The position numbers and the translations under genes were made by a program. The notes under the pieces are model-generated. The model was not told the DNA's origin. It did not search any database and was given only the letters and a program-made list of their open reading frames with translations. From positions 68,627 through 114,058 of the IMG/VR virus record IMGVR_UViG_3300042261_000976: a stretch of 45,432 nucleotides of DNA; one strand, written 5' to 3'. Of the stretch, positions 1 to 45,432 are shown piece after piece (within the stretch, counting starts at the first letter, position 1; each line of letters opens with the position of its first letter). The DNA is from a virus.

Positions 1-103
1 GAAATTTTTATATCAAAGAACTTTTAATAAGAGATGGAGTTGACGATGAATCTATTCAAAATGACATAAAAAATTATTTGTCAATAAAATATAATATAAC
101 TAC

Positions 104-3100
104 ATGAAAGTATTTAATATAAATGATAATTATTTCAAATATCAAAAATGTTTGTCTGGAATTACATATCAATATGTTAATGAATTAGATGACATATACG
201 CCAAAAATCTTATGGTTGGCACTAATTATTGTTTATATTGTATGTATAACGAGTTTGACATCATAAATAACTTTATGGTGAACTTATATCAAGTGGACGT
301 TTGTAGCACTTTAAATTTGGATTTAACTAAAAGATATTTTGATATAGACGGTGTTTCTCTAAGAACAGGACACAGAGTAATTCTTGTTGGTCAAACAGAT
401 AAAACACAGAACGATATTTATAATGTTGATTCTAGAGGATACCTTATATTATCAGACGAATTGGCTGACACTGGAAAAACTTGGAGATATAAAGCCTATG
501 TTAAATTAGGAGGAAATAAAAGTAAACAATTTCACTTAAAAAATTCAGGTAATAGATTTCCATTGAAGGGCGAAAAAAAGGAATTTTTAGAGGGTCATGG
601 TTATATTATAAAGAGCATATTTAATTACAATTTATTTTACGATGGACCTGTAAATCCAAAATTGATTTTTACTGATTATGAACTGGCTAGAATATCAGTT
701 AATAAAAACTACGAATTATACGATGGTTTCTATTTACCACTATTTATCACTGGTGATACTATTGATATTAAATATCATAACAGTGATTATATAATAAAAG
801 TAGATAATAATAATTCTAAATACATTTATACTGGGGTTACTTTAAGAAATACTGTTCTAAACACTGGAAGTACGGATATGTGGGGAAATTACGGTTATGA
901 AACATTCATAAAAACTAATTCCACTATATGTTCAAACGCTAATGTTTACGATTATGTAAAATTCGAGATATCTGGCAATACAAGCTTATATCTAAAAACT
1001 TTTATAAAAAGAATAGATGATCCTTATATAATCATATCAGATTATATATCTGATAATATCTTAAATGATTATTATTCGCCTAATATATCTGGTGCTAGTT
1101 ATTATAACACAACAATCGATGATTTAACTTATCCAACTTCAGGATTATGGCTAACACAAACATATGATACTTTCTTACCATATCAAGGAGGGGAATGGGT
1201 ACTACTTGAGTCTGGCGCAACTTGGTATTTGACAGGACAGGTTATTTCATATACTGGTAATACTGGTGATATTCTTATAAATATAACATATTCCAGTGTT
1301 CCTATCGGAACTAATTTTCATTGGGTTGTATCTTTAATAAGTGAACCTACTTATTATAGTTTTACTAATTTGATGTATTCTGATATTATGGATGTTGAAA
1401 ATACAATTTTAGAATCATATTATTCTAAATATTTCGATATTGATGGGGCTGGAAAATTATACCCAGCAGAAAATCTTGATAATTTATATTTTGATTATGA
1501 TGGATTAACATTCTATTTTAATACTACAGGACAATCTTTTACTACAACAAATGATTATATAAAATACAATTTATATAATCATCTCAATAAAATAAATCCA
1601 TATTTATTTGATACCGGATATACTTTTTTGATTGATAAACAATTAAATGCGATTACTTTTACTTATGAATATTTCGATGAAAGACCAAACCCTTATATTT
1701 ATCCTAATACTATAGGTGATAGCAAAGGAACGCTTATAAAGATAATACCTTATATTTCAAGTTATGTGAATTATTTTAAAAATCACACATATGTTGCTTT
1801 GAGTGATAATACAGGAGAATATAAATCTCTTATAGTAGATCTTGTTCCAAATGAATATTTTGTCGTAGAAACATATAAATCCAATACAGGATTAACTCTT
1901 AATTATATAAAAACAATATACAATTTAAAAGAAATATCAGATATTCTTTATGATGTTTATATAAACGAAGAAAACTCATATTACAGAGTGAGAGATGACG
2001 ATATGAGAAGAAATATATGTAATGGTTACGCTTCATTTATAAGCGAGGATTTAGGAATAATAGATAATACGACCGCTTTTTTAATGCAAGATCCACAACA
2101 TAAATTCGTTCTTAAAATATACGATCCCGAGAACTCCTATAATGGTGGTGTCGTAAGATCTCCTTATGTTATAACTAGACTTGATATAACTATTCCTACA
2201 GGTGGTACTTCAGCCATATTAAAGGGTGAAGTTATGAATGATGGGGGATCAAATATAACAGAGAGAGGAATTTGTTATTCTCCAGACTCTATTAACTTTA
2301 CATGTGTTTCAGCAACGACTTTAGGATTAGGACCTTATACATGCAATATTTATCCTCTAACTCCATTATATACCTATTACTATAAAGCTTATGCTAAAAA
2401 TATTCAAGGAATTGGGTATGGCGAATTATATACTTTTACTACTTCCGATCCAAATTATACAGCTCCAACAATAACTACAGACTATGTAGTTCCATATTCT
2501 CATAAATTAACACCATATGCTGATATTGTAGATATTGGATGGCTTCCTATACTAGAGAGAGGATTTATATATCAAACAGGAATAACTACACCCACTTTGA
2601 TAGATGATTTAGTTATTGTATATCTTCCAGAAAATGGTCAAACTGGTAGTTTTTATACTGATTTGACTGGGCTTACACATTCTACAATGTATTCTATAAA
2701 TAGTTACGCTATAAATATTTGCGGCACAACTTATGGGGATACTTATCATTTAGAAACATTATATCCTTCTCCTCCTGTTATAAATACAGTAGGATATACT
2801 AATGTTACATACAATAGCATGGATGTTATATGCAATTTAATAAGTAATGACGGAGAACTAACAGATCCAATTCACGGAGTAAACCAGATGGGGGTTGTTT
2901 ATTCGAATGATCCTGTTAATTTACCAACAACAGGAAATACTGTAAGACCTTATACTCCTATATCATTCGGACAATTTATAGTAAATTTAACTGGTTTAAC
3001 TTATAGTCAAAATTATTATATTAGAGCATACGCTATGAATACTTTATATTCCGGAAACACAACCGTTTATGGTACTATGATTTTTCCACCTCCTGCAACA

Positions 3101-5023
3101 TTACCTTTGCCAGTGGCTCCTACTTTAACCAATAGTCTTTATAACTATTCAACTTATTATGCTAATGTATCAAATATATTATCATCAAATGGTGGTTCTC
3201 CCATAGTTTCTTTAGGATTATACTACGCGACCGGGGACACTGTAACGACTTCAGATACATTTTTATCAGCTAGTGGAACTACTAGTTGGATGAGTAATTT
3301 AACAGGGCTAACTGATTCTACTAAATATAGTTATATGGCTGAAGCTGTCAATTTATATGGATTGAGTGGTTATACTACAGTTACAGGATTTACTACATTA
3401 CCAATTCAAACAGCCCCAACAGGAGTAACATTAAATTGGATAACAGCTACACCTACTGGGGCAACTTTAACAGGTAATGCTATATTTGATGGGTATTCTC
3501 CAATAATAAATAAAGGAATTTTATATTCCACCTCTCCATCTCCAACTACTCCAGTTTGGAGCGGTGGATCTGGAACAGGTATGTGGACATCAAGTATAAC
3601 TGGATTAACAGTAAGTACGACTTATTATGCTAGGGCTTATGCTACTAATTCTATAGGAACAACTTATAGTAGTCCTGATGTTACATTTACAACACCATCT
3701 GGAAATTTACCACCATCTTTCAGTATAACTAGTCATACTGTAGGTGGAATATCTACTACAACAGCTACTGTAACAGCAAACATTTTAAGCGATGGCGGAG
3801 CGACAGTAACGGATAGAGGTATATGTTTCGGTTTAGTGACGCCATCAACTTGTTGGAATGGTGGGACAGGTGCTGGTATATATTCAGTTATATTGTCAGG
3901 ATTAACTTTAGGAACTACATATTATGTCAAAGCATATGCTACAAATTCAGAAGGAACTACATATACATCAACTATTAGTTTTAATACTTCATCTATGGTT
4001 GTACCAACTGTTACATTAGATAGTGTAAGTGATATAACTTTGACTGGAGTCACATTGAATAGTAATGTAGTTAGTGATGGATATTCTCCAGTTATTGCTA
4101 GAGGATGTTTAGTAGATGATGGAGTAACTCCAGTTTACTGGCCGAACGGAACAGGAACAGGAGTATTTGTTACTGCAATAACAGGATTAACTCAAAACAC
4201 ATCTTATACTGGGATTTCATATGCTGAAAATTCTATAGGCACTGCTTGGAGTGATTATAAATATTTTAACACTTTAGTAGAAAATGACGTGTCTGTATCT
4301 GTAGATATATTGAGCGCATCTTCGGCTAGTCCTTATTTATATCAGGTAGGAGATTCTAAAAATGATTTAATTGTAAAAGTAGAAATAACAACAATAAATG
4401 AACCTCCATCAAATCTATTTGATGGTGATGCTACTTTTACGTCTGGTATTACTGTTATGACATGGGGAAGTGGAGTTAAAACAATAAATAATTCAGCTAG
4501 TCCTTTTACTTATGCTCCTCTAACAACTGAAACTAAATATTTCATAGCTAATGAAAATTGTGGAGTACCAACAGAATCTAGAACAGGTTCAGTAAGAATA
4601 GATGCTGTATATCCATATCTAACTTGCAATCGTTCTGTTAGCAATCCTATGCCGCCATCTAATTCTACTATGGCAACTTGGTGTAGTAGTGGAAGTTTCT
4701 ATACTGGAATGTTCCCATTAGGAAACGAACCGATGTTAAAGAAAATAGAACTGCCTTCTTCAAGTAAAACATATAATTATTATATTTCTAATAATAAGAA
4801 TGTGATATATTTCGCTTGTAAAGCTGATCAAACTGTCACTTCTTTATCTATTGTAAATTCTTTAGGACAAGAAATTAAGAAGCCTTGGAATGAAGTAGTG
4901 CAATGGTTAAGTTATTCTATGTCATCTTCTGGTTTAGCAAATAATTGGAATGTGCCTTATAATATTTATGGATTTATGGTCACTAATAATTTAGGTTCAA
5001 TATATGTAACATATAATTTTTAA
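104..5023 (+). CDS. Giant (1639 aa) structural protein carrying many tandem FN3/Ig-like beta-sandwich repeats; likely virion surface, fibre or decoration protein
   Basis: Repeated ~90-aa units with the signature ...DGG..I(T/L)(D/E)RG(I/F)C(Y/F/W)S...G.G.(Y/F)...(I/L)(T/S)GL...T.YY.(R/K)AYA.N..G..Y(G/S), which matches the FN3 F-strand pattern Y.F.V.A.N..G.S. S/T/G/Y/N-rich composition typical of phage fibre or adhesin proteins. The ATG at 104 begins a 4.9 kb uninterrupted frame. Confidence 0.5.
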   Translation: MKVFNINDNYFKYQKCLSGITYQYVNELDDIYAKNLMVGTNYCLYCMYNEFDIINNFMVNLYQVDVCSTLNLDLTKRYFDIDGVSLRTGHRVILVGQTDKTQNDIYNVDSRGYLILSDELADTGKTWRYKAYVKLGGNKSKQFHLKNSGNRFPLKGEKKEFLEGHGYIIKSIFNYNLFYDGPVNPKLIFTDYELARISVNKNYELYDGFYLPLFITGDTIDIKYHNSDYIIKVDNNNSKYIYTGVTLRNTVLNTGSTDMWGNYGYETFIKTNSTICSNANVYDYVKFEISGNTSLYLKTFIKRIDDPYIIISDYISDNILNDYYSPNISGASYYNTTIDDLTYPTSGLWLTQTYDTFLPYQGGEWVLLESGATWYLTGQVISYTGNTGDILINITYSSVPIGTNFHWVVSLISEPTYYSFTNLMYSDIMDVENTILESYYSKYFDIDGAGKLYPAENLDNLYFDYDGLTFYFNTTGQSFTTTNDYIKYNLYNHLNKINPYLFDTGYTFLIDKQLNAITFTYEYFDERPNPYIYPNTIGDSKGTLIKIIPYISSYVNYFKNHTYVALSDNTGEYKSLIVDLVPNEYFVVETYKSNTGLTLNYIKTIYNLKEISDILYDVYINEENSYYRVRDDDMRRNICNGYASFISEDLGIIDNTTAFLMQDPQHKFVLKIYDPENSYNGGVVRSPYVITRLDITIPTGGTSAILKGEVMNDGGSNITERGICYSPDSINFTCVSATTLGLGPYTCNIYPLTPLYTYYYKAYAKNIQGIGYGELYTFTTSDPNYTAPTITTDYVVPYSHKLTPYADIVDIGWLPILERGFIYQTGITTPTLIDDLVIVYLPENGQTGSFYTDLTGLTHSTMYSINSYAINICGTTYGDTYHLETLYPSPPVINTVGYTNVTYNSMDVICNLISNDGELTDPIHGVNQMGVVYSNDPVNLPTTGNTVRPYTPISFGQFIVNLTGLTYSQNYYIRAYAMNTLYSGNTTVYGTMIFPPPATLPLPVAPTLTNSLYNYSTYYANVSNILSSNGGSPIVSLGLYYATGDTVTTSDTFLSASGTTSWMSNLTGLTDSTKYSYMAEAVNLYGLSGYTTVTGFTTLPIQTAPTGVTLNWITATPTGATLTGNAIFDGYSPIINKGILYSTSPSPTTPVWSGGSGTGMWTSSITGLTVSTTYYARAYATNSIGTTYSSPDVTFTTPSGNLPPSFSITSHTVGGISTTTATVTANILSDGGATVTDRGICFGLVTPSTCWNGGTGAGIYSVILSGLTLGTTYYVKAYATNSEGTTYTSTISFNTSSMVVPTVTLDSVSDITLTGVTLNSNVVSDGYSPVIARGCLVDDGVTPVYWPNGTGTGVFVTAITGLTQNTSYTGISYAENSIGTAWSDYKYFNTLVENDVSVSVDILSASSASPYLYQVGDSKNDLIVKVEITTINEPPSNLFDGDATFTSGITVMTWGSGVKTINNSASPFTYAPLTTETKYFIANENCGVPTESRTGSVRIDAVYPYLTCNRSVSNPMPPSNSTMATWCSSGSFYTGMFPLGNEPMLKKIELPSSSKTYNYYISNNKNVIYFACKADQTVTSLSIVNSLGQEIKKPWNEVVQWLSYSMSSSGLANNWNVPYNIYGFMVTNNLGSIYVTYNF

Positions 5024-5038
5024 AATAAATGAAGATAA

Positions 5039-5698
5039 ATGGATTCAAAATTAAAATTTAAGCCAATAGAACTTTTAGATATAGGAATAGATAAATTAAC
5101 AAAAATTCCAATTCCTATATTGAACGATAATATTATATCTACTTTCGATATGGAAAATGGTGTGCCCACGGATTCTTTTATTCTTACTTATGATGCTTCA
5201 TCTGGATACACATTCCAGATGACTTTAACTTCCAGTGATACGATATTATTATCTTTAGATTATGGAGATGGAAGTACTGGAAGTTTTTTAATATCAACAG
5301 GAGGAACTCCAGTAACACACACATATCTAAGCGCTATAACATATACAATAACAGCGTCAGGGTGGTTAGAAAAAATTACAAATTTTATTTGCTTAAATGG
5401 TATTACACACGTAGAAATAAATAACATTAAAAAATTAAATTATTTAGATTTATCTAATAACCATTTAACTAAATTAAATTTAGACGGAATGATATACTTA
5501 AATTTTATAAATTTGGAAGACAATTATTTATCAAATGATGAAGTGGACGATATATATATAGTAGCAGATACATTTTTAACTTTTGCTGGGTATATAAATA
5601 CGGTTGGCACGAATAATGGAAAACCTTCTGTATATTCAGAAGCGTCTAGGGAAGATCTTGATTTGAATAAGAATTGGACGTTATCTTATAACTCCTAA
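5039..5698 (+). CDS. Leucine-rich-repeat (LRR) protein, possibly structural or host-interaction
   Basis: C-terminal half reads ITNFICLNGITHVEINNIKKLNYLDLSNNHLTKLNLDGMIYLNFINLEDNYLSN, i.e. tandem LxxLxLxxNxL units. It sits tightly between two FN3-repeat structural genes and has a TAAATG start context. Confidence 0.45.
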   Translation: MDSKLKFKPIELLDIGIDKLTKIPIPILNDNIISTFDMENGVPTDSFILTYDASSGYTFQMTLTSSDTILLSLDYGDGSTGSFLISTGGTPVTHTYLSAITYTITASGWLEKITNFICLNGITHVEINNIKKLNYLDLSNNHLTKLNLDGMIYLNFINLEDNYLSNDEVDDIYIVADTFLTFAGYINTVGTNNGKPSVYSEASREDLDLNKNWTLSYNS

Positions 5699-5713
5699 AA
5701 AATATATAAATAA

Positions 5714-7819
5714 ATGGCTTTTAAAGTTCAAATAGTAAATACTGAAGAAAACGCTAACAATATGATATTAGTTAGTGGATTGACTATTGAGATTGTAAAA
5801 TTAAAATATAATTGGTTATTAAATGCTACTGTTAAAAATTGTATAGTTGGCGAAGATGATTATGGACTTGTTTGGTATTCAGGTGAATGGGTATGTGGTG
5901 AATGGGTTGATGGTACATGGTATTCTGGAATATGGGATGACGGCACTTGGAAAAATGGCAAATGGTATTCTTATCTTATTGATAAGGCAAAAATTGTTGC
6001 TGGAATATTTGTCATTTTAGATAAATATTATACATATTCTCAATTCTTGAGTGGGTACTGGAAAGGCGGAGATTTTTACGATGGTATTTTTGGAGCAGAC
6101 AGAGATATTTCATCTGGAATAACATATTCTGATTTGATAAATAAAGATTTCACTTGTTCATATTGGGAAAATGGTAAATTTCATAATGGAATATTTAAAA
6201 ATTCTGTATGGGTAAATGGTATATTCTATAATGGCAATATGTCAGGATCTTATTGGATGAATGGCACATTTTACAATGGAACTTTCAATCATCATCAATG
6301 GTTTAATGGACTTTGGTATGGTGGAGATTTTCAAGAAGGAGATTGGTTCAATGGCACTTTTGATCAAATAGATGTGAATATAAAAAGTAGGTTTGGCACA
6401 GCCAATTTATATAATTCAAAAACTTCTTGGTACGGTGGCACATTTTATAATGGTGAATTTCATTCTGGTCTTAATTTAGATTCTAGTGGCAACACTATGC
6501 CAAGTATAAATAGTAGTTTAACTCATTGGTATAATGGTAATTTTAGAGGAGGTAAATGGTATGGTGGTCATTTTCACAATGGAAATTTCTATATAGGAAA
6601 TTGGTATGGTGGAGTATTTAATGACTCTTTCGGATTAATTCCTTCTTCTAAATGTATATGGCATGATGGAAATTGGTATAACGGACTATGGATGAACGGA
6701 ACTTTTTTAGATGGTCATTTTTATGATGGTATGTGGCTAGACGGAATATTCTCAGGAGGATATATTTCAACAAATATAATAGAAGGAGTGTTATTAACAC
6801 AGTCACTCGCATCAAATCCAAATTTACCTACAGTAGTAACATCTGGCGCTACTAATATAACTTCAAATAATGCAACCTTAAATGGTAGAGTTACAAATAA
6901 CGGCGGAGCAACAATATTAGATAGAGGTATTTGTTGGTCTATAAATTCTGACCCAGTAACAGGAAATACAATTAACAACTCATATTTAAATGATGGAGGA
7001 TCTATGGGTAATATTAGTATGTCAATAGGTGGTCTAACAAGTGGAACTTTATATTACTTTAGAGCTTATGCTAGAAATATAACTGGAATAACTTATGGGA
7101 ATCAAATGACATTCAATACGATTGTTGTTCCAAATTCACCTCCTTCTGTTCACACTTTAGGTGCTCTAAATATTTCTTCAGGAATAATAGACGGAACAGG
7201 AACTGCTGATGGTAAGGGAAATATCACTGATAGCACATCTAGTCCTGTTACTAGTTGTGGTATATACTACGACACTACTCCAGATCCTTATCCGTTAGGA
7301 AGTATAGCTACTGGAGTTGTTCCCGGTGGACCAAATGGTATTGGCGAATTTACAGCACAATTAACAAATCTATATCAATTAACTACATATAATATAAGAG
7401 CATTTGCTATAAATGCTGATGGTATAGGAATAGGAGAAATATATCCATTTACTACTCCGGTCGTGAGCCCAGTTACAGCTTGTGTTGTAACTACTTATGA
7501 TCCTATTCAATCTATAGCCGATACAAGTGCGGTAACTTATGCTGAAGTTTTAGATAATGGAAATGGAACAATATCTACAGTTGGAGCTTGTTGGTCAACA
7601 ACGATAAATCCAACAACATCAGATCCTCACACAATAGATCCTGGTGTAACAGGACCTTTCTATACGACAATGACAGGATTATCACCAAGCACTACATATC
7701 ACGTAAGAGCATACGCTATTAATAGCTTTGGAACATCATATGGTGAAGATAGAGTATTTACAACAACACAATTGCGTACTGTTCCTACAGTAATAATGAT
7801 AAAAAGTACACCTATATAA
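5714..7819 (+). CDS. Structural protein: N-terminal period-5 Gly/aromatic repeat domain plus C-terminal FN3-like repeats
   Basis: aa ~60-340 show a strict 5-residue periodicity ([NG]-G-x-[FW]-x, e.g. GEWVC/GEWVD/GTWYS/GIWDD/GTWKN and NGKFH/NGIFK/NGIFY/NGTFY/NGTFN/NGLWY). The C-terminal 300 aa contain three FN3-like units (RGICWS...LYYFRAYARN, TYNIRAFAINADG, TYHVRAYAINSFG) of the same type as in 104..5023. Confidence 0.45.
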   Translation: MAFKVQIVNTEENANNMILVSGLTIEIVKLKYNWLLNATVKNCIVGEDDYGLVWYSGEWVCGEWVDGTWYSGIWDDGTWKNGKWYSYLIDKAKIVAGIFVILDKYYTYSQFLSGYWKGGDFYDGIFGADRDISSGITYSDLINKDFTCSYWENGKFHNGIFKNSVWVNGIFYNGNMSGSYWMNGTFYNGTFNHHQWFNGLWYGGDFQEGDWFNGTFDQIDVNIKSRFGTANLYNSKTSWYGGTFYNGEFHSGLNLDSSGNTMPSINSSLTHWYNGNFRGGKWYGGHFHNGNFYIGNWYGGVFNDSFGLIPSSKCIWHDGNWYNGLWMNGTFLDGHFYDGMWLDGIFSGGYISTNIIEGVLLTQSLASNPNLPTVVTSGATNITSNNATLNGRVTNNGGATILDRGICWSINSDPVTGNTINNSYLNDGGSMGNISMSIGGLTSGTLYYFRAYARNITGITYGNQMTFNTIVVPNSPPSVHTLGALNISSGIIDGTGTADGKGNITDSTSSPVTSCGIYYDTTPDPYPLGSIATGVVPGGPNGIGEFTAQLTNLYQLTTYNIRAFAINADGIGIGEIYPFTTPVVSPVTACVVTTYDPIQSIADTSAVTYAEVLDNGNGTISTVGACWSTTINPTTSDPHTIDPGVTGPFYTTMTGLSPSTTYHVRAYAINSFGTSYGEDRVFTTTQLRTVPTVIMIKSTPI

Positions 7820-7820
7820 T

Positions 7821-8897
7821 ATGGCAAATTTAAAAAGTATAAGTAATGTAGCACAAATAACAAACACAGGAGCTCTTGGTATAATAGATAAAGGGTTTTG
7901 TTACTCTACTACCGACACAAGTCCATCAATAGGGGCCCCAAATTGTACTCAATGGAGCTCTTCTGTATCTATAGATCCAAATGGTGTTTTCACGGATACT
8001 ATAACAGGTTTGACGCAATCAACAAAATATTGGATAAATTCTTATGCTATAAATTCGCTTGGTACTTCATATTCTATTGGATCAACACAATCTGTAACAA
8101 CAACTGGAATTAGTACTTATCCAACTATAACTGTTTATATTAAAAAATTAGTAGGATTAGATAATCAAAGATCTTTTGAAATTGGTACTAGTACTAATTT
8201 AACTGTATCTGGAGAAACTGTTAAAAATGATGAAAATATATTTATAAGTGGTCATGAGGATCAAATACTACCTACTTTTGTTGATAATGTATCACAGTGG
8301 ACTGGTTATCAAGCAACATATACAAATACAAAACCCGTAAATTTTTATCCAAAGTCTTTTTCCAATACTTATATAGAACCAACTGCTTGGACGATGAAAC
8401 ACACAGCTTATCAAACATGCGGAGATCCACAATATATTATAACAGCCACGACAACAGTAGATGGAGTATTTCCTTTTTTGTGGGTAATAAAAAATCAGTT
8501 TTATCCTCTACCTTCTACTGTTCCTAATTATTTTGATCCTGGAAATAACACACCAAATAATTATTTTTATAAAGATGCTTCCACTCCTAGTCTTACCAGT
8601 GGTAAATTAGTGGAATCTAAAGGCACTAAATCTTTTGTAATGCAGCCAAGTGGAGCCAATGTTTGTTTGAGTTTAGGTTTTCCATATTATTACTATAATG
8701 GAGCTGGTAGCGTTGAATGTAGTTTGGATGGAACAAATTGGTTTCAGCCGTCGAATATGATCGTACGTAATGTTAATACTGGATGGTATAGTTATAATCT
8801 TGGGATTTACAGTTCTTGGAATTTCTCATATAATATAATACAGTACACTTTTGCTGAAACGGGAAAAGCTTTAACATTTATGATTAAATTTATTTAA
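7821..8897 (+). CDS. Structural protein with N-terminal FN3-like unit and C-terminal beta-rich domain
   Basis: N-terminus reads IDKGFCYST...TGLTQSTKYWINSYAINSLGTSYS, the same repeat unit as the two upstream genes. The start is 2 nt after the stop of the previous gene, so they are translationally coupled. Confidence 0.4.
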   Translation: MANLKSISNVAQITNTGALGIIDKGFCYSTTDTSPSIGAPNCTQWSSSVSIDPNGVFTDTITGLTQSTKYWINSYAINSLGTSYSIGSTQSVTTTGISTYPTITVYIKKLVGLDNQRSFEIGTSTNLTVSGETVKNDENIFISGHEDQILPTFVDNVSQWTGYQATYTNTKPVNFYPKSFSNTYIEPTAWTMKHTAYQTCGDPQYIITATTTVDGVFPFLWVIKNQFYPLPSTVPNYFDPGNNTPNNYFYKDASTPSLTSGKLVESKGTKSFVMQPSGANVCLSLGFPYYYYNGAGSVECSLDGTNWFQPSNMIVRNVNTGWYSYNLGIYSSWNFSYNIIQYTFAETGKALTFMIKFI

Positions 8898-8945
8898 AAT
8901 TAAAAAAAAAAATTAATATATAACGAAAAATTTAATTTTGCAAAA

Positions 8946-9983
8946 ATGGATAATTATATACTAAAGTATGGAAACTACAAGATAAATGAAGGCAAGGAAT
9001 CTATTGAATTTCCTTTGTTTATATCTAATAAGCTAAGAAAGATATTACAAAAGATAATAACAGAACCCATAGCTAAAAAACTTCTAGAAACTAAAAATTC
9101 TATAGATATATCTTGGATAGATGCAGATCCAGATAGTAAAAGTGTATCTTATTTTCCATTAGACAGAATAAATAGAATAACATCAGATGCTCCAATTGAA
9201 ACAACATTAGAATTGTTAGCAAAATATTGGCCAACAAATCCTCCAGATGATTCAGATTTATGGAAAAGTAAATATAGACAAAGCATGTCTTGGGGAAAAT
9301 TAATTAATAAATTATTCCCTAATGAATTTTCAAACATGGACATCGATCGTTTCTATAATAGATATCGCCCGGAAATTGATGCAAGCAAAGGAGATGAAAG
9401 ATTTGAAGTAGTTCACGGCGACGATATTCGTTACTGGTATCATGAAGATAGATATAACGGAGGTTTGGGTTCTTGTATGAGACATAGCTCTTGTCAGAAC
9501 TATTTTGGTATATACACAAATAACCCTGACAAATGTGGGCTTTTAATATATCATGATGATGTTAAAAGTAAACTAATATTAGGTAGGGGTCTTGTGTGGC
9601 AAGGTTTATTAAAACCAAGCGGTGATACTCAAGAAAATAAAGAACAATATACATTATTAGATAGAGTGTATGTAGTTAGTGGAAGACCTGATCTAGAAAA
9701 TATATTTCATAAATATGCTATAGATCACGATTGGATATATAAAAAGAATAATGAATCATTTTTAATGAATGGAGTTAGAAAAACAACTTCAGTATCAATA
9801 CGTTTAAAACCAGTAGAGTATAAACAATATCCTTATATGGATACAATGATTTATTATACTCCAGCTACTGGAAGGGCGGCTTCATCTCCTGGAAATCCAG
9901 GAAGAGATCCTAATAATCCTTCTAAAATGTTTCAAAGATATACATTAAGGAGTCAGCATGGAGGAGCAGACGCTGTAAGATAA
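8946..9983 (+). CDS. Tandem paralog family member 1 (unknown function; CTS-like N-terminus)
   Basis: Shares conserved blocks with the next three ORFs: GRQ.MS.GKLINKLF, G(E/D)DIRYWY, GSCM(R/K), NP(E/D)KCGLLI, GRALVW, MDR(I/V)Y, LKP.EYKQYPYMDT, TGR(L/A)AS. N-terminus MDNYILKYGNYKINE resembles T4 CTS MKTYQEFIAE. Confidence 0.55.
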   Translation: MDNYILKYGNYKINEGKESIEFPLFISNKLRKILQKIITEPIAKKLLETKNSIDISWIDADPDSKSVSYFPLDRINRITSDAPIETTLELLAKYWPTNPPDDSDLWKSKYRQSMSWGKLINKLFPNEFSNMDIDRFYNRYRPEIDASKGDERFEVVHGDDIRYWYHEDRYNGGLGSCMRHSSCQNYFGIYTNNPDKCGLLIYHDDVKSKLILGRGLVWQGLLKPSGDTQENKEQYTLLDRVYVVSGRPDLENIFHKYAIDHDWIYKKNNESFLMNGVRKTTSVSIRLKPVEYKQYPYMDTMIYYTPATGRAASSPGNPGRDPNNPSKMFQRYTLRSQHGGADAVR

Positions 9984-10000
9984 AAAAAAAAATAAAAACA

Positions 10001-11059
10001 ATGACTAACGTTGCACCTTACTTGAATTTTATAAACGAAGACATAGATCCTATGACCGGTGAAGAGAAGAAACCAACTTTTGTAAAAGGAGAAAAGAAAC
10101 TTTTAAAATTATTCATATCTCCAAAATTAAGAGAAATTCTTGGTAAAATGTTAAAGGTTGGGGATTTCCAAGTTAAAGCAGTAGCCAATAGAATAATGGG
10201 ACTTTCAGAAACAGATGAGCTTTTTGATATATCTTATCTAGATGTAGAAAAAGGAAAAGATGACAGCATAACTTATATGCCAGCTAACAGAGTATGGTAT
10301 AAGAAAAATTTTGCAAGTCAAGAAGAAGCCAATAGAGTACCAAGCCCTGATGATGAATCATGGACTGGATCTGGCAGACAAAGTTTATCTATTGGTAAAT
10401 TAATCAATAGATTATTTGATAATTTCACAGACTTGTCTGTTCAAAAGTTTGTTAACGCTTATAAGGCTGAAATAGCAGCAACATTAATTTATAATAGATT
10501 TCAAGTGGTTAGAGGTGAGGATATTAGATATTGGTATAGTGAAAAACGTTTAGCTTCAACAGACGGTAATCTTGGTGGTTCTTGTATGAAATATGACAAT
10601 TCACAAAGAAATTGTCAGCCTTATTTTGAAATTTATGTTCAAAATCCAGAAAAGTGTGGTTTAGTTATATTAACAAATACAGATAATAAATTAATAGGAA
10701 GAGCTTTATTGTGGTCAGATTTAAGAAAACCAACAGGTAAAATTTTTATGGATAGAATTTATACTATAAAACAGTCTGACGAAGAATTGTTTAAAAAGTA
10801 CGCAGTGGAAAACGGATGGCTACATAAAGCAAGACAAGAAGCTCATAACGCCGCTTATGTTGAAGATGGTCAAGTAGTAAACAAATCAATAGCTTTACAG
10901 TTGAAACCAAAACAATATAAACAATATCCTTATATGGACACATTAAAATTCTATAATCCTGGTACAGGAAGATTAGCATCAGATCCTGGTAATCCAGTAC
11001 CTGGAATGCATAGATATAGATTAGAAAACGCAGACGGACAATCTCAAAGAATTGATTAA
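10001..11059 (+). CDS. Tandem paralog family member 2
   Basis: Same conserved blocks: MPANRV, GRQSLSIGKLINRLF, VVRGEDIRYWY, GGSCMKY, NPEKCGLVIL, GRALLW, MDRIYT, LKPKQYKQYPYMDT, TGRLAS. N-terminus MTNVAPYLNFINED (Y..FI.E, CTS-like). Confidence 0.55.
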   Translation: MTNVAPYLNFINEDIDPMTGEEKKPTFVKGEKKLLKLFISPKLREILGKMLKVGDFQVKAVANRIMGLSETDELFDISYLDVEKGKDDSITYMPANRVWYKKNFASQEEANRVPSPDDESWTGSGRQSLSIGKLINRLFDNFTDLSVQKFVNAYKAEIAATLIYNRFQVVRGEDIRYWYSEKRLASTDGNLGGSCMKYDNSQRNCQPYFEIYVQNPEKCGLVILTNTDNKLIGRALLWSDLRKPTGKIFMDRIYTIKQSDEELFKKYAVENGWLHKARQEAHNAAYVEDGQVVNKSIALQLKPKQYKQYPYMDTLKFYNPGTGRLASDPGNPVPGMHRYRLENADGQSQRID

Positions 11060-11074
11060 AAAAATATATAAAAA

Positions 11075-12166
11075 GTGGGAATTAAAAATTATACAGGTTA
11101 CATACTAAATGAGCAAGAGATTAACTTAAAAGATTCTCTTATGTTCTTTTCTCCGAAGTTTATATCTTTAATAAAAAAGATAAATTCTCCAATAACTAAG
11201 GATCTTATGGATTTATTGGACAATAGAGAATCAAGATTTCCTTTTTCTTATATAAATTTAAATGATGATATAGATTTTATAAGTGTAATGCCAGCAAATA
11301 GAATTGGTAGAATAGAAGGAATTACCCAGAAAGATTTAGAAAATCCGGATCCTAATAGTCCTGTATGGAACGAAAAGGGAAGACAAGTAATGAGGATAGG
11401 TGCTTTTGTAACTAGACTATTTCCAAAATATGCTGGCACAAAAGATCTAGAGAATTTTGTACAACAAATAAAAGGTATTCGTGATGCTGAAAATTATACT
11501 ATTAGATTAGTAAGAGGCGAAGAATTAAGAGCTTGGTATCACGTTAAAACATATTATAATCCTCATCCAGGAATGGAAGATCCTCCTGAAGATGAAGGTG
11601 TGATGGATATAAGAACGCCATTGATGAAATCATGTTTGAAACAACCAGAGAAACAACATTTCTTTGATATGTATGTTGAAAATCCAGATAAAGTTGGACT
11701 ATTAATAATGACAAATACAGATAATAAATTAGTTTGTAGAGCTCTTGTTTGGTTTGATGTATATATGGTAGATAATCCACAAAATCCCACAAAGGGCACT
11801 ATAATGGATAGAATATATTATACTCAAGAATCAGATGTGCATATATTTATAAATTACGCTAAAGAACATGGATGGTGGTATAAAACAAATCAAGCTAAGG
11901 GATGTGAAACTTATGTTGTTAATGGTCAAGTAATGGACAAACCATTAAGAACACAATTACCACATCATAGAATGTTTGCAAAATTCCCTTATATGGATAC
12001 ATTTTGTTATTATTCGCCAGATACAGGAAGATTAGCATCAACTAGAGGAAAACCAGCCAAGAATATGACTGGAAAGACTATAGGAGAATGCCCAGCAGGA
12101 AACTTTTTTGATAGATACTTATTACAGAAGGCCAATGGTGGTTTCAAAAAATTGCTTCCTAAATAA
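11075..12166 (+). CDS. Tandem paralog family member 3 (most diverged)
   Basis: MPANRI, GRQVMRIGAFVTRLF, LVRGEELRAWY, KSCLK, NPDKVGLLIM, CRALVW, MDRIYYT, FAKFPYMDT, TGRLAS. N-terminus MGIKNYTGYILNEQE. Confidence 0.55.
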   Translation: MGIKNYTGYILNEQEINLKDSLMFFSPKFISLIKKINSPITKDLMDLLDNRESRFPFSYINLNDDIDFISVMPANRIGRIEGITQKDLENPDPNSPVWNEKGRQVMRIGAFVTRLFPKYAGTKDLENFVQQIKGIRDAENYTIRLVRGEELRAWYHVKTYYNPHPGMEDPPEDEGVMDIRTPLMKSCLKQPEKQHFFDMYVENPDKVGLLIMTNTDNKLVCRALVWFDVYMVDNPQNPTKGTIMDRIYYTQESDVHIFINYAKEHGWWYKTNQAKGCETYVVNGQVMDKPLRTQLPHHRMFAKFPYMDTFCYYSPDTGRLASTRGKPAKNMTGKTIGECPAGNFFDRYLLQKANGGFKKLLPK

Positions 12167-12180
12167 TAAACTAAAGATAA

Positions 12181-13122
12181 ATGATTATCTATAATTATAA
12201 CAGTTTTCTAAATGAAGCAAAAGAAGTAGTTTTAGATATTTCTGATAAATTACAGAAAGTTCTAAAATCCATGAAGGATCCTATAGCAGAGGCTATATTA
12301 AAAGTATCAGTACACGGTGATACACCAGGAGTTTATGATATAGCCTATTTAGATTATTTCGACGAGAAAGATAAAAATGATAAAATTTCTTTCCTTCCAG
12401 CCAATAAAATAAGTCCTGATCTAGTTGGGGATCCTTTTAAGGCAAAGGGCAGACAAGAGATGTCAGTTGGTAGAATTGTAAATAAATTATTTCCAGAAAA
12501 ATTCACTCAACCACAAATAGAAGCTTTTGTTAATGACTTTAAGGCATCCTTGAAAAAATTCTTTATAAATTTACAATTGGTTCAGGGTGAAGAAATAAGG
12601 TATTGGTATTTAGAAACACGTTATGCTTCAAGAGCAGGTGATATTAATAGTTCGTGTATGAGAGGTCAAAAAGCTCAAACATTTTTTGATATTTATTGTA
12701 ATAATCCAGAAAAATGTAAATTGCTAATATTAAAAAATGATGACAATTTATTAATGGGTAGAGCTTTAGTTTGGTTTGAAATGCGTAAACCAACCGGGAG
12801 AGTTTATATGGATAGAATTTACACAATAAACGACGCAGATAAAAAATTATACATAGACCACGCTATAGCAAATAATTGGTTATATAAGAATAAACAAGTA
12901 ATGCATGATGCTTCTTATATAGATAATGGAAAACTAGTTTATAGTTCAGTAGCTATTCAATTAAAACCAGTGGAATATAAACAATATCCGTCTCTGGATA
13001 CTTTGAGTTATTATACTCCAAGCACAGGCAGATTGGGAAGTAACGCTGGAAATTATGTTCCAGGACATCCACGTTATCAATTAAATAGCACCACTGGAGG
13101 AGCAGCAAAAATAGATAGATAA
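12181..13122 (+). CDS. Tandem paralog family member 4
   Basis: LPANKI, GRQEMSVGRIVNKLF, LVQGEEIRYWY, SSCMRG, NPEKCKLLIL, GRALVWF, MDRIYT, LKPVEYKQYPSLDT, TGRLGS. N-terminus MIIYNYNSFLNEAKE (Y..FLNE). Confidence 0.55.
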   Translation: MIIYNYNSFLNEAKEVVLDISDKLQKVLKSMKDPIAEAILKVSVHGDTPGVYDIAYLDYFDEKDKNDKISFLPANKISPDLVGDPFKAKGRQEMSVGRIVNKLFPEKFTQPQIEAFVNDFKASLKKFFINLQLVQGEEIRYWYLETRYASRAGDINSSCMRGQKAQTFFDIYCNNPEKCKLLILKNDDNLLMGRALVWFEMRKPTGRVYMDRIYTINDADKKLYIDHAIANNWLYKNKQVMHDASYIDNGKLVYSSVAIQLKPVEYKQYPSLDTLSYYTPSTGRLGSNAGNYVPGHPRYQLNSTTGGAAKIDR

Positions 13123-13166
13123 TTGAAAATTTATTAACATTTATTAAAAAAATAAATTCATATTAA

Positions 13167-13424
13167 ATGGATTGTGAAATCAATTTGTCCAAATTTAAGG
13201 ACATTGTGGATAACATAATCAGAACAGAAGATGATTACCATAACAGTAATCTTACACTCTATTATAGAGTTATTCCTGATAAAAAAGATGTAATGCGTAT
13301 AATAAGGTACTTAAATTGTACCAGTTGGAATAATTTTAAATTTAATCAATATAGTGTAAAACAAAGAGAATCTGATTATATTATTACACTAGGCTACGTC
13401 AGGCCAACGTTTTTTGCCAAATAA
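13167..13424 (+). CDS. Hypothetical small protein (85 aa)
   Basis: ATG in a TAAATG context, fills the gap between annotated genes, no recognisable motif. Confidence 0.3.
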   Translation: MDCEINLSKFKDIVDNIIRTEDDYHNSNLTLYYRVIPDKKDVMRIIRYLNCTSWNNFKFNQYSVKQRESDYIITLGYVRPTFFAK

Positions 13425-13466
13425 GACAATATATTTATAATATATATTTGGCAAAAAGCTTTTCAT

Positions 13467-13706
13467 ATGACTGCCACAGATAACGTTTTTTATATTTTTA
13501 TCGAAGAACAAGGCGAAAAATGCGTTATTAAAATCGTTCAAAACTTCGAATGGTTCGTTATGATCATTAGCGGGAATGAACCAACTGATTTAGAATATTC
13601 CTATTCTAATAAATTCATTATTGACGATATCATAGACGATCTCAGAAACAAATACGATTATGTCGAAGAAATTTCTTTCAACGATATCGACGATTACATG
13701 TCCTAA
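13467..13706 (+). CDS. Hypothetical small acidic protein (79 aa)
   Basis: ATG start and acidic C-terminus (DDIIDDLRNKYDYVEEISFNDIDDYMS). A fully overlapping antisense ORF (13590..13895) was judged spurious. Confidence 0.3.
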   Translation: MTATDNVFYIFIEEQGEKCVIKIVQNFEWFVMIISGNEPTDLEYSYSNKFIIDDIIDDLRNKYDYVEEISFNDIDDYMS

Positions 13707-13781
13707 TTCTGGAAAAATTCCATCTTTTTTTGTTAATATATATTTTTGTATTGTACCAAAAAAATACAAAATGTAAAAGAT

Positions 13782-14171
13782 ATGAGAACAAATGAATGTA
13801 ATGATCCAGTTTTCAAAGAAAAAGGCATTAATACCAAATTGAACAATCTTCTTGGTTTCGATGATTTTAAAAAGACATTTAAACCAAAAGAACAAAAATC
13901 AACAAAGAGGACTGATGTTGGTTTAGATATAATAAATGAACAACACGAAAATGAAGAAATAGGAGTAGGTGACACAGTATTATTCACAAAACCCAATTTA
14001 AGAATAATGAATGCTCCAGCATATGGTACAATAGAAAAAAGAAATGGAAAAACAACAACCGGGAAAAAGAAATGGACCGTTCGTTTTGATGACCCTCAAG
14101 TATTGAAAGGATTCAAAATAAAAGGAGGATTAAGATTAACTATTTCAGAAACTCAATTAAAAAAACAATAA
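13782..14171 (+). CDS. Hypothetical basic protein (~129 aa from the ATG; the track ORF begins at a TTG at 13746)
   Basis: The track start at 13746 is TTG. The first in-frame ATG is at 13782 (MRTNECND...). Lys-rich; no recognised domain. Confidence 0.3.
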   Translation: MRTNECNDPVFKEKGINTKLNNLLGFDDFKKTFKPKEQKSTKRTDVGLDIINEQHENEEIGVGDTVLFTKPNLRIMNAPAYGTIEKRNGKTTTGKKKWTVRFDDPQVLKGFKIKGGLRLTISETQLKKQ

Positions 14172-14190
14172 AAAAATAATATAGATAAAT

Positions 14191-15480
14191 ATGAAAAACT
14201 TCAAATTAGAATTATTTAACTTTAAGAATAGGTTGACATTTGATCAATCTGATATTTCGAGTTTAGTAGAAGGATTTATTATCAATTGCGATAACTTTTC
14301 TGAAAAAGAATTAGTTAAATCCTTAAACGAGAAACTTATTAAATACACATATGATTATGATGTAAAATTATTCCTAGAAGGATTAGATAGTGAAATAAAA
14401 TCTTATCCTTTGGTTTATGAATTAAAAGATCTTTATAAAAGAGTTGAAAGAGAAAATCAAGGTATGTTATACCGTCAACCTCTCAATACAATTCTTGAGA
14501 TTATAAACAAATCAGACGATGATGCTAGAATGGAATCTATTCTTAATGAGCTTCGTATGTATGATTGGGTTCCTCAAATTAAGAGCTTTGTATTCAATTT
14601 AACAAGATCCCCATTAGAAAGACAAAATATGTCAAATAGTGGTAAGGGAGAAAAAGTTTATACCATTGTAGAAAAGGTTGATAATGGATATATGGCATTT
14701 GTAAGCGATAGATGGTTTTTAATCGATGATAAAGAAGTAAAACAAGTTTTAGCAGAAGATTACATCAATGATGATGACAAAATTCAAGAAATTAGAATTC
14801 TCGAACAATGTATGAAACTATCAACAATCGAAAATGATAAGGTATCTTTTAAAATTGACGAAAATGTAATGTTAAGCCTTTCTACAAAAAATGATAAATC
14901 AATGTTTATTAACGAAGATAAATTGGATTCAGAAACAACACTCGAAAACGTTTTCAATTCGCCTATCATTCCTTATTTAAAGAAAGATTATTTCTTATTA
15001 ATCAATACATTGAAGGAAAATTTAAATAACCTCGTTGAATTAGATATTGCTGTAAAAATAACAAACATTCTTAATCCTTATTTAGAGGCATATGCTTTCA
15101 ATTATAAAGATAAAATGTATTTATACAACAAGGACATTCGTACAGGCAGTTCATTTTATCAATATGAATCAGTTAACGAACTTATCACAGACGTAAAGAA
15201 AGATCTCGACTTTGACTTAACTCATTTCTTTGAAAACAAACTTTCAAGAGAATTAAAGCAATTGAAGACTTTAGAAGATAAAGAAAAATCTATAGAACTT
15301 AAGATAAAGGATATTAATGAGGCAATAGACGAACTAAAGAATGAACAATCATTATTAGAATCTGATAAATCTCTTAAATTAACTTTTGACAATTTATTAA
15401 TTCATAGACATAATTTATACAAAGAATTAAATGCTACAAAAGACGAAAAAATTCAATTTAAGAAGACCCTAGTTAGGTAA
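14191..15480 (+). CDS. Hypothetical 429-aa protein with C-terminal coiled-coil; possibly head- or assembly-associated
   Basis: Clean ATG start. C-terminal 90 aa are heptad-like and K/E-rich (LKTLEDKEKSIELKIKDINEAIDELKNEQSLLESDKSLK). N-terminus MKNFKLELFNF loosely resembles the T4 Alt CTS MELITELFDE. Followed by a strong terminator. Confidence 0.35.
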   Translation: MKNFKLELFNFKNRLTFDQSDISSLVEGFIINCDNFSEKELVKSLNEKLIKYTYDYDVKLFLEGLDSEIKSYPLVYELKDLYKRVERENQGMLYRQPLNTILEIINKSDDDARMESILNELRMYDWVPQIKSFVFNLTRSPLERQNMSNSGKGEKVYTIVEKVDNGYMAFVSDRWFLIDDKEVKQVLAEDYINDDDKIQEIRILEQCMKLSTIENDKVSFKIDENVMLSLSTKNDKSMFINEDKLDSETTLENVFNSPIIPYLKKDYFLLINTLKENLNNLVELDIAVKITNILNPYLEAYAFNYKDKMYLYNKDIRTGSSFYQYESVNELITDVKKDLDFDLTHFFENKLSRELKQLKTLEDKEKSIELKIKDINEAIDELKNEQSLLESDKSLKLTFDNLLIHRHNLYKELNATKDEKIQFKKTLVR

Positions 15481-15500
15481 TTATTAAGCACTTAAATGAA

Positions 15501-15539
15501 AATGCCCATATTTATTAATAAAATATGGGCATTTTTTTC
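15501..15539 (+). terminator. Rho-independent terminator
   Basis: AATGCCCATAT-loop(TTATTAATAAA)-ATATGGGCATT followed by TTTTTTT, 20 nt after the stop of 14191..15480. Confidence 0.7.
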
Positions 15540-15708
15540 AAACTTTTTAATTCACTGCGAGTATAAGGTTCAATTTGATTATTAAAGCGTTACGAGCATT
15601 CTAGCAATATTAAGCATTTCCTAATAAATTCAAGCCTTTCAGCCATCCTAGCTTGTTAATTTTTTAACATTTTATTTTTTAAGAATTCCAAAAAAATAAT
15701 AATAATGC

Positions 15709-16083
15709 ATGGCAAATTATCTTGAAGATAGTGAACTCTTCTATGAGATTGTTTTATCTAAGGGCAAAGGAGTATTAACAAAAAAAGCTGAACATATGTT
15801 CATATTAATTGGGGAAAATATGATTCGTAAAAAGAATAATATGTATAAAACCCAAGATGATAAAAATGATTGTTTACAAACAGGATTATTATTCATGTTT
15901 GAGAAGTGGATGAATTTCAACGAAAAAAAGTATAAATTGGCACTTCCTTATTTTTCAGAAATTTTTAAAAGAGGTATGGCTCAGGGATACAACGATCTCA
16001 CAAATAAAAAGACTAATCAAGAAAGAATAACAATGATTAGTCTTGATTCTTGTAATGACGGGGAAGGATTTCACAATTTTTAA
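15709..16083 (+). CDS. Candidate late-transcription sigma factor (T4 gp55-like)
   Basis: By-eye alignment to T4 gp55: ELFYEIV vs ELLQAII; FNEKKYKLALPYFSEIFKRGMAQ vs [23 protein letters not shown]. Sits immediately upstream of the head gene module, as late regulators do in T4-like phages. It is shorter than T4 gp55 (124 vs 185 aa). Confidence 0.4.
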   Translation: MANYLEDSELFYEIVLSKGKGVLTKKAEHMFILIGENMIRKKNNMYKTQDDKNDCLQTGLLFMFEKWMNFNEKKYKLALPYFSEIFKRGMAQGYNDLTNKKTNQERITMISLDSCNDGEGFHNF

Positions 16084-16098
16084 AAAAAATATTATATT

Positions 16099-16620
16099 AT
16101 GGGATATAGAGCTAAACCAAATTCACCAAAAAGAGCAGACGGTAAAGATAAATACAATCAAGGTCCATATCATTTAATAAATCCAGGCAAATATCTCGGA
16201 GATCCTGAATGTATATGGTATAGAAGTGGTTGGGAATATAAAATGTATTTTTTCCTAGATAATGAACCAAGAGTTGTTCATTGGAACGTAGAAGGAATGA
16301 CTATTCCATACGAAATACAAGTAAATGAAAAATGGGAAACTAGGAGATATCATCCAGATTTTTACGCAGAAATTCAACAGCTAGATGGTTCTTTAAAAAA
16401 AGTAGCAGTTGAAATTAAACCGCATAAAGAAACAGTACCTCCAGAAATGCCTAAAAAAATAACAGCTAAATCATTAGAAAACCACGAATATAGAATGAAA
16501 TTATTTCTTATAAATTTCAATAAATGGAAAGCAGCCAAGGCATTTTGTAACAAAAGAGGAATAGAATTTCATGTGATGGATGAAACATTTTTTAATGATC
16601 ATTCTGTGAAAATATTTTAA
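16099..16620 (+). CDS. PD-(D/E)xK nuclease-fold protein (TnsA-like endonuclease domain)
   Basis: Motif ...E.K.YF.L......V..W.......YHPDFYAEI......KKVAVEIKP...: an Asp in YHPDF and an E-x-K in VEIKP with TnsA/restriction-endonuclease-like spacing. Confidence 0.3.
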   Translation: MGYRAKPNSPKRADGKDKYNQGPYHLINPGKYLGDPECIWYRSGWEYKMYFFLDNEPRVVHWNVEGMTIPYEIQVNEKWETRRYHPDFYAEIQQLDGSLKKVAVEIKPHKETVPPEMPKKITAKSLENHEYRMKLFLINFNKWKAAKAFCNKRGIEFHVMDETFFNDHSVKIF

Positions 16621-16623
16621 TCT

Positions 16624-17382
16624 ATGACAGAAACATTCGCGACATATTGTTACGCATTAATGGGTCAATACAATAATAACATGAAAAAATTGGCCGATGA
16701 TTCTACTGAAATGATATTTAATTTAGTTTTAAAAAATCCAAATTTACAAATCAGAAGACCTAAAAATTATATCATAACTATAGGCAAATTTTATATCATT
16801 CAATATGATTATAATGGTAATAAAATATGGTGTCCTATTCTTGTTATAGATGATAGATATAATACAGAATTACAAAAAAGAATTTTATACGCTGTAAATT
16901 TCGATTACCTACCTTATAGATATAAAATACTTTTTATTGATAAACTATTTTCGATGTTTAAAACAGAAATACAAAAACATAAAGAAAATAATGATAAAGG
17001 AAATCTTGTTGATGAAGAAAATCCATTAAAAATTAATTTTGAATCAGTATATAAAACACTAAAAACTAATGGCGGATTTAATTATTGTATAACAGCTTTC
17101 GATTATACTAAGATAGTTGGTATAAAACTTGGAGATCCTAAAATATATGCTGTTTCTACTACTATAGTAAATAGATTAATTTTCATAGATACAAAAATAA
17201 TCAATAAGAGAGTTATGATGGATGCTCTAAAAGAAACAGACATAGAAATAGAAAAAGAAAAGTTATCTAAAATTTTAGAGGCTTATGAGAAAACGGCTTT
17301 TGATTATGAAAATGATGTTAAGGAATATTATGAACAACTTCGACAATTAGAAAACCATTATAAAATATATGAAAATCAATAA
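16624..17382 (+). CDS. Hypothetical protein (252 aa)
   Basis: Start 4 nt after the previous stop. No recognisable motif. By position (just upstream of the portal) it could be neck or head-associated, but this is unsupported by sequence. Confidence 0.3.
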   Translation: MTETFATYCYALMGQYNNNMKKLADDSTEMIFNLVLKNPNLQIRRPKNYIITIGKFYIIQYDYNGNKIWCPILVIDDRYNTELQKRILYAVNFDYLPYRYKILFIDKLFSMFKTEIQKHKENNDKGNLVDEENPLKINFESVYKTLKTNGGFNYCITAFDYTKIVGIKLGDPKIYAVSTTIVNRLIFIDTKIINKRVMMDALKETDIEIEKEKLSKILEAYEKTAFDYENDVKEYYEQLRQLENHYKIYENQ

Positions 17383-17419
17383 AAACATTTTTGACATAAA
17401 AGATTTTATATATAGATAC

Positions 17420-17686
17420 ATGAAAACTTTTGAACAATTTGAAATTGATCCTTATGGTGAAGAAAATTGGAACGAAAAACAACCAAGATATGAAATTGGA
17501 GATGGAATAAGAATTAATGGATTGTTTCTAAGAATTTCTAGTTATAGAATGAGAGATGATGGTTATTACTGGTATGATTTAGAAGATGAAAGAAACTATA
17601 TAAGTAGAAGAGAGGATGTATTGAATCATATTAAACATCCTGAATGGTCGATTCAGAAATGTCTTAACCCATCAATAGAGGATTAA
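17420..17686 (+). CDS. Small protein with CTS-like N-terminus immediately followed by the DPYGEENW motif; candidate internal head protein
   Basis: The track ORF starts at 17369 and overlaps the upstream gene. The internal ATG at 17420 gives MKTFEQFEIDPYGEENW..., closely matching the T4 capsid-targeting sequence MKTYQEFIAE, and removes the overlap. Confidence 0.4.
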   Translation: MKTFEQFEIDPYGEENWNEKQPRYEIGDGIRINGLFLRISSYRMRDDGYYWYDLEDERNYISRREDVLNHIKHPEWSIQKCLNPSIED

Positions 17687-17704
17687 AAAAAATTAAAATT
17701 ATAA

Positions 17705-19531
17705 ATGGCAAGTTACGATCGATATAGAGGAAATCAAAATCAAGCTGGTACAAATACCACTAATTTTGGTTTGTTCAATAGAATATTAAGAGGACTTTCT
17801 ACCATGTTTGGTGGATTGGAATATAATGATATGCGTATTAGAAATTCATATGCTATTGGAGTACATGAAGAAACAACAGATGTTCTTTATCAACCAAATA
17901 GTTCTAATATGTATGATTTATTTACTAAGAAAACTATAGCAAGATTCTTAGACAAAAAATCAATCGCTTATCTAGATAGAACATATTTAGATAAAAGAAA
18001 AATCCTAAGACAATATTCTATAAAAGATGAAATTAAAGATTTCATAACTCAAATTGCCGATGAATGTATAATTTATGATGATAACAATAGATTTTGTTTT
18101 GTTAAAGATCTTCCAGACACATACGAACAAACTATAAGACAAAAATATCAAGAAACTTTTACTAAACTTATAAATACTTTTAATTTTAATGAGGGTCAAA
18201 CAGCGTGGAATTATCTTAAAAATCTTTTAATTGATGGTTATATTTCTTATGAAGTCGTCTATGATGATAAACAAAAAAATATTATAGATCTTGCCCCGAT
18301 TGATCCAATTACTTTAATTGTTGCTACTGATCCAAACACAAATACGATGATTTGGATTCAACATCCAGATAATCCGGCATTAAGAAGAATTTTATTGGAT
18401 TCACAAATTATTTATATTTCATATTCAAACAATAATGAATATGGAGAAACTTCTTATGTTGAAAATCTTATTCGTCCTTTCAATCAATTGAAAATGATTG
18501 AACAGGCTAGATTACTTTACAATATTAATCAAGCCTCTATTTATAAGAAATTTACAATACCTGTTGGAGGATTGACTCGTCAACAAGCAGAACAACAAAT
18601 AACAGAACTCATAGCTGAGTATCATGATGATGTTCAGTGGGATGAAAGAATGGGTACTGTAGCAATTAATGGGAGTACAAATATTCCTTTTAGTAAAGAT
18701 ATTTGGTTTCCTGAAGGCAATGCAGGTACTCCAAACGTAGAAATTTTACAACCAACACAAGTTAATTTAAATGAAGATATAGTTCTTCAATGGTTCTTTA
18801 AGATATTAAAAAGAGCTAGTAAATTACCATTTGAAAGATTTAATGAAGAAAATGGTGGTGGAGCCTATGCTTACGATTCAAACGCTCAAGTTACTAGGGA
18901 TGAAGTTAAATTTAAAAATTTCATCAATAGAATAAGAACTATATTTAAGGAAATTCTTCTTAAACCTTTGAAGATTCAAATGATTTTAGAATTTCCAGAA
19001 TTAAAAGACGATGTAGATTTTAATAACTCTATTAAACTTGATTTTATTTCTGATACATTATTTGAAGAATGGCGTCACCTAAAGAACTTAAATGAAAGAG
19101 CATCTATAGCCCAAACATTGAGTTCATCACTCCAAGATGCTGCTGGTAAACCTTATCTTAGCATAGAATGGATAGTTCGTCATATTATGAAGTTCACTGA
19201 TGCTGATATTGAAGAAAATAATAAATATAAAGCAATAGAACGTAAGATGATGGGTGGTATGGAAGGAGCCGAAGGCGGCGGTGAATTCGGAGGCGGCGGA
19301 GGCGGCTTCGGTGGTGGCGGTATGTCATTCGGAGGTGGCGGTGGAGCCCAATTCGGTGGCGGTGGAGCCCAATTCGGTGGCGGTGGAGCCCAATTCGGTG
19401 GCGGTGAATTCGGTGGAGCACAAGGCGGTGGAGCCCAATTTGGTGGGGCACAAGGAGCACAAGGCGGTGGAGCCCAATTTGGTGGAGCACAAGGCGGTGG
19501 TGGCGGACAATCACAAGCACCAACATTCTAA
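17705..19531 (+). CDS. Portal protein (T4 gp20-like) with unusual C-terminal Gly-rich repeat tail
   Basis: By-eye alignment to T4 gp20: VTRDEVKFKNFINRIRTIFKEILLKPLKIQMIL vs [33 protein letters not shown], plus a block matching around YRITRAPDRR.../TGNMEDIRWF. Gene order portal, protease, MCP. The last ~90 aa are GG(E/A)QFGGGG repeats. Confidence 0.8.
   Translation: MASYDRYRGNQNQAGTNTTNFGLFNRILRGLSTMFGGLEYNDMRIRNSYAIGVHEETTDVLYQPNSSNMYDLFTKKTIARFLDKKSIAYLDRTYLDKRKILRQYSIKDEIKDFITQIADECIIYDDNNRFCFVKDLPDTYEQTIRQKYQETFTKLINTFNFNEGQTAWNYLKNLLIDGYISYEVVYDDKQKNIIDLAPIDPITLIVATDPNTNTMIWIQHPDNPALRRILLDSQIIYISYSNNNEYGETSYVENLIRPFNQLKMIEQARLLYNINQASIYKKFTIPVGGLTRQQAEQQITELIAEYHDDVQWDERMGTVAINGSTNIPFSKDIWFPEGNAGTPNVEILQPTQVNLNEDIVLQWFFKILKRASKLPFERFNEENGGGAYAYDSNAQVTRDEVKFKNFINRIRTIFKEILLKPLKIQMILEFPELKDDVDFNNSIKLDFISDTLFEEWRHLKNLNERASIAQTLSSSLQDAAGKPYLSIEWIVRHIMKFTDADIEENNKYKAIERKMMGGMEGAEGGGEFGGGGGGFGGGGMSFGGGGGAQFGGGGAQFGGGGAQFGGGEFGGAQGGGAQFGGAQGAQGGGAQFGGAQGGGGGQSQAPTF
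19254..19500 (+). repeat. Tandem imperfect ~24-bp repeats (GGTGGAGCCCAATTCGGTGGCGGT) encoding a Gly/Ala/Gln/Phe-rich portal tail
   Basis: Directly visible repeat of GGAGCCCAATTCGGTGGCGGT units. Locally GC-rich. Generates three spurious overlapping ORFs in other frames. Confidence 0.7.
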
Positions 19532-19542
19532 ATATAAAAAAA

Positions 19543-19568
19543 CCTCTGATTTATCAGAGGTTTTTTTA
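19543..19568 (+). terminator. Rho-independent terminator after the portal gene
   Basis: CCTCTGAT-TT-ATCAGAGG hairpin followed by TTTTTTT, 12 nt after the portal stop. Confidence 0.75.
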
Positions 19569-19638
19569 TTCAGTTCCAAAATGGAAAAAAAAGAGTTTTT
19601 TAGGTTAATATATATCAATAAAATAAAAGAGCCTAAAC

Positions 19639-22113
19639 ATGTATTATAAAAATGTTTTAATCATTGAAAATTCAACAAATGGCTTAAAAAAACTAAACGA
19701 ATCCATAGCTCCTTCCGGTAAAAAGCAATATATACTGGGCGGTATTTTCACGGAATTTAACGTTAAAAATAGGAATGATAGGATTTATCAAGCGGATAGA
19801 TTTTTGCCACATTTGGATGAATTGTTAGAAAGAAAAAAGACTCTGGGTGTTATATATGGTGAATTTGATCACCCGGATGTTTTTGACACTAGTTTGTCTA
19901 GGGTATCTCATACGGTTGAAAAGTGTTTCTTTGTCAGAGAAAAAAATAGAGTAGATGGTGAAATTAGATTACTAAATACTCATTGGGGTAGAGAAGCACA
20001 AGCATTAATCGATGATGGATGCCCAATTTTTGTTTCTTCACGTGCCGCCGGTGTAACTGAGTCGAATGGTGAAGTAACTATTAAAAAACTATTTACATAC
20101 GACGCAGTTGCTGACCCTGGGTTTAGTTCTGCGAAAATGGAACTTCGCACCTTAAATGAATCGCTAGGATTTAACGAGAGTGCCAACTTTAGGATATATG
20201 ATATATCCGACGAGTCAAAAATAAACGAGTTGTTCAATATGGATAAAAATGAATTTGTAACCAAAGAACAGATGGAAAAGTACTCAAATTATTTGACCGA
20301 GCAAATCACAAAAACAAAAAGTGAAATTAATGAAGCCATCCAAAAGGGAGACTTCGATCCAGCAAAGTTATCTGATTTATATGACAAGTATGATTCCTTC
20401 CAGGAAGGCTTCAAGAAAATAGCTTCCTATCTTGACTACTTAGCAGAAACAATGCAAGTCTTAGTCCAAGAAAACAAAAAAATCAAGAAAACAAACGAAA
20501 AATTAGAAGGCAAATTAGATAGAACAAAAGCTAAAACAGAAAAAATTATTGAACATAATGACTATTTAGCTGGAGAACTTGAAAAAGCCATCGGGTACAC
20601 AGAAAAAGCCATCGGGTACACAGAATATGTAGCTGAAGCAGTTGACAAATCTATTGATTATTCAAATTACATAGCTGAGACATTAGATAAATCTATTGAT
20701 TTCTCTGAATATATCGCAGAAAACGTTGATAATACAATTAAATATTCTGAATATATCGCTGAAAATCTTGATAAATCTATTGACTATTCTGAGTATGTTG
20801 CAGAAAATCTAGAAAAGAATATCGCATATGCTGAATATATTGCAGAGCATGTTGATAATAACATCAAATATGCTGAATATATCGCTGAACATGTCGACAA
20901 TAATATTAAATATGCTGAATATATAGCAGAACACGTCGATAACAGTATCAAATATACAGAATATGTTGGAGAACAATTAGATAACAGTATTAAGTATTCA
21001 GAATACATTGCTGAAAATCTAACTGATTCTATTGCCTATGGTAATTACTTAGCAGAAGCAATTGACAAGAATGTTGAGTACGGTAAGTATCTCGCAGAAA
21101 AATTAAATAGTGGTTCATTTGGAAGATTAAACGAACAAGTACAACCACCAGCACAAAAAATGGGTAACTTCAAGACCGATTCAGTAGCCAAATACTATGA
21201 TGAAAATGAGAACGATATGACTCAAGCACAACCAGTACAGGGAGCTCAAGCACAAGGTGCACAACCAAGAATGGCTCAACCAGTACAAGGTCAAGCTCAA
21301 CCAAGAGCCCAAGCCCAAGCTCAACAAGTACAGGGTATGGATTTAGAAGGTGAAGAAAGTGAGGATATGGATGTTCAAGGAGTAAATGCTGAAGAAATTC
21401 AAGACATTGATGATAAGGCAGAACTCACTCCAGGTCAAGTTGTCAAGATTGATGACGACAAAACAGGTGAAATTTTAGCAGTTAATGCTGATAATGGAAT
21501 AGCTGTTGTTAAATTATCTGACACAGGTGAAGTCCAAGAGATTCAAGAATCCAGATTATCTATCATAGGTGATAAGATTTATGAATCAGAAAACACATTA
21601 AAGAAACTAATATTAAAGCAAATAAATGAGTCCAAAAAACGTGAGGCATCGAAAGATAACGAACCTCATTTCTTACTTTTCTTAACTGAAAAGAAAAAGG
21701 CTGCTTATTACAACCTTTCACAACAGGATAAAGAAAAAGTAATCGTTGCAATGAACGAAAGCAAAGGTTATACAACAGAAAGTGAAGTTCTCGCTATCAT
21801 GGCTAAAGCATTAACTACAGCCACAAGAAGTTTTAATGAGACGTTGATCGACAATATCCCAGGCGATCTAAGACCAATATGGGAAAGTTTACGTCCCGAG
21901 GTTCAAGGTAGTATTATAAATAGTGCGCAATTCTATACTAATTTGACAGAGGATAAAATGGAAAGTTTCTGGAATTCTAGAGACCTTCATAAATATGCAA
22001 AGAAAAACATGGGTAAAGTGACCTTGTTAACAGAAAGTAATAACAAATTTGATAACACTAAACTCTCTGATGATCTTGTAGATGCATATTTAAAAAGAAT
22101 TAATCAAAGATAA
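19639..22113 (+). CDS. Prohead protease (T4 gp21-like, N-terminal ~200 aa) fused to a long scaffold/core-like C-terminal extension
   Basis: GGIFTEFNVKNRNDRIYQ vs T4 gp21 EGIFLQAEVVNRNKRLYP; GEFDHP vs GELNHP (catalytic His); FVSSRAAGV vs GVSSRGLG (catalytic Ser). The C-terminal 600 aa hold coiled-coil tandem repeats (EYIAENVDNSIKYSEY, ~10 copies), a Q/A-rich tract and an acidic region, i.e. a gp22/scaffold-like character. Confidence 0.75.
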   Translation: MYYKNVLIIENSTNGLKKLNESIAPSGKKQYILGGIFTEFNVKNRNDRIYQADRFLPHLDELLERKKTLGVIYGEFDHPDVFDTSLSRVSHTVEKCFFVREKNRVDGEIRLLNTHWGREAQALIDDGCPIFVSSRAAGVTESNGEVTIKKLFTYDAVADPGFSSAKMELRTLNESLGFNESANFRIYDISDESKINELFNMDKNEFVTKEQMEKYSNYLTEQITKTKSEINEAIQKGDFDPAKLSDLYDKYDSFQEGFKKIASYLDYLAETMQVLVQENKKIKKTNEKLEGKLDRTKAKTEKIIEHNDYLAGELEKAIGYTEKAIGYTEYVAEAVDKSIDYSNYIAETLDKSIDFSEYIAENVDNTIKYSEYIAENLDKSIDYSEYVAENLEKNIAYAEYIAEHVDNNIKYAEYIAEHVDNNIKYAEYIAEHVDNSIKYTEYVGEQLDNSIKYSEYIAENLTDSIAYGNYLAEAIDKNVEYGKYLAEKLNSGSFGRLNEQVQPPAQKMGNFKTDSVAKYYDENENDMTQAQPVQGAQAQGAQPRMAQPVQGQAQPRAQAQAQQVQGMDLEGEESEDMDVQGVNAEEIQDIDDKAELTPGQVVKIDDDKTGEILAVNADNGIAVVKLSDTGEVQEIQESRLSIIGDKIYESENTLKKLILKQINESKKREASKDNEPHFLLFLTEKKKAAYYNLSQQDKEKVIVAMNESKGYTTESEVLAIMAKALTTATRSFNETLIDNIPGDLRPIWESLRPEVQGSIINSAQFYTNLTEDKMESFWNSRDLHKYAKKNMGKVTLLTESNNKFDNTKLSDDLVDAYLKRINQR
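20560..21070 (+). repeat. In-frame tandem repeats inside the protease-scaffold gene (2 x 21 bp, then ~10 x 48 bp)
   Basis: GAAAAAGCCATCGGGTACACA x2, followed by repeated units of the form GAATATATCGCAGAAAACGTTGATAATACAATTAAATATTCT encoding (S/A)EYIAE(N/H)(V/L)D(N/K)(S/N)I(K/D)Y. Confidence 0.75.
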
Positions 22114-22190
22114 ATTATCTATTCGACAAGCATTTTGGAAAAAAATGACTTTTTAAACCGAATATATAATTAAAAAAAAATTAGAAAAAA

Positions 22191-23975
22191 ATGAATTTTA
22201 TAGTTGACAGTGCGAAAGCAATAAAGAAATGGCAACCTATTCTCGACGCTCTTAGGGTAACTGATGATGACAAGAGAGCTTGGATGTCAGAGTATGCTGA
22301 AATGCATCAAATGAATGAAAATGTTGGCTATGCCACATTAAATCAAAAAGGTATGGGTCAAGTATTTGCTCCAGTAGTAGGTACAGTTCCAGGTGCAACA
22401 TGGCAAGATGGTCATGGCGCAATTGGTAGCGGTGACGTTGCTCAAAACCTCCTTCCAGTAGCTATGAAGATCGCTGCTCAAACAATCGGTTTGGATTTAG
22501 TAGCTGTTAAACCAACAGCATCACCAAGAATCGAGTTGTTATTCGTTGACTTCAAATATGACAACGCTTATGCAAACGATCCTAATCGTGAAGATATCGA
22601 TCCAAGACAAAGACCACTTGTTTTCAAATTAGCCACAAGCACAAGTGCTGGTGATTTAGCTTTAAAACAAGCTCTTCAATTACAACTCAGTCTTTTGAGT
22701 ATTCAAGAAAGAGTTGGTGGATTATCAAAAAGAACATGGGTTCACTTAGGAGCTGGTTGTACAGTTGCTCAATTAACTAATTTACCAGACAATTTACCAG
22801 CCGCTGGTTACTACAATTTTATGGAATTCTTAGGATTTTCAAGAATTGATGGACACCCAATGTATAGAATTTACAGACAAGCCGGTTTCTCAGTTGGTTC
22901 AATGACACCACAAGACGGTTCTGCATGGGATTCTACATTAAACACTTTCCCACAAACAGGAGCTATCACAGACGTTCTTATCGCAAGTGGTATTACCACA
23001 GTATCAGGAACATCAACATCTCAAGTCACAGGAAACACAGCAGCTGCTGGTGCAACTGTTGAATTAGTATCCTTACTCGAAGATCATATTCCAGGATTCT
23101 CCGCAGGTTGGACATCCAATATGGAAAATGGTTGGGAAGGCCCAATGACAAGATACCAAGATGAAAAAACCTATCCAGGTGTTATCGGTCCTGACGTATT
23201 TACAAAATCCGTCCAAGTTGGTGACATCGAAATCTCCTCAACATTGAAGAGAACCCAAATTGAAGACATCAAGGCTTCAACTGGTATGGATATTGTTCAG
23301 AAATTGGAAGGTGTTCTTATTAATGAATTAACTCAGGTTATTTCTAAGGAAATCGTAGGTAAAATCAGAAAATTAGCTCTTGCTAATAGAGATTCCTACA
23401 CAGCACCAAAAGCAACTGACGGTGTTACATGTAAATTCGACTTAAACGTTGACTCTTACATCGCATCACTTTCAAGTGGTACTTATGGTGGAGCAATGGG
23501 TGAAACAACTCACTCAATCCAAAGAAAGCTTATTGCTAAGATCAATAACGCTTCTAACTTCATCGCAACTGATGGTAGAATTGGACCAGCTCAATATTTG
23601 GTTACAAACGGTAACTTAGCTTCCGTTATCCAAGATATCGCTGGTTATACGATCAATCCAGTTAACGCTGGTAAATTAAACACCAACGGTCAACTTTATC
23701 CAATGGGTAATGTTGGACAGATTGCAATCTATGTAGATCCTTACATGAGATGGGATGATAACTTCATCTATATGGGTAGAAAGAATAGCGTTGACCAACC
23801 AGGTCTTCTCTTTATTCCTTACTTAATGGCTCAATCAATTAGCTTAATCAGTGAAGCTACCTGGGCACCCAGGATGTTAATTAGATCAAGATATGCAGTA
23901 GCTGATATCGGATTCTTCCCGGAAAAGCAATTCATGGCAATTAAAGTTACTGATAGTAACGGTGTTCTTATCTAA
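22191..23975 (+). CDS. Major capsid protein (T4 gp23-like, HK97-fold lineage)
   Basis: AKAIKKWQPILDAL vs T4 gp23 AELLNKWKPLLEG; AMKIAAQTIGLDLVAVKPTASPRIELLFV vs VRRAIPNLIAFDICGVQPMNSPTGQVFAL. Likely maturation cleavage at QMNE|NVGY, analogous to T4 FLTE|AEIGG. Followed by the strongest terminator in the window. Confidence 0.85.
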   Translation: MNFIVDSAKAIKKWQPILDALRVTDDDKRAWMSEYAEMHQMNENVGYATLNQKGMGQVFAPVVGTVPGATWQDGHGAIGSGDVAQNLLPVAMKIAAQTIGLDLVAVKPTASPRIELLFVDFKYDNAYANDPNREDIDPRQRPLVFKLATSTSAGDLALKQALQLQLSLLSIQERVGGLSKRTWVHLGAGCTVAQLTNLPDNLPAAGYYNFMEFLGFSRIDGHPMYRIYRQAGFSVGSMTPQDGSAWDSTLNTFPQTGAITDVLIASGITTVSGTSTSQVTGNTAAAGATVELVSLLEDHIPGFSAGWTSNMENGWEGPMTRYQDEKTYPGVIGPDVFTKSVQVGDIEISSTLKRTQIEDIKASTGMDIVQKLEGVLINELTQVISKEIVGKIRKLALANRDSYTAPKATDGVTCKFDLNVDSYIASLSSGTYGGAMGETTHSIQRKLIAKINNASNFIATDGRIGPAQYLVTNGNLASVIQDIAGYTINPVNAGKLNTNGQLYPMGNVGQIAIYVDPYMRWDDNFIYMGRKNSVDQPGLLFIPYLMAQSISLISEATWAPRMLIRSRYAVADIGFFPEKQFMAIKVTDSNGVLI

Positions 23976-24003
23976 TAGTTTGACTATTGGAATACAAAAA
24001 AAA

Positions 24004-24030
24004 GACCTCCATTGGAGGTCTTTTTTTTTT
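24004..24030 (+). terminator. Rho-independent terminator after the MCP gene
   Basis: GACCTCC-ATT-GGAGGTC followed by TTTTTTTTTT. Preceded by an A-run, so it could act in both directions. Confidence 0.8.
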
Positions 24031-24082
24031 ATGATTAAACTATAAATCAAATTATTAATATATAATAAAAAGAATTTATCAT

Positions 24083-24412
24083 ATGAATAACTTGAAGAGA
24101 TATAGAGAAATAAATGAGGATGTTGAAGAAAATAAATTCGTAAAATTTAATGGTAGGGATTCGTTTTCTAGAACTATCGAAGTAAAATCAGAAGATGCCA
24201 AAAACCAAAAGTTCCAAGACGAACTCAGTTACGCTATAGGTCTTATTAAAGAACATATAGAAGATGGTTTAGGTTATCAAATGAAAAAGAAATACAAAAT
24301 TAAAAATATGACTTTCAACGTAGACGATAAAGGAAAAGAATATTGTAAGATAGAATTCTTAGATACGAATACAAACGATATTGATCCTTACGGTGAAGAA
24401 GATTGGAGATAA
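24083..24412 (+). CDS. Small protein ending in the DPYGEEDW motif
   Basis: C-terminus is ...NDIDPYGEEDWR*. N-terminus MNNLKRYREINE parallels MNNLKTYEEF of ORF 38640..38975. A TATAAATC late-promoter-like motif lies ~40 nt upstream (24041..24048). Confidence 0.35.
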   Translation: MNNLKRYREINEDVEENKFVKFNGRDSFSRTIEVKSEDAKNQKFQDELSYAIGLIKEHIEDGLGYQMKKKYKIKNMTFNVDDKGKEYCKIEFLDTNTNDIDPYGEEDWR

Positions 24413-24421
24413 ATGACAATT

Positions 24422-24850
24422 TTAAATCATTCTGAATGTTCTATTTTCATTGACAGGCCATAAATATTTATAATCATTGAACCCATCATCATTTGGAAAT
24501 TTTGGTAGATAAAAAATTCTATCTTTTTCTATGAGTCTACTACGCATAGCTCTATGAAAATTTTCATTACCTAACCACCACGGATAATCATAATTGTCAT
24601 CGTATATAATATAGTGCATGTTATTCACATAACCACGTTTAATCCATTCTACTATCATAGCATTATGGTACTCCGCTAAAGCGCCCATATATCCTGCCCA
24701 CATTTTTACCGCGGGATGATTTTTCCAACGTGTAGGGTTTATTAGACAATTATATATTTGATAAGCCTCGACTCTCTGCTTGCCCAATCTCCTATAGTCT
24801 AATACTTCGGCTGATAATTTGAAATCAGCGTATGGAAGAAAAGTCTGCAT
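24422..24850 (-). CDS. Pyrimidine-dimer DNA glycosylase (T4 denV / endonuclease V family)-like
   Basis: N-terminus MQTFLPYADFKLSAEVLDYRRLGKQRVE fits the Pyr_excise pattern (T4 denV: [25 protein letters not shown]). MIVEWIKRGY matches LIAECLKRGF. Confidence 0.45.
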   Translation of the reverse strand: MQTFLPYADFKLSAEVLDYRRLGKQRVEAYQIYNCLINPTRWKNHPAVKMWAGYMGALAEYHNAMIVEWIKRGYVNNMHYIIYDDNYDYPWWLGNENFHRAMRSRLIEKDRIFYLPKFPNDDGFNDYKYLWPVNENRTFRMI

Positions 24851-25227
24851 TAAGATTTCATTAATTTTAATTTACAATTATTTTCCCAATTAATATCAAA
24901 TAATATTCCTTTTGTTTTAGTATTTTCATTTATACCCATAATCTCCATATCATCATCGTCAAGATGAAATAAGAAATCTGGATTATCTTTAAAGAAATAA
25001 AATTTTGGTTTATATTCTGTAAAATGAATATTCTTTTTTTTAATTCTTAAATTATTACATATTAAATATAAATCTGAATTATCCCAAAAACGATGGTATC
25101 TTTCTGGGAACTCAGGGCGTGATGTTACTACATGCACATCATATTTTGCTCTGATAAGTTTTTGAGCTAATTTTTGAACATGTTTATTTGATAATGTTCC
25201 GTCGAAATCAAATGATACTTTTTTCAT
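24850..25227 (-). CDS. HAD-superfamily phosphatase/hydrolase
   Basis: Motif I is VSFDFDGTLS (DxDGT). The track ORF starts at a TTG at 25242. The ATG at 25225..25227 (MKKVSFDFDG) is the more likely start. Overlaps the stop of the upstream denV-like gene by 1 nt. Confidence 0.5.
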   Translation of the reverse strand: MKKVSFDFDGTLSNKHVQKLAQKLIRAKYDVHVVTSRPEFPERYHRFWDNSDLYLICNNLRIKKKNIHFTEYKPKFYFFKDNPDFLFHLDDDDMEIMGINENTKTKGILFDINWENNCKLKLMKS

Positions 25228-25310
25228 CTTGCAAAAATACAAAATTATTTTATATTAGAAAAATTTTCGTTAATTTTGTATTCCAATTTTAGAAATTAAT
25301 ATATAGAAAT

Positions 25311-25907
25311 ATGAAAGTAATGTTCCTAACTGGTTCCTGTTGGATGCGTGACAAAATGGGAAATCTTTTGCCTTTTATTAGAAGTCCGCACTTTATTAAG
25401 ACTTTTACGTCCTTTGGGGACGATCTTGTCTATCCTGAACTTTATTGGTATGAAGGAAATTATATGTTTCCTTATCTTGAAAAAATTATAGAGAAAGAAC
25501 ACCCAGACCTTATTATTGGATATTCTGCAGGTGGACATATAGGATTCCATCTTTGTAATAAATATAAAATCAAAGGAATTCATTTTAATCCTGCTATTGC
25601 ATCAACTAGTGAAGCACCAACTCTTCAAATAGCAACAGACGAGTATAAGAATTTGCCTATTTTCGATGATCAAGTAATGGTAATTGGTGATAGAGATAGG
25701 AAATCTATGGGAGGAGTAGACGGTCATCTCGTATTAGATTTTCTGGAGAAAAGTAATTTCAATGGTGAAGTTTTAGTAATACCCGAACTAGAACATGATG
25801 TCCCTATAAATTTATTCAAAATGGTTTTTGAATATTATAGAAATGAGTGGTGGGGTAATTCTAATGTAGTAGATCAGCCAACAGAGGAAAGTCTAGTTAA
25901 CGCATAA
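25311..25907 (+). CDS. Alpha/beta-hydrolase-fold esterase-like protein
   Basis: Nucleophile elbow IIGYSAGGHIG (GxSxG), with a D...H pattern downstream (GDRDRK...ELEHD). Confidence 0.4.
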   Translation: MKVMFLTGSCWMRDKMGNLLPFIRSPHFIKTFTSFGDDLVYPELYWYEGNYMFPYLEKIIEKEHPDLIIGYSAGGHIGFHLCNKYKIKGIHFNPAIASTSEAPTLQIATDEYKNLPIFDDQVMVIGDRDRKSMGGVDGHLVLDFLEKSNFNGEVLVIPELEHDVPINLFKMVFEYYRNEWWGNSNVVDQPTEESLVNA

Positions 25908-26706
25908 ACTTTTTATAGTTTATTATGTGACTTTCTTTTATCTTATTATTTTCGTGTAATTTTTTTATAAATCTTAGAAGTTCTTTTACTCCTAATATGG
26001 AACCGTTTTCTATATTTCTCCATATTATGTTCTCATAATCTTTTAGATTTATATTATTTATGTATTCCACATATTTATGTATTGGAATAACATCTGTTTC
26101 GTTATTTTCTTTATAACAATATAAGGAAAAGACTTCACTTGGATCCTCTGGTTTGTGTGTGTAAAAAACAAAAGATCTTTCTATCCAAGAATGAAATTGT
26201 CTTAAAAAATCATTTATTCTATCTCTAGTACCACCTGAGTAATAACTATCATCAATAAAAATAAATGGTTTGTATGTTATATTTGATTTTCTTTGTTTTA
26301 TAATTTCAACTTGATTATTCTCATCTTCTTTAACTTTCCTTATTCTTCCACTAGTTATAACAACATTACCATCGAAATCTATTTCACCATCTTCGATTAA
26401 TTTGTAAAGGTGAAGTCCAAAACTTCCTGAAGAAATTATATCAAAATCATTTCCTATTTTTGATTCCATTATAGAGAACATTTCTCTGATAATATCAATA
26501 TTTTGTGGTTCTATTATAAATTCATCTAATCTTTCCAAAAATGGAAACATAAAAATGGCGATATCTTCTCCTTCATATATGGATTTAATAAAATTAACAA
26601 AAATTTCAGCGTTCTCTTTATTGATACCTTCTTCTACTTCCAGAAAATCATCGACTTTTCTAGATAAAAGTTCATCTACAAAATTAGATATTTTAATATT
26701 TTTCAT
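25897..26706 (-). CDS. Phosphoribosyltransferase (PRTase)-type-fold protein
   Basis: PRPP-binding-loop-like motif PFIFIDDSYYSGGTRD (hydrophobic x4-DD-x3-SGGT). Confidence 0.35.
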   Translation of the reverse strand: MKNIKISNFVDELLSRKVDDFLEVEEGINKENAEIFVNFIKSIYEGEDIAIFMFPFLERLDEFIIEPQNIDIIREMFSIMESKIGNDFDIISSGSFGLHLYKLIEDGEIDFDGNVVITSGRIRKVKEDENNQVEIIKQRKSNITYKPFIFIDDSYYSGGTRDRINDFLRQFHSWIERSFVFYTHKPEDPSEVFSLYCYKENNETDVIPIHKYVEYINNINLKDYENIIWRNIENGSILGVKELLRFIKKLHENNKIKESHIINYKKFMR

Positions 26707-29084
26707 TCAGCTAATTTAAAATTTGTTATTTGAAGCCAAGGCCACACCTCTTTAACTCTAATTATAGTGCCACTATAGCCTTGAACATCATTACAATGGC
26801 TTATATCAACAATTGTCCACGAATCGCTCGTTTGATGAGGAATCCATTCACCGGAATTATAGACGCTAGTTTTATCAGTATCTTGTGTAGTTTTATCTCT
26901 CCAATAAAAAACTCTATCTCTATTTGAACGAACAATATCTCCAATACTATATTCGTATTCCTTAAATTCAGAAGGTTGTTCGTTGCCGAATTCACCTTTT
27001 TTATACCATTTGATTCCTTCTTCTAAAGTTCCTCTGATATTTTTATTGTAATATTCTCTCCATTTTGTATTTAAATTTTGCCAAAAAGAGCCACCTTCAG
27101 GGGTACTACTAAAAGAAAGAGATTTATCTATTAAATCTAATCCCTTCTTTTGGTTATGCCAATATTTTGGAAAATCGTTCATGACTTTAGAATTAATATA
27201 GTTTATGTATGTATCATAAGCCTTATTTTTTATTAAGAAATTTCTAAATTCGTCACTTATTATAAAATCATTATATTCATTGACATCAACTTCTTCATCA
27301 TCACTTAAATCACCAGCTCCATACCACTTCACTTTACCTTCTTTTAATTCGCCACGATGATTTGGATCAATACCCGCTTCTGGTGTAGTATAAAACCTCA
27401 TATAGTTTATCCATATTGCGTCTTCTTTTCTACACCATTCTTTATCATATTCACACCATTGAGCGTCAGAAACTTTAATTCTATCTCCAAGATAATCTAT
27501 TACATATTCTTGACCCGGTTCAATAGACGGATCAGCAAGTTTTTCTATATAATTTAAGTCCATTTCTTTCTTTTTCTTATCTTCTACTTTTTCCATATTC
27601 GTTGTTTGAAACCAAGGCCAAGATCCTTCCAATTGTACAATTGTTCCCGTGTAACCTTTTACATTATCCGCATAATCTACTGCCATAACAACTCTTTTAT
27701 CAAATTTATAACTACCGTCCCATTTACCTGGATTAGAAATACTTGTATCTTTTATATTCATTTTACTATTTTTAGAGTCGTCCCAATAATTAATTAATCC
27801 TTTTCTCTCTACTATATCACCTATCTTAAAATCTAATGCAGTATCATCTTTTCCTTCTTCTTCACTAAATTTTCCATCATTGTACCATTTAACTCCCTCT
27901 CGAATATTAGGATCCCTTATAATTATAGGATGATCGTTATTTACTTCAAGCACACCGTATCTTTTAGTATCAAATAATATAATTATTTGATTGCGTTTTT
28001 TAGATAAAGCTGGCAATAATCCACAAATTCTACCTTTATATAAGCCTACATTCTTTGTATTGGTATGAAATTCTATTTCTTTTCCTTTTAATTGATTTCT
28101 AATAGCTTCTCTTTTTTCATTCAGATATTTATACCAAAATTTCACAACTGTATATGTATTATCACTATTTAAATTTTCATCTAACCAATCTTCTTCACCG
28201 TAAGGGTCTCTATCTAAATTCATCAATCTTATTTCCTCTTTCTTTTTCCACATTTCTATTCTTCTCTGTTCTATAAATTCAGCATTATTTATAAAATCTT
28301 TTAATTTTATACATTTATTATATAGTTTTTGACTTCCATTGTCAGCCCTTTCTTGTGCTGTGCCTAAAATATATTTATTTACTATATTTATTCTTAAGCA
28401 ATCATTTGAACTGACGTTTGGAATATTTTCGGTTGGTTTAATACCACTTTTCCATATATATCCTAATTTTTCTAAATAATTTAGAAAGTCATTTATATCT
28501 TCCTGAGTTTCAAATTTAAAATATATCCAACCATTATATTCTTTAATATTTTCGTTAATTGTTTTTTCCTGCACATTCCAACCCCAATCTTCTTCGCCAT
28601 AAGGATCTAATTTTGGATCACCTGGTTTTTTCTTATATTTAAGACTTCCCGATTTCATAAAATCATCGAAAGACATTCTTTCTAGTCCCAATGATTCTAT
28701 TTTTTCTTCATCTTCACTTCTAACAAAACATTGATCACCATTATGAAAATAGAAAAATTTCATCAATTTTTTACTTCTCCCATATTGTTCTTTCGATTTA
28801 TATGTCTTTTCACCAATCTCATAGAGTTTCATAATGACTTTCATCATTTGATCGTAATCGTCATACATTATTGCCTTATTTCTTAAACTTTCATTAAGTA
28901 AAGCCTCATTTAAAAATCTTTTATATGATTTGAAAATGTTTTCATTCTTTGTTAGAGTTCCTATTTCTTTTAGTAAATCTTTGATATTTGTAATATATCC
29001 GTTATTAATTTTACCTTCTAACGCATCCATAGGTAAATCCATATCCATATCATGTAATACTTTCAAAAGTTTATCTTTTTCCAT
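26703..29084 (-). CDS. Large (793 aa) protein with internally duplicated domains and two DPYGEEDW motifs
   Basis: Two copies of ...D..GY(T/S)GTI(V/I)(Q/R)..(G/E).WPW(F/L)Q(T/I)TN, and three copies of G(I/V)KWY..G.F........IGDIV. DPYGEEDW occurs at aa ~162 and ~294. Confidence 0.4.
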   Translation of the reverse strand: MEKDKLLKVLHDMDMDLPMDALEGKINNGYITNIKDLLKEIGTLTKNENIFKSYKRFLNEALLNESLRNKAIMYDDYDQMMKVIMKLYEIGEKTYKSKEQYGRSKKLMKFFYFHNGDQCFVRSEDEEKIESLGLERMSFDDFMKSGSLKYKKKPGDPKLDPYGEEDWGWNVQEKTINENIKEYNGWIYFKFETQEDINDFLNYLEKLGYIWKSGIKPTENIPNVSSNDCLRINIVNKYILGTAQERADNGSQKLYNKCIKLKDFINNAEFIEQRRIEMWKKKEEIRLMNLDRDPYGEEDWLDENLNSDNTYTVVKFWYKYLNEKREAIRNQLKGKEIEFHTNTKNVGLYKGRICGLLPALSKKRNQIIILFDTKRYGVLEVNNDHPIIIRDPNIREGVKWYNDGKFSEEEGKDDTALDFKIGDIVERKGLINYWDDSKNSKMNIKDTSISNPGKWDGSYKFDKRVVMAVDYADNVKGYTGTIVQLEGSWPWFQTTNMEKVEDKKKKEMDLNYIEKLADPSIEPGQEYVIDYLGDRIKVSDAQWCEYDKEWCRKEDAIWINYMRFYTTPEAGIDPNHRGELKEGKVKWYGAGDLSDDEEVDVNEYNDFIISDEFRNFLIKNKAYDTYINYINSKVMNDFPKYWHNQKKGLDLIDKSLSFSSTPEGGSFWQNLNTKWREYYNKNIRGTLEEGIKWYKKGEFGNEQPSEFKEYEYSIGDIVRSNRDRVFYWRDKTTQDTDKTSVYNSGEWIPHQTSDSWTIVDISHCNDVQGYSGTIIRVKEVWPWLQITNFKLAE

Positions 29085-29189
29085 AACTCTATATATTAAA
29101 ATAGAATTTCTTAAAATTTTTGTTTAATTCAAAAAAAAGTTATAATTTTGTACTGATAAAAAATTATAAACTTAAAAAGAAAAAAAACT

Positions 29190-29792
29190 ATGAATTGGTA
29201 TTCTGTATTTTATTGGCTCACTGTAGCCAGTGGTGTGAAAGATTTTTTCGATGTAGCGTCGAACATTTTCACATGGTTTGCTGTACTTTCCTTCATCGCA
29301 CTTGTCATTATTACAATTGGCAAGTCTATTACTGTTAGTGAAAATCGTTTGAAGAATTCCGAAGACGATGTTAAAGATTCTGATTTCAGGGCTTGGGATA
29401 TGATTAAGAAATATATCCAGCCTTTTTTCTACACCATGTTAGGTCTTTCTATGATTACTTGGACTGCATGGACACTTGTCCCTTCAAAGAAAGATTGTGC
29501 TATTATCATCGCTGGTGGAACTGTTGGTAACTTCCTACAATCAGACACAAGTGCTAGGAAAACTATTCCGAAGGCATTTAATCTGTTAAATGCTTATCTT
29601 GATAAGGAGTATAATGAGGTACTTACTTCAAGCGAAAGGAAAGAACTAAATGTTCAAACAAAGGAAGATATTAAAGAAGCGAAGAAAGAAGAATTCCTTG
29701 ATAAAATCACTAAAGCCGGAACAAAACTTGGTAAAGATGAACTAAAGAAACAGTTAGATGAATTTTTAGGAGATACAGTACCAACAAAGTAA
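29190..29792 (+). CDS. Small membrane protein (3 predicted TM helices, charged C-terminal tail)
   Basis: Hydrophobic segments FYWLTVASGV, WFAVLSFIALVIITIG and MLGLSMITWTAWTLV, then a K/E-rich tail. The only plus-strand gene in this region, bracketed by terminators. Holin or immunity-type function is possible but not demonstrable. Confidence 0.35.
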   Translation: MNWYSVFYWLTVASGVKDFFDVASNIFTWFAVLSFIALVIITIGKSITVSENRLKNSEDDVKDSDFRAWDMIKKYIQPFFYTMLGLSMITWTAWTLVPSKKDCAIIIAGGTVGNFLQSDTSARKTIPKAFNLLNAYLDKEYNEVLTSSERKELNVQTKEDIKEAKKEEFLDKITKAGTKLGKDELKKQLDEFLGDTVPTK

Positions 29793-29825
29793 AAAAAAGG
29801 GAACCAAATTGGTTCCCTTTTTTTA
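29791..29825. terminator. Bidirectional rho-independent terminator
   Basis: AAAAAAAA-GGGAACC-AAATT-GGTTCCC-TTTTTTTT, sitting exactly between convergent genes 29190..29792 (+) and 29826..31406 (-). Confidence 0.8.
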
Positions 29826-31406
29826 TTATTTTCTTCTATGTTTTATTATATAATCAGTTATTATTTCTGGTATATTTATTTCTGATATAACAGAAAATGT
29901 TGGGAAGTGTGGTGAAGAATTGGCTTCCATTACATAATATTTTCCAGTAACTTTATCCTGAATAATATCAAAACCAACTATATCACATATTAAATGTTTT
30001 GATATATCCTCACACATAGCAATTATATCTGGTGGTAATGATCCTTTTACAGCCTTTCCACCTCTTGCAACGTTAGCTCTAAATTCCTTTGAACCTTTTA
30101 TTCTTTCTTTCTTTATTACTAGTTCAACTTTATTCTTTATAGAAATAACTCTATAATCTCCGTCATTAGGAATAAATTTTTGAATCAACATCAACTTATT
30201 ATTATATCCAAAATGATCTACTAATTGTGACATTTTATCAATCTTGAAAACTCCTTCTCCTCTATTTAGATTAACATCTTTAACGATGACTGGAAATCCA
30301 AATTCTTTAACATGTTGAATAACTCTTTTCGTTAATTTTGTTGCCATTATTGAAGGTATATAAGGATAACCCAAAGATTCTAATAAATGAAATTCATAAG
30401 CCTTATTATCTAAATCTTTATATGTGCCATATTTGAGATATGGAATATTGTGTTTATCTAAATAATGGATTAACATTTTAACAACGGTAGAGAAATTAGA
30501 CATAAAACCAAAGAAAACAAAATCATATTCTTTAAGTCTCATATTATCAATATAATAATCATTATTGACTCTATAAATATCATCGTAATTACAAAAATCT
30601 ACTAATGAATCTTTTAATTTATCCTTGAATAAGAGTGGGAATAACTCTGACATTTGACGTTTTCCCTTAAAGTAATTGTGTTTATCTTTTTCACCGTGAG
30701 TATCTATGGCTAAATCAAATTGTAAGAATAAAAATTTATGTTTGAATGCGACGTCTCTTTCTACAGCCTTGAATCTAAACATTTTATATGGGATTCTATA
30801 ACCTATTTCTATATGAGGTTCTCCACTTTTATAATATCTTCCTTTACTATCGCATACAGTTCTTACTTTATGAAATGGTTTTGATTTCAGAAATTCAATT
30901 TGACTATCGTTCAGATCATTAAAATCTTCACAAATAACATAATCCCCAACTTGAATAGGCAAACTATCAATATCAAATGCTACATCATCTTCATCAAGTT
31001 CTTCGCCTTCTTTACCCATTAATGTGTCCATAACATCTTTTGGTAAGAACTTAAAATATGGATGTTCTTCAAGATCTTTTTTACTGATCTTTTTCTTTTC
31101 TTTCTTTTCTTTCTTTTTTAAGAAATCAAGATATGGATTTCTACTAGTTTCTTCTCCTCCTTCTTCTTTATCCTTTTCATCGCTGATAGGATTTTCATCC
31201 GGAAACAATGGTAGTTCTATTTGATCGTCTTTTTCCACAACACGTTTGCCTGGTTTCCCATATCCAAACATATTACTAAATGGTTTATCCCAATCAAAAT
31301 TAAATCCAAATGGTTTCTTTGAAGGGTCTGGTGGAGGTGCTTTCTTTTTAACATCTTTTTCTTTTTTCGCCTCGAAATAAGATGAATATTTTTGAATTTC
31401 TGTCAT
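29826..31406 (-). CDS. ATP-grasp ligase of the RimK family, with N-terminal K/E-rich low-complexity region
   Basis: C-terminal 300 aa: FPVIVKDVNLNRGEGVFKI, LIQKFIPNDGDYRVISI, EFRANVARGGKA, DIVGFDIIQDKVTGKYYVMEANSSP, the order and spacing of RimK/glutathione-synthetase-type ATP-grasp motifs. N-terminal 130 aa are KKEKKEKKK / EE-rich and disordered-looking. Confidence 0.65.
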   Translation of the reverse strand: MTEIQKYSSYFEAKKEKDVKKKAPPPDPSKKPFGFNFDWDKPFSNMFGYGKPGKRVVEKDDQIELPLFPDENPISDEKDKEEGGEETSRNPYLDFLKKKEKKEKKKISKKDLEEHPYFKFLPKDVMDTLMGKEGEELDEDDVAFDIDSLPIQVGDYVICEDFNDLNDSQIEFLKSKPFHKVRTVCDSKGRYYKSGEPHIEIGYRIPYKMFRFKAVERDVAFKHKFLFLQFDLAIDTHGEKDKHNYFKGKRQMSELFPLLFKDKLKDSLVDFCNYDDIYRVNNDYYIDNMRLKEYDFVFFGFMSNFSTVVKMLIHYLDKHNIPYLKYGTYKDLDNKAYEFHLLESLGYPYIPSIMATKLTKRVIQHVKEFGFPVIVKDVNLNRGEGVFKIDKMSQLVDHFGYNNKLMLIQKFIPNDGDYRVISIKNKVELVIKKERIKGSKEFRANVARGGKAVKGSLPPDIIAMCEDISKHLICDIVGFDIIQDKVTGKYYVMEANSSPHFPTFSVISEINIPEIITDYIIKHRRK

Positions 31407-31487
31407 TAGGGAGACTTCTTTTTTAAATATAGAAAATATTATTTGATTTGTTTTCCTATTTTCCTTATATATAAAAAATTAAAAATC

Positions 31488-31518
31488 AAAAAAAAGGGGA
31501 CTTTTAATCCCCTTTTTA
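31488..31518. terminator. Bidirectional terminator-like hairpin
   Basis: AAAAAAAA-GGGGA-CTTTTAA-TCCCC-TTTTTATT, immediately downstream of the stop of 31519..31986 (-). Confidence 0.6.
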
Positions 31519-31986
31519 TTAGTACTTAAAATCATTTAAATTGTCGTGCCAAGTAAATCCATTATCAAACCCTTCCTTTTTGCCAAATCCTGGTAAAGGT
31601 GTTGATACGTGCCACCCATTTGGTTCTTCCACGTATGGTTTAACATAACCAAAGTGACTATTTCCTGTAGAACCTATTGGTGTGATTTCTTTTTTGTTCA
31701 AATAACTATCATAATTAGTATAATTATAATTCCATGAATTTGTATCTATTGGAGTATAAGTTGGAGTTTCATATTTCATAGTATAATCTGGAACACTATT
31801 ATAATCATAATTATTATAATTGAAGTAATTATTCACCTGATTATTATAATAGTCGTTATTTAGATTATTATTATTGTAATCATAACCATAGGAATAATTG
31901 TTGTTGTTCTGATCGTAATAACCATAACCATTGTTATAGTTATATTGATCCATTGGGTTCATTTGATAATTGTTGTCGAAGAACAT
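31519..31986 (-). CDS. N/Y-rich (prion-like composition) protein with ordinary C-terminal domain
   Basis: First ~90 aa are almost only N, Y, D, Q, G (NNYQMNPMDQYNYNNGYGYYDQNNNNYSYGYDYNNNN...). C-terminal 60 aa are of normal composition. Best Shine-Dalgarno in the window (AAAGGAGCTTATATG). Confidence 0.4.
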   Translation of the reverse strand: MFFDNNYQMNPMDQYNYNNGYGYYDQNNNNYSYGYDYNNNNLNNDYYNNQVNNYFNYNNYDYNSVPDYTMKYETPTYTPIDTNSWNYNYTNYDSYLNKKEITPIGSTGNSHFGYVKPYVEEPNGWHVSTPLPGFGKKEGFDNGFTWHDNLNDFKY

Positions 31987-32179
31987 ATAAGCTCCTTTCT
32001 TTTTGTTTTTTGTGTGAGGAGCCTATATTTTATGGAAAGACTCAACTCACAAATTTGATTTCTGTTTTCAAATTTGAATAATTCTTTTTTTTTTTATATA
32101 TAAAATAATAATGCTAGTTTAACACTTTTAGTAGTTAAATAAAGTTAAACGTTGTTAAATAAAGTTAAAGGGATTGATA

Positions 32180-33058
32180 TTAAACCAATCCCTTTATTTT
32201 TAATGCTCTTAATAGTCTTGTTAATCCTATTCCTCCACCATATCTTTTGAACATCTGTAGAGATAAATAATCTTCCAATTCTTCTTCAACTCTTTCTTGT
32301 GAAAATTCATTAAAAAGAAGTTTAGCATACATGCCATCACTGATTGTATGGAAGCTACTACGCATTTGTTCAACATCAGATTCTCTCTCAGCACTACCAA
32401 ATGTTTCTATACCACAAATTATAAAATCACATTTATTAAATAATTTTTCACCAGTCATTTTATTGTTTCCTTCCTGTTTCATATTCCAAAAAGGACTTGT
32501 TCTTTCCGGGAAATTAGTTATAGCAACTACATCGCCGTATTCTTCCCACATTTTAGTTTCATGTTCTGCTTCAAGAATTTCAACACCATATCTCTTGCAC
32601 AATTCGTCATATTCTATAAAAGGTATATCATCTACCGATTTCACAAACCCCATATGAACTGACAATTCACTTAAAGTTTTTAACAAATCTTTATATTCTC
32701 CTTTATGTTCAAATTCAAACATAGGGAATATTTTATCATGTCTTCCTTCGATTGGATTTGGTTCATCTCTATAACTTGTTGTTAAACAATATATGCCTTC
32801 AGATTCTTCTGGGTATGTCATTAATAACATTTCAAGATTCATCTGATTAGTTTGACTCAACGGCCAATTTTTACCATCAAATGTAAATGATCTGAGAGTT
32901 TTTGGATCTTCACAAGCAGCCATTATTGATCTAATCGGTTGTGGATAAACCTCTTTGTAATTTTTTTGCATAAAAAAATCCCTTAGTTTAACAATCATAG
33001 AATTAAACTCTTCGGGACTAATAACTTGTTGATTAAAAATTTTCTTTTTCATAAGCAT
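32180..33058 (-). CDS. Class II aminoacyl-tRNA synthetase catalytic-core paralog lacking an anticodon-binding domain (EpmA/GenX- or AsnA-like amino-acid ligase)
   Basis: Motif 1-like FFMQKNYKEVYPQPI; motif 2 TTSYRDEPNPIEGRHDKIFPMFEFE (fRnE...rH..EF.m.E.E); motif 3 GGGIGLTRLLRAL (GxGxGxxRL). 292 aa, only the catalytic core. Confidence 0.6.
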   Translation of the reverse strand: MLMKKKIFNQQVISPEEFNSMIVKLRDFFMQKNYKEVYPQPIRSIMAACEDPKTLRSFTFDGKNWPLSQTNQMNLEMLLMTYPEESEGIYCLTTSYRDEPNPIEGRHDKIFPMFEFEHKGEYKDLLKTLSELSVHMGFVKSVDDIPFIEYDELCKRYGVEILEAEHETKMWEEYGDVVAITNFPERTSPFWNMKQEGNNKMTGEKLFNKCDFIICGIETFGSAERESDVEQMRSSFHTISDGMYAKLLFNEFSQERVEEELEDYLSLQMFKRYGGGIGLTRLLRALKIKGLV

Positions 33059-33114
33059 TTTTTTTTAAGGGACAAAATGTTCCTCAAATTGGCATAAAAA
33101 AATAGTCAAAATGA

Positions 33115-33891
33115 CTATTTTTTATTTATTTTAGTTTTTTCTATTATTATAAAATTCTTCGATTTGTTATATCTTAAAATACTAGAAAAACTAAAGTTTT
33201 TTTCTTTTGAAAATTCTTTTAATTCATCTCTGCTTTTTATTTCAAATATATTATCATTGTTTTTTATTTTATAACAAACTGAATTTCCGTTATTTAATCC
33301 AAATCTTTCTATTTTCCATTTTTCTTTTAATTGTTCGGAATGAGTTTTATCATAAAAAGGATTTTTTTCTCCAATTTTAGCTTTTCTTATTTTTTCTTTT
33401 GATTCTTCTGTATGTTCAAAAATATGTCCTTCGTGTCCAATTAAAGATTTACTAATATTTTTTCTTCTCTCTTCTTTTTTCCTTTCTGACATATTTCCAA
33501 AAGCTATTATTACAGATTTTGATATTTTATCTTTTGTTGAATTATTATGCTTAAATCCACTTTGTCCTTCCCCACCATCGCTAAAATTAACAAGTGGTCC
33601 ATTTTCCATTCTTCCTATTTTTAATATTAATTCTTTTTCTTTCATAAAAGCTTTGTTTTCCGATAAATTATCATATACCTTTTTAACAATAGGAGTAAGA
33701 CCTAATTCTTTAATTTTACTAATTTTATTTAATTTATAAGAATTATTAATTGAATGATTCAAATGATAGAACATTCTATTGCCAATTCCTTTGCCTACAT
33801 AAAAAGGTTCAAAATCAAACTCTAAATTTTCATAAATGAATTTTCCTGGTTTTCTAGGATCTAAATAGATATAAACATAATATTCTTCCAT
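33115..33891 (-). mobile_element. GIY-YIG homing endonuclease (Seg / I-TevI-like, free-standing)
   Basis: N-terminal YVYIYLD...EPFYVGKGIGNRMFYHL (GIY...YIG...R...H). C-terminal NUMOD3-like helices (SKSLIGHEGHIFEHTEESKEKIRKAKIGEKNPFYDKTHSEQ). Located directly after the truncated DNA polymerase gene. Confidence 0.65.
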
Positions 33892-33905
33892 ATATACCGT
33901 AAAAA

Positions 33906-34000
33906 TTGGCGAACCCTAACTGCGGTGCGTCCACTGACTTTTTCAAGTTCTACACTAGCCCAAACGGTCGGAGCGCTCTTTTAGGTTTTACTCGCCAAAG
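33906..34000 (-). other. GC-rich ~95-nt structured element between the polymerase fragment and the homing-endonuclease gene
   Basis: Local GC ~55% against ~30% background. Bounded by a 7-bp inverted repeat TTGGCGA...TCGCCAA. Contains the palindromes GAGCGCTC and AGCGCT. No coding frame. Confidence 0.35.
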
Positions 34001-34032
34001 TTTATATATTTAATTCAAAAAATCAATTTTTT

Positions 34033-35547
34033 CTAATCCGAATATTCTAGTTCCATTATTAAATCTTCTTCTGCTGCCTTCAATTCTCTCTTATGTTCTT
34101 CCAATTTATCATGATCTTTCATCATGAAATCTTTATATTTCTTTCTATCTCCATATACATCAGTCATTACTTGATTAACTATACCAGTTTCATTCTTGAA
34201 CACAGTATCGTTTAACAATTTAATATCTGTAGGTTCTAGTTCAACTCTATGTCCATTAAATACTGCAAATTCTTTATTAGGTGATAAAACTCCTTTATAA
34301 GAATCTGCTGATATATTGAACATTCTCATACAAGTAGGGTACAAACTTGCGAAGTCATAACAAGCTGTCCACATCGCCATTCCCTTGATTGTATCTTTTA
34401 CCCAACCACCTTTAACTGCTTTTTCTAAAGATTCTATTACTGTATCTGGTAAACTTTTTTCTAATTTACAAAGAATAACATTTTTTTCTTCTTTAAGTTT
34501 TCTTCTTAAGATGCCTTCAGTAACAGGTAAAGTAGAATAAGCATCTAATATCTTTATTCTAGATAATGTAGCGATGCCATAAAGAATATCAACCCATTTA
34601 GTAGTATCATGTATTTTTTGAACTAGAATAGAGTCAACAGCATTATAAAAAATGAATTTCTTATAATCTGTAGATGCTAATGTTTTAAGTGTTCCTTCGT
34701 AATTGATTTTCTTTACACCAAGAATACCATCAGAAACAAAGTCTAAACTGCTTGCCTCTTTTACTTTAATGATACTATTCCATTTTTCATATAATTCCTG
34801 ATAGTCAACTATAATTCTATGTCCTGGTAATTCGCAGAAAGATTCTCTTTTTTTACCACTTTTATTATCTCTTTTAAATGGAGGTCTAAGAACTCTCGTT
34901 GGTGATGCTGCGGTAGGATCAACTCCTATTTTTCTAGCTCTATTAACAAGAAATACCCAGTCGTATTCTGTAAAGTTCCAACCTGTTATGATTGGCATTT
35001 TTGGTACAAATTTCTCAAAGAAATTTAGTAACATTTCATATTCACTCTTATATCTTACGAATTTGAAATCATAGTCAGCGTTGAATTTAACAAAATAATT
35101 ATTAATGTCTTCTCTAATGGATTTTTCTTGCTCAGCACTCAAAGCGTCAAGCCCCATTACCATTACTTTATTCTTATTGACTATAGATATTGATTGTATT
35201 GCGCTTTCAGCTAATTGAGGTTGCGGCTTTTTATCCAGAATTTCGTTTTCAATATCAACAAAGAAAATTTCTGGCTCTACATATTTCATTACAATTTCTT
35301 GTTCTTCTTTCGGAAGACTATCAATAAAATCGTATACAGAATATCTATCTGGAAATCTTGTATAGACTTTCTTTACTGCTTTACCATCCCATGTAACATA
35401 TTGACCGTCTTTATCTCTATCATCGTCAGAGCAAACAACGTATTTGGTTGGATTTGGCCATGTATAGTACTTATGTTTTATCCATCCACCTTCACCGATG
35501 TAAGACAACATGAGTTTTTGATTCTTATATTCGTAATCTACAACCAA
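34033..35547 (-). CDS. Family-B DNA polymerase, N-terminal fragment only (T4 gp43 '43A'-like: 3'-5' exonuclease domain through polymerase motif A)
   Basis: Exo I IFFVDIENE (T4 CDIEVTG); Exo II MPIITGWNFTEYDWVFLVNRA (T4 PAIFTGWNIEGFDVPYIMNRV); Exo III FIFYNAVDSILVQKI (T4 YISYNIIDVESVQAI); motif A YDFASLYPTCMRMFNIS (T4 FDLTSLYPSIIRQVNIS). Ends ~70 aa after motif A. Motifs B and C are absent. The annotated start is a TTG at 35547; the first ATG is at 35511. Confidence 0.75.
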   Translation of the reverse strand: MVVDYEYKNQKLMLSYIGEGGWIKHKYYTWPNPTKYVVCSDDDRDKDGQYVTWDGKAVKKVYTRFPDRYSVYDFIDSLPKEEQEIVMKYVEPEIFFVDIENEILDKKPQPQLAESAIQSISIVNKNKVMVMGLDALSAEQEKSIREDINNYFVKFNADYDFKFVRYKSEYEMLLNFFEKFVPKMPIITGWNFTEYDWVFLVNRARKIGVDPTAASPTRVLRPPFKRDNKSGKKRESFCELPGHRIIVDYQELYEKWNSIIKVKEASSLDFVSDGILGVKKINYEGTLKTLASTDYKKFIFYNAVDSILVQKIHDTTKWVDILYGIATLSRIKILDAYSTLPVTEGILRRKLKEEKNVILCKLEKSLPDTVIESLEKAVKGGWVKDTIKGMAMWTACYDFASLYPTCMRMFNISADSYKGVLSPNKEFAVFNGHRVELEPTDIKLLNDTVFKNETGIVNQVMTDVYGDRKKYKDFMMKDHDKLEEHKRELKAAEEDLIMELEYSD

Positions 35548-35782
35548 TTAAAATTCTTTTTGTTTTTTATACGATAATTCTATAAAAAAGTTTTGAAATA
35601 AAAAACCCAGAATAGTAGCGAACTTTCCTGGGTCTAAGATAGCCGTTGGCTATAACGATCCTAATAATCGTATTTTATTGAAAAATTGAAGTTTTTATCT
35701 GTTCAATTTTAACTTCGTCGTCCACTTTAGTTATTTTTAATAATCATTAAATCTTATAATATTATTTATTTTATTTTCTTTT

Positions 35783-36211
35783 TTATACTTCTATTTCATG
35801 CCACAAATCATTTAATAATTTTGAGATTTGACCTATTCTATACATTGAAGAATTATTAGTTCTTTTTAATACTTCATATTCACTTATATCTTCCATCTCA
35901 TTAAGAGTTTCAAGAATATCATCTAAATAATCGTGAAGAGTTTGATTCATAATACCTCCATTTTTATTGGAATATTGGAAACATGAATCCATTTTTCTCC
36001 ACATTTTATCAATAGAATTCTTAAATTTTTCTAAATTTTTAATGACTTCAACAGAGCCATCTCCCATTCCATCTTCTAAAATTTTAAAATCTGACTTGAA
36101 CTTATTAATGGCATCTAGCAATTCAAGTTCCATTTTTTCTCTATCCTTTTCCCAGAACTTCCACTTTATCTCCTCAGTTATAAAGTCTTCTTGTCTCCTT
36201 AGATATATCAT
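35783..36211 (-). CDS. Hypothetical acidic helical protein (142 aa)
   Basis: ATG start, acidic/helical composition, no motif. Confidence 0.3.
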   Translation of the reverse strand: MIYLRRQEDFITEEIKWKFWEKDREKMELELLDAINKFKSDFKILEDGMGDGSVEVIKNLEKFKNSIDKMWRKMDSCFQYSNKNGGIMNQTLHDYLDDILETLNEMEDISEYEVLKRTNNSSMYRIGQISKLLNDLWHEIEV

Positions 36212-36366
36212 TTATATAAAGTATTTTTTTAACATAGCTTTTGCTTTATAATCATTAACGCTAGATTTGCAGTTATGTTTATTATAAAGATGACCTATTT
36301 TATAATTAATAGAATCACAAACTTCTTCACCACATTCTAAACATTTAGTTTTAGGACATTTTTATA

Positions 36367-37143
36367 TTATTCATAGCTTTCTATTATGGCTCTTTTTTTA
36401 TCTGGAAGTGGGTTATCCTCTGTCCCCCTAATAATTGGAGCTTCCTCTTCTTCGTCAAGTTCTTCTTCCAAATCTTCTGTTACCAGTTTGATTTGTTTTT
36501 GATTAAAACTCTTCCAATATTTTATCCAACTTTCATTTGGCATTTCTCTTTTGGTCCCATCATTTGTTCCTTCTGGATTATCTTCTGTGCCAAAATCTGT
36601 AGTCCCTTCATCGGTGTTTATAGTATCATCATCGTCATCGTCTTCTTCGTCGTCCCCTAGTTCTATGTCTATATAATCAGGATCTTTATCTTCATCATCG
36701 TCAGGTGAAAAAGCATCTATAGGATCTTCTTCTTTACTTCCATAAACATCACCACCTATTGTAGTCTCATCAAATTCGTCAGATTCATATATTTTCTGTT
36801 TAGTTGCCCAAACTGGAGTTCCTTCAAACCCTTGTACTGTTGTAATAGGTTTTTCTTCTTTTACCTTTGTTAATTCTCTCATAACTTCTCTAAGAGAATA
36901 TTTCTTTATTTCTCCAGTCATTCTATCGGCTATAAATATGCTTTCATTTTGAATACTATCAATAAAACCATCTATTTTCTTGGTTTGTATATGTTTACCT
37001 ATTCTAAGAAAATCCATAGTTGGAATAGATCTATTTATAACCTGCTTTTTTGGTGCGCTTGGAAACAAATCAGTATCACCCCCTATTCCTTTACCTTTAT
37101 TTTCTTTACTTTCATTAACGAAAGCGTCGAATTTTTTAATCAT
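36367..37143 (-). CDS. Highly acidic protein with CTS-like N-terminus (candidate internal head protein)
   Basis: N-terminus MIKKFDAFVNE|SKEN fits the K-x-[YF]-x-x-F-[IV]-x-E pattern of T4 CTS MKTYQEFIAE. Poly-D/E tracts (DDDEDKDPDYIDIELGDDEEDDDDDD). Confidence 0.4.
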   Translation of the reverse strand: MIKKFDAFVNESKENKGKGIGGDTDLFPSAPKKQVINRSIPTMDFLRIGKHIQTKKIDGFIDSIQNESIFIADRMTGEIKKYSLREVMRELTKVKEEKPITTVQGFEGTPVWATKQKIYESDEFDETTIGGDVYGSKEEDPIDAFSPDDDEDKDPDYIDIELGDDEEDDDDDDTINTDEGTTDFGTEDNPEGTNDGTKREMPNESWIKYWKSFNQKQIKLVTEDLEEELDEEEEAPIIRGTEDNPLPDKKRAIIESYE

Positions 37144-37170
37144 GTCGTGATGTTTATTTTTTACTATATA

Positions 37171-37638
37171 TTAATTTATATTTTCAATACTTGGTATATT
37201 TTCCATTTTTGCTAATTTTCTCTTTAAATCATTTAGTTCTTTATCGAACTCTGCCTGTGAATATTTGCTAAAACCTAAAAATCCTCCAGTGCATATAACA
37301 CTAATATTTTTTTTCTTTATAGCCCAAATAGATCTAGCTTCTTCTTTATTTCTTGCTTTAACCCATCCAATTCTAAAACCCCTATCATTAGGGCCGCCAT
37401 CAGTATATTCTCTTATTTCGTATATTTTTTCTTCCTTTTTATCTCCTTCTGATAATTTTTGTAATGTTCTTTCATATTCCGGTCTTTCGTGGGCATATTT
37501 AAAATTGTGATTATCTGCCAATTCTTTTAACTTCGATTTAATAATTTTAGTTTTTTCATCGTCAAACTCCCAAGACTCTTCGCCATATGGATCCACCGGA
37601 TTAATGTCTTCTTTCAAATATTCACAAAAACTTATCAT
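37171..37638 (-). CDS. Small protein with N-terminal DPYGEESW motif
   Basis: MISFCEYLKEDINPVDPYGEESWEFDD... Start overlaps the upstream stop (ATGA). Confidence 0.35.
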   Translation of the reverse strand: MISFCEYLKEDINPVDPYGEESWEFDDEKTKIIKSKLKELADNHNFKYAHERPEYERTLQKLSEGDKKEEKIYEIREYTDGGPNDRGFRIGWVKARNKEEARSIWAIKKKNISVICTGGFLGFSKYSQAEFDKELNDLKRKLAKMENIPSIENIN

Positions 37639-38624
37639 TTATTCCTTAGAGTTTCTTTTTCTGCTGCAGATAATCCATTATAACCAACTCTATTTACTTT
37701 ATCGAGAATGGCATCAATTTCTTCTTGTTTTGTCCTATATGCTTTTCTTGGTATTTCTTTTCTTGGATTCGGTTTAGGTTTTGCTCTTCTCCAATCATCG
37801 CCCGGATAACCTTCTTGACCTCTAAAATTAGGATCGAATTTTCTTATCACCTTATCAGCCCATCCTTTTTGAATAGCGTAATAAATAAAGAAACATACAG
37901 CAACAGATACTAATATGCTAGTTAAAGAAATTTCTTCTCTTATACCAAAAACTTCATCATAAGCTCTCGTTACTCTTTCTTCATTGGCATTACAAATATC
38001 TTTGATTTGTCTATAATATCCTGGGTTTCTAACAACAGCTATGCTAAGTCTTGGCGAATCAAAAACTTCTCTAACTTCACTCTCTGGTAATTTTATACCT
38101 TCGAATAAGTCTTTAATTTTACCTATAAATTCCATGGCTTTATTGATAAATCCCTTACCAAATCCTTCATTTAGAAGATCGTCATATTTTATTACGTGTT
38201 TCATATTTTCTAAAATATTTTTACCTGTTATACTATTCGATGATAAACTACGTTTCTCTTTAGGCACTTCGCTTATAGGCATATCTGGTATATCTGTACC
38301 TCTTTCTGATCTTTCTTTGGAATCTCTAGTATAACCTAAACTTTTTTTATTATCATCTCTTACAAATGTTTCATAAGAGTCTATATGTCTATCTAATGGA
38401 TTGTCCCACCAGAATAAATTATTCATTTCTTGTTTTCCTTTATGTTTAACTAAATCATCGATAACTCTATCACCTACATCCCCACTCATATGAGTATGCT
38501 CGGGACCTACTTGAATATCTTGAGATCTATTTATTTCATCTCTAATTCTTTTAAGTTGATCCACAGTAGTTTGTCGTGGTAAACTCTCATTTAATTTATT
38601 ATATTTGTTATATCTTTTTGACAT
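37635..38624 (-). CDS. Hypothetical protein with one C-proximal transmembrane segment
   Basis: Hydrophobic stretch LTSILVSVAVCFFIYYAI near aa 245. No recognisable domain. Confidence 0.3.
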   Translation of the reverse strand: MSKRYNKYNKLNESLPRQTTVDQLKRIRDEINRSQDIQVGPEHTHMSGDVGDRVIDDLVKHKGKQEMNNLFWWDNPLDRHIDSYETFVRDDNKKSLGYTRDSKERSERGTDIPDMPISEVPKEKRSLSSNSITGKNILENMKHVIKYDDLLNEGFGKGFINKAMEFIGKIKDLFEGIKLPESEVREVFDSPRLSIAVVRNPGYYRQIKDICNANEERVTRAYDEVFGIREEISLTSILVSVAVCFFIYYAIQKGWADKVIRKFDPNFRGQEGYPGDDWRRAKPKPNPRKEIPRKAYRTKQEEIDAILDKVNRVGYNGLSAAEKETLRNK

Positions 38625-38639
38625 TTTTTTTATAAATTT

Positions 38640-38975
38640 TTAACTTCTATATCTATGGCGTTGTCTTGGTCTATAAGTACTACTACTTCTAGGTCCAGAA
38701 CTATAACTAGATGCTTTACCATCATATCCGCCTGTTCTTTCATAATAATCTGCCTGCGCTTTCATTTGTTTTGCTACAACTTCTTCAGCGTCTGGATCTA
38801 ATTCTTCCCCATAAGGATCATTTGGATCATATTCTCTTGGTTTATTGGCAGTCTTAGCAACTTTAGCCCATTCTTTTTCCAGGTCTTTTTTTTGTTTTTG
38901 ATATTCTTCATCTGGAGTGAGTTCCTTTTTGCTCCAAGGCCATTTGAATTCTTCGTATGTTTTTAAGTTGTTCAT
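38640..38975 (-). CDS. Small protein with CTS-like N-terminus and DPYGEE motif (candidate internal head protein)
   Basis: MNNLKTYEEFKW... matches KTYEEF against T4 KTYQEF. Internal ...DPNDPYGEELDPD. Confidence 0.4.
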   Translation of the reverse strand: MNNLKTYEEFKWPWSKKELTPDEEYQKQKKDLEKEWAKVAKTANKPREYDPNDPYGEELDPDAEEVVAKQMKAQADYYERTGGYDGKASSYSSGPRSSSTYRPRQRHRYRS

Positions 38976-38976
38976 C

Positions 38977-39333
38977 TTATTTCTTACTTTTTAGATATTC
39001 TTCTATCGTATTAAAATCATTAAAGACATTTTCTGCTATATCTTTTATGTTTGGCATTCCGTCTATCATATTTTCTCTGATCTCTGTTATTGCTTCAAAT
39101 ACCTCATCATCATAATGTTCAAGAGCAGTCATAAATTGATCCATTTCTGGAATAGATTTTTCCAGGTCTTTACATATGAATTCTATAGTATCTCTGAGCA
39201 TAGATATATGTTGTTTTCTTTTTAATATATCTTTCAAAACTTCATCTATCTTTTCCTCGTAATTAATATCTACTCCAGATGATTGCCATTCTTCATTTTC
39301 GAATGTCTTATATGTTTTTAATTTCTTACTCAT
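38977..39333 (-). CDS. Small acidic protein with CTS-like N-terminus; paralog of the N-terminal domain of 39326..40210
   Basis: MSKKLKTYKTFENEE... Helical domain aligns with the upstream gene (LKDILKRKQHISMLRDT.../VEGLVRIKIYMQMLEDT...; DQFMTALEHYDDE/DAFMNALYSKDE). Confidence 0.4.
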   Translation of the reverse strand: MSKKLKTYKTFENEEWQSSGVDINYEEKIDEVLKDILKRKQHISMLRDTIEFICKDLEKSIPEMDQFMTALEHYDDEVFEAITEIRENMIDGMPNIKDIAENVFNDFNTIEEYLKSKK

Positions 39334-40210
39334 TTTTTATTTTGGCTATTCTTGGTTTTTTAGTTTTTGGTGGTTCCTTAGATAAATATTCTGAAGGAAC
39401 TCCTTCCATGTTTACACCATCTTTTGATGCTTTTATTGTAGCATCATATAAATCATAACAATCTTCTTTTTCTTTATTCTTTCTTATCACTGTACATTTT
39501 CTTCCATTATAAACTGACGCATGTCCTTTTATTCCAGAAATATAAACCACATCTCCACTCTTAAATTTATCAGAACTTTCTTCCCTTTTCTTAGTATATT
39601 GACTCATCTTTTTTTGTAGATCAGCTAGTGTTGGTTTTCTTTGTTCGTTTACTTTTCTTTTTCTTTTTAATTGATCTTCCGGTTCGCCTTTTACTTTCAT
39701 TATGTCAATATATTCATTACCATCGTCCTCATCTTCATCTTCTTCTGGTATATCTTCTTCTGAACCTTCGTCATCATCTTCTTCGTCATCGTCTTCTTCA
39801 TCTTCTTCTGTAGCGTTTTTACCTGATAATATTACACTCCAATTACCATCTATGTATTCTTTAATATTACTTAAAGTAGCATTCATTTCTTTGATATTAT
39901 CTACAGCTTCTGACATTTCAAAAGTAGTTGATAAATCTTCGACCAATCCAGCTAAAAATTCATCTTTACTATAAAGAGCATTCATAAAAGCGTCTATATT
40001 AGGTGGAAATTGTTTATCTAACATGTCATAAACTTTTTCAGTAGTATCTTCTAACATTTGCATATAAATCTTAATCCTAACAAGTCCTTCAACAATTTCT
40101 TTTATTCTGAAATTTATTTCTTCATCTGATGGATCTGGTCTATTTACGTTTTGACCGGTTTTCTCGTATGATTCAAAAGTTTTTATTTTTCTTGATATTT
40201 TCATGTACAT
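39326..40210 (-). CDS. Acidic protein with CTS-like N-terminus, poly-D/E tract and basic C-terminal domain
   Basis: MYMKISRKIKTFESYE... Tract EEDEEDDDEEDDDEGSEEDIPEEDEDEDDG. C-terminal KFKSGDVVYISGIKGHASVYNGRKCTVIRK (KOW/SH3-like appearance). Overlaps the downstream gene by 8 nt. Confidence 0.4.
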   Translation of the reverse strand: MYMKISRKIKTFESYEKTGQNVNRPDPSDEEINFRIKEIVEGLVRIKIYMQMLEDTTEKVYDMLDKQFPPNIDAFMNALYSKDEFLAGLVEDLSTTFEMSEAVDNIKEMNATLSNIKEYIDGNWSVILSGKNATEEDEEDDDEEDDDEGSEEDIPEEDEDEDDGNEYIDIMKVKGEPEDQLKRKRKVNEQRKPTLADLQKKMSQYTKKREESSDKFKSGDVVYISGIKGHASVYNGRKCTVIRKNKEKEDCYDLYDATIKASKDGVNMEGVPSEYLSKEPPKTKKPRIAKIKNE

Positions 40211-40228
40211 ATATATTAATTTATAAAA

Positions 40229-43114
40229 CTATATTTGCCACCATAATAAATTTCTAAACATTTCTGTTCCGGAATGTCTCATAATATATAAATATTTTAG
40301 TCCATCTTCTGTTTGAACAATTTCCATTCTGTTTCCAATAATCGCTGTTCCTTGTCCGTATGGAATAGTTCCAGCGTTTGATATTTTATTATTTCTAATA
40401 TCATATGAATAGACACGACCAGTTGCGTCTTTTGTGAAATATATAATATCATCACCGTCGTAAGTGTACATTGATCCAGTTGATAATGTTTCCGATTGTG
40501 GGGAGAAAAAAGAGCCATATTCCCATACTTCAGTTGGAATGTCCAATCTATCAGCGGTTGTTGATGCTCCTCCTCTTGGAAAAAATATATATCTACCTCT
40601 AATAGACGTATCACTCGTACCATATAAATGCATCAATTGAATGCCAGCTCCTCTAGCAGGAATGCCTATTATAGTATAAGTGGAGTCTGTTGTAGGTGAA
40701 CCCATTCCAGATGCCGCTGTTAATTGAGTGGATGTATTTGATGTAATCAATGCTTCATTGGAAACCCCAGTCCCTGATGTAATTCTCACTCTTTTTCCTG
40801 CCCATTGATTTACTTTCCAGTTTTTAGTTGTATCATTAAGAACCGTACCTGAACCAAGTGAAGTGCATAAACCAAAAGAATCTAAAATTATATATTTTGT
40901 TGTCGTGTCTGGTGTATATCCAATAGAACTAGTAAATGTTAAAGATGTTGTGGTGTTACCAGTGATAGTAATTTCATTAAAATTATATCCTGTTCCAGAT
41001 ATAACTCTCAATTTATATCCTCTCCATTGATTAATATTCCACGATTTAGAAGAATCTATCAAATTTATAGTTCCCCCTGATGTAGCCCACCCGGTATTTC
41101 CTTTTTGACTTTTATTAAATTTATATTGTTCGTCTCTACCAATCATGCTCGGATCATGAATAATATATCTGGATGTAGCTGTAACTGGTAAAGAACTAAC
41201 GGCACTTTGTAAAGTTAATGTTGTTTGTGTATTTGCTGTTATTCTTCTTATTTGTGAAGTTGGAGTCGGACCCGACGTTGTAATTTCAACAATCTTACCT
41301 ATGTGTTCACTTGAATCCCAATTTGCTGCTGAATCTACCATTAAACTTGTTGTTGTCGTGTTGGCAATCACAGCTGTCGCTGCCGCTGTTATTTCAACAT
41401 CCAATGTAGTTAAGGAATCCACTCCCAATACAGTATATGTAGTATTCCACGAAGAGTCGTTTGCCCCAGTAAATGTTATAGAATCTCCGATTTTTATATT
41501 ATGATTGATACTCGCTGTTATTCTACCCACTGTTGTTCTTGATGTTATAGATATTTGTAATCCAGTTCCAGAACCGGTTGTCGCTGATTGTGAAGCAGTA
41601 GCCACACTATATCCAGAACCACAAGCGATTAAAGAAACTAATGTCGCTGAACCATTCCCATCAACGGATTCAATATACACTTTACCATTAGTTCCAGTTC
41701 CAAGTGTTACAATATCACCAACAGCATGATTAGATCCACCGGCAACAGGAGTTGTATTTATAGTCAAAATTCCATTTGTATTTCTGACAGCAGATGTTAT
41801 TCCAATATCTTCCCATCCATTTAATCTAATTGCCATATTTCTAACTAAACCATAATCAGAAACACTCCCCTGAGTCATTAGGTCAGCTTCAATATGATAA
41901 TTATATAATGTAGAAGATGCCATGCCACCAATATACATCATAAAAACATCATCCCATATTTCATATGTTGATGTATTATCAGGTACAATATCCCATTTTC
42001 TATTAACCCAAATAGTGTTTAAATTATGTCCAACAATTCTTCTTCTTTGACCTAATCCTGTACCGGACATTATTCTAATTTGATAATTAACAAATCTATC
42101 AATAACCAATGATGATGTTACTCCACTTAAATTTGTATCTACTAAAGTTCTTGTTGTACCTGATGTCGCTATGGAAGATACGTAAGTCCCACCCTTATTT
42201 GATATTCTTTCAATAGCCACATCAGTACCGGGAGCGGCGGCAATTAAACCAGCTACTGTTGATTTTGTGAACCATGTATCTGAAGCTATATCATAATATT
42301 GTAAAGAATAAAATGCACCAGATGCTATTTGAGAAAATAACCATATCCCTCCACTTTGAGTTGTAAATCGAGAATAGGTGTCTGGCGATACAGTCCACCC
42401 AGAATCAACAGTACACCATCCAGCTTCAATAAGATATGTTGTTTGTGAACCAGCGGTTGAACCTGGAACAGCATAAGGAGCGATAGCACTAAAAGGAGTA
42501 TTATTCCAACTATCTATTTGTTGATAATTCACATCGTAAAAATATAGAGTTTGTTGATCGTTATATATGACTTTTCTTACTTGTGTTGCACCCAATCCAT
42601 ATATTAATCTAACTTGATATCCTGTCCATTGATTAAATTTCCATTTTTTCGTAGTATCTTGTATTTGATTAGCGTTTGTGGTGGCTGTTGCTAAACCTTG
42701 TTCAAATTCAATAGGGTCTTGAACATCTATAATCGTTCTTGATTGATTCGCGCCAGCCCCAGAATATATTCTGATAGTTTCACCTGACAACACATCACCC
42801 ATAAGAGATGGTAATAACATTTGTGTAGAACCAGATACACCCAAAATTCTTCCTCTAAATCCACCGAAAGAAGAATATTTCATTGATGTAAATGCTAATG
42901 GTGTTGTATTTGGCGATGCTAATTGCATCCAAGTATCTGTCCATGTATCATATCTATAAAAAGCTGACGACACGATATAATACATATATCTACTATCTTT
43001 TGGTAAATCCCCACATGTTGTACATGAAATAGATGTTGTTGTAGCTGGGGCAAATCTTGTCCATTCCCATACTGGTGTATCTACCTGTTTTTTTAAATTC
43101 ATTGTTACTGACAT
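40229..43114 (-). CDS. Large (961 aa) tail-fibre or baseplate-like structural protein with four internal K.W..NQW.G..(V/L)R(I/L)(I/T)SGTG repeats
   Basis: S/T/G/N-rich. Repeated motifs KKWKFNQWTGYQVRLIYGLG, NYQIRIMSGTGLG, KSWNINQWRGYKLRVISGTGYN, KNWKVNQWAGKRVRITSGTGVS. Confidence 0.4.
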   Translation of the reverse strand: MSVTMNLKKQVDTPVWEWTRFAPATTTSISCTTCGDLPKDSRYMYYIVSSAFYRYDTWTDTWMQLASPNTTPLAFTSMKYSSFGGFRGRILGVSGSTQMLLPSLMGDVLSGETIRIYSGAGANQSRTIIDVQDPIEFEQGLATATTNANQIQDTTKKWKFNQWTGYQVRLIYGLGATQVRKVIYNDQQTLYFYDVNYQQIDSWNNTPFSAIAPYAVPGSTAGSQTTYLIEAGWCTVDSGWTVSPDTYSRFTTQSGGIWLFSQIASGAFYSLQYYDIASDTWFTKSTVAGLIAAAPGTDVAIERISNKGGTYVSSIATSGTTRTLVDTNLSGVTSSLVIDRFVNYQIRIMSGTGLGQRRRIVGHNLNTIWVNRKWDIVPDNTSTYEIWDDVFMMYIGGMASSTLYNYHIEADLMTQGSVSDYGLVRNMAIRLNGWEDIGITSAVRNTNGILTINTTPVAGGSNHAVGDIVTLGTGTNGKVYIESVDGNGSATLVSLIACGSGYSVATASQSATTGSGTGLQISITSRTTVGRITASINHNIKIGDSITFTGANDSSWNTTYTVLGVDSLTTLDVEITAAATAVIANTTTTSLMVDSAANWDSSEHIGKIVEITTSGPTPTSQIRRITANTQTTLTLQSAVSSLPVTATSRYIIHDPSMIGRDEQYKFNKSQKGNTGWATSGGTINLIDSSKSWNINQWRGYKLRVISGTGYNFNEITITGNTTTSLTFTSSIGYTPDTTTKYIILDSFGLCTSLGSGTVLNDTTKNWKVNQWAGKRVRITSGTGVSNEALITSNTSTQLTAASGMGSPTTDSTYTIIGIPARGAGIQLMHLYGTSDTSIRGRYIFFPRGGASTTADRLDIPTEVWEYGSFFSPQSETLSTGSMYTYDGDDIIYFTKDATGRVYSYDIRNNKISNAGTIPYGQGTAIIGNRMEIVQTEDGLKYLYIMRHSGTEMFRNLLWWQI

Positions 43115-43129
43115 ATTTATATTTTTTTT

Positions 43130-43996
43130 TTAAAATGTTATTCCTTTTCTTATCATATCTGTATATAACCATCTATTGACATCGTTCTGTAAAAAATTTA
43201 TATTACCATAACCTGTATCAACTTCAAGTATAGAAATTACAATACCTTTTCCATTTGTAATATTTCCAAATAAATTAACAGGGTCCCCTAATTGATACAT
43301 ATTTCCAGCGGCATAACCACTTCCGGTATTATATAAATAAATTGATTTTACCGGACCAATATTTTCTATTGTTGATGTTATATCAACTATCAATCCAGAA
43401 CCTGACATTGATGTTGATGATTGAATTCCTTCTCCCACATAATAATCATAACCCGGAGAAAGCAATGTCAATTCAACAACAGAACCATTATTATCAACAG
43501 AATAAGCTATTACACTACCATTTATTCCATTACCATTTCTATTAACAAGTGTTATTATTTCACCTGCTGTATATCCAGACCCACCGTTAATTGGTGAGCT
43601 ATTAATTGTTTTTATTGATTTATCGTATAAATCTATTACCATAACAGATCCATTTGATCCCCCTGATAAAGTGATAATATCTCCTATCATATAATCCCAT
43701 CCACCGTTAATTGGTGAGCTATTAATTGTTTTTATTTGTGATTGTGATATAACAATCCCATTACTTCCCAATTGATTACAATTGTTAATAGCATAAAGAA
43801 CTCCACTAACATTCGTAACACTGGAAATTCCATCCATCAAAGAAGAAGTTGTGGCATCAACTCTTGTACCGAATGAAGTTGTAATAGAAATTGATTGTAT
43901 CATTTCTATCAATTTTTTCAATAAATCAATAGTTTCTTCTGTTAAACCATTAATTTCTTCAACTGTATTATTAAATATTTTATTTTCAGCCTTCAT
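43130..43996 (-). CDS. Tail-fibre-like protein with internal duplication
   Basis: Repeat KTINSSPINGG(W/S)(D/G)Y..G(D/E)IITL x2. N-terminal 80 aa homologous to the N-terminus of 44009..44335. Confidence 0.4.
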   Translation of the reverse strand: MKAENKIFNNTVEEINGLTEETIDLLKKLIEMIQSISITTSFGTRVDATTSSLMDGISSVTNVSGVLYAINNCNQLGSNGIVISQSQIKTINSSPINGGWDYMIGDIITLSGGSNGSVMVIDLYDKSIKTINSSPINGGSGYTAGEIITLVNRNGNGINGSVIAYSVDNNGSVVELTLLSPGYDYYVGEGIQSSTSMSGSGLIVDITSTIENIGPVKSIYLYNTGSGYAAGNMYQLGDPVNLFGNITNGKGIVISILEVDTGYGNINFLQNDVNRWLYTDMIRKGITF

Positions 43997-44008
43997 TTTT
44001 TATAATTG

Positions 44009-44335
44009 TTATGTAAATGATAATCTGCTTCTTATGTGTTGATTATATAACAATCTAGCAGTGTCCATTTGTATATATTTAGCATCAACTCCCGATAATT
44101 GATTCACGCTTGTCACGGTAGGTAAAGTAGCAGTTCCACCAAAATTGGATAATGTTGATACTGTAGTTATAGTTCCAGCATCAATATTAACTCTTAATCT
44201 TTGATTTGTATCTTGTGTGGCCAAAGGTTGTAAAAGTTCAATTAATTTTCTAAGATACATTACAGTATCTTCGGTTGCTGGGTTAACTTGTGTCCCGGAA
44301 GTGTTCATTAAATTTATATTTTCTGAATAAGACAT
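44009..44335 (-). CDS. Small fibre-module protein sharing the N-terminal domain of 43130..43996
   Basis: TEDTVMYLRKLIELLQP...RLRVNIDAGTITTVSTLSNFGG vs TEETIDLLKKLIEMIQS...TRVDATTSSLMDGISSVTNVSG. Confidence 0.4.
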   Translation of the reverse strand: MSYSENINLMNTSGTQVNPATEDTVMYLRKLIELLQPLATQDTNQRLRVNIDAGTITTVSTLSNFGGTATLPTVTSVNQLSGVDAKYIQMDTARLLYNQHIRSRLSFT

Positions 44336-44341
44336 AATTTT

Positions 44342-45432
44342 TATTTATTTTATTATCCACCCGACACCACTCAAAGGAATAATATTAATTGATGTATTAT
44401 GATATTGAATGTCGAATGTCGAATATCCATTGATAAATTCTTGGTTGTATATATTAAAATTTACAATACTATATCCGATATTATTTATAGTATATCCATT
44501 TTGATTACTCGATGATATAGGCGACATATTTAAAATAATATTTGAATTTGACGTCCCTGAAGTTAATATGATGTCGTCGGTCGAAGTTAGATTAGTCGTT
44601 CCACTATATACAATTCTAAATGATGGAGGACCAGATGTCCCGGAACCATCTTTACCGGAAGAACCAGATGTTCCTGAATTTCCAGTAATTCCACTAGTAC
44701 CACTAGATCCAAAAAAACTACCATCTGCCCCGCTGGAACCACTAGACCCACTAATTCCATGAGTCCCAGCAATACCAGATGTACCACTGGATCCATCAGA
44801 CCCTGATGTTCCACTAGTGCCCGATGTTCCACTTAAACCACTAGTTCCACTAGTCCCTGATATTCCACTGGTTCCACTAGTTCCGCTAGTTCCTGATGTT
44901 CCTGATATTCCGCTGGTTCCACTAGAACCACTAAACCCCGATGTTCCACTCGTTCCTGATGATCCGCTAGTTCCTGATGATCCGCTAGTTCCTGATGATC
45001 CGCTAGTTCCTGATGATCCGCTAGTTCCTGATGATCCGCTAGTTCCTGATGATCCGCTAGTTCCTGATGTTCCACTAACTCCATGTGTCCCCGATATTCC
45101 ACTAGTCCCACTAGTTCCTGATGTTCCACTAGTCCCACTAGTTCCTGATGTTCCACTAGTCCCACTAGTTCCTGATGTTCCACTAGTGCCACTAGTTCCT
45201 GATGTTCCACTAGTGCCACTAGATCCACTAGTTCCTGATGTTCCACTAGTGCCACTAGATCCACTAGACCCAGATGTCCCACTAATACCATGTGTCCCCG
45301 ATATTCCACTAGTTCCTGATGTTCCACTAGTGCCACTAGTTCCTGATGTTCCACTAGTGCCACTAGATCCACTAGTTCCTGATGTTCCACTAGTGCCACT
45401 AGATCCACTAGACCCAGATGTCCCACTAATAC
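44342..45432 (-). CDS. Collagen-like (Gly-X-Y) repeat tail-fibre protein, 3' portion; the gene continues past the window end
   Basis: Minus-strand frame reads ...GSSGTSGITGNSGTSGSSGKDGSGTSGPPSF... with Gly at every third residue for more than 250 aa and no stop codons. It runs into the non-collagen C-terminal domain that the track lists as a separate 60-aa ORF (44345..44527). The track ORFs 44568..44762, 44587..44832 and 44833..45426 are the other frames of the same repeat. Confidence 0.6.

Follow-up and report, generated by a model that had tools for sequence, protein, structure and literature searches.

Four consecutive genes of an uncultivated giant phage (a "megaphage"), in a viral DNA stretch of 45,432 nucleotides (the window; positions 68,627 to 114,058 of IMG/VR record IMGVR_UViG_3300042261_000976) encode paralogs whose N-termini resemble the capsid-targeting sequence (CTS) of phage T4. 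This short leader is not peculiar to the paralog family, but is a modular tag common to many unrelated genes of a related phage. Based on the sequence patterns described below, we estimate a probability of roughly 0.55 that the paralogs are late, capsid-targeted cargo trimmed by a protease, and that their leader works like the T4 CTS.

The open reading frames fall exactly where the preliminary description placed them, at 8946–9983 (paralog 1, 345 amino acids), 10001–11059 (paralog 2, 352 amino acids), 11075–12166 (paralog 3, 363 amino acids, with a GTG start) and 12181–13122 (paralog 4, 313 amino acids), all on the + strand, as are all coordinate ranges below. The A-rich spacers between them measure 14–17 nt. 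The genes are unambiguously paralogs, with pairwise BLASTP identities of 29–42% (E values from 1e-40 to 1e-92). The motifs listed earlier all appear in the alignment of the paralogs (RQ, G(E/D)(D/E)(I/L)R.WY, SC(M/L), NP(E/D)K, (G/C)R(A/G)L(V/L)W, (M/L)DR(I/V)Y, (Y/F)P(Y/S)(M/L)DT and TGR), except for MPANR, which is present in two of the four and absent from the others. The division into a conserved C-terminal domain of ~250 residues and a variable N-terminal third was imprecise: the first third is more diverged, but homology extends from about residue 25–35 to the end. The single invariant cysteine holds up as part of a Ser-Cys pair that is invariant across an alignment of 55 diverse family members; each paralog has three to five cysteines, one alone being invariant, and all ten family-invariant residues are kept in all four proteins. 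Once the leader is removed, the proteins are basic by computation (34–41 kDa, pI ~8.7–9.0; paralog 1, 38 kDa and pI 8.7). Tail-fibre-like genes lie on one side of the array, with fn3/Ig-rich proteins of 701 and 358 amino acids upstream, and a T4-type head module lies on the other, with head-closure and portal genes downstream.

All four paralogs have [IL]-N-E near the N-terminus, ending at residue 12–15, as first noticed. The longer pattern Y-x-x-[FY]-[IL]-x-E, at first ascribed to all of them, is exact in paralogs 2 and 4 and offset by one residue in paralogs 1 and 3 (YGNYKINE and YTGYILNE). The leaders are MDNYILKYGNYKINE in paralog 1 (8946–8990, degenerate), MTNVAPYLNFINE in paralog 2 (10001–10039, canonical, with an acidic and lysine-rich linker from the leader to about residue 30), MGIKNYTGYILNE in paralog 3 (11075–11113) and MIIYNYNSFLNE in paralog 4 (12181–12216, canonical and followed by A), with cleavage predicted after E15, E13, E13 and E12, respectively. 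Their consensus spans 12–15 residues and reads (M)-x3-6-[YF]-x-x-[FY]-[ILV]-x-E.

In T4, the CTS (MKTYQEFIAE) is a propeptide of 10–20 amino acids that gp21 removes, and T4-type proteases all cut after Glu (PMC8442874; PMC5694885). With a slash at the known or predicted cut, T4 MKTYQEFIAE/A compares with ...YLNFINE/D and ...SFLNE/A in the array and with MENMLKYQEFINE/A in a 735-kb relative; as in the T4 internal proteins (IPI to IPIII) and Alt, the last residues of the propeptide are [IL]-x-E, and a small residue comes next. In both systems this site recurs in the scaffold protein (T4 gp22 begins MLKEQLIAE/A), and a portal, major capsid protein (MCP) and prohead protease of T4 type are encoded near the array. 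The T4 internal proteins are also basic (PMC8442874), as the mature array proteins are predicted to be, and in both cases the tag alone is common to otherwise unrelated cargo proteins. The array proteins differ in having no sequence relationship to the internal proteins or Alt. Moreover, the megaphage tag occurs on about 87 genes in 72 families instead of about 4–6, its scaffold motif is a 12–14-fold tandem repeat fused to the protease, and its leader, known here from sequence alone, often sits 3–6 residues from the initial Met.

The adjoining head module comprises Portal_T4, Gp23 and S80/S77 protease matches. The nearby gp21-like protease gene proposed earlier was recovered by profile matches at 19639–22113, as an 824-residue protease–scaffold fusion with an N-terminal S77/S80-type protease followed by a repeat-rich, coiled-coil-like extension (Peptidase_S80, 25.7 bits against a cut-off of 23.4; phrog_207, E 1.6e-29; S77, 23.1 bits, below cut-off). 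Within this frame, at 20611–21099, are about 12 tandem units of 14 residues (I-K-Y-S-E-Y-I-A-E-N-L-D-K-S; 42 nt at the DNA level), each with Y-x-E-Y-[IV]-A-E, the pattern of the leaders and of the T4 CTS core YQEFIAE. These repeats are the top matches both of a position-specific matrix trained on the family and of a T4-CTS scan. Where T4 gp23 is cleaved, the aligned position of the MCP shows no corresponding site.

An upstream element, AATATATA[G/A], is common to tagged genes and to the MCP, protease and terminase genes; its assignment as a late-promoter-like element is based on a handful of orthologs. In the array it occurs as AATATATAA at 8915–8923, 31 nt upstream of paralog 1 and preceded by an A/T-rich run, and as a second copy at 11063–11071, 12 nt upstream of paralog 3. 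The MCP and protease genes each have the element about 30 nt upstream (protease copy at 19607), and the portal gene is without it. Among leader genes with spacers of at least 40 nt in the 735-kb relative, 30 of 31 have the element, compared with 138 of 350 other genes (39%; p 8.5e-11), and it occurs at none of 14 replication-type genes.

That relative, LR756503.1, is a complete "Mahaphage" genome with which the window is syntenic; we describe it as the largest known phage genome. It has one-to-one orthologs of all four paralogs in unchanged order, with identities of 55%, 61%, 61% and 54% for paralogs 1 to 4; the paralog 3 ortholog also has a GTG start and bears a canonical FNGYVYE leader. Because this arrangement is shared with a phage that is just 83–91% identical in portal and MCP, the duplications that formed the array are ancient. 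An arms race with host defences had been offered to explain the expansion, but recent or ongoing expansion finds no support in these ordered orthologs. The paralogs nonetheless evolve faster than the head core (54–61% compared with 83–91% for portal, MCP and protease), at a rate close to that of the fibre-like neighbours (54–67%).

The leader and the family come apart in both directions. In LR756503.1 the N-terminal tag is found on 87 of 954 genes (about 9%), in 72 unrelated families or clusters. The paralog family itself has 19 copies there, mostly outside the structural module; some have no leader and begin directly at the first helix of the fold, and others keep the leader before a different N-domain of ~110 amino acids. 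Homologs in cultured phages that are not T4-like have no leader.

With 5,777 clusters at 50% identity, the family is very large; it is restricted to phages and has no match among Pfam, PHROG, NCBIfam and PADLOC models. A confident AlphaFold model of paralog 2 (pLDDT 91 overall) leaves the leader outside the predicted fold, with ~30 disordered N-terminal residues (pLDDT 50–58 at residues 1–30) and a one-turn helix at residues 8–11. The model predicts an N-terminal alpha/beta subdomain (10112–10498, residues ~38–166) and a GNAT-like alpha/beta domain (10499–11056, residues ~167–352) with the order beta1-alpha1-alpha2-beta2-beta3-beta4-alpha3-beta5. This order is that of the GNAT superfamily, and the family-invariant residues would sit on elements lining the GNAT active-site cleft. 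Unlike GNAT proteins, the family matches no acetyltransferase model at the sequence level, adds the N-terminal subdomain of ~130 residues and a beta-rich C-terminal extension, and lacks the Q/R-x-x-G-x-G/A loop that binds the CoA pyrophosphate after beta4; it has the invariant Ser-Cys pair, which falls in the alpha1–alpha2 loop (GSCM, Ser194-Cys195, codons at 10580–10585 in paralog 2) and is present in all four paralogs. The predicted fold takes functional assignment no further than GNAT-like.

Could the likeness to the T4 CTS be coincidental, a generic amphipathic first helix of AT-rich genomes, with the paralogs acting as cytoplasmic GNAT-like enzymes? The motif is short, a genome of about 30% GC is rich in K, N, I, Y, F and E, and the modelled one-turn helix would fit. 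We nevertheless consider this highly improbable. In the 735-kb genome, [YFW]xx[FYW][ILVM]xE occurs at 52 N-termini against 4 expected, 13-fold over its internal rate (p 3e-39), and a BLOSUM scan with the T4 CTS finds 58 against 6.8 expected. The real arrangement, with 45 genes from outside the family, ranks first of 420 class-preserving permutations, whose median is 3. AT-rich controls are clean (4 of 217 genes in T4, including the true CTS proteins IPII and IPIII; 0 of 99 in the Bacteroides phage crAss001). The conserved leader positions vary in synonymous codons, leaderless and leader-bearing paralogs occur together, and the leader is tied to the upstream element.

Alternatively, the leader may be a true shared tag of late proteins that does not load the capsid, with the paralogs acting in the producing cell; it might dock to another late structure or chaperone, mark proteins for regulated cytoplasmic proteolysis by the same Glu-specific protease, or serve as a recombination or "cassette" handle. 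The tagged genes are scattered genome-wide and some encode ordinary-looking enzymes (PPK2, a nucleotidyltransferase, a TPM phosphatase and one tRNA synthetase, GluRS). As capsid cargo this would be unprecedentedly diverse; the tag may therefore have a different late role. Furthermore, family members in cultured phages lie in non-structural neighbourhoods, those of small podo- and siphoviruses among nucleotide- and RNA-metabolism genes; hence, the domain is not intrinsically a virion component. We take these points seriously but judge the explanation unlikely, given that the leader has almost the same sequence as the T4 CTS, itself defined by experiment, that its motif forms the unit repeated in the protease–scaffold (whose ortholog holds 14 of 72 internal matches in the 735-kb proteome), that a small residue comes after the Glu, just as it does where T4 proteins are cleaved (A/S/G 53% compared with 18% background), and that the promoter class is common to MCP, protease and terminase. 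The position of the array between fn3/Ig-rich and head-closure genes, kept in the 735-kb phage, and its fibre-like divergence rate could also indicate proteins that form part of the tail, neck or fibre apparatus or assist its assembly. This is quite improbable: the predicted fold is globular, with invariant polar, catalytic-looking residues and no fibre or baseplate fold, most of the 19 copies are outside the structural module, the small-phage homologs keep metabolic company, and a CTS-like leader suggests a place inside the head.

Other giant phages offer a parallel. phiKZ, 201phi2-1 and SPN3US encode paralogous families of head or ejection proteins (e.g. PF12699) that vary in copy number and whose propeptides are cut at S/A/G-x-E (PMC5694885). 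Multi-copy families with N-terminal propeptides cut after Glu by a T4-related prohead protease are thus common to both, by prediction in the array. The array proteins have no PF12699 or other Pfam match, hence no homology to these families; phiKZ-type propeptides mostly exceed 100 residues and end in A/S/G-x-E, whereas the array leader is of T4 length and aromatic-aliphatic-x-E, and the host phylum (Bacteroidota, predicted) and phage clade (Mahaphage) differ. In the Dar system of P1, a diverse set of proteins enters the head as it is being formed, is injected and acts early in infection, and loading proceeds by ordered incorporation mediated by DarA/Hdf, not by a shared short cleavable tag. 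The array resembles it in concept only, with no relationship in sequence or fold.

If the paralogs are capsid-targeted cargo, the array would be transcribed late, from the AATATATA[G/A]-type promoters that also serve the capsid, prohead protease and terminase genes. The leader, by resembling the 14-residue repeat, would draw the paralogs into the scaffold core of a T4-type prohead, where the S77/S80-type protease would cut after the Glu of [IL]-N-E, as in the scaffold repeats, and free the leader. The basic mature proteins would be retained in the head and would accompany the DNA into the cell. There, the GNAT-like domain, with its invariant Ser-Cys, Arg, Arg-x-Tyr and Asp, would probably bind or modify a host or nucleic-acid-associated target in a transferase-type reaction. 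The link between T4-CTS-like N-termini and head maturation, first drawn from the array, is strengthened by the genome-wide tag, the scaffold repeat, the small residues after the Glu, the position of the leader outside the predicted fold and the promoter-like element; packaging, cleavage and injection are inferred. We count against this reading the off-register leaders of paralogs 1 and 3, the MCP and portal exceptions, the breadth of tagging among ordinary enzymes and the non-structural settings of the family in cultured phages. The genome-wide tag suggests, but does not prove, that megaphages inject a large set of proteins along with their DNA.

The four tandem paralogs at 8946-13122 open with a short N-terminal leader resembling the capsid-targeting sequence (CTS) of phage T4, MKTYQEFIAE. 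We are highly confident that this leader is a modular, genome-wide tag, tied to a protease-scaffold protein and to late-type promoters. The preliminary description of four consecutive plus-strand genes was exact in its coordinates and is confirmed as an overall observation: paralog 1 (8946-9983, 345 aa), paralog 2 (10001-11059, 352 aa), paralog 3 (11075-12166, 363 aa, GTG start) and paralog 4 (12181-13122, 313 aa), with predicted mature N-termini at G16, D14, Q14 and A13, respectively. The predicted mature proteins are of 34-41 kDa, with a pI of 8.7-9.0. The spacers between the genes are 14-17 nt long, A-rich and without a Shine-Dalgarno sequence; generic terminator scans returned nothing useful and no plus-strand terminator between the genes.

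Pairwise BLASTP bears out the tandem paralogy (E 1e-40 to 1e-92, identity 29-42%), and the conserved motifs listed earlier were found in the paralog alignment. Conservation had been described as confined to a C-terminal domain; instead, homology runs from about residue 25-35 through the C-terminus. Across 55 diverse aligned relatives, ten residues are invariant (paralog 2 numbering: Y179, S194, C195, Y212, R234, R252, Y254, P310, D313 and G346), among them the Cys already singled out, C195, which lies beside S194. All ten are kept in each of the four paralogs, so none of these looks decayed. The leader motif Y-x-x-[FY]-[IL]-N-E had been claimed for all four. Its [IL]-N-E part is indeed present in every one, ending at residue 12-15, and the exact Y-x-x-[FY]-[IL]-x-E spacing, the same as in T4, holds for paralogs 2 and 4, paralogs 1 and 3 being one residue off. 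The GTG start of paralog 3 is found both here (11075) and in the syntenic 735-kb Mahaphage genome LR756503.1 (64066). The first ATG (11141) would drop the leader, and automatic annotation therefore likely truncates this gene.

Within the protein family, 124 of 264 sequences match the leader expression [YFW]xx[FYW][ILVM]xE with its Glu no later than residue 30, and nearly always at residues 9-15; the internal rate is 3.4e-4 per residue. Because sharing within a family could be simple homology, unrelated proteins were checked for the leader. When each 9-mer of the window proteins was scored against the T4 CTS core KTYQEFIAE (PMC8442874), the top matches were a repeat inside the protease ORF and the N-termini of several unrelated ORFs. 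The latter include ORFs 36367 (MIKKFDAFVNE), 38640 (MNNLKTYEEF) and 38977 (MSKKLKTYKTFENE), which belong to a minus-strand run at 35783-40210 (ORFs 35783, 36367, 37171, 37635, 38640, 38977 and 39326). The proteins of this run are small, mostly acidic and of low complexity, with D/E-rich tracts; all open with CTS-like leaders (MISFCEYLKE and MSKRYNKYNKLNE are further examples), followed directly in several cases by a DPYGEE motif. They resemble internal or core proteins of a head.

In the 735-kb genome, taken as 954 ORF-based genes, the expression occurs at the N-terminus of 52 genes where the internal rate predicts 4.0 (p 3e-39), and a T4-CTS score of at least 18 is reached by 58 genes against 6.8 expected; only 3-7 of the N-terminal scorers are members of the paralog family. 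Among 420 permutations of the motif's position classes the real order ranked first: it matched 45 non-family genes, whereas the median over permutations was 3 and the 95th percentile 8. The second-ranked permutation, [ILVM]xx[YFW]Ex[YFW] ("LKTYEEF"), corresponds to the leader's other half. Altogether, 87 of the 954 genes open with either pattern (for example MIKKYIQFINEAS, MVKRYKQFINEG and MENMLKYQEFINEAK), and without their leaders they fall into 72 unrelated BLAST clusters, the biggest of which, with ten members, is the paralog family. The T4 likeness proposed for the paralog N-termini is thus upheld by a motif common to unrelated proteins. The identical pipeline returned 4 of 217 genes in T4, including IPII and IPIII, 0 of 99 in the Bacteroides phage crAss001 (35% GC), and 4 of 56 and 7 of 61 in two distant megaphages.

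The leader behaves as a transferable signal and not as part of a domain, as its unrelated carriers, its absence from some paralogs and its low predicted order indicate. Some family paralogs begin at the first helix of the fold without a leader, in others the leader precedes a different N-domain of about 110 aa, and the homologs in cultured phages that are not T4-like have none. Synonymous codon variation at the conserved leader positions places the conservation at the protein level. Of the 20 largest leader proteins outside the family, most lack a Pfam domain; the few exceptions include a PPK2 polyphosphate kinase (LR756503.1 152222-153436, plus strand, the kinase following a 165-aa N-terminal extension), a Pol-beta-type nucleotidyltransferase (457823-459457, minus strand), a TPM-domain phosphatase (2878-5112, minus strand) and a GluRS, the last of which is a possible false positive. 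The first three are candidate injected enzymes, provided that the leader targets proteins to the capsid.

Several further window ORFs carry the motif. Immediately after the array, a 79-aa ORF (13467-13706, plus strand) has the leader pattern MTATDNVFYIFIEE and a promoter-like element upstream, and is kept in the 735-kb phage (MTTIDNIFYIFIDE, 67% identity). The true start of ORF 17369-17686 (plus strand) is probably the internal Met at 17420, which gives a near-perfect T4-like leader (MKTFEQFEIDPYGEE...) and no overlap with the preceding ORF; TTTTATATATAG ends 5 nt upstream of this ATG. A 793-aa protein (26703-29084, minus strand) has KSYKRFLNE at residues 52-60, the best non-family match in the window to a leader PSSM trained on the family, which may mark a longer propeptide or a second processing site. 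At the right end of the window (44345-45426, minus strand), ORFs with highly repetitive translations of the LVGLV/DLVALVEH type suggest a repeat-rich gene, possibly called in the wrong frame or on the wrong strand.

A link between the leader and head assembly lies in the protease-scaffold ORF (19639-22113, plus strand, 824 aa). The gp21-like protease reported nearby is verified as its N-terminus, of S77/S80 type (Peptidase_S80 25.7 bits, cut-off 23.4; phrog_207 E 1.6e-29). Past the protease domain lies a coiled-coil-like region of about 12 tandem 14-residue units, I-K-Y-S-E-Y-I-A-E-N-L-D-K-S (IKYSEYIAENLDKS), encoded by a 42-nt DNA repeat at 20611-21099 on the plus strand and followed by a low-complexity stretch rich in Q, A and P. 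Every unit holds Y-x-E-Y-[IV]-A-E, almost the T4 core Y-Q-E-F-I-A-E, and in the 735-kb proteome the ortholog of this protein accounts for 14 of the 72 internal motif occurrences, at strict 14-residue spacing. The N-terminus of the T4 scaffold gp22 reads MLKEQLIAEA. The 735-kb genome also encodes a 1,691-aa protein (21458-26533, minus strand) with seven internal leader-motif copies spaced by about 58-61 residues, and a 207-aa protein (619760-620383, plus strand) with three copies at 14-residue spacing, which may be another scaffold-like protein.

The scaffold repeat points to a leader that imitates a scaffold unit. A leader-bearing protein would then join the prohead core by means of its leader, which the protease would remove at the same site as in the scaffold repeats. 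T4-type prohead proteases all cut after Glu (PMC5694885), and the scaffold would become 14-mers if the protease here does so. A, S or G follows the leader Glu in 53% of leaders, compared with 18% in the background. We consider that the prohead protease probably cleaves the leader, and give slightly better than even odds to the paralogs being loaded into the head; that they are injected and counter host functions seems to us unlikely.

A promoter-like element also accompanies the leader. It comprises a T-rich run and then AATATATA[G/A], placed ahead of the ATG by about 12 or about 28-32 nt. In the 735-kb genome, 30 of the 31 leader genes with at least 40 nt of upstream spacer have it, against 138 of 350 other genes (p 8.5e-11). 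In the window it lies upstream of the major capsid protein (MCP) gene (-30), the protease ORF (-32), paralog 1 (-31), paralog 3 (-12) and several other leader genes. Counting AATATATA[G/A/T] after a T-rich run, 7-47 nt before starts, its positions are 5701, 8915, 11063, 13439, 13735, 17405-17415, 19607, 22161, 24057 and 25298 on the plus strand and 29097, 37172 and 40217 on the minus strand. In the 735-kb genome the element stands upstream of the MCP and large-terminase orthologs, and was found upstream of neither the portal gene nor any of the 14 identifiable T4-type replication and nucleotide-metabolism genes, ten of them with spacers of at least 50 nt. It differs from the T4 late promoter TATAAATA, which is not enriched upstream of leader genes. 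The distribution, though drawn from few genes, is consistent with a late promoter class.

The neighbourhood of the array is a T4-type virion module, with fn3-rich fibre-like proteins, a head-closure protein (phrog_218), a portal (Portal_T4, E 3e-71), the protease and a Gp23-type MCP (Gp23, E 7e-25). The entire window is syntenic with 54-97 kb of LR756503.1, reported as the largest phage genome (735,411 bp; Mahaphage clade, predicted host Bacteroidetes; PMC7162821). Each of paralogs 1-4 has a single counterpart there, one-to-one and in unchanged order, with ortholog identities of 55, 61, 61 and 54%. Given that orthologs are 54-61% identical, against 28-42% between paralogs, the duplications are older than the split of the two phages. 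Recent duplication is thereby rejected, and the suggested arms race finds no support in the form of a recent expansion of the array. The paralogs have diverged faster than the portal (91%), protease (84%) and MCP (83%), and about as fast as the fibre-like proteins; by these comparisons the array is ancient and stably ordered, yet faster-evolving than the head core. A megablast of the array DNA against phage genomes gave no match.

The AlphaFold2 model of paralog 2 (55-sequence alignment; pLDDT 91.3, pTM 0.79) has low confidence only in residues 1-30 (pLDDT 50-58), where a one-turn helix falls on the LNFI motif. The ordered part comprises an alpha/beta N-subdomain (about residues 38-166) and then a domain with the GNAT core topology, beta1-alpha1-alpha2-beta2-beta3-beta4-alpha3-beta5. 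The predicted topology is that of GNAT acetyltransferases, but the paralogs lack their CoA loop and any sequence-model match: between beta4 and alpha3, the Q/R-x-x-G-x-G/A loop that binds the acyl-CoA pyrophosphate is absent (T-I-K-Q-S-D-E-E in paralog 2), and none of the four has Gly-x-Gly there. The invariant residues include Ser-Cys in the alpha1-alpha2 loop, an Arg on beta3 and Arg-x-Tyr on beta4. We conclude from the model that the fold is GNAT-like with a non-canonical active site; activity as a transferase is possible, although we lean against it. The structural check proposed in the preliminary description thus yielded a fold, but did not establish membership in the acetyltransferase family proper.

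Pfam, PHROG, NCBIfam and PADLOC scans of the four paralogs and 55 relatives gave no match, including to any Acetyltransf_* or GNAT model, and a PDB profile search gave chance matches only (antibody light chains). The paralogs also differ from the phiKZ-like head paralog family in having no Pfam match to PF12699 at E < 1. PcfJ-like BFVD matches (E about 0.07, probability about 0.15) were too weak to retain. A word-indexed search found 196 family matches and an exhaustive profile search 5,777 representatives at 50% identity, the majority being 450-650-aa forms with a C-terminal extension. Fusion partners in the long members, ankyrin repeats and Cys-rich zinc-ribbon-like tails only, offered no functional clue. 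A search of 185,579 cellular species genomes found only seven loci of the family, almost every one on a short MAG contig, and we therefore treat it as phage-restricted. Cellulophaga podoviruses and Thermus phage TSP4 carry one copy each, among nucleotide- and RNA-metabolism genes and not structural genes. By tblastn, each of four 634-735-kb genomes has the family in 7-15 places, and by profile search the 735-kb genome has 19 members, in several tandem clusters. Loci there (L005-L019) include 434121-440763 and 452191-455043 (both minus strand), 527304-540159, and singles at 1103, 270396 and 485354; adjacent leader-bearing and leaderless paralogs suggest packaged and non-packaged versions of one enzyme family.

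Taken together, we give a probability of roughly 0.4 to the reading that Mahaphage-clade megaphages carry a T4-like capsid-targeting leader on about 70-90 genes and load and inject that arsenal, with the GNAT-like family as its most frequent cargo. The paralogs share with T4 CTS cargo a putative N-terminal propeptide in the 10-20-residue range that resembles MKTYQEFIAE, a gp21-type protease and T4-type scaffold, MCP and portal encoded in the same genome and, as seen in the 735-kb genome, a tag common to otherwise unrelated proteins. Alternatively, the tag could be a late-protein signal with a purpose other than capsid loading. As a cargo, about 70-90 different proteins would be without precedent, and some carriers are enzymes. 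T4 gp23 is cleaved at SFLTE/A, and the window MCP has no leader-type site at the aligned position, only candidates such as QMNE43. The off-register leaders of paralogs 1 and 3 likewise call for caution. Our literature searches turned up neither a virion proteome of these uncultivated phages nor a paper that connects megaphages to capsid targeting. The earlier interpretation of the array is, overall, partly supported.

Megaphages of 540-735 kb are known from metagenomes only. A family of more than 5,700 clusters at 50% identity, unannotated in the libraries scanned, is a large body of viral dark matter with a GNAT-like fold, and deserves its own family definition and biochemistry. In the 735-kb genome, leader genes make up about 9% of the proteome and span more than 70 families without mutual relationship, some of them enzymes, for example PPK2 and nucleotidyltransferases. 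If the capsid-targeting reading is true, the injected arsenal would be an order of magnitude more diverse than that of any characterised phage. The leader would then work by imitating the 14-residue unit repeated in a scaffold fused to the protease, and the proteins that uncultivated giant phages package and inject could be read directly from sequence. The CTS mechanism, known from work on the single model phage T4 and applied in biotechnology, would then be ancient and greatly scaled up in giants that infect Bacteroidota. If the tag marks capsid-bound late proteins, it would be the first systematic handle on which of hundreds of uncharacterised megaphage proteins are delivered at infection; the delivered ones are the likeliest anti-defence and take-over effectors.

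Follow-up and report, generated by a model that had tools for sequence, protein, structure and literature searches.

Proteins that are otherwise unrelated share the short peptide DPYGEE, usually followed by any one residue and tryptophan (DPYGEExW, here called the tag), in a window of 45,432 nucleotides of viral DNA, which raises the question of what this peptide does for the virus. A six-frame search found six DPYGEE matches in five ORFs, the same six sites in five proteins that the first-pass annotation had listed. Each of them is read in frame within a long ORF, and 0.0006 matches are expected in the window from its amino-acid composition. DPYGEE is common to five proteins, whereas per-protein shuffles (n=200) produced no hexamer in more than two. 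The residues xW follow in five of the six copies; the sixth reads DPYGEELD and lacks the W, a departure that had been recorded before. Once the tag is masked, pairwise comparison of the five carriers gives no significant similarity, and the best E-value (0.28) stems from an N-terminal MNNLK.Y.E that two of them have in common.

Copy 1, DPYGEENW (17447..17470, plus strand; DPYGEE at 17447-17464), belongs to the N-terminal class and occupies aa 10-17 if the Met at 17420 is taken as the start. Its carrier is an ORF of 88 aa (17420..17686, plus strand; 105 aa from the start at 17369) directly upstream of the portal gene, and consists of an N-terminus resembling the T4 CTS (MKTFEQFE, directly followed by the tag) and a small beta-rich domain. 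Only three homologs of this carrier were found, and it is missing at the syntenic site of LR756501, a 735-kb phage to which the window is related. Copy 2, DPYGEEDW (24383..24406, plus strand; DPYGEE at 24383-24400), is of the C-terminal class and is followed by R and the stop codon of an ORF of 109 aa (24083..24412, plus strand) directly downstream of the major capsid protein gene. This carrier has the CTS-like N-terminus MNNLKRYREINE, and searches of Pfam and PHROG returned no match to it. Copies 3 (28584..28607; DPYGEE at 28590-28607) and 4 (28185..28208; DPYGEE at 28191-28208), both DPYGEEDW, on the minus strand and of the linker class, are located at aa 160-167 and 293-300 of a 793-aa protein (26703..29084, minus strand) that is a chain of small modules. 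Copy 4 links a long helix rich in K and E to a folded domain, and is kept in the LR756501 ortholog. Relatives of this protein have up to about 10 tags, or a fused phosphoribosyltransferase (PRTase) domain, and in the window protein another motif, the basic [VI]KWYxxGx[FL], occurs three times. Copy 5, DPYGEESW (37570..37593, minus strand; DPYGEE at 37576-37593), is of the N-terminal class, at aa 16-23 of an ORF of 155 aa (37171..37638, minus strand) with a tagged homolog at 474929-475399 of LR756501. Copy 6, DPYGEELD (38796..38819, minus strand; DPYGEE at 38802-38819), starts at aa 53 of an ORF of 111 aa (38640..38975, minus strand) with the CTS-like N-terminus MNNLKTYEEF; the LR756501 ortholog likewise lacks the W (DPYGEEEQ).

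The principal head genes of the window carry no tag. These are a T4-type portal of the gp20 family (17705..19531), a prohead protease (S77/S80) fused to the scaffold (19639..22113) and a gp23-type major capsid protein (22191..23975), all on the plus strand. The scaffold part of the fusion consists of about 12 ..YSEYIAE.. repeats. The minus strand at 29826..31406 encodes a 526-aa RimK-like ATP-grasp protein whose N-terminus is CTS-like, and which was examined as a possible modifier of the tag. Kelch and beta-propeller domains gave weak Pfam matches, below threshold, at 40229-43114 and 14191-15480.

A scan of a whole related genome, as proposed in the first-pass annotation together with the shuffled controls, gave 109 six-frame matches in LR756501, of which 106 are inside 91 of about 996 genes where 0.009 are expected. 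LR756501 and the window belong to a narrow lineage of huge phages with T4-like heads, among the largest phages known, and about 9% of the proteins of this lineage, or about one in eleven, are tagged. The exact form DPYGEExW occurs 100 times in LR756501 and one-mismatch variants only 4 times. The wider form of the tag is [DE][ILV]-DPYGEE-[DNE]-W-[EDN]-[DE], and C-terminal tags are usually preceded by [KR][IV][FY][ST]xx. Every synonymous codon is used within the tag and the DNA that follows C-terminal tags shows no conservation; the target of selection is therefore the peptide, and selection on it is unusually strict. The likeness of the copies at the DNA level had earlier been ascribed to codon bias, which holds for the most part, although the 229 copies examined favor CCT (71% against 32% in the background) and TAC (45% against 20%).

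The carriers analyzed (n=184) form 118 clusters. They include LRR proteins, enzymes and membrane-anchored proteins, as well as fragments that have diverged from the capsid protein, portal, protease, scaffold and sheath of the phage itself. Pfam domains are rare among them (GNAT, methyltransferase, PRTase, nucleotidyltransferase). Gain and loss of the tag were both seen between orthologs, and the tag moves freely among unrelated proteins and among N-termini, C-termini and domain joints. With about 100 copies per related genome in at least 118 unrelated carrier families, the earlier view of a portable peptide, due neither to common ancestry nor to a DNA repeat, is borne out. The window's major capsid protein served as the yardstick for the limits of the tag-positive lineage. 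The 206 kb surrounding capsid genes with 76% or more identity to that of the window contain seven tags and four near variants. No tag is present in 807 kb surrounding capsid genes of 46-71% identity, or in 200 kb from LR756502/LR756504. A search of 50,697 phage records matched LR756501/3 alone, and 596 Gb of cellular genomes yielded 72 single matches, which is the chance level. The tag arose in, and is limited to, the lineage with a capsid protein at least 76% identical to that of the window. No mention of a DPYGEExW tag was found in the literature searched.

Complete instances (n=209) comprise 66 C-terminal, 53 N-terminal and 90 internal tags. Exactly at W+2 end 44 of the 66 C-terminal instances; N-terminal tags are located 15-20 aa from the Met, after an N-terminus like the T4 CTS, and internal tags are found in linkers between modules. 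The tag stretch is hydrophilic and acidic and is preceded by a basic stretch. AF2 predicted coil with low pLDDT at all three tag copies modelled, in two models of low or moderate confidence: aa 1-19 of the carrier at 17420..17686 are coil with pLDDT below 50, and copy 3 of the 793-aa protein is coil with pLDDT of about 29-32. On the best reading, the tag occupies exposed, unstructured ends or linkers.

Several known systems bear comparison. The T4 CTS has the sequence MKTYQEFIAE. It is formed by the N-terminal about 10 residues of the internal proteins IPI-III (PMC9026906, PMC3012670), with residues 4 and 7 as targeting positions and residues 8 and 10 as cleavage positions, in the form L/I-x-E (PMC9026906). 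Like the tag, it is a short peptide common to unrelated accessory proteins of T4-type heads and their sole conserved part, and tag carriers are enriched for CTS-like ends, with aromatic residues at i and i+3 followed by [ILV]-x-E. The T4 CTS is, however, strictly N-terminal, hydrophobic and aromatic, and removed at L/I-x-E, whereas the tag is acidic, occurs also at C-termini and in linkers, shows no sequence resemblance to the CTS, is far more strictly conserved and is limited to a sub-lineage; CTS-like ends, unlike the tag, are present in LR756502/4. Encapsulin cargo-loading peptides, the encapsulation peptides of bacterial microcompartments and the targeting tail at the C-terminus of the HK97 prohead protease are short, flexibly linked, terminal peptides that load diverse cargo, from either terminus, into an HK97-fold or other protein shell. 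A protease-domain protein with such a peptide at its C-terminus is a further point in common. These peptides are hydrophobic or amphipathic, degenerate and confined to a handful of cargo proteins, whereas the tag is acidic, nearly invariant and spread over about 9% of a proteome including membrane proteins. Acidic-turn and W-acidic motifs, such as the DxETGE of Nrf2 read by the Kelch domain of Keap1 and the W-acidic motifs read by the TPR domain of kinesin light chain, are likewise compact and acidic, contain Gly and aromatic residues and are set in disordered regions. Such motifs fit the basic pocket of one reader and have been put to viral use, for example in vaccinia A36. These systems are eukaryotic, and the Kelch and beta-propeller matches of the window do not reach threshold. 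The recognition heptapeptides of viral polyprotein proteases, for example ENLYFQ|G of potyvirus NIa/TEV, resemble the tag in having about seven strictly conserved residues at viral module junctions, but cleavage at the many terminal tags would release nothing, and phages are not known to use polyproteins cut this way.

A DNA-level element (recombination site, cassette boundary or regulatory site) that is translated by chance is close to refuted. The over-used codons, a mean identity of 71% among the 54-nt tails of one array, and the W-E-E-stop (TGGGAGGAATAA), which can double as the ribosome-binding site of the next gene in that array, would fit such an element, but 106 of the 109 LR756501 copies are read in frame with the gene that holds them, on either strand, all synonymous codons are in use, DNA conservation ends with the peptide, and copies are found at N-termini and inside proteins too. 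It is very improbable that the tag is the substrate of a phage modifying enzyme, either a Tyr-acting enzyme or the RimK-like ligase (by glutamylation) to which the first-pass annotation had pointed. The RimK-like gene is 1.2 kb from a carrier gene, is kept in tag-positive relatives and was not detected in LR756502/4, and strict invariance would suit an enzyme active site. The target of RimK, however, is a C-terminal Glu-Glu, while two thirds of the tags are elsewhere and only 34% of the C-terminal ones have Glu as final residue; T4-like cyanophages and YerA41 have RimK-like genes and no tag, and RimK-like homologs of 47-55% identity are present on contigs without a tag nearby. The tag could also be an autonomous, partner-free beta-hairpin (strand [KR][IV][FY][ST]xx, turn DPYG, strand EExWxx) that would act as a cap, a solubility aid or a protection for the ends of small proteins and for linkers. 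Conservation fits cross-strand pairs (aromatic -4 with W+7, K/R -6/-7 with E/D +8/+9), the tail is very acidic, and many carriers are small ORFan proteins or fragments. Against this improbable reading, AF2 gives coil of low confidence, for copies without the KRIYS flank; the upstream strand is missing from N-terminal and many internal copies; and near-invariance of seven residues in more than 100 contexts exceeds any generic need for capping or solubility. Recognition by a site-specific protease, as at a viral polyprotein junction, is unlikely. Multi-module proteins would then be cut at every tag, and N-terminal leaders removed together with the tag. The seven invariant positions resemble the heptapeptide sites of polyprotein proteases, tags are found at module boundaries with fusion and fission at tags (the PRTase is fused in relatives and has its own gene in the window), and stand-alone genes stop two residues past the W, like a cleavage product. 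The triplets G-E-E and Y-G-E also end in Glu, the P1 residue of the T4 and phiKZ prohead proteases (PMC9026906). Yet 40 of the 106 LR756501 tags are already C-terminal, with nothing useful to remove, and are equally conserved, and a second, dedicated protease was not identified. The narrower proposal of a prohead-protease cut at YGE|E is not supported in its original form: T4-type proteases prefer L/I at P3 and cut after L/I-x-E, the phage's own scaffold repeats and CTS-like ends have I-A-E or L-N-E, the capsid protein, scaffold and portal are without the tag, and seven invariant residues with a C-terminal class ending at W+2 are unlike a minimal cleavage site.

Docking of the carriers on a hub other than the capsid (a chaperone, protease adaptor or multivalent scaffold) is possible but doubtful. 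With such a hub, enzymes, LRR proteins, membrane anchors and fragments of virion proteins would come together at one intracellular site resembling a virus factory, and the reader of the tag could be a small SH3-like module that often follows the tag, or the basic motif in the form [VI][KR]W[YF]xxGK[LF]. The presence of membrane-anchored proteins (at background rate), cytoplasmic-type enzymes and sheath fragments among the carriers agrees with a hub, as do beads-on-a-string proteins with up to 6-10 tags spaced about 100-120 aa apart. The SH3-like start xIGDxV occurs within 30 aa after the tag in 23 of 195 cases, against 19 of 2847 in the background. The basic motif is limited to the same lineage as the tag, with 24 occurrences in LR756501 (five in one protein) and none in the 807 and 200 kb of tag-negative relatives, and 5 of 17 proteins combine it with the tag. 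The SH3-like module is, however, present in only 7 LR756501 proteins, AF2 leaves the tag undocked on the adjacent domain, and the enriched CTS-like N-termini and head-protein paralogs point to the head.

The best explanation, held tentatively, is that DPYGEExW forms the core of a portable docking tag with one lineage-specific partner, and that head assembly is the probable destination. The head of the phage is T4-like. CTS-like N-termini are found in 30% of carriers and 9.4% of other genes (odds ratio 4, p = 3e-7), and in all five window carriers, two of which border the portal gene and the capsid gene. The prohead protease has inactive, tagged paralogs that lack its conserved His and Ser, and their tag is located where the real protease meets the scaffold, the junction LRTLNESLGFNESANF aligning with it. 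Scaffold repeats and pieces of the capsid protein and of the portal have tagged paralogs as well. Membrane-type segments are present in 10 of 91 carriers and 103 of 996 genes overall, and this background rate argues against pure capsid cargo, in which depletion would be expected. Head docking is further opposed by the tagged tail-sheath fragments, by the cytoplasmic-type enzymes among the carriers (a deaminase/CCA-adding-enzyme fusion, GNAT, methyltransferase) and by the large number of 91 different proteins as cargo. A tag right after a CTS-like peptide, as in the N-terminal class, would make two redundant capsid signals. The scaffold is strongly acidic and so is an unlikely direct receptor of an acidic tag. 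A second capsid-targeting or docking signal is the best-supported of the three functions first proposed, though indirectly, by the roughly fourfold CTS-like enrichment and the tag position in the protease paralogs, and is weakened by the membrane proteins, sheath fragments and redundancy. A single putative partner specific to this lineage would read the tag, most likely on the assembling prohead, in the manner of the HK97 protease tail or encapsulin cargo peptides, and the T4-type protease could afterwards trim L/I-x-E sites nearby. The tag would then act alongside the CTS, but independently of it, as a second means of tethering accessory proteins to the head-assembly core.

The tag, the octapeptide DPYGEExW, occurs in the window in five proteins (carriers), encoded at 17420-17686 (+), 24083-24412 (+), 26703-29084 (-; 793 aa, two tags), 37171-37638 (-) and 38640-38975 (-). 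A six-frame search recovered exactly six copies of DPYGEE, all in the sense frame of long ORFs and all where the first-pass annotation had placed them; five read DPYGEE[N/D/S]W and the sixth (38796-38819) is DPYGEELD. From amino-acid composition 0.0006 copies would be expected, and in 200 per-protein shuffles no hexamer was common to more than two proteins, compared with five for DPYGEE. The five carriers were also correctly described as otherwise unrelated: with the motif masked they have no significant pairwise similarity (best E = 0.28, from a common N-terminal MNNLK.Y.E), and none has a match in Pfam or PHROGs. The nearest GenBank relative of the window, 80% identical in nucleotide sequence along part of the query, is LR756501 (duplicate record LR756503). 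This 735-kb genome was published by Al-Shayeb et al. 2020 and is assigned to the 'Mahaphage' clade, with predicted hosts among the Bacteroidetes (PMC7162821). DPYGEE occurs 109 times in the six frames of this whole genome (0.009 expected), and 106 of these copies fall within 91 of about 996 genes (9%), the gene set being crude longest-ORF calls. The enrichment proposed for checking against shuffled controls and a related genome is thus borne out, DPYGEE being far above expectation in both the window and LR756501.

The tag is confined to a narrow lineage. IMG/VR was scanned with a back-translated tag pattern, so that these loci are chosen by the motif itself; the pattern was found in at least 113 stretches, many holding 3-7 copies. 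Among 185,579 bacterial and archaeal genomes (596 Gb) there were 72 single matches, the number expected by chance, and no multi-copy locus. When a 21-residue tail was compared by tblastn with 50,697 phage records, LR756501/3 were the sole matches. In the surroundings of 67 relatives of the window major capsid protein (MCP), tags accompany only relatives of 76% identity or more; the 206 kb around these MCPs hold 7 exact tags and 4 near variants (DPFGEDSW, DPWGEEDW, DPYNEEDW and DPFSEEQW). No tag was found in 807 kb flanking MCPs of 46-71% identity, nor in 200 kb sampled from the phages LR756502 and LR756504. Homolog searches yielded 3 matches for the 88-aa carrier and 9 for the 793-aa carrier, and a profile from 121 aligned tag regions yielded 7 candidates and 1 match. 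In the literature collection searched, the peptide and its sub-strings gave no mention of the tag, only unrelated eukaryotic matches.

The window has a G+C content of 31% and encodes a T4-type head module consisting of portal (17705-19531, +), prohead protease (S77/S80) fused to scaffold (19639-22113, +) and gp23-type MCP (22191-23975, +). The portal C-terminus (19334-19500, +) consists of tandem Gly-rich repeats (GGGAQFGG..) whose periods are 15, 21 and 39 nt. A RimK-like ATP-grasp gene (29826-31406, -) adjoins a class-II aminoacyl-tRNA-synthetase-like gene (32180-33058, -; 292 aa), which comprises the catalytic core without an anticodon-binding domain and may therefore resemble EpmA or AsnA. 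The family-B DNA polymerase ORF (33115-35547, -) has 504 aa, covering the exonuclease domain and only the start of the polymerase domain, and is followed by an adjoining GIY-YIG/NUMOD3 homing-endonuclease gene, so that the polymerase gene appears to be split. At the window edge (44801-45428) lies a periodic repeat of 9/18/36/54 nt; its longest-ORF frame reads LVEHQEL repeats, and another minus-strand frame, a candidate only, would read collagen-like Gly-X-Y (GTS-type). SGTSGT is present in 11 LR756501 proteins.

The wider consensus of the tag is [DE][ILV]-DPYGEE-[DNE]-W-[EDN]-[DE]. Among the matches listed from IMG/VR, the complete ORFs hold 209 instances, of which 66 are at the extreme C-terminus (44 ending exactly at W+2), 53 are N-terminal (15-20 residues from the initiator Met) and 90 are internal. 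The corresponding numbers in LR756501 are 40, 21 and 45. C-terminal tags are usually preceded by [KR][IV][FY][ST]xx, e.g. KRIYSDIDPYGEENWEE, and N-terminal tags by M(I)K.F..FEQL-type peptides; internal tags, often preceded by a K/R/E-rich helix, lie between modules of about 100-120 residues. A mildly basic stretch precedes the tag region, which is itself hydrophilic and strongly acidic. AlphaFold2 placed the three modelled window copies in coil (pLDDT 29-44) within weak models (mean pLDDT 46.6 and 63); the model of the 793-aa protein, at 46.6, is informative solely for coil at the tags, and the model of the 88-aa carrier, of moderate quality, leaves the tag undocked. That the tag forms an autonomous hairpin or cap is quite improbable. 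An EF-hand or DxDxDG calcium loop (D1-x-D/N3-x-D/N/S5-G6-x-hydrophobic8-x-x-x-E12) was considered and rejected, since [DE]-I-D-P-Y-G-E-E-D-W-E-D has an invariant Tyr at position 5 and Glu at position 8. The tag shares with short linear motifs its small size, its location in regions that the weak models present as disordered, its unrelated carriers and its rapid gain and loss. Unlike the degenerate consensus of the classical motif, however, 7 of its 8 positions are essentially invariant, and LR756501 contains 100 exact copies of DPYGEExW and 6 without W, compared with only 4 one-mismatch variants.

Selection acts on the peptide. Across 229 tag copies among the matches listed from IMG/VR every synonymous codon is used, with CCT and TAC over-represented; the DNA 3' of C-terminal tags is unrelated between copies; in LR756501 the copies lie on both strands, each in the frame of its own gene; and even the 54-nt tails of a single array share only 71% identity, all of which places the selection at the peptide level. 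A DNA repeat or mobile-cassette boundary was rejected, because synonymous sites are not conserved, copies are frame-bound and the downstream sequence is unrelated. Stop-codon recoding was likewise rejected: C-terminal tags are followed by ordinary TAA, TGA and TAG stops in genome-wide proportions, and then by unrelated sequence. An element acting at the DNA level retains scarcely any probability.

With the tag masked, the 184 complete carriers among the matches listed from IMG/VR fall into 118 BLAST clusters, the largest (21 members) consisting of leucine-rich-repeat proteins. In 90 LR756501 carriers Pfam detected scattered enzyme domains in a few (GNAT, methyltransferase, phosphoribosyltransferase, nucleotidyltransferase), and by our own reading of its sequence a carrier of 1179 aa appears to join deaminase-like and CCA-adding-enzyme-like parts via four tags. 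Membrane-type hydrophobic segments match the background (10/91 carriers; 103/996 overall). The tag is gained and lost between orthologs. LR756501 lacks counterparts of the two small window carriers beside the portal and MCP genes, and the window protein encoded at 37635-38624 (-) is without a tag that its LR756501 ortholog possesses. The C-terminal 30 residues of this window protein (aa 297-326) match Pfam DUF6576 (E = 1.4e-9); the ortholog is shortened to 171 aa and has the DPYGEE tag instead of the DUF6576 part.

Several small carriers are diverged pieces, or apparently inactive versions, of virion proteins that the phage itself encodes. They include a protease-domain paralog of 178 aa, which has GYP and FRPRAAG in place of the real protease's DHP and VSSRAAG motifs, a paralog of the scaffold repeats, MCP pieces covering aa 21-124, 52-132, 139-300, 322-386 and 517-565, scrambled portal pieces, and N- and C-terminal pieces of a sheath-like protein. 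Neither the protease domain nor its tagged paralog matched any PDB sequence, so the catalytic residues are assigned solely by conservation between the paralogs. Genes of this type are located in LR756501 at 11314-11850, 48028-48549, 145891-146127, 497197-498567, 552409-552918, 553796-554218, 554941-555297 and 619760-620383, and in the IMG/VR tag locus L094 at 1-3256. They often form tandem arrays of 80-160 aa each; in L094, a run of eleven consecutive small genes shares the ending ..R[IV]YSD[ILV]DPYGEE.WE[EK], and their bodies are virion-protein fragments. In the alignment of the protease paralogs the tag falls at the scaffold junction of the real protease (LRTLNESLGFNESANF versus IRVYNELDPYGEENW), from which we infer that the tag may stand in for attachment to the scaffold.

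In phage T4 the capsid-targeting sequence (CTS) is formed by the first 10 residues of internal proteins (PMC9026906, PMC3012670); targeting depends on residues 4 and 7 and cleavage on residues 8 and 10, and the protease gp21 cleaves after L/I-x-E (PMC9026906). A CTS-like start (aromatic at i and i+3, then [ILV]-x-E) was found in about 16 of 43 window ORFs, e.g. MIIYNYNSFLNE, MNNLKTYEEF and MIKKFDAFVNE, with starts at 8946, 10001, 11075, 12181, 17420, 19639 and 24083 on the plus strand and in the minus-strand ORFs 29826 (start 31406), 35783, 36367, 37171, 37635, 38640, 38977 and 39326; the ORF at 26703-29084 (-) has its CTS-like peptide internally, at aa 51-63. Both the protease-scaffold and the RimK-like ligase are among these proteins, as are all five carriers (e.g. 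MKTFEQFE, MNNLKTYEEF, MIKNFKIFE; hypergeometric p ~0.005). In LR756501 the CTS regular expression matches 30% of carriers, compared with 9.4% of the remaining genes and 2.5% of internal control positions (odds ratio 4, p = 3e-7), and the odds ratio is still 2.9 with the N-terminal-class carriers left out. CTS-like ends are also present in LR756502/4, where the tag is absent, so that the two are separable signals. The tag itself is without the CTS pattern (aromatics at 4 and 7, then L/I-x-E), which lies in the separate N-terminal peptides of the carriers. In contrast to the T4 CTS at the extreme N-terminus, only about 20-25% of tags are near the N-terminus, starting 15-20 residues in, and 32-38% are C-terminal and 42-43% internal. 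The scaffold part (20642-21020, +) consists of about 12 tandem repeats of 13-14 residues, ..D.SI.YSEYIAE.., with a 42-nt period. Each repeat resembles the T4 CTS segment, YQEFIAE, and contains I-A-E, a gp21-type cleavage site, a likeness that suggests mimicry of scaffold repeats by CTS peptides. Four tandem paralogs of 313-363 aa, each with a CTS-like N-terminus, are encoded at 8946-13122 (+), upstream of the head module; they are basic (pI ~8.6-8.9), match nothing in Pfam or PHROGs and may be the major internal proteins of the head. The beginning of one, ..FINEDIDPMTGEEKK, is loosely like the tag.

Strict invariance, terminal or linker positions, turnover and lineage restriction are taken together as showing a portable recognition tag read by one putative partner. 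The CTS-like enrichment and the tagged virion-protein fragments make the assembling prohead the single most likely destination, a choice that is nevertheless tentative and short of an even chance. Such docking would resemble that of the HK97 protease tail or of encapsulin cargo peptides; encapsulin, bacterial-microcompartment and HK97 protease-tail peptides serve as cargo-loading or encapsulation signals, and the tag is, like them, a short conserved terminal peptide on unrelated carriers (118 clusters), joined through what the weak models give as a flexible low-pLDDT coil. The capsid-docking signal proposed in the first-pass annotation is plausible and supported in part, and the evidence against it stands: carriers show no depletion of membrane proteins, the tag is found on sheath fragments and on enzymes of cytoplasmic type, a tag right after a CTS looks redundant, and the scaffold is itself acidic. 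The main rival, a hub outside the capsid, is possible at a lower level of belief. An SH3-like module is 18 times commoner after the tag than in the background, but an HMM of this module finds it in just 7 LR756501 proteins, which is not enough to identify it as the reader. A second portable motif, the basic [VI][KR]W[YF]xxGK[LF] (VRWYKKGKL type), co-occurs with the tag; it lies in linkers or at C-termini and is present in the window at 27867-27893, 27306-27332 and 26988-27014 (-). LR756501 has 24 copies in 17 proteins, one with five evenly spaced copies (290091-291557), and the motif is absent from 1 Mb of tag-negative relatives, so that its lineage limits match those of the acidic tag.

The remaining readings rank below prohead and hub, as do the hairpin or cap and the DNA element. 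Site-specific cleavage, suggested earlier as prohead-protease processing at YGE|E, is unlikely. Sites of the T4 gp21/S77 type have L/I at P3 and Glu at P1 (S/A-x-E in the phiKZ group), and the scaffold repeats have I-A-E and the CTS-like ends L-N-E or I-F-E, whereas P3-P1 within the tag would be Y-G-E or G-E-E. The canonical substrates MCP, protease-scaffold and portal are without DPYGEE in the window and LR756501, and cleavage at C-terminal copies would have nothing to release. Modification by the RimK-type ATP-grasp ligase, also suggested earlier, is very improbable. The ligase is encoded in tag-positive relatives, but also on contigs at 47-55% identity whose flanks have no tag, and RimK-like genes are present in tag-less cyanophages and YerA41. 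Substrates of RimK/TTL-type enzymes offer a C-terminal Glu(-Glu) as acceptor, whereas 62-68% of tags are not C-terminal and the last residue of those that are is E in 34%, D in 26%, N in 15% and others in the rest. A search for related loci with the single RimK-like protein found nothing, and one with an alignment found 13 loci without discrimination. The RimK-like homolog of Yersinia phage YerA41 is annotated as 'structural protein'.

Peptide address signals on viral accessory proteins are already known as a kind. New in the tag are its sequence, its near-invariance, its three positions in carriers, its reach over about 9% of the proteome and the retained virion-protein fragments; there is a substantial chance, though well short of even, that it marks something categorically new. 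A bolder proposal, of modest probability, is that the lineage evolved its own proteome-wide sorting code, in which the tag, possibly with the basic motif or SH3-like modules, would wire about one tenth of the proteome into a multivalent network. Such a network would take in enzymes, leucine-rich-repeat binders, membrane anchors and retained inactive virion-protein fragments, and the fragment-plus-tag proteins would be adaptors or decoys linking virion proteins, or host sensors of virion proteins, to it. We know of no organelle-like address system of this kind in any bacteriophage. The tagged copies of virion proteins, fragmentary or predicted to be catalytically dead, themselves constitute a novel class of phage gene. 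The sharp lineage boundary (MCP identity of at least 76%) makes comparative identification of the partner feasible, and the peptide offers a direct experimental handle, as a synthetic version of 12-17 residues should capture the reader. Huge phages have hundreds of functionally unassigned genes and no means of grouping them; in the largest complete phage genome, a single octapeptide now ties about 9% of the genes to one process. If the reader is in the head, the tag defines the set of proteins that a megaphage packages and injects, and it provides a new loading signal for engineered capsids; if it is outside the head, the tag would be the first address code of proteome scale to be found in a phage.

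Follow-up and report, generated by a model that had tools for sequence, protein, structure and literature searches.

A long glycine-rich C-terminal tail, predicted to be disordered, on the T4-type portal protein of a phage and its relatives

In phage T4, the crown is the innermost domain of the portal, and the last 8 residues of the portal protein gp20 are disordered (PMC4493910). GFP fused to the C-terminus of gp20 sits in the prohead interior (PMC10893049) and perturbs prohead expansion (PMC10893049, PMC9958956). The docking site of the terminase and the neck proteins is the clip domain, which lies outside the capsid at the other end of the portal (PMC9958956). The T4 portal nucleates the gp22 core, and the crown has been called "a strong candidate" for its contact with gp22; gp23 is captured by a flexible "whisker" at the N-terminus of gp20 (PMC7136217). 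The portal also undergoes a headful transition, driven by DNA that presses on its crown and wing (PMC12929629). The portal is absent from the gp21 substrates listed in a review of the T4 head (PMC9958956).

Here we describe a related portal whose C-terminus is far longer. Its gene lies in the window, by which we mean the whole 45,432-nt stretch of DNA analyzed, within a head module that runs from a head-closure protein (16099-16620) through the portal and a protease-scaffold fusion to the major capsid protein.

17705..19531, + strand: portal protein gene, 608 aa, TAA stop included in the coordinates (ORF list, Pfam, PHROG, T4 gp20 structures)
18005..19225, + strand: conserved Portal_T4 core, residues 101-507 (Pfam match coordinates)
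19534..19569, no strand assigned: terminator-like hairpin between an A-run and a T-run, 5 nt past the portal stop (RNA folding)
19639..22113, + strand: fusion of a prohead protease with a scaffold-like region that contains repeats, 824 aa, candidate partner of the portal tail (PHROG 207, Pfam)
22191..23975, + strand: major capsid protein gene (PHROG 138 "major head protein", E=9.8e-21; PHROG 28442, E=1.1e-52)

The portal core matches PF07230 (Portal_T4) in Pfam with E=3.3e-71 and 240.7 bits against a cutoff of 22.9, the product matches PHROG 213 "portal protein" (E=1.8e-66), and the T4 gp20 structures 3JA7 and 6UZC align with residues 250-509 in phmmer (E~1e-27). An AlphaFold2 model of the protein shows long helices and a C-terminal helical crown, with a mean pLDDT of only 59. 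Judged by these matches, the product is a T4-type (gp20) portal, as an earlier note on this DNA had proposed, and the JGI collection holds an identical protein (P0001). In the downstream fusion, residues 4-236 match PHROG 207 "head maturation protease" (E=1.6e-29), with weak matches to Pfam S80 and S77, and the gene contains 42-bp repeats at 20642-21020. The hairpin between the two genes has a folding energy of -18.9 kcal/mol (z = -7.53; equally stable shuffles, 0/200). A consensus terminator scan after the portal gene found nothing and missed this hairpin; we set its result aside because direct folding gave a strong structure.

Beyond the core, the portal continues into a tail with the following parts.

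19199..19252, + strand: final helix of the crown domain, residues 499-516, at the base of the tail (AlphaFold2; the T4 crown end aligns here, PMC4493910)
19253..19513, + strand: Gly-rich, predicted disordered linker, residues 517-603, without Lys or Arg (pLDDT ~30; composition)
19334..19406, + strand: 21-bp tandem repeat, 3.5 copies, 100% matches, score 146, encoding GGGGAQF (Tandem Repeats Finder)
19415..19494, + strand: 39-bp tandem repeat, 2.1 copies, 97% matches, score 153, encoding GAQGGGAQFGGAQ (Tandem Repeats Finder)
19514..19528, + strand: conserved C-terminal tip QAPTF, residues 604-608, with Phe last (right-justified homolog comparison)

We place the tail at residues 517-608 (nt 19253-19528) because the last crown helix spans residues 499-516 and disorder sets in at residue 519; the earlier note had placed it at 19254-19531, which matches. 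AlphaFold2 predicts zero secondary structure for residues 519-608 (pLDDT ~30), and Pfam found no domain in the tail. Its 92 residues include 50 Gly (54%), 10 Phe and nine FG dipeptides, and seven GGG(G)(A/E)(Q)F units can be recognized. In the 96 residues after position 512 there are four Asp or Glu and two Lys or Arg, the latter both within the first two residues. A DNA repeat of 21-24 bp had been reported; Tandem Repeats Finder recovered the 21-bp period and no 24-bp period in the tail DNA, the other period being 39 bp. By composition and structure prediction, the 3′ end of the portal gene is a translated sequence encoding an intrinsically disordered extension of the crown of ~92 residues, in agreement with the earlier description of a flexible, Gly-rich tail of ~90 residues.

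The tail is the sole Gly-rich stop-free segment in the six frames of the 45-kb window and is therefore far beyond chance. Its GC content is 62%, compared to 31% for the window, a consequence of its Gly and Ala codons. Three further open reading frames overlap the repeat.

19194..19526, - strand: spurious ORF over the repeat, 110 aa, low-complexity translation (ORF list)
19254..19649, + strand: spurious ORF in another frame, 131 aa, extending past the start of the next gene (ORF list)
19325..19510, - strand: spurious ORF over the repeat, 61 aa (ORF list)

These three ORFs, flagged as spurious from the outset, do exist and are by-products of composition: the tails of relatives (53-64% GC) carry comparable open frames, and in the window as in the relatives it is simply the high GC content that keeps the frames open. 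The tail repeat will lead annotation pipelines to call spurious ORFs, and BLAST masking hides the tail itself. The tail is also invisible to standard tryptic proteomics because it lacks Lys and Arg; from the sequence, trypsin would leave the whole of it as one ~95-residue peptide.

We compared the tail across 120 close homologs of the portal, drawn from JGI, ENA and Logan assemblies and representing independent metagenomes. A comparable tail is read through in frame in 119/120 of these relatives, and the remaining one (P0113) is truncated where its contig stops. The earlier note had named two findings that would undo its reading, a frameshift before the repeat and absence of the repeat from independent assemblies; neither holds. 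The hairpin immediately past the stop codon also speaks for a real, translated tail. As the tail is present in all 119 complete close relatives and has a short counterpart in T4, we consider it a conserved part of the head-assembly machinery and no artefact.

At the level of sequence, the tail turns over quickly. Identity to the nearest homologs is 85-96% in the core and 52-70% in the tail. Repeat units are lineage-specific, repeat content varies among relatives (the earlier note had suggested looking for repeat-number polymorphism), and some repeats are recent exact copies. The reading frame is kept throughout this turnover: repeat periods at each of four loci are multiples of 3, and the DNA alignment with LR756501 has gaps of 9, 9 and 3 nt, with a further gap of a single nucleotide in its poorly aligned first segment. 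Composition is kept as well. The pooled tails of the 120 homologs are 44% Gly, 11% Gln, 11% Ala, 8% Glu and 7% Pro; Lys and Arg are nearly absent past the first few tail residues, compared to 11.6% in the core, and net tail charge runs from 0 to -22.

The end of the protein is conserved as well. Phe is the last residue in 102/120 close homologs, and Ile, Leu or Val occupies this position in 12 more. In a right-justified comparison of the 120 homologs, the entropy of the last position is 0.96 bits, against about 2.5 elsewhere, and Gly makes up 1-3% of the last three positions compared to about 40-50% upstream. The tip itself varies by clade, taking the forms Q-x-P-T-F, T-P-T-I and x-E-F. These comparisons show, at the sequence level, a tail kept in frame with its composition, tip and predicted disorder conserved, and they suggest that selection acts on the properties of the tail rather than on its sequence.

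Similar features extend beyond the close relatives. More distant T4-type portals have shorter, acidic tails: among 109 representatives at 25-45% identity, 84% of tails are net negative. A hydrophobic residue comes last in 63/109 of them (14% background, p=4e-26) and an aromatic one in 28/109 (3.3% background, p=2e-17); a minority end in a charged or small residue. Tail length across the family ranges from 6 to 116 residues. T4 gp20, said by the earlier note to have no such tail, in fact carries a 19-residue acidic extension (…EEESKEARFQDPDQEQEDF) that ends in EDF (…EQEDF), and phiAS5 ends in EEF. The T4 extension occupies the homologous position directly past the last crown helix, inside the prohead, and is likewise disordered and Phe-ending (PMC4493910, PMC10893049). 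It differs in being 19 residues long and free of Gly, whereas the window's portal has 99 residues past the same alignment point, 51% of them Gly, with tandem repeats. We use "linker plus tip" for a pattern described here, which belongs to no curated family: a non-basic, low-complexity extension followed by a hydrophobic last residue. The window's portal (…APTF) shows both parts. From these alignments, the megaphage tail looks like an enlarged form of a short, acidic, hydrophobic-ending tail found family-wide.

Long tails of this kind recur elsewhere among huge phages. T4-type portals with Gly- or acidic-rich tails of 65-102 residues occur in LR756501-504, LR745206 and the Prevotella Lak megaphages; they end in APTF, NFDF or EFEF, and in Lak with GGDFA or GGDFS, close to Phe. 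Linker chemistry differs among them, with Pro/Glu-rich linkers in the phages of 630-640 kb and Asp/Ser-rich ones in Lak, and the most Gly-rich and FG-rich versions are those of the window and of a 735 kb phage. The largest genomes and long Gly-rich tails go together (Spearman rho 0.76, n=17, the points being phylogenetically non-independent), which we treat as a trend only because it is confounded by phylogeny: most long tails come from the megaphage clades. Phage G is the one megaphage in cultivation, but its portal is lambda-like and not comparable. In the literature searched, we came across no account of a Gly-rich portal tail in a huge phage.

By homology to T4, where the crown is innermost and C-terminal GFP lies inside the prohead (PMC4493910, PMC10893049), we infer that the tail is located in the capsid interior. 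This was one of two locations raised by the earlier note. The other, the terminase docking site, lies on the clip domain at the far end of the portal (PMC9958956) and does not fit. Contact with packaged DNA, also raised there, is argued against by the near-zero Lys and Arg content and the neutral-to-acidic charge of the tails.

We tentatively favor, at a little short of an even chance, the hypothesis that the tails are twelve flexible, non-DNA-binding tethers that present a C-terminal anchor to a partner in the prohead interior, most plausibly the scaffold or core. Twelve copies would project from the crown into the capsid interior, each reaching about 7 nm on average, with a contour length of about 33 nm. 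The linker is a fast-evolving Gly/Ala/Gln sequence (Glu/Pro-rich in relatives) that in-frame slippage of short DNA repeats would make and reshape, and the tip is short and Gly-free, with Phe almost always in last place. This terminal Phe, with its carboxylate, may be offered to a pocket on the partner within the prohead. The likeliest candidate would be the scaffold or core, here the protease-scaffold fusion encoded immediately downstream, and binding would help the portal to nucleate a very large head during assembly. After scaffold removal, the tails would stay as an inert brush round the inner mouth of the channel.

A hydrophobic anchor is not universal, because the tip differs by clade (PTF, PTI, EF) and a minority of distant portals end in a charged or small residue. 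Against an anchor at the tip, the acidic tail of T4 could work electrostatically and not via its terminal Phe, and function could also reside in the bulk of the linker. The tip motif is shared by no other protein in the window, which also counts against the proposal, and a search of those proteins for similar Gly-rich segments found none.

If tethering holds, the proposal bears on the portal-core contact, as it places a conserved and testable element at the crown, the "strong candidate" for touching gp22 (PMC7136217). That element is a disordered, non-basic tail with a hydrophobic or aromatic end, short in T4 and much longer in the phages with the largest genomes. One extension of the idea, which we regard as quite unlikely, is that long tails are an adaptation to very large heads. 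They would act either as capture arms, with a reach that scales with capsid size, on which a giant scaffold or inner core is nucleated at the portal, or as a cohesive FG-type or brush-like gate at the inner channel mouth that controls the passage of DNA or protein and senses how full the head is. In both cases, the hydrophobic tip that T4 also has would be the site at which portal and core meet.

The alternative that survives best, possible though unlikely, assigns the function to the bulk of the tails: twelve uncharged or acidic disordered chains would form an entropic brush or cushion that stops packaged DNA, or its end, from jamming the inner channel mouth, or a sensor that relays DNA pressure to the crown in headful sensing of a very large head. 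Strong depletion of Lys and Arg and a neutral-to-negative charge would suit a DNA-repelling polymer, and the longest, most Gly-rich tails do occur in the largest genomes. The attachment of the tails to the crown, next to the mouth of the channel (PMC4493910), and the part played by DNA on the crown and wing in the T4 headful transition (PMC12929629) are also consistent with such a role. A brush, however, leaves unexplained both the Phe that ends 102/120 homologs and the exclusion of Gly from their last three positions, and the T4 extension, too short at 19 residues to form one, keeps the hydrophobic ending.

Another alternative is that the tail is a removable pro-peptide, used in assembly only, cut by the neighboring prohead protease and missing from the mature virion. 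We think this very unlikely. In jumbo phages, phiKZ-type proteases cleave after (S/A/G)-x-Glu motifs. The adjacent gene encodes a prohead protease, Glu makes up 8% of tail residues, and (S/A/G)-x-Glu occurs at residues 510, 518, 521, 525 and 566. For T4-type cleavage the count is lower than the "several gp21-style sites" of the earlier note: only a single (L/I)xE lies near the tail (IEE, residues 502-504), T4 gp20 has a similar IEE at the equivalent place, and the portal is not among the listed gp21 substrates (PMC9958956). As to gp21 cleavage of the tail, motifs alone give no support. Removal after assembly would be compatible with the tether-and-anchor explanation and is not opposed to it.

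We give little credence to the view that the tail is tolerated junk, a dispensable, functionless unstructured C-terminus inflated by replication slippage. The very fast turnover, the lineage-specific units with some recent exact copies and the spread of tail lengths from 6 to 116 residues across the family would all fit. Neutral slippage, though, would not maintain the frame and a comparable tail in 119/119 complete homologs, nor would it exclude Lys and Arg almost totally or hold a Gly-free, Phe-ending tip.

Slightly less credible still is a cohesive plug, in which the FG repeats of twelve tails would stick to one another, as in FG-nucleoporins, and form a gel that gates the channel from the inside. 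The window's tail, with nine FG in 92 residues, Gly/Ala/Gln spacers and only 4 charged residues, invites this reading, and many relatives have regularly spaced Phe, Met or Leu. The FG count is not conserved, however: its median is 4 (range 0-9) in the clade of at least 76% identity and 1 in the other two clades, with a minimum of 0, and many other tails are pure GGGAQ or GGGGQAQ repeats without hydrophobic residues. In its own clade, the window's tail is the extreme for FG count.

Lastly, an artefact, in which a frameshift or misassembly hides a portal that ends before the repeat, or a G-rich element that acts as DNA (for example, as a packaging or recombination site) and is translated incidentally, might be read into the GC-rich island and its exact tandem copies, but we reject both as effectively refuted by the comparative evidence, since the tail is in frame across independent assemblies, the repeat units differ among relatives that keep the protein composition and tip, and the high GC follows from the Gly and Ala codons.

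Several known systems resemble the arrangement that we favor, a flexible tether with an anchoring tip. The tail of bacterial SSB consists of a disordered Gly/Gln/Pro-rich linker and an acidic tip (…IPF) that docks into partner proteins. The likeness, a variable low-complexity G/Q/A/P linker followed by a short conserved Phe-ending tip, is by analogy; the proteins share no homology, and the window's own tip, QAPTF, lacks acidic residues, although xEF in relatives and EDF in T4 have them. The ribosomal stalk proteins P1/P2 and aP1 have flexible tails with a conserved hydrophobic or acidic C-terminal tip that recruits factors. Several flexible Ala/Gly-rich hinges per assembly, each bearing a tip, enlarge the capture radius and raise the local concentration of partners there, and the portal tails could do likewise, although the resemblance is functional only, by analogy between proteins that are unrelated in origin and in cellular context. 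FG-nucleoporins also space FG dipeptides with low-charge linkers, as the window's tail does, but they belong to an unrelated system, and the FG content of the window's relatives is unconserved (median 1-4).

Among portals, the C-terminal barrel of P22 is likewise a crown extension that reaches into the capsid interior (PMC4493910, PMC4992974). It is a 15-nm alpha-helical structure in a portal family unrelated by sequence, whereas residues 517-608 here, half Gly and with no predicted helix or other secondary structure (pLDDT ~30), do not form a helical portal barrel in the model. The N-terminal whisker of T4 gp20 is likewise a flexible end of the portal protein, and its capture of gp23 has been shown both genetically and structurally (PMC7136217); it sits at the opposite terminus, is 6 residues long and touches the shell rather than the core.

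The head module of the window runs in the order head-closure protein, two small ORFs, portal, a protease-scaffold-like fusion and major capsid protein:

16099-16620, head-closure protein
17705-19531 (+), portal ORF of 608 codons with a TAA stop
19534-19569, hairpin of 16 bp between an A-run and a T-run, 5 nt past the portal stop
19639-22113 (+), prohead protease fused to a scaffold-like region, 824 aa, the gene after the portal
22191-23975, major capsid protein

The portal is of the T4 type (Pfam Portal_T4, 240.7 bits, E=3.3e-71, residues 101-507; PHROG 213 'portal protein', E=1.8e-66), and its residues 250-509 align with the T4 gp20 portal structures 3JA7 and 6UZC over T4 residues 252-505 of 524. 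The protease domain of the following gene product occupies residues 4-236 (PHROG 207; matches to Pfam S77/S80 are weak), and its scaffold-like region contains 42-bp (14-aa) tandem repeats at 20642-21020, with the consensus YSEYIAENxDxSIx, and, around residues 524-563, a stretch rich in Gln, Ala and Pro. T4, by contrast, makes protease (gp21) and scaffold (gp22) as two separate proteins. Two small ORFs flanking the module, at 17369-17686 (+) and 24083-24412 (+), have a DPYGEE(N/D)W motif in common. The 105-aa protein carries it close to its N-terminus, the 109-aa protein at its C-terminus, and a family search returned no match for either. Upstream, a 1639-aa ORF at 104-5023 (+) has a weak PHROG 'head decoration' match (E=8.6e-06) and an Fn3-like domain match below the Pfam threshold, and may encode a large decoration or fibre protein.

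On the AlphaFold2 prediction, the last crown helix of the portal is formed by residues 499-516, and residues 519-608 have a pLDDT of ~30 without secondary structure. Because the helix stops at 516 and disorder follows, we define the tail as residues 517-608 (nt 19253-19528), in agreement with the 19254-19531 that an earlier sequence-only note had assigned to a Gly-rich repeat tail. Its 92 residues include 50 Gly, 10 Phe and 9 FG dipeptides, and it is the sole Gly-rich open segment across all frames of the window. The underlying DNA consists of a 21-bp unit (3.5 copies, 100% identity) and a 39-bp unit (2.1 copies, 97%); of the 21-24-bp repeat described in that note, the 21-bp period stands, whereas repeat analysis of the tail detected no 24-bp period. 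The three overlapping other-frame ORFs it reported are present in the ORF list, and since relatives' tails also show long open alternative frames, they are a by-product of composition.

The tail has a GC content of 62%, compared to 31% for the whole window, and its codon usage differs from that of the remaining, AT-rich genome. GGC makes up 15 of its 50 Gly codons, compared with 36 of 408 for other genes; TTC accounts for 8 of its 10 Phe codons and GCC for 6 of its 12 Ala codons. This bias is due in part to amplification of a single repeat unit, but the tail of the huge phage LR756501 also alternates GGT, GGC and GGA. The hairpin past the portal stop folds as RNA with dG -18.9 kcal/mol (z = -7.5), was missed by a simple consensus terminator scan and could be a terminator acting in both directions.

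Searching 5.8 billion proteins yielded 120 portal relatives with 54-100% identity to the window portal, which come from JGI, ENA and Logan assemblies. Conservation of the tail, a check proposed earlier, extends to every one of them: a Gly-rich tail follows the conserved …ENNKYK motif, with one protein, P0113, ending at a contig edge. The tails have a median length of 78 residues and consist of 44% G, 11% Q, 11% A, 8% E, 7% P and 4% F. Lys and Arg are essentially limited to the first few tail residues, with only about half a dozen later on in ~9,000, in contrast to 11.6% K+R in the core upstream; net charge lies between 0 and -22 (median -6). The final residue is Phe in 102/120 tails, while 12 others end in Ile, Leu or Val. 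When the tails are aligned from their C-terminal ends, the entropy of the final position is 0.96 bits compared to ~2.5 bits elsewhere, and Gly falls to 1-3% at the last three positions from ~40-50% upstream. The tip differs by clade, reading Q-x-P-T-F at 76% identity or above to the window portal, T-P-T-I at 67-73% and x-E-F at 54-66%. With the nearest homologs, core identity is 85-96%, whereas tail identity is only 52-70%, a figure itself inflated by low complexity. The linker evolves fast, unlike the tip.

Each lineage has its own recently expanded tail repeat. Arrays vary among the window and three further loci:

L018, locus of relative P0012: 36 bp, 4.4 copies
L020, locus of relative P0032: 21 bp, 6.5 copies, a unit different from the window's that encodes FGGGGDD
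L001, portal locus of LR756501: 18, 12 and 27 bp

All periods at the four loci are multiples of three, and the DNA alignment of the window with LR756501 has gaps of 9, 9 and 3 nt, plus one of 1 nt in the first segment, where the alignment is poor. Selection targets the reading frame, the composition, the lack of basic residues and the tip. Beside the portals of P0012 and P0032, a DUF7487 gene of 543-544 aa, encoded on the other strand (L018 2626-4257 (-); L020 5773-7407 (-)), separates the portal from an unannotated ORF of ~800 aa. This ORF extends past the ends of both loci and probably corresponds to the window's protease-scaffold gene. The DUF7487 gene is missing at this junction in the window and LR756501, which suggests that a possibly mobile gene was inserted or deleted there.

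The closest public phage records, by BLAST with the window portal, are uncultured huge phages:

LR756501 and LR756503, 735 kb genome, portal 90.7% identical to the window's
LR756504, LR756502 and LR745206, 635-642 kb, ~50% identical
LR756500, 462 kb, 36% identical
Prevotella Lak megaphages, 540-550 kb, 31% identical

As the BLAST low-complexity filter masks the tail, we examined the orthologous loci directly. In all four portals with at least 50% identity the tail is rich in Gly, Glu and Pro, and the final residues are APTF, NFDF, EFEF and EFEF. With TAG translated as Gln, the tails of the Lak portals are rich in Gly, Asp and Ser, run to ~100 residues and close with GGDFA or GGDFS, and the shorter tail of LR756500 ends in …TSGY. 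A tblastn search of LR756501.1 (735 kb) gave three matching places for the full portal and two for the crown segment alone, a hint that this genome has another portal-like copy or fragment outside L001.

An exhaustive search of 1.84 billion cluster representatives with the core only (residues 1-512) provided 109 portals with 25-45% identity and an alignment reaching the end of the crown. Their tails span 6-116 residues (median 49), contain 16% Gly and are net negative in 84% of cases. Hydrophobic residues come last in 63/109 (background 14%, p=4e-26) and aromatic ones in 28/109 (background 3.3%, p=2e-17). T4 gp20 ends in …EEESKEARFQDPDQEQEDF and the Aeromonas phage phiAS5 portal in …DDPMEEF. 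Because T4 and many distant portals carry hydrophobic-ended tails, the earlier claim that T4 gp20 has no such tail is right only in part; the T4 tail looks like a short form of the same design. Across 17 complete or near-complete genomes, tail length grows with genome size (Spearman rho 0.76, p=4e-4), from 16-62 residues and 0-19% Gly at 140-235 kb to 65-102 residues and 17-48% Gly at 540-735 kb, a trend only, as the points are not phylogenetically independent.

We are close to certain of the structural and evolutionary description: a translated tail, disordered by prediction and without basic character, in which a variable linker leads to a conserved, Phe-ended tip. In T4, the portal nucleates both the scaffolding core, made of gp22, and the shell, made of gp23. 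C-terminal GFP fusions to it are internal and keep proheads from expanding (PMC10893049, PMC9958956). The crown has been called 'a strong candidate' for the gp22 contact, and gp23 is captured by a flexible N-terminal whisker of gp20 (PMC7136217). We hypothesize that the twelve tails act as flexible tethers by which the C-terminal Phe, carboxylate included, would be presented to a pocket of a partner inside the capsid; the lack of Lys/Arg would keep the tails off DNA in the filled head. Random-coil scaling gives the window tail a radius of gyration of ~29 Å and a mean end-to-end distance of ~7 nm, for a contour length of ~33 nm. The likeliest partner would be the scaffold/core, here fused to the protease and encoded directly downstream. 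Overall we hold this reading tentatively, at somewhat less than an even chance, and the choice of partner is a guess that may well be wrong.

A brush, cushion or headful sensor would fit the K/R depletion and the placement at the channel mouth, but it leaves unexplained the conserved tip and the same ending on short tails, and we think it rather improbable. We also think it unlikely that the prohead protease removes the tail as a pro-peptide. Residues 510 to 566 include five (S/A/G)xE sites, only one T4-type (L/I)xE site is near the tail, and the portal is absent from the gp21 substrates given in a T4 head review (PMC9958956). A functionless slippage product, contradicted by the kept frame, the composition, the absence of K/R and the tip, is very unlikely. 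Slightly less credible still is a cohesive plug like that of FG-nucleoporins, which the 9 FG dipeptides of the window tail would favor; this content is not conserved, with a median of 4 FG in the nearest clade, 1 in the other two and none in many tails. Finally, in-frame tails, composition and tip across relatives exclude a frameshift or misassembly origin as well as a purely DNA-level element, so that an artefact or DNA element is effectively refuted. Of the functions first suggested, neither DNA binding, given the non-basic tail, nor terminase docking, given that terminase binds the external clip domain (PMC9958956), finds support.

Other low-complexity features occur in the window. A minus-strand frame at 44336-45432 (-), which continues beyond the window end, encodes collagen-like G-X-Y repeats (GTSGTSGSSG…) and then a C-terminal domain free of repeats, and an exact 144-bp duplication lies at 45162-45432; the 197-aa ORF that the mechanical ORF list gives in another frame (44833-45426) looks spurious. 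Two proteins, at 36367-37143 (-) and 39326-40210 (-), contain long Asp/Glu-rich runs, e.g. EEDEEDDDEEDDDEGSEEDIPEEDEDEDDG, and had no match in a family search.

A full-text literature search found no description of these portal tails. Disordered portal termini are commonplace, and the helical barrel of the P22 portal is a known C-terminal extension into the capsid. Since both kinds of feature are already known, the tail is not categorically new. A linker plus hydrophobic tip is nevertheless a clean and previously unremarked family-wide signature, seen in extreme form in phages with the largest genomes. By analogy rather than homology, the bacterial SSB tail likewise joins a variable G/Q/A/P linker to a short conserved partner-docking tip, and ribosomal stalk proteins follow the same logic.

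Follow-up and report, generated by a model that had tools for sequence, protein, structure and literature searches.

A single open reading frame in the window (the whole 45,432-nucleotide stretch of viral DNA analysed here) probably encodes a self-processing prohead polyprotein, which would serve in one chain as the functional equivalent of two T4 proteins, the protease gp21 and the scaffold protein gp22. The ORF (19639..22113, + strand) is complete, opens with an ATG and continues in one uninterrupted frame for 824 residues (93.9 kDa, pI 4.8), in agreement with the initial annotation of this DNA. The scaffold role, the oligomerisation, every cleavage and the binding of the C-terminus to the shell are what we infer for this chain. 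The source phage is a relative of the largest known phage genomes, and the polyprotein bears on how capsids for genomes of 500-735 kb get built: across the entire clade of the 735-kb phage and the Lak megaphages it is a strong scaffold candidate, joined covalently to the maturation enzyme. The fusion layout is real and family-wide, yet it is a variant of a known protease-scaffold theme.

The ORF lies within a head module of T4 type. Upstream is a T4 gp20-type portal gene (17705..19531, +; 608 aa, with a Gly-rich C-terminal tail; Pfam Portal_T4 E 3.3e-71, phrog_213 E 1.8e-66), followed on its 3' side by a terminator-like hairpin and T-run predicted from the sequence aaaacctctgatttatcagaggttttttt (19539..19567, +). 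Downstream is the gene for a gp23-type major capsid protein of 594 aa (22191..23975, +; Pfam Gp23 E 6.8e-25), and the order is portal, 824-aa ORF and capsid gene, with no further gene in between. In T4 the corresponding order is 20-67-68-21-22-23, and the ORF occupies the slot of the separate genes 21 (protease) and 22 (scaffold), which in that phage are only 30 bp apart. Cyanophage S-SKS1 also encodes gp21 (217 aa) and gp22 (351 aa) separately. About 25 nt upstream of the ATG is found a bipartite late-promoter-like motif, GGAAAAA-N-TTAATATATA (19583..19614, +), and an identical motif precedes the capsid gene (22137..22168, +). This motif has three matches in the window against 0.13 expected and is kept upstream of both genes in the relatives L001-L005; since both carry it, they are probably expressed strongly and late. 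Nearby ORFs without an assigned function could include further core proteins.

Residues 22-174 (19702..20160, +; 17.3 kDa) are a T4 gp21-type serine protease with a herpesvirus-assemblin-like fold, and this core ends in an invariant L-N-E174↓S (the arrow marks the predicted cut). The domain matches the 'head maturation protease' family phrog_207 (E 1.6e-29), and the only Pfam family over threshold is Peptidase_S80 (PF20034; 25.7 bits, cut-off 23.4), with Peptidase_S77 (PF03420) staying below its own (23.1 bits, cut-off 27). The sole PDB match of the family profile is T4 gp21 (MEROPS S77; 5JBL, E 7e-7), the hhalign comparison with native gp21 gives a probability of 96% (E 3.5e-9), and Foldseek superposes the AF2 model, whose pLDDT in this domain is mostly 60-87, on chains A/B/C of 5JBL with E 3e-7 and a target-normalised TM of 0.57-0.68 over ~156 columns. 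Proteases of this type use a His/Ser/Asp triad (PMC5694885). Here it consists of His78 (GEFDHP; 19870..19872, +), aligned with T4 H85, Ser133 (VSSRAAG; 20035..20037, +), aligned with T4 S140 (replaced by Ala in the crystallised chain of 5JBL), and Asp155 (FTYDAV; 20101..20103, +), aligned with the Asp of T4 GVDAV; all three are invariant among 65 homologs. The catalytic His and Ser of a gp21-like domain had already been recognised in the initial annotation, and profile, hhalign, fold and alignment bear them out. Fold, triad and gene-order position are shared with gp21.

A metagenomic repeat-bearing gene of this kind carries a general risk of assembly error, and the joining of two genes by such an artefact had been named at the outset as the outcome that would undo the proposal; nothing beyond that general risk speaks for it. 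The 120 homologs listed all hold a continuous ORF of 681-851 aa, some of them on contigs of 640-736 kb, and the same ORF is found in many samples, including complete genomes of 462-735 kb. An exhaustive search with the non-protease part returned 545 representatives at 50% identity, the full-size members of which have ~190-260 additional N-terminal residues. A Logan contig assembled independently from run SRR27007106 shows 100% identity across 3,658 nt, and the versions that seem split trace to N gaps in scaffolds, to truncation at contig edges or to recoded stop codons in the genome. With family-wide ORF length and an identical independent assembly, the artefact is rejected as having next to no probability. 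Wherever the fusion can be assessed it is present without exception; it reaches the Lak megaphages and, among phages in culture, PTm1 (564 aa) and pT24 (527 aa), and the covalent joining of a gp21-type protease to a scaffold-like region and C-terminal domain stands as first described.

The protease is followed by a conserved linker that AF2 models as disordered (aa 175-208, NFRIYDISDESKINELFNMDKNEF; 20161..20262, +), and this by a predicted near-continuous alpha-helix over aa 209-491 (20263..21111, +), which would measure ~42 nm if straight and would form the rod of the scaffold part. The monomer model resolves it into helices 209-236, 241-352 and 356-491, with a pLDDT of only 45-84. Most of the rod is made up by a tandem array (aa 327-494; 20617..21120, +) of 12 units, each of 14 residues or 42 bp, as given by the TRF period of 42 and by the register of the units, with a degenerate unit in front of them. 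The unit consensus is Y-S-E-Y-I-A-E-N-L-D-K-N-I-x, with (I/L/V)-A-E in each unit; its hydrophobic face is broad (positions 1, 4, 5, 9 and 13) and departs from the canonical a/d heptad pattern. These values replace the unit of 16 residues (48 bp) and the count of about ten copies proposed initially.

The same annotation had taken the DNA repeats to be nearly perfect, and from this had drawn recent expansion and contraction and possibly length-variable scaffolds. Two features could be read in that sense: three consecutive units (aa 397-438) are identical or almost so in protein sequence, and the 5' edge of the array holds one perfect 21-bp tandem duplication (20581..20625, +; 2.1 copies, TRF 100% match). 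The latter is the sole perfect DNA repeat in the gene and inserts one heptad, EKAIGYT, which is a gap in 119/119 other homologs listed and hence unique to the source phage; it is also present in the Logan contig SRR27007106_1004113. However, this single recent event adds exactly 7 residues, so the heptad phase is kept. Elsewhere, TRF finds a match of 73-77% between repeat copies, pairwise DNA identity of units averages 63% with a maximum of 83%, and two units with the same amino-acid sequence differ in 7 of 42 bases. At identical residues the codons agree in 55% of cases, which is the chance level given that codon usage by itself predicts 52%; between units, synonymous sites have reached saturation. 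All 120 homologs listed keep a strict period of 14, the copy number is 11-13 in 106/120, and an upstream YLDYLAE motif stands in heptad phase with the array in 119/120. Saturated synonymous sites and a near-constant copy number contradict a recently expanding array, which we regard as extremely improbable, and they give no support to length-variable scaffolds.

Beyond the rod, the Q/A-rich tract, acidic segment and C-terminal region of the initial annotation are all present. The disordered, poorly conserved linker of aa 495-595 (21121..21423, +) contains L-N-E499, the Q/A-rich tract (aa ~527-566) and the acidic tract (aa ~567-595); its alignment is gappy and weakly conserved, and pLDDT falls to 24-32 over aa 521-590. 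Next comes a small five-stranded beta-barrel, KOW/Tudor/SH3-like (aa ~596-646; 21424..21576, +), which is present in homologs of ~780-850 aa and missing from those of ~700 aa, from Lak and from PTm1. The conserved C-terminal domain is all-helical (aa 647-799; 21577..22035, +; AF2 pLDDT 68-87) and holds the motifs I-N-E664, M-N-E707 and L-T-E799. No Pfam family matched it and no solved structural counterpart was found, the top PDB matches running through the barrel only; its motif MP..IW..L...FW is also found in PTm1 (hhalign E 1.5e-5) and in Lak. The last 25 residues, after L-T-E799↓S (22036..22110, +), close with an amphipathic helix (aa 811-823) that follows a stretch modelled as disordered (791-808). 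By analogy with the 25-residue tail of herpes simplex virus UL26/UL26.5, they are a candidate capsid-protein-binding tail.

Comparison of the non-protease part with gp22 by hhalign of the family profile detected no homology, neither to the T4 protein (probability 0.5%) nor to that of S-SKS1 (0.1%). In the absence of sequence homology to gp22, the scaffold assignment rests on position and physical character. The region is coded on the capsid side of the protease, has ~280 helical residues followed by a disordered linker and a helical C-terminus, contains many protease-type motifs, and would yield acidic fragments (predicted pI 4.2-4.8). Helical and acidic character are shared with T4 gp22 and are expected of a degraded core protein. 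The lack of detectable gp22 homology and the unassigned ORFs nearby would also suit a different arrangement, in which the C-terminal 650 residues just deliver and position the protease and the real core comes from other proteins. Such a role has been proposed for phiKZ gp175 and SPN3US gp245, where autocleavage removes a C-terminal region of the protease that is inferred to bring it to the prohead (PMC5694885). Against it, 650 residues with a length-conserved rod of ~280 residues far exceed what a targeting peptide needs, the portal-capsid interval holds no other gene, the promoter-like motif is the same as the strong one of the capsid gene, and the presence of a cleavage-type motif in every repeat points to bulk material destined for degradation. 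A long targeting extension is therefore quite unlikely.

The distribution of these motifs gives the polyprotein reading its predicted processing. Prohead proteases of T4 and phiKZ type are self-processing enzymes that cleave hydrophobic-x-Glu motifs behind the Glu (PMC5694885, PMC9958956), and T4 gp21 takes off nine of its own N-terminal residues (PMC9958956). In the 824-aa ORF, hydrophobic-N-E is found at 7 places where 1.36 would be expected (P = 0.0002) and hydrophobic-N-E-[S/N] at 4 where 0.17 would be, with the hydrophobic-N-E↓S motifs conserved at domain boundaries. Residues 1-21 (19639..19701, +) end in L-N-E21↓S, a motif found in 93% of the 120 homologs listed, and are a predicted propeptide. 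E174 is conserved in all homologs listed, of which 120/120 have N at P2 and 119/120 have S at P1', and its L-N-E↓S is aligned with an I-T-E↓S close to the T4 gp21 C-terminus. The motif type is that of T4, and both the N-terminal and the domain-end I/L-x-E↓S sites align with it (PMC9958956, PMC5694885). Among the 120 homologs listed, conservation is 93-100% for sites 21, 174, 499, 664 and 707 (100% for E499), 86% for L-T-E799↓S, and 79-100% for the (I/L/V)-A-E of each unit. In the capsid protein, a hydrophobic-x-E43↓N44 (E43 codon 22317-22319), invariant at E43 and N44 in 6 homologs, marks E43 as the predicted propeptide site. Cleavage at all motif sites, E21 included, is predicted from motif enrichment and conservation. 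The early proposal that I/L-x-E motifs serve for self-cleavage fits with one such motif per repeat and conserved boundary motifs; its extension to the Q/A tract does not, since this tract is unconserved, predicted to be disordered and without Glu, after which T4-type proteases cut (PMC5694885). Hydrophobic-x-Glu motifs arise easily in Glu-rich helical sequence, and sites 664 and 707 lie within, or at the end of, predicted helices.

As a mechanism, the helical rod (aa ~209-491), with the twelve 14-residue units as its bulk, would oligomerise into an internal core, while the C-terminal helical domain and the final 25 residues would touch the capsid shell, the portal, or both. Because protease and scaffold are one chain, each scaffold chain would carry one inactive protease into the prohead. 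Once the shell is complete, the protease would cut after Glu in hydrophobic-x-Glu motifs, releasing itself at E21 and E174 as a 17-kDa core. The rod, cut once per unit, would fall into peptides of ~14 residues, small enough to exit the shell; the C-terminal modules would be split at E499, E664, E707 and E799, and the capsid protein would lose a propeptide of ~43 residues.

The conserved hydrophobic-N-E sites also flank the folded modules 500-664 and 665/708-799, so that the barrel and helical C-terminal domain might instead stay in the mature head as internal proteins, possibly DNA-associated or ejected, and the rod alone be disposable. The T4 head retains core-protein fragments and gp21 processes internal proteins (PMC9958956), and the barrel is similar to KOW/Tudor folds, a group with many nucleic-acid binders. 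The barrel is dispensable, however, given its absence from the shorter relatives, and the acidic pI of the fragments (4.2-5.8) disfavours DNA binding, which leaves an internal-head-protein polyprotein highly unlikely.

The single chain implies a 1:1 ratio of protease to scaffold, in contrast with T4, where about 55 gp21 accompany about 580 gp22 (PMC9958956). A low ratio would be restored by nested expression in the herpesvirus or lambda style, with the fusion as a minor product and an abundant scaffold-only product initiated at Met201 (20239-20241). This residue, part of the linker between protease and rod, is >90% conserved, within the motif LFNM(D/N)KNEF, and lies 27 residues past E174, just beyond the protease-release site. 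The genome has no Shine-Dalgarno sequences and its real starts have A-rich leaders; an A-rich stretch (AAAAATAAA) of similar kind is found 14-22 nt upstream of Met201. T4 gene 21 has its own annotated internal initiation, and in Herpesvirales the abundant nested scaffold isoform, UL26.5, is expressed ~10-fold more than the fusion (PMC11565193). Nevertheless, a search for the bipartite promoter-like motif found it absent inside the ORF, the ATATAT upstream of Met201 is accounted for by Ile-Tyr codons and is gone in L003, and ahead of Met201 synonymous sites show an identity of 0.62, no higher than elsewhere in the gene (mean 0.54, maximum 0.73). Met201 sits in a peptide whose protein sequence is conserved, and this alone accounts for its retention. 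The internal start that the initial annotation had suggested looking for thus gains no support from promoter motif or synonymous-site constraint, and nested expression appears unlikely.

Precedents for protease and scaffold on one chain are P2 gpO (PMC7552001) and herpesvirus UL26 (PMC11565193). The former processes itself and the capsid protein, and P2 has no separate scaffold gene (PMC7552001). If a nested product is absent here, gpO is the closest functional analogue. The likeness is one of architecture only (protease at the N-terminus, scaffolding part at the C-terminus, and a head module without another scaffold gene): gpO has 284 aa, serves a T=7 capsid and lacks tandem repeats, barrel and large C-terminal domain, and no gpO-type family is among the Pfam or PHROG matches of the ORF. 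T4 itself uses a 212-aa and a 269-aa protein, together with gp67 and gp68, where this phage has one 824-aa chain, and has no counterpart to the 14-residue rod, the KOW/Tudor-like barrel or the ~150-residue helical C-terminal domain.

In UL26, a single reading frame likewise encodes an N-terminal protease, a cleavable linker and a scaffold, and the 824-aa chain continues the parallel with conserved cleavage-type motifs following its protease (E174) and 25 residues short of its end (E799). Herpesvirus cleavage sites are not known to follow Glu, and UL26 is not known to have a repeat rod. Herpesvirus proteases use a Ser-His-His triad (PMC4498786); the triad of the ORF is His/Ser/Asp, with the third residue aligned with the T4 Asp. 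The UL26 protease and T4 gp21 belong to one structural superfamily (PMC5694885), and the last ~25 residues of the herpesvirus scaffold are needed for capsid assembly according to Thomsen et al. 1995, as cited in PMC8539031. The ORF would be a phage example of a herpesvirus-type protease-scaffold fusion on the same protease fold, and bears on the common ancestry of assembly modules. A broader proposal, which as a whole we consider rather doubtful, is that the rod is a purpose-built, self-destructing spacer of fixed length and that the fused protease-scaffold is ancestral in Duplodnaviria, not convergent. Under this proposal, the fixed length of ~25-42 nm may help to set the core geometry of the largest known phage capsids, each two-heptad unit may have evolved exactly one site for the protease of the same chain, and the layout held in common with UL26 may comprise assemblin-fold protease, release site and scaffold, with a maturation site that leaves 25 residues behind it.

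Among giant-phage proteases, phiKZ gp175 and SPN3US gp245 (MEROPS S80) also cleave behind Glu and shed their C-terminal region by self-processing, and no scaffold counterpart is confirmed in those phages (PMC5694885); they differ in their ordinary protease size and short C-terminal extension. Closer relatives are already in public records, cultured phages included: the homologous proteases of Tenacibaculum phages PTm1 (ORF-300, 564 aa) and pT24 (BPT24_140, 527 aa) and of Lak (584 aa), with 34-38% identity and an equal genomic slot. Their GenBank names are generic T4-derived labels, and a literature search found no published analysis of the fusion. The common layout is protease, hydrophobic-x-E↓S, a helical or low-complexity middle and a C-terminal MP..IW..L..FW. 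As the cultured phages PTm1 and pT24 share this layout, the predicted cleavage motif and the concrete cut sites, both in the polyprotein and at capsid-protein residue 43, can be tested at the bench. pT24, like PTm1 and Lak, has no barrel, PTm1 carries ~5 units of another, 16-residue repeat (WIxxxFTKELSEGIEK), and Lak has an acidic low-complexity region in place of the repeat rod.

The protease-scaffold gene is a single ATG-initiated ORF (19639-22113, + strand; 824 aa) lying between two head genes of the window. It is immediately preceded by a portal gene of the T4 gp20 type (17705-19531, +; Pfam Portal_T4, E 3e-71) and immediately followed by a major capsid gene of the gp23 type (22191-23975, +; Pfam Gp23, E 7e-25). 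Farther upstream of the portal gene are a head-completion gene resembling gp4 and a gene with weak similarity to gp2. These neighbors identify the region as a T4-type head module. The T4 order is 20-67-68-21-22-23, with a gap of 30 bp between genes 21 (protease) and 22 (scaffold); in the window, the slot of genes 21 plus 22 is occupied by one ORF.

The N-terminal domain clearly belongs to the gp21 family, and the initial annotation was correct in recognizing a gp21-like protease with its catalytic His and Ser. The ORF matches phrog_207 ('head maturation protease', E 1.6e-29) and Pfam Peptidase_S80 above the curated cut-off, with Peptidase_S77 falling just below. A PDB search using the single 824-aa sequence as query gave no match; a profile of seven homologs has T4 gp21 (5JBL, E 7e-7) as its sole PDB match, and hhalign against native T4 gp21 reaches 96% probability (E 3.5e-9). 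The AlphaFold2 model agrees with 5JBL as well (E 3e-7, TM 0.57-0.68). In the comparison with T4 gp21, His78 pairs with H85, Ser133 with S140, and Asp155 with the Asp of GVDAV; the three residues are invariant across 65 aligned sequences. A His/Ser/Asp triad has been described for gp21 and for SPN3US gp245 (PMC5694885). T4 gp21 is a pentamer (PMC9958956).

The protease-scaffold fusion is real and family-wide. An artefact joining two genes, named as a refuting condition with the original observation, is excluded. Of 4,145 proteins matched at E <= 1e-5 in a word-indexed search with the 824-aa protein, the best 120 are all fused, with lengths of 681-851 aa; 105 of the 120 cover at least 98% of the query, and some are encoded on 640-736 kb contigs. 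In addition, an independent assembly (Logan contig, run SRR27007106) agrees with the window at 100% identity across 3,658 nt. When only aa 201-824 served as query, an exhaustive HMMER search yielded 545 representatives at 50% identity, 223 of them at E <= 1e-10. The full-size matches begin about 190-260 residues into their targets, which are therefore fused too.

When stand-alone copies of the C-terminal domain or scaffold half were sought, a profile search yielded 19 matches and the exhaustive search a few that were short or N-terminally short. Every split or stand-alone version examined had a trivial cause: N-gaps in two scaffolds (L009, L012), truncation at a contig edge (P0148, P0163), or reassigned stop codons, as in a recoded-stop contig (P0270) and a TAG-recoded Lak-type gene (L010). 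The homologs in L010 (JGI 3300041757 contig) and in L019 (JGI 3300051198, 183-kb contig) are fragmented by standard-code gene calling. The in-frame TAG of L010, located within the conserved protease motif KID-Q-IFTYD, and the fragmentation of the portal and capsid genes of L019 as well indicate stop-codon reassignment in these two relatives.

The closest public relatives found by tblastn are metagenomic huge-phage genomes, led by LR756501 and LR756503 (735 kb), with 83.7% identity over the full length, and further including LR745206, LR756504, and LR756502 (635-642 kb) and LR756500 (462 kb). In the Prevotella Lak megaphages the match is confined to the first ~247 residues, and tblastn of the phage collection gave no matches outside the huge-phage clade. 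A 389-aa protein of Virus NIOZ-UU157 is matched in BFVD. The same layout is found in Lak-A2 (584 aa), with acidic low-complexity sequence in place of the repeat rod, and in the cultured Tenacibaculum phages PTm1 (564 aa, annotated as 'prohead core scaffolding protein and protease') and pT24 (527 aa, 'prohead core scaffold'). The PTm1 repeat differs, with ~16 residues; the C-terminal motif of PTm1 is homologous to that of the 824-aa family (hhalign E 1.5e-5). In cyanophage S-SKS1, gp21 and gp22 remain separate. No published description of the fusion in huge phages or PTm1 was found in the literature searched.

Beyond the protease, the architecture was predicted with AlphaFold2, in a full model from the 65-sequence alignment (mean pLDDT 60) and in a separate C-terminal model (mean pLDDT 74). 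A disordered but sequence-conserved linker (aa 160-206) leads to essentially continuous helices (aa 209-491), a rod of ~42 nm if straight. The Q/A-rich and acidic tracts reported in the initial annotation are present in the following segment (aa 492-593), which is predicted to be disordered and is poorly conserved. The C-terminal region, whose structure prediction had been suggested there, comprises a five-stranded barrel (aa ~601-642), an all-helical domain (aa 647-790), a disordered segment (aa 791-808), and a terminal helix (aa 811-823). The helical domain has no Pfam family and no match in the PDB, the top hits all running through the barrel. Sub-threshold Pfam matches of the rod (DUF1664, YabA, DivIVA, PSCyt2, and PspA) were treated as coiled-coil noise, to which JGI names for homologs such as 'regulator of replication initiation timing' are likewise attributed. 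Since a homology test of the scaffold half against gp22 of T4 and S-SKS1 was negative, the non-protease part is scaffold-like by position and physical character, and not a gp22 family member.

The rod contains a repeat array that departs from its first description as ~10 near-perfect repeats of 48 bp (16 residues). The TRF period is 42 bp and, in register, 12 units of 14 residues span aa 327-494, with a degenerate unit just before. The consensus of 1,375 units from the 120 homologs is Y-S-E-Y-I-A-E-N-L-D-K-N-I-x, with hydrophobic positions 1, 4, 5, 9, and 13. Position 6 is Ala in 96% of these units and position 7 is Glu in all of them, although the collecting motif allowed only E or N there. 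At the DNA level, pairwise identity between units averages 63% and does not exceed 83%. Unit pairs with the same residue share the codon in 55% of cases, close to the 52% expected from codon usage alone, so the array is old and maintained by selection on the protein, the opposite of the recent expansion and contraction proposed for it. Nor does repeat number support length-variable scaffolds: none of the 120 homologs deviates from a period of 14, 106 have 11-13 units in the run, and in 119 the YLDYLAE motif upstream keeps the heptad phase of the array. Only one event is recent, a perfect duplication of 21 bp (20581-20625) that inserts one heptad (EKAIGYT); it is included in the identical Logan contig and is absent from at least the 119 other listed homologs. 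The initial observation is in this way partly confirmed and its interpretation partly supported: the fusion and the protease stand, and the repeat details and the expansion do not.

A role of the rod as a capsid-size ruler was also considered. Genomes of 462, 635-642, and 735 kb have similar numbers of units (11-12), and a repeat rod is missing from the Lak phages of 540-550 kb; there is therefore no simple scaling with genome size.

In this region it is the portal gene, and not the scaffold, whose tandem repeats are truly perfect. A Gly-rich tail of ~90 residues with GGAQFGG units forms the end of the portal protein (DNA 19260-19531), within which a 21-bp unit is repeated 3.5 times with 100% identity (19334-19406). 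The portal tail of L009 is likewise Gly-rich (GGDFGGGG / GGGAQAGG).

In herpesviruses and phage lambda, in-frame initiation inside the gene gives rise to an abundant scaffold, whose transcript in Herpesvirales is ~10-fold above that of the fusion (PMC11565193). A nested arrangement of this kind, with an abundant scaffold product initiated at Met201, is a live alternative for the 824-aa ORF, as Met201 is conserved in more than 90% of homologs. However, the bipartite motif GGAAAAA-N(12-30)-ATATATA occurs three times in the window (13711-13742, 19583-19614, and 22137-22168) against 0.13 expected; it precedes the protease-scaffold and capsid genes, is conserved before both in five relatives (L001-L005), and has no copy inside the ORF. 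AATATATA is enriched ~22-fold upstream of genes versus coding sequence. The bipartite motif is likely a late promoter of the clade. Between the portal gene and the protease-scaffold copy lies a GC-containing hairpin followed by a T-run, resembling an intrinsic terminator (19539-19567). A sigma-70 and terminator scan inside the ORF found promoters at or below shuffle expectation, and synonymous-site identity upstream of Met201 is unremarkable, the test being flat. An internal translation start of the kind named in the initial annotation is less likely at Met201. The lack of an internal promoter motif and the unremarkable synonymous sites favor a single product, as in P2 gpO (PMC7552001).

No Shine-Dalgarno sequences were found anywhere in the window, so they provide no criterion for a Met201 start; gene starts are instead preceded by A-rich leaders. 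Bacteroidota and their phages start translation without Shine-Dalgarno sequences, from A-rich leaders. Such starts are expected for phages of Bacteroidota. The G+C content of the window is 31%.

The prohead proteases of T4, phiKZ, and SPN3US cut after Glu and also process themselves, the motif being (L/I)-x-E in T4 and A-x-E in SPN3US (PMC5694885, PMC9958956). In the 824-aa protein, hydrophobic-N-E occurs 7 times versus 1.36 expected (P = 0.0002) and hydrophobic-N-E-[S/N] 4 times versus 0.17. Among the 120 homologs, the motifs at E21, E174, E499, E664, and E707 are conserved in 93-100% and that at E799 in 86%. An (I/L/V)-A-E is additionally found in every repeat unit, its conservation ranging between units from 79 to 100% of homologs. 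Located just past the protease fold, in the disordered segment, E174 aligns with I-T-E|S near the T4 gp21 C-terminus; a protease core of 153 residues and 17.3 kDa would be freed by cuts at E21 and E174. In the capsid protein, an invariant hydrophobic-x-E43|N44 is consistent with a propeptide of ~43 residues; T4 gp23 loses 65 (PMC9958956). All these cleavages are predicted from motif conservation.

Protease and scaffold in one chain are already known from P2 gpO and herpesvirus UL26. Specific to this family is a rod of 14-residue units whose period is strict and whose length is conserved, each unit bearing one motif of the cleavage type. Further specific features are the KOW/Tudor-like barrel, which is optional, the helical C-terminal domain without Pfam family or solved structural counterpart, and a cleavage-type motif 25 residues from the C-terminal end. 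For the largest known phage capsids, the protein is a candidate scaffold that can be tested through its predicted processing sites.

Elsewhere in the window, no tRNA genes were found. The peptide motif DPYGEE(D/N/S)W occurs six times across five otherwise unrelated ORFs (17447, 24383, 28208, 28607, 37593, and 38819, the last four on the - strand), including both small ORFs flanking the head module (17369-17686 and 24083-24412); it was not found in the head-module loci of relatives. Upstream of the module, ORF 104-5023 (+; 1,639 aa) has no Pfam match, and ORF 5714-7819 (+; 701 aa) carries fibronectin type III repeats and weakly matches a minor tail protein. On the - strand, a 526-aa ORF (29826-31406) contains a RimK-type ATP-grasp domain and a 292-aa ORF (32180-33058) resembles the class II aminoacyl-tRNA synthetase core. 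The match of a 504-aa ORF (34033-35547, -) to family-B DNA polymerase is limited to the exonuclease and the first part of the polymerase, suggesting that this polymerase may be split in the phage.

Follow-up and report, generated by a model that had tools for sequence, protein, structure and literature searches.

The described systems closest to the locus analysed here fall on two sides. On the side of the aminoacyl-tRNA synthetases (aaRS) stand the archaeal/eukaryotic asparaginyl-tRNA synthetase (AsnRS) with its N-terminal OB-fold, the asparagine synthetases AsnA and archaeal AS-AR (Asp + NH3 + ATP -> Asn), the LysRS-derived EF-P lysyl ligase EpmA/GenX/PoxA, and aaRS paralogues lacking an anticodon-binding domain that either are coupled genetically to a tRNA of their own (CysRS*/SelC*) or work on tRNA-Asp (Glu-Q-RS/YadB). 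On the side of the ATP-grasp ligases, RimK acts as the poly-Glu ligase of S6, LysX and ArgX are LysW C-terminal Glu ligases, and graspetide (microviridin-type) ligases, which have a precursor peptide encoded next to them, form a further group.

In a 45,432-nt stretch of viral DNA (the window; positions 68,627 to 114,058 of IMG/VR record IMGVR_UViG_3300042261_000976), an aaRS-like protein, a small N/Y-rich protein and an ATP-grasp ligase are encoded side by side. An earlier note on this DNA had taken them for a functional module that attaches amino acids to proteins. This protein-aminoacylation reading falls, and three seemingly uncharacterised things are exposed instead. With a confidence slightly above even, we regard the three as independent accessory genes in a variable slot, which lies between the gene for the N-terminal half of PolB and conserved downstream genes and carries different homing endonucleases in one very large, AT-rich phage lineage; the aaRS-like protein would then be an Asp/Asn-type adenylating enzyme for pyrimidines, the ATP-grasp protein a RimK/LysX-type protein ligase and the N/Y-rich protein a young small protein.

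A variable slot behind the split PolB gene

The three ORFs are co-oriented on the minus strand (Table 1; the ATP-grasp ORF as a whole spans 29826-31406 and encodes 526 aa), and both neighbours from which the earlier note had placed them downstream, the split polymerase and the homing endonuclease, were located upstream. The PolB N-half gene (polN) is 74-86% identical in relatives and was used to anchor synteny across the lineage, the nearest complete relative being LR756501 (735 kb). Endonucleases related to the GIY-YIG/NUMOD3 one occupy differing positions within the slot in these relatives, and the slot is insertion-prone and marked by this endonuclease. The terminators said to bracket the genes are present as flanking hairpins; besides, one such hairpin also follows each of the three genes. 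The TTTTATATATA motif occurs upstream of two of the three genes. A hairpin at 32006-32042 was considered as a tRNA acceptor stem and resembles one only superficially, and a PADLOC search for defence systems returned zero matches.

Table 1. Features of the slot and its upstream neighbours in the window
Position	Strand	Feature	Remark
29792..29824	.	Bidirectional terminator-like hairpin	Common to convergent 200-aa gene
29826..30701	-	RimK/LysX-type ATP-grasp ligase domain	Residues 236-526 + stop codon
30702..30959	-	ATP-grasp protein, small beta-rich domain	Residues ~150-235
30972..31406	-	ATP-grasp protein, K/E-rich extension, predicted mostly disordered	Residues 1-145; pLDDT profile + alignment
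31491..31517	-	Terminator-like hairpin 3' of N/Y gene	
31519..31986	-	N/Y-rich small-protein gene	155 aa
31987..32179	-	193-nt intergenic region	TTTTATATATA promoter-like motif + 5+6-bp hairpin
32166..32196	-	Terminator-like hairpin overlapping aaRS-like stop codon	Equivalent hairpin in LR756501
32180..33058	-	aaRS-like gene, AsnRS-type class II catalytic core	Stand-alone, 292 aa, PHROG 29758
33115..33891	-	GIY-YIG/NUMOD3 homing endonuclease gene	
34033..35547	-	PolB N-terminal half	504 aa; exonuclease domain + start of polymerase domain

The three genes are not co-conserved, and all of them together are found in the present phage only. The ATP-grasp gene is missing from 87 of 90 viral and from all 80 cellular loci that carry the aaRS-like gene; conversely, 11 of the 17 distinct genomes with the ATP-grasp gene lack the aaRS-like one. 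To find the ATP-grasp loci, an alignment was used as query, since the single sequence found one locus. The six genomes with both genes all belong to the polN-syntenic clade, so that their adjacency is confined to one huge-phage lineage and to the slot after the split PolB gene. Within this clade, four members (L091/L096, L095, L098, L113) have no aaRS-like gene between polN and the ATP-grasp gene, and in L092/L100, one of the six, polN and the aaRS-like gene are separated by extra genes including RtcB. A functional link restricted to this lineage may nevertheless exist, because order and adjacency of the two genes are kept in the six related genomes.

The ATP-grasp ligase, the DPYGEExW motif and the N/Y-rich protein

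The assignment of the ATP-grasp ORF to the RimK family holds, as the match to PF08443, at 75 bits, lies above the cut-off of 21; with the narrower models it stays below the cut-off, reaching 100 of 143 bits with TIGR00768 (rimK_fam) and 41 of 331 bits with PRK10446 (RimK equivalog). A metabolic enzyme of the D-Ala-D-Ala ligase (Ddl) type, which the earlier note had named as a possible refutation, was rejected: the Ddl C-terminal domain does not rise above its cut-off and the protein is RimK/LysX-like instead. The K/E-rich N-terminal extension is predicted to be disordered, as described before, because pLDDT is <50 over residues 1-99 (64-69 in the remainder of the extension), and it contains a conserved motif, HP(Y/F)FK(F/Y)(L/I)P. 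The small domain that follows is modelled with pLDDT of about 85-93 and is kept in family members covering 71-72% of the query; it is specific to the lineage and a candidate for substrate recognition. The ATP-grasp gene belongs to the backbone of the lineage and probably encodes a RimK/LysX-type ligase that would join an amino acid to a protein carboxylate.

The most plausible targets of such a ligase would be acidic DPYGEExW tails, which are found on many proteins of the lineage. The YGEE motif pointed out previously is real and striking, and in its extended form it is hugely over-represented: the window holds 6 matches (0 expected) and LR756501 holds 109, with 94 in ORFs of 100 aa or more, where 0.25 are expected, and 41 at C-termini. 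In the window, the product of 24083-24412 is one protein with such a tail. Among 113 loci, DPYGEExW is restricted to loci with the ATP-grasp gene; this link is confounded by shared ancestry, and the distant ATP-grasp loci L094, L103 and L106 lack the motif. DPYGEExW marks candidate substrates of the ATP-grasp enzyme. A literature search on DPYGEE found nothing relevant. A motif that is about 400 times commoner than chance in a 735-kb phage, often C-terminal and found in a lineage with a RimK/LysX-type ligase, offers a testable enzyme-substrate hypothesis and looks uncharacterised.

The N/Y-rich protein begins as had been described, with 27 N and 21 Y (53%) among its first 90 residues; it qualifies as an N/Q/Y-rich low-complexity protein and may be called prion-like by composition alone. 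These N-terminal ~90 residues are variable and the C-terminal ~65 form a conserved domain. Its strong Shine-Dalgarno sequence, AAAGGAG, is indeed the sole canonical one among the nine starts inspected. Homologues were absent from phage records, and the sole one in 5.8 billion proteins is P0198 (107 aa), which is 79% identical in the C-terminal part and has a much shorter N/Y tract. In L113 the order is polN, the small gene of this homologue and, directly after it, the ATP-grasp gene, with the aaRS-like gene absent. The proposed role of the N/Y-rich protein as substrate or partner therefore survives as a possible tie to the ATP-grasp gene and fails for the aaRS-like gene. It would be a young, lineage-restricted protein whose low-complexity tract expands and contracts, and its partner, if any, would be the ATP-grasp enzyme.

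The aaRS-like family and its genomic partners

The description of the first gene as a class II core of ~290 aa without an anticodon-binding domain stands. Residues 20-285 match positions 27-291 of the 308 in PF00152 (class II D/K/N core; E = 2.9e-15), and as the core aligns from residue ~20, there is no space for an N-terminal OB-fold. The AlphaFold model has a pLDDT of 93. The protein has the antiparallel-beta core of subclass IIb together with motif 2 (fRxE...R/H) and motif 3 (GxGxGxxR), whose residues R97, E99, R106, H107 and G274, G276, G278, R281 do not vary among 23-30 relatives. A degraded pseudogene of a tRNA synthetase, which had been raised as a possible objection, is ruled out by the intact ORF, the invariant catalytic residues, the well-modelled core and relatives of 65-87% identity. 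AsnRS is the nearest relative by profile as well as by fold, and the family motif QTNQMxLE aligns with QSSQLYLE of AsnRS. We take the intact protein for an adenylate-forming enzyme that goes back to an AsnRS-type catalytic core. The likeness to EpmA/GenX drawn earlier is weak, and this enzyme type was rejected as the closest relative, with GenX ranking sixth at 15% identity, no NCBIfam EpmA match and no EF-P/EpmB context seen.

The family comprises 209 clusters (E <= 1e-30), almost all with lengths of 270-340 aa, and has 357 matches in GTDB species genomes. Its cellular members belong to host-dependent bacteria and archaea, including CPR bacteria, DPANN archaea, Rickettsiales, Coxiellaceae, Chlamydiota and Pasteurellaceae, and its viral members come from cyanophages (among them P-SSM2 and P-SSM7) and huge phages. 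The phage protein shares the cellular signature (AACEDP, QTxQM, SYRxE, GxETxGSAER, GGGIG) at 46-56% identity, and the cellular homologues are named in NCBI only as 'amino acid--tRNA ligase-related protein'. Searches of the literature for a viral AsnRS-like protein or for an aaRS-like enzyme in pyrimidine synthesis found nothing relevant, and this aaRS paralogue family of hundreds of clusters looks uncharacterised, with an operon context from which a part in UMP formation is predicted. P-SSM2 and Pasteurella atlantica (Phocoenobacter), which both have family members, are cultured.

In cells, the operons include PyrD, a PyrE-like phosphoribosyltransferase (PRT), PyrF and PRPP synthetase (Prs), in the order aaRS-like, PyrF, PRT, PyrD, Prs in L145; aaRS-like, PRT, PyrF in L167 and L151; and aaRS-like, PyrF, PRT beside a divergent PyrD in L180. 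Pyrimidine genes were present on 25 of 80 cellular and 11 of 114 viral loci fetched, within about 3 kb of the aaRS-like gene for all cellular matches and for 9 of the 11 viral ones. The PyrD and PyrF fusions (P0200, P0217) may be merged gene calls and were therefore counted as adjacency evidence only. With orotate-to-UMP genes as cellular partners and a tRNA(GUU) as viral partner, we infer that the enzyme may activate an Asp/Asn-type carboxylate with ATP and feed pyrimidine synthesis; in the simplest chemistry, the beta-carboxyl of N-carbamoyl-aspartate would be adenylated as in AsnA and the ring then closed to give dihydroorotate. In the phage it would serve as an auxiliary nucleotide-supply gene.

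The fullest form of this idea, which we consider less likely than not, holds that the family is a new AsnRS-derived, ATP-dependent ligase which makes dihydroorotate or another orotate precursor and so replaces the early pyrimidine steps that host-dependent bacteria, archaea and many viruses lack; in viruses, a tRNA-Asn-like RNA dedicated to the enzyme would work with it or regulate it. Independently of this, the RimK-like enzyme would post-translationally extend acidic DPYGEExW tags on >100 proteins of the lineage. If true, the pyrimidine role would account for the way in which PyrD, PyrE and PyrF are fed in reduced genomes and viruses without PyrB and PyrC. Against it stands that the pyrimidine context is taken from the cellular homologues, whereas PyrD, PyrE and PyrF were found neither in LR756501 by tblastn nor in the window, which lacks Prs as well. 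Besides, the viral tRNA linkage suggests an activity that has to do with tRNA, and for this the pyrimidine role offers no explanation.

This linkage is tight. In 44 of 88 viral loci the aaRS-like gene is followed directly, on the same strand, by a tRNA gene, and this tRNA is atypical, with a GUU anticodon, a long variable arm and U37; that of P-SSM2 lies at L001:6807-6894. Its cloverleaf is backed by compensatory changes in 21 of 24 pairs; G34, U35 and U36 are invariant, G73 occurs in 24 of 24 and U1-A72 in 20 of 24. A covarying RNA of this kind (GUU or GUC), tightly tied to the aaRS-like gene in viruses, looks uncharacterised. In line with these data, the protein could be a minimalist tRNA synthetase for Asn (or Asp) that supports translation of an Asn-rich proteome, and recognition of the acceptor stem (U1-A72, G73) is proposed because it has no anticodon-binding domain. 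Its substrate would be the dedicated adjacent tRNA in many viruses and ordinary phage tRNA-Asn copies in the present lineage. The relationship to AsnRS with its LE motif, the three ordinary tRNA-Asn genes (beside three tRNA-Asp genes) among the 59 tRNAs of LR756501 and the 7.2% Asn of the window proteome are all consistent with tRNA charging. However, a tRNA-Asn adjoins the gene at 0 of 80 cellular loci, where pyrimidine genes are found instead, and U37 in 19 of 24 as well as GUC anticodons in two partner tRNAs are odd for a decoding tRNA-Asn. Furthermore, ARAGORN, Rfam and a purpose-built covariance model of the partner tRNA (R1, filters off) detected 0 tRNAs in the window, including the intergenic region downstream of the aaRS-like gene, and in the entire 735 kb of LR756501 a tRNA(GUY) bearing a long variable arm was absent, the best R1 matches being tRNA-Leu; a BLAST search of phage records with the partner tRNA of L008 was uninformative. 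Altogether, we consider tRNA charging rather unlikely.

An asparagine synthetase of the AsnA or archaeal AS-AR type, which would supply an AT-rich, Asn-rich phage, is improbable. The Asn content would fit, and the pairing with a tRNA-Asn gene could mean a common role in Asn supply, but the profile match to AS-AR (3p8t) is weak (E = 0.003, 18% identity), PF03590 gives no match, and membership in pyrimidine operons would be unexpected. From the earlier comparison with AsnA-type ligases, the idea of a non-tRNA role is what stays alive. That the aaRS-like and ATP-grasp enzymes act jointly as amino-acid ligases, with the N/Y-rich protein or the host's EF-P or S6 as substrate, is very improbable: both are ATP-dependent amino-acid ligase types, neighbouring each other in conserved order in six related phages, and the N/Y gene lies directly 5' of the ATP-grasp gene in two, but the two enzyme genes are distributed independently, the N/Y gene occurs in two genomes only, terminator-like hairpins stand between the genes, the GenX-type relationship is weak, and no EF-P/EpmB context was seen.

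Relation to described enzymes

In comparison with RimK, LysX and ArgX, the ATP-grasp protein scores below both RimK-specific cut-offs and carries an extra disordered extension of ~145 aa plus a small domain of ~85 aa. The juxtaposition with a small gene recalls graspetide systems, from which the locus appears to differ in that this gene is present in two genomes only and that neither a repeated core motif nor a recognised leader could be identified.

Among the relatives of the aaRS-like protein, archaeal/eukaryotic AsnRS (P. horikoshii, PDB 1x54) differs by its OB-fold and by its genomic partners, and the AsnRS equivalog NF003037 gives 32 bits where its cut-off demands 414. Towards AS-AR (PDB 3p8t) and E. 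coli AsnA (PDB 11as) identity is 14-18%, and a setting in pyrimidine operons or beside a tRNA is not known for AsnA. EpmA is set apart by its LysRS ancestry. Concerning CysRS*/SelC* and Glu-Q-RS/YadB, enzyme class and amino acid differ and the window and LR756501 lack such a tRNA, whereas the likeness lies in the arrangement itself: in half of the viral relatives, a core-only gene stands beside a non-canonical tRNA (GUU/GUC).

The three genes and their genomic setting

ORF coordinates and profile matches confirmed the three co-oriented ORFs with the domain types that the earlier note had assigned to them (see table). They are preceded by a GIY-YIG/NUMOD3 endonuclease gene and by a gene for a 504-aa N-terminal half of PolB (polN), in a window of ~30% GC whose phage identity is given by a T4-like portal, a prohead protease and a Gp23-type capsid protein. 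The PolB gene codes for the N-terminal ~500 residues only, comprising the exonuclease domain and motif A; none of the window ORFs examined was recognised as the C-terminal half, and the split form is kept across the lineage at 74-86% identity. As already noticed, the N/Y gene is the only one of nine inspected gene starts with a canonical Shine-Dalgarno sequence, which is consistent with a host making little use of such sequences and with a recent acquisition of this gene. The remaining eight starts have A-rich leaders, and the stop codons of 38 window genes are TAA (33), TAG (3) and TGA (2).

Coordinates of the features discussed (without prefix, window positions; L-numbers, fetched homologue loci)
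Feature	Location	Strand	Remark
aaRS-like ORF	32180-33058	-	292 aa
N/Y-rich ORF	31519-31986	-	155 aa
ATP-grasp ORF	29826-31406	-	526 aa
PolB N-terminal half gene	34033-35547	-	
793-aa protein	26703-29084	-	
N/Y start region	31987-32016		
TTTTATATATA, intergenic copies	31466-31476, 32092-32105		upstream of ATP-grasp and N/Y genes
Intergenic hairpin	32006-32042	-	between aaRS-like and N/Y genes
Folded stretch with hairpin	31987-32075		89 nt
YGEE motif starts	17447, 24383, 28607, 28208, 37593, 38819		
Two neighbouring CUA-anticodon tRNAs	L128:43185-43338		LR756501
tRNA-like element	L119:4847-4960	-	LR756501, 114 nt
Partner tRNA examples	L001:6807-6894, L002:6811-6897, L021:1683-1776		and about 40 other viral loci
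aaRS-like operons with PyrF, PyrE-like phosphoribosyltransferase, PyrD, PRPP synthetase	L145:2950-6475, L180:1617-4907, L167:3169-5281, L038:4770-12535		cellular and some viral

The proposal that these genes form a protein-aminoacylation module found no support: the ATP-grasp gene is present in only 3 of 90 loci with an aaRS-like homologue, the N/Y gene only in the one identical to the window, and a terminator-like hairpin lies 3' of each of the three genes. In the nearest public genome, that of an uncultured phage of 735 kb (LR756501), the genes for the aaRS-like protein (65% identical) and the ATP-grasp ligase (61-70%, varying with the span aligned) lie side by side, only 93 nt apart and without an N/Y gene in the gap. 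A reverse survey seeded on the ATP-grasp gene, with 17 distinct genomes evaluated, revealed a clade sharing the PolB N-half (74-86% identical) in which polN is followed by a variable insert, the ATP-grasp gene and a relative of the 793-aa protein, partial in the related phages. The insert holds the aaRS-like gene in six genomes and lacks it in four (L091/L096, L095, L098, L113), the position of the GIY-YIG gene within this slot differs among genomes, and the aaRS-like gene does not accompany the more distant ATP-grasp homologues. Given these distributions, the variable slot and the hairpin behind each gene, the adjacency is best explained as lineage synteny at an insertion-prone site and not as an obligate functional unit. 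Both intergenic regions share the AT-rich motif TTTTATATATA, which occurs four times in the window versus 0.5 expected and may represent a phage promoter element.

The N/Y protein, with 27 N and 21 Y among residues 1-90, has no family match. Its sole homologue, the 107-aa protein P0198, keeps the C-terminal domain (79% identity) together with a much shorter N/Y tract, which shows that the gene is real and its low-complexity tract evolutionarily labile. The P0198 gene sits between polN and the ATP-grasp gene in the L113 phage, which has neither an aaRS-like nor a GIY-YIG gene, so that the ATP-grasp gene is the only recurrent neighbour of the N/Y gene.

The ATP-grasp ligase and its candidate substrates

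The RimK-type ATP-grasp domain (PF08443, 75 bits) follows a K/E-rich stretch for which disorder is predicted; the protein scores under the curated RimK cut-offs and gave no defence-system match with PADLOC. About 67 clusters have all or part of its architecture, in which a variable disordered extension bearing a conserved HPFFKYIP motif precedes a small domain of ~85 aa and then the ligase. The FRxNxxRGG motif is lost in one subclade of the family alignment (P0153, P0159, P0162, P0165, P0167, P0172, P0179), where the RimK-type EFRxNVxxGGKA gives way to a shorter "VN-KxNI-DxRKSKKG", a replacement that suggests altered or lost catalysis.

The YGEE motif pointed out earlier proved to be extremely enriched: five window ORFs have six [DEN]P[YFW]GE[ED] sites between them, versus 0 expected. 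LR756501 (L115-L129) has 109 copies, 94 of them in ORFs of at least 100 aa versus 0.25 expected, with the consensus (L/E)DPYGEExW(E/D)(D/E); 41 lie within 10 residues of the C-terminus, often in a tail "KRV(F/Y)(S/T)xxDPYGEExWxx*". Only 13 of 113 loci carry the motif and all 13 also have the ATP-grasp gene, an association that is confounded because these loci are one lineage. RimK (on S6) and LysX/ArgX (on LysW) act on acidic C-terminal tails, and by this analogy the motif-bearing proteins would be the most testable candidate substrates of the ATP-grasp enzyme, for which a lineage-specific substrate set is plausible. Literature searches for DPYGEExW found nothing. The 793-aa protein combines repeated "(V/I)(K/R)WYxxG(K/E)(F/L)(S/G)(D/E)EE" units with two DPYGEEDW motifs and lacks a family match.

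The aaRS-like family and its genomic associations

The aaRS-like gene is intact, and its family, which is uncharacterised, shows two strong, unexpected genomic associations. Residues 20-285 match the class II D/K/N synthetase core (PF00152, E = 2.9e-15), leaving no space for an anticodon-binding domain; the ORF also matches PHROG 29758 (E = 2.4e-78), and the motif 2 and motif 3 residues are invariant. An exhaustive profile search retrieved 898 clusters at 50% identity, 209 of them with E <= 1e-30 and nearly all 270-340 aa long. The family is large and extends beyond viruses: IMG/VR has >560 loci, and GTDB species genomes gave 357 matches (46-56% identity) in DPANN archaea, CPR bacteria, Rickettsiales, Coxiellaceae, Chlamydiota, Dependentiae, Pasteurellaceae and others. 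Cellular homologues are labelled at NCBI only as "amino acid--tRNA ligase-related protein"; cyanophage copies are annotated "tRNA ligase", and the single paper listing them regards them as a sporadic host-like gene (PMC3037559).

The first association is with pyrimidine genes, found by tblastn on 25 of 80 cellular loci, which had no more than 3 kb of flank, and on 11 of 114 viral loci; in nine of these 11 they are close to the aaRS-like gene, and all nine also have the partner tRNA described below. On a Bandiella chromosome the aaRS-like gene is followed by OMP decarboxylase, phosphoribosyltransferase, dihydroorotate dehydrogenase and PRPP synthetase, in Phocoenobacter by PyrF and a phosphoribosyltransferase with PyrD divergent, and in Coxiellaceae by phosphoribosyltransferase and PyrF; L038, one of the nine viral loci, has a PRPP synthetase and a GMP-reductase-like gene besides. 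Two long family members, PyrD-aaRS-like and aaRS-like-PyrF, may be merged calls of neighbouring genes. De novo pyrimidine synthesis is known to be incomplete in host-adapted bacteria, H. influenzae among them (PMC13328217).

The second association, confined to viruses, is with an atypical tRNA. In P-SSM2 and P-SSM7 an 87-88-nt tRNA(GUU) begins 9-10 nt past the aaRS-like gene end, and using ARAGORN and our own covariance model, we found such a tRNA on the same strand directly downstream in 44 of 88 viral loci (~32 distinct sequences). Their consensus folds into a cloverleaf whose variable arm is long, with compensatory changes in 21 of 24 pairs. G34, U35, U36 and G73 are invariant in 24 aligned sequences, U1-A72 is present in 20 and U37, very unusual for a decoding tRNA, in 19; two further partner tRNAs outside this alignment have a GUC anticodon. 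CCA is often encoded, and some members score under the Rfam tRNA threshold. The partner RNA was found neither in the window nor in the whole LR756501 genome, whose 59 tRNAs include three ordinary tRNA-Asn and, separately, two neighbouring tRNAs of amber-suppressor type (CUA anticodon). An element in a tRNA array of LR756501, not called by ARAGORN, has a D-arm like that of the partner family and a very long variable region (40.5 bits with our model). In the window, the ends of the intergenic hairpin (GUGAG..GAGUCU / AGGCUC..CUCAC) look like the acceptor stem of the partner tRNA in P-SSM2; the folded stretch has z = -2.5, the hairpin has no match with the tRNA model, and it may be a remnant or have arisen by chance.

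Possible functions of the aaRS-like protein

The aaRS-like operons code for all steps from dihydroorotate to UMP, and neither PyrB nor PyrC was detected in the neighbouring ORFs scanned. From this we infer that an adenylating aaRS-like enzyme would supply the pyrimidine ring precursor, most economically if it activated the beta-carboxyl of N-carbamoyl-aspartate as AsnA does that of aspartate and the ring then closed.

Against the PDB, the family profile matched AsnRS best (E = 2e-8). The family motif QTNQMxLE aligns with QSSQLYLE of AsnRS, whereas AspRS has QSPQxxKQ, the Lys of which binds the side-chain carboxylate; the pocket thus looks AsnRS-like, as judged from the alignment. A minimalist AsnRS reading the acceptor stem is a less likely description of the protein; tRNA-Asn adjoins the aaRS-like gene in none of 80 cellular loci. 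An enzyme resembling archaeal asparagine synthetase A, to which the profile gave a weak match (3p8t, E = 0.003), is less likely still. Supply of the ring precursor, for its part, leaves the partner tRNA unexplained. For the viral arrangement, the closest known precedents are aaRS paralogues without an anticodon-binding domain that are coupled to special tRNAs (PMC9437257).

Follow-up and report, generated by a model that had tools for sequence, protein, structure and literature searches.

The window analysed here, a stretch of 45,432 nucleotides of viral DNA, carries on its minus strand a gene for a 504-residue protein (34033..35547; TTG start, TAG stop) that was recognised through Pfam and PHROG matches as the N-terminal, '43A-like' subunit of a family-B DNA polymerase, hereafter the N-half. 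As the initial annotation had it, the gene is followed by a homing endonuclease, a free-standing, Seg-like GIY-YIG protein of 258 residues that is apparently intact (33115..33891, minus strand; GIY-YIG PF22945, E 6e-11, and NUMOD3 PF07460, E 9e-10, in Pfam) and whose start lies 141 nt past the stop codon of the N-half. The space between the two is occupied by an intergenic element (33892..34032, minus strand) that is conserved in related phages. Beyond the endonuclease are a gene for a 292-residue protein resembling the class II aminoacyl-tRNA synthetase (aaRS) core (32180..33058, minus strand; Pfam tRNA-synt_2, E 3e-15), which forms the downstream flank of the endonuclease slot and is not part of the polymerase, and a gene for a RimK-like ligase (29826–31406; Pfam RimK, E 6e-21). 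The order of polymerase gene, variable slot, aaRS-like gene and RimK-like gene is conserved across the relatives' loci. The window has no tRNAs.

The N-half is the front part of a family-B polymerase of the T4 gp43 type with its catalytic motifs intact, and comprises the N-terminal domain, the 3′–5′ exonuclease with Exo I to III, the N-terminal palm with motif A and the first helix of the fingers. The Pfam family DNA_pol_B_exo1 covers residues 96–252, while DNA_pol_B is matched in its first part only (residues 354–483, corresponding to profile positions 25–146 of 453), and PHROG 2062, a profile of 502 positions, matches the protein from end to end (E 7e-65). Exo I (DxE) is present as FFVDIE at residue 95, Exo II (Nx2-3[F/Y]D) as GWNFTEYD and Exo III (Yx3D) as YNAVD at residue 301, all three lining up with the corresponding motifs of RB69, and motif A (DxxSLYPS) as DFASLYP at residue 398, where it aligns with DLTSLYPS of RB69. 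Across 44 N-halves D98, E100, N191, D196, Y301 and D305 are invariant or nearly so, and D398, S401, P404 and R468 are invariant. The reading frame continues for 106 residues past the motif A aspartate, and not for about 70 as first estimated, and the polypeptide ends without motifs B (KxxxNSxYG) and C (YGDTDS).

The break falls at the tip of the fingers, between the two long fingers helices. In a HMMER alignment residues 163–478 correspond to residues 188–492 of RB69 gp43, the N-half running to about RB69 residue 518, and the C-terminal halves of related polymerases (C-halves) begin near RB69 residue 525, both of their motifs, B and C, being in alignment. This second match required a profile built from 11 C-halves, a single C-half, that of LR756501, giving no match to the PDB by phmmer. 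On the Pfam DNA_pol_B profile, similarly, the N-half covers positions 25–146 and C-halves begin at 138/149. The initial annotation had called for mapping against an intact homologue, and in a relative with an uninterrupted gene (P0122, 949 residues) the N-half spans residues 1–500 and a C-half residues 505–906, so that the break lies at residues 500–505. The AlphaFold2 model of the N-half (pLDDT 88.7, pTM 0.84) ends in a single helix of 48 residues (456–503) with no return helix, and its top Foldseek matches are to RB69 gp43 (E 4e-24), with a TMq of 0.65–0.71 and a TMt of about 0.4, as the first half of the target (~40%) is covered. The 43A protein of phage 44RR terminates at the same fingers helix. 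The likeness to the split 43A/43B genes of T4-related phages pointed out in the initial annotation is therefore borne out at the level of the break itself, which is at the fingers tip in those phages too (PMC3061061). A global MAFFT alignment of the halves with T4 gp43 was sound for the N-halves and for 44RR 43B; the megaphage C-halves were scrambled in it and it was not used for them.

The same reading frame is found in related phages. Its orthologue in LR756501 is 83% identical, and comparison of the two gave a dN/dS of 0.057 over 504 codons with no indel, at saturated synonymous sites, falling to 0.031 at codons 340–478, which encode motif A and the fingers helix. Both proteins end in MELEYSD, and the ATG of the LR756501 gene aligns with the TTG codon of the N-half, with residues 2–12 conserved, in support of the start directly behind an in-frame stop (TAA) that had been remarked on from the outset. 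LR756501 and two further relatives, L023 (83%) and L008 (86%), share the 504-codon frame; a protein identical to the N-half is encoded on an independent 13-kb Logan contig (SRR35144456); orthologues were found at 17 IMG/VR loci, where the matches extend to query residue 480–504; and in 9/9 related loci with ORFs listed the frame encodes 500–505 residues. The split is not recent damage; it is old, inherited and kept up by selection, and is typical of a large polymerase clade of jumbo phages and megaphages.

No C-half is encoded in the window, in agreement with the initial annotation. Searching with the C-halves of two relatives by tblastn returned noise (best 30 bits, E 0.004), and a six-frame regular-expression scan of the window for KxxxN[SGA]xYG and xxDTD[SG] found neither, so that the 34 kb downstream and the 10 kb upstream of the N-half are free of a C-half. 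In relatives the partner is encoded separately. LR756501 has its N-half at 90182–91693 (minus strand) and its C-half, with KTVLNATYG as motif B and MYGDTDS as motif C, at 709334–711034 (plus strand), and the two halves are about 101 kb apart in LR745206, 132 kb in LR756502, 281 kb in LR756504 and 225 kb in Lak-A1. Of the complete megaphage genomes that were checked, LR756501, LR745206, LR756502 and LR756504 have one N-half and one C-half locus each, unlinked, while LR756500 and most Lak records have a second place for a C-half; a C-half was found in every complete relative genome examined. Single IMG/VR contigs bear the two halves at a spacing of 81 kb, on opposite strands, or of 7.8 kb, with the C-half upstream, and in each of the cultured phages PAU, pT24 and MA9V-2 two polymerase genes are annotated, with 2–4 genes in between. 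Overall, in relatives for which both halves could be located, the distance ranges from 1.2–4.6 kb to >100 kb, often with the halves on opposite strands, and no C-half was found <6 kb from the N-half in 18 relatives' loci. The search for 43B elsewhere that had been proposed thus succeeded for the relatives' genomes, while the phage's own copy was not recovered: the exact N-half protein is otherwise recorded only on the SRR35144456 Logan contig, and the six candidate C-half clusters looked up (P0003, P0005, P0006, P0010, P0013 and P0014) all derive from samples other than SRR35144456.

The best explanation, and one that is very probably correct, is that the gene at 34033–35547 (minus strand) encodes the N-subunit of a two-gene replicative family-B polymerase split at the fingertip, with the gene for its partner lying elsewhere in a very large genome, outside the window. 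The N-subunit would supply the N-terminal domain, the proofreading exonuclease, motif A of the palm and the first fingers helix, and a separate C-subunit the second fingers helix with motif B, motif C of the palm and the thumb. By analogy with other two-polypeptide polymerases, the two would associate non-covalently, the fingers helices pairing in trans and the palm being completed to give an active polymerase-exonuclease. The endonuclease would have landed independently in the variable slot downstream of the polymerase gene.

Were the N-half instead to act alone, as a 3′–5′ exonuclease or proofreading factor in a phage that has lost the C-half or uses another polymerase, conservation of motif A and the fingers helix as strong as that of the exonuclease part (dN/dS 0.031, codons 340–478) would not be expected, nor would the invariance of D398, S401, P404 and R468 in the 44 N-halves. 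The exonuclease motifs are intact, the window is without a C-half, and according to a published report (PMC7824862) jumbo phages of this group have a split minimal Pol III alpha in addition, all of which would suit such a role; each complete relative genome examined nevertheless has a C-half, and a solitary function for the N-half seems improbable.

The initial annotation had suggested that a large, cargo-rich insertion carrying the endonuclease interrupted gene 43. Under this model a recent insertion of >5 kb would have split a contiguous gene, leaving the C-part just past the cargo. The same ORF end in endonuclease-free relatives of 83–86% identity speaks against it, as do the lack of a C-half downstream across the cassette, in the window on either side or near the N-half in the 18 relatives' loci, and the position of the C-half in relatives, tens to hundreds of kb off or upstream. 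The GIY-YIG gene does lie close behind the polymerase stop, and there is a precedent in seg43(25), located between 43A and 43B of Aeromonas phage 25 (PMC2988022), but according to the same review the phage 25 endonuclease may have invaded a gene that was already split. An insertion of this kind is very unlikely to account for the break. The alternative offered alongside it, that 43B has been relocated, agrees with the relatives, in which the C-half is located upstream at 7.8 kb from the N-half, or at a distance of 81 kb or of 100–280 kb.

It is just as hard to credit that the halves are joined after expression into a single polypeptide, by a split intein or by RNA trans-splicing. Split or contiguous inteins do occur in the C-halves of some relatives: in some a split intein, itself enclosing an endonuclease gene, breaks the C-half at motif C, and in others (P0026) the intein is contiguous. 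Protein splicing is therefore at work in this gene family. At the fingertip, however, neither the N-half nor the beginnings of the C-halves have an intein domain in Pfam, the last 26 residues of the N-half and the first residues of the C-half are colinear with the uninterrupted fingertip of P0122, so that intein fragments would have no space, and there is neither a Cys/Ser/Thr junction nor an HN motif. Nor is there a group I intron signal around the polymerase gene in Rfam, an E-value search of the window between 29 and 38 kb having returned sub-threshold sRNA noise only, with no intron or ribozyme signal. The family-B polymerase of Nanoarchaeum equitans is a split-intein polymerase encoded in separate pieces; it resembles the present one in being made in pieces, whereas the fingertip break here is without intein fragments. 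The 'fractured genes' described previously, in which a split intein is combined with a free-standing endonuclease (PMC2677866), have a counterpart inside the C-half of some relatives but not at the fingertip break.

The idea of a pseudogene remnant, or of an artefact of assembly or sequencing, for which nothing speaks but the truncated look and the non-ATG start, can be dismissed. Many independent assemblies agree on where the ORF ends (500–505 residues at 9/9 listed loci, 17/17 IMG/VR matches ending at query residue 480–504, an identical protein in an independent assembly), which excludes the sequencing error or frameshift that the initial annotation had allowed for, and the dN/dS of 0.057 excludes the decay that it had also allowed for, with the TTG aligned to the orthologue's ATG and the AlphaFold2 model confident.

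Two-gene polymerases of this kind are best known from T4-related phages. Bicistronic gp43, encoded as 43A and 43B, is found in Aeromonas phages 44RR2.8t, 25, 31 and 65 and in Acinetobacter phage 133, with the cistrons adjacent on one strand and 2 bp to 3 kb apart (PMC3061061; PMC2988022), and gp43A and gp43B of the T4-related Aeromonas phage 25 are described as co-purifying as an active polymerase-exonuclease (Petrov et al, 2010, as cited in PMC2988022). The present gene is like these in its fingertip split, in an N-subunit of ~500 residues (498 in 44RR 43A) with motifs B and C left to the C-subunit, and in that a free-standing, seg-like GIY-YIG gene can adjoin the split. It is unlike them in arrangement, the T4-related cistrons being adjacent and co-oriented whereas the window is without a C-half and the halves in relatives are up to >100 kb apart. 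Because proteins of the type in the window are only about 22% identical to T4 gp43, as against 50% for 44RR 43A, the two sets of splits are almost certainly independent events at one structural hot-spot.

The two-gene polymerase of jumbo phages and megaphages is already a known kind, to which the gene in the window adds a member. The pairs gp105/gp110 of PAU, BPT24_165/168 of pT24 and 192/196 of MA9V-2, together with those of the Lak phages and of LR756500–LR756504/LR745206, share its protein family (PHROG 2062) and its break point, and the clade includes LR756501 (735 kb), the Lak phages, PAU, pT24 and MA9V. The hosts of the named phages are Sphingomonas for PAU, Tenacibaculum for pT24 and Chryseobacterium for MA9V-2. 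The gene in the window is the orthologue of that in LR756501, at 83% identity and with conserved synteny; unlike the window, the closest relatives have no GIY-YIG gene in the downstream slot. The searchable literature yielded no paper that sets out the dispersed split of Lak or other huge phages, the split being visible there in annotation and going undiscussed. Outside phages, the PolB of Methanothermobacter thermautotrophicus, from two unlinked genes 85 kb apart (PMC3061061), is likewise a family-B enzyme of two polypeptides, though archaeal and split in the palm, and a Pfu polymerase engineered with a break at the finger tip retains full activity (PMC3061061), sharing the two polypeptides and the fingertip break with the present enzyme but being artificial and archaeal. 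The fingers tip is thus a recurrent and tolerated break point, the two genes need not remain linked, and a large, mostly uncultured clade is added to the few natural family-B polymerases that consist of two subunits. For annotation, a 'truncated' polB of ~500 residues in a giant-phage contig should not be called a pseudogene, and such a gene on its own is no proof that the polymerase is missing; the partner must be sought genome-wide.

Among the best 150 cluster representatives of N-half homologues 111 are stand-alone and 24 are intact, and of 695 C-half homologues the best 120 are all of 352–732 residues, none having the length of a complete polymerase. The split state is not universal, the intact gene of P0122 belonging to a close relative (44% identity), and Fitch reconstruction on a neighbour-joining tree, a rough estimate, gave at least 15 changes between the split and intact states. 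In one subclade the C-half has gained an N-terminal TPR-like repeat, which could serve to dock the acidic C-terminal helix of the N-half. It is conceivable, if on balance doubtful, that the unlinked two-gene polymerase is both the majority state in the jumbo/megaphage clade and selectively favoured, rather than neutral damage; that reading draws on the 111/150 stand-alone N-halves, the at least 15 changes, the drift of the halves to sites >100 kb apart on opposite strands and the TPR-like gain. Were the split adaptive, the dose or timing of the exonuclease module might be set independently of that of the polymerase module, an open fingertip might change nucleotide selectivity, as in split Pfu, or the gene might resist attack by homing endonucleases; if true, this would amount to a design principle for giant-phage replisomes in general.

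The endonuclease is a later, independent insertion into a variable intergenic slot and is unrelated to the polymerase split. It did not cause the split, because the relatives of 83–86% identity that are without it keep the same 504-codon ORF. Residues expected of the family can be read from its sequence in VYIY and FYVGKG, followed by an arginine (GNRMFYH), a glutamate and an asparagine (LVNFSDGG). Having its own ORF, an intergenic position and a sporadic occurrence among close relatives, it is not inside an intron or intein, and a match to the NCBIfam group I intron endonuclease subfamily is below the cut-off. It shares with the T4 Seg-type endonucleases the GIY-YIG and NUMOD3 combination, the intergenic location with its own start and stop and the presence/absence polymorphism, but it is only 29–41% identical to any of its phage homologues, which are distant and annotated as Seg-like homing endonucleases. 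A pattern scan of IMG/VR for relatives of the endonuclease found none. In LR756501, L008 and L023 the orthologous slot is without the gene, L011 has a copy of 36% identity at a different site, and the slot behind the N-half ORF is filled differently among relatives. Most likely it spreads by cutting endonuclease-free alleles of the neighbourhood in co-infecting relatives. The neighbourhood of the polymerase is a hot-spot for free-standing endonuclease genes, and in this respect the locus is ordinary.

The intergenic element between the polymerase stop and the endonuclease start, single-copy in the window, is conserved in LR756501, L008 and L023. It consists of a promoter-like AAATTGAT-N13-AATATATAAA followed by a leader, the ends of which can pair (TTGGCGAG...TTCGCCAA), and a T-run is present. 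Folding of the alignment gave a closing helix with one compensatory pair, from four sequences only, the single-sequence fold has a z-score of 0.34 and Rfam has no match for the element; with this z-score and a single compensatory pair, a structured RNA is not established. A consensus promoter/terminator scan gave no usable signal. The reading as a promoter plus leader is preferred because the promoter-like 5′ part is found again ahead of other genes in the relatives, and the endonuclease gene probably sits behind a conserved promoter and leader.

The polymerase gene in the window (34033-35547, minus strand; 504 codons, TTG start, TAG stop) encodes a family-B exonuclease domain, after which the polymerase domain is cut short at its first third (Pfam profile positions 25-146 of 453). 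All three Exo motifs (I, II and III) are intact, as is motif A (DFASLYP, residue 398), and Pfam, PHROG and motif comparisons agree with the initial annotation of an N-terminal PolB fragment, except that the chain runs for 106 residues past motif A rather than the roughly 70 estimated there. The protein matches PHROG 2062, a 502-position "DNA polymerase" family, from end to end (E 7e-65), so N-terminal halves of this length already form a phage family. A second match is to PHROG 262, a full-length family of 856 positions, of which the protein covers the first half. As had been noted, the remainder of the enzyme is missing from the window: neither tblastn with the C-terminal halves (C-halves) of two relatives nor a six-frame motif scan found motif B/C sequence across the 45 kb.

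The closest match to this N-terminal half (N-half) is in the 735-kb uncultured phage LR756501/LR756503, with 83% amino acid identity over all 504 residues, followed by the ~640-kb phages LR756502, LR756504 and LR745206 (40%), Lak megaphages (28%) and the jumbo phages MA9V-1/2, PAU and pT24 (25-30%). Also encoded are a T4-type portal, prohead protease, major capsid protein and head-closure protein. The window comes from a very large phage genome, so its 45 kb sample only a small part. The N-half gene ends with TAG in the window (34033-34035) and with TGA in LR756501 (L001:13513-13515). Lak relatives are reported to recode TAG; read-through in the window would end 6 codons later at a TGA, leaving the conclusion on the N-half unchanged, and standard code 11 suits the long ORFs throughout the window.

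The initial annotation proposed that a homing-endonuclease insertion interrupts gene 43. A GIY-YIG protein with NUMOD3 is indeed encoded downstream (33115-33891, minus strand; 258 codons, Pfam) after a 141-nt spacer, but relatives that lack it (83-86% identity) keep a polymerase ORF of 500-505 residues, as does every relative locus with ORFs listed, whatever fills the downstream slot. The LR756501 orthologue likewise has 504 codons, with ATG at the codon that is TTG in the window, zero indels and an identical C-terminus (...LIMELEYSD-stop). Against this orthologue dN/dS is 0.057, with synonymous sites saturated, the most constrained part being motif A and the fingers (codons 340-478, dN/dS 0.031). 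These alignments indicate that the end of the ORF is ancestral and that the endonuclease is not its cause, which leaves the insertion proposal unsupported.

N-half residues 163-478 align to RB69 gp43 188-492 (HMMER), which puts the stop near RB69 residue 518. A profile built from 11 stand-alone C-halves, with motifs B and C aligned, begins at RB69 residue ~525, and on the Pfam profile the two halves meet at position ~146. The second-best cluster representative for the N-half, P0122, is an intact 949-residue polymerase (44% identity), whose residues 1-500 are covered by the window protein and 505-906 by the LR745206 C-half. The cut is thus a clean one, in the loop that joins the two fingers helices, and no sequence is lost or gained there. 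An AlphaFold2 model of the N-half (44-sequence alignment; pLDDT 88.7, pTM 0.84) ends in one unbroken 48-residue helix (456-503), and its best structural matches are to RB69 gp43 (TM 0.65-0.71 on query, about 0.4 on target). The 43A protein of Aeromonas phage 44RR (498 residues) ends at the same helix, and the gp43 splits of phages 133, 44RR, 31, 25 and 65 all lie in the fingertip, where a split Pfu polymerase is fully active (PMC3061061). The 43A and 43B proteins purify together and have activity, and in phage 25 the split may predate the arrival of the seg gene (PMC2988022). 44RR 43A is 50% identical to T4 gp43 and the window protein 22%, which makes the T4-like 43A/43B splits events independent of that in the window clade.

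The initial annotation had also allowed that 43B was relocated, and this is supported through the relatives, where the C-half is far off or upstream. In LR756501 the N-half lies at 90182-91693 (minus strand) and a 566-residue C-half with KTVLNATYG and MYGDTDS at 709334-711034 (plus strand), 618 kb along the linear record or 115 kb if circular. The halves, given with the N-half first, are on opposite strands in LR745206 (232803-234338, plus; about 130.6-132.0 kb, minus; about 101 kb apart), LR756502 (253853-255376, plus; 120495-121859, minus; about 132 kb), LR756504 (255869-257344, plus; 537995-539143, minus; about 281 kb), Lak-A1 (202139-203557, minus; 428561-429280, plus; about 225 kb) and the 130-kb IMG/VR record 3300042261_001186 (about 37.6 kb, plus; about 120.5 kb, minus; 81 kb). 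The C-part is upstream on the same minus strand in Lak-B (about 513-520 kb, N-half about 505-510 kb; about 6 kb apart) and in IMG/VR 3300025715_000021 (10609-13070, N-half 1329-2837; 7.8 kb apart), while in PAU (gp105/gp110), pT24 (BPT24_165/168) and MA9V-2 (192/196) the halves are 1.2-4.6 kb apart with 2-4 unrelated genes between. The LR756501 C-half has 695 homologues, of which the best 120 are all of 352-732 residues, none of polB length. The C-half of the window's own phage was not recovered; we infer that the phage has one, given its relatives and how strongly the polymerase-specific parts of the N-half are constrained.

The 150 best representatives for the N-half, from clusters at 50% identity, divide into 111 stand-alone N-halves (430-640 residues), 15 fragments and 24 intact single chains (825-980 residues; P0122 and 23 others) interleaved with the split ones. 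At least 15 changes of state (Fitch) are required, a rough figure from a quick NJ tree with states assigned by length on metagenomic gene calls, and this estimate indicates that the fingertip is a recurrent point of breakage or re-fusion. The window protein falls in a clade of 21, and the nesting of P0122 among its 20 split members suggests re-fusion or many independent splits.

The split polymerase is a real feature, though of a known kind. PHROGs and the GenBank annotation of cultured relatives already show the two genes, and the literature searched contained no discussion of long-range unlinking in megaphages. A conserved, constrained N-subunit gene, a complementary C-subunit gene family and a colinear fingertip break are established, with no intein or intron at the junction between the halves. 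The two proteins would assemble non-covalently into the replicative polymerase. The endonuclease would be a selfish free-standing gene, probably transcribed from a promoter-like element just upstream and homing into endonuclease-free alleles of its slot.

That element belongs to a conserved non-coding stretch of ~140 nt running from the polymerase stop codon (33892-34035, minus strand; L001:14016-14142, L008:2812-2935 and L023:7806-7933 in relatives). It comprises a promoter-like AAATTGAT-N13-AATATATAAA, then TTGGCGAGTAAAACCTA ... TTAGGGTTCGCCAA and a T-run, and is 86% conserved against 79% in adjacent coding sequence. In relatives the promoter-like part is also present ahead of other genes. 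For a putative RNA structure, folding gave a z-score of 0.34 and one compensatory pair, and there was no Rfam match to the element, nor any to an intron near the polymerase and endonuclease genes.

The gene order polymerase N-half, variable slot, aaRS-like, RimK-like is conserved among relatives. A 92-residue ORF replaces the endonuclease in LR756501 and L023 (83%), where the conserved element stands after it; the slot is empty in L008 (86%), and further relatives carry a ~580-residue ORF, or GIY-YIG genes that differ from the window's and are placed and oriented otherwise. Just upstream of its polymerase gene, LR756501 has an endonuclease gene of another, Vsr-like type. The surroundings of the polymerase gene are a hot-spot shared by different homing-endonuclease families, the window endonuclease being one of several occupants. 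The LR756501 ORF directly upstream of the N-half gene (L001:10877-11581, minus strand; 234 residues) has no Pfam match and is 38% identical (E 3e-28) to an intein-associated endonuclease of L033 (3300025715_000021); an unrelated 142-residue ORF (35783-36211) holds this position in the window.

The C-halves vary too. In L033 (6001-8462), L030, L036, L037 and L038 a further break splits the C-half at motif C (DTD|S): an N-intein piece with terminal stop is followed by a Vsr-like endonuclease ORF (127 residues in another frame, L033:7115-7495) and then by a C-intein whose last residues are ...ILVHN|S. The arrangement is that of a 'fractured gene' (Dassa et al, 2009; PMC2677866), leaving the polymerase of those phages in three pieces. 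Others carry a contiguous intein, as in P0026 (residues 262-420). C-halves of 560-570 residues, the subclade closest to the window (LR756501, L006:4785-~5000; P0021, P0025, P0026, P0030), have ~45 additional residues at the N-terminus, a TPR-like repeat that precedes the motif-B helix (Pfam TPR_1, E 1e-5 in P0021). The repeat, missing from the 474-residue type and from P0122, may be a docking module for the N-half.

Downstream of the endonuclease are an aaRS-like gene (32180-33058), a small ORF and a gene for a RimK-type ATP-grasp ligase (29826-31406), all on the minus strand. The aaRS-like protein (292 residues) has the class II catalytic core only (tRNA-synt_2, E 3e-15; PHROG 29758, function unknown) and scores far under every NCBIfam aaRS cut-off; the adjoining RimK-family protein (526 residues, Pfam) starts with a long low-complexity region. 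Of 18 relatives' loci, nine have both genes in synteny with the N-half gene and three more the RimK-like gene alone; the pair may form an amino-acid-ligating module.

Elsewhere in the window, four tandem paralogous ORFs (345, 352, 363 and 313 residues; 8946-13122, plus strand) share motifs such as GE(D/E)(I/L)R.WY and KP..YKQYPYMDT..YY.P.TGR; the one scanned against PHROGs had no match. The portal protein has a Gly-rich C-terminal tail of GGGAQFGGG repeats (19150-19530, plus strand). The last ~850 nt (44560-45430) are highly periodic, with long repetitive ORFs in several frames on both strands, possibly a structural gene of triplet repeats, collagen-like or otherwise, that continues beyond the window. 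A 142-residue ORF at 24422-24850 (minus strand) corresponds to a product flagged PF03013 (Pyr_excise), the T4 denV-type pyrimidine-dimer glycosylase, on a Logan contig (L007:11968-12396).
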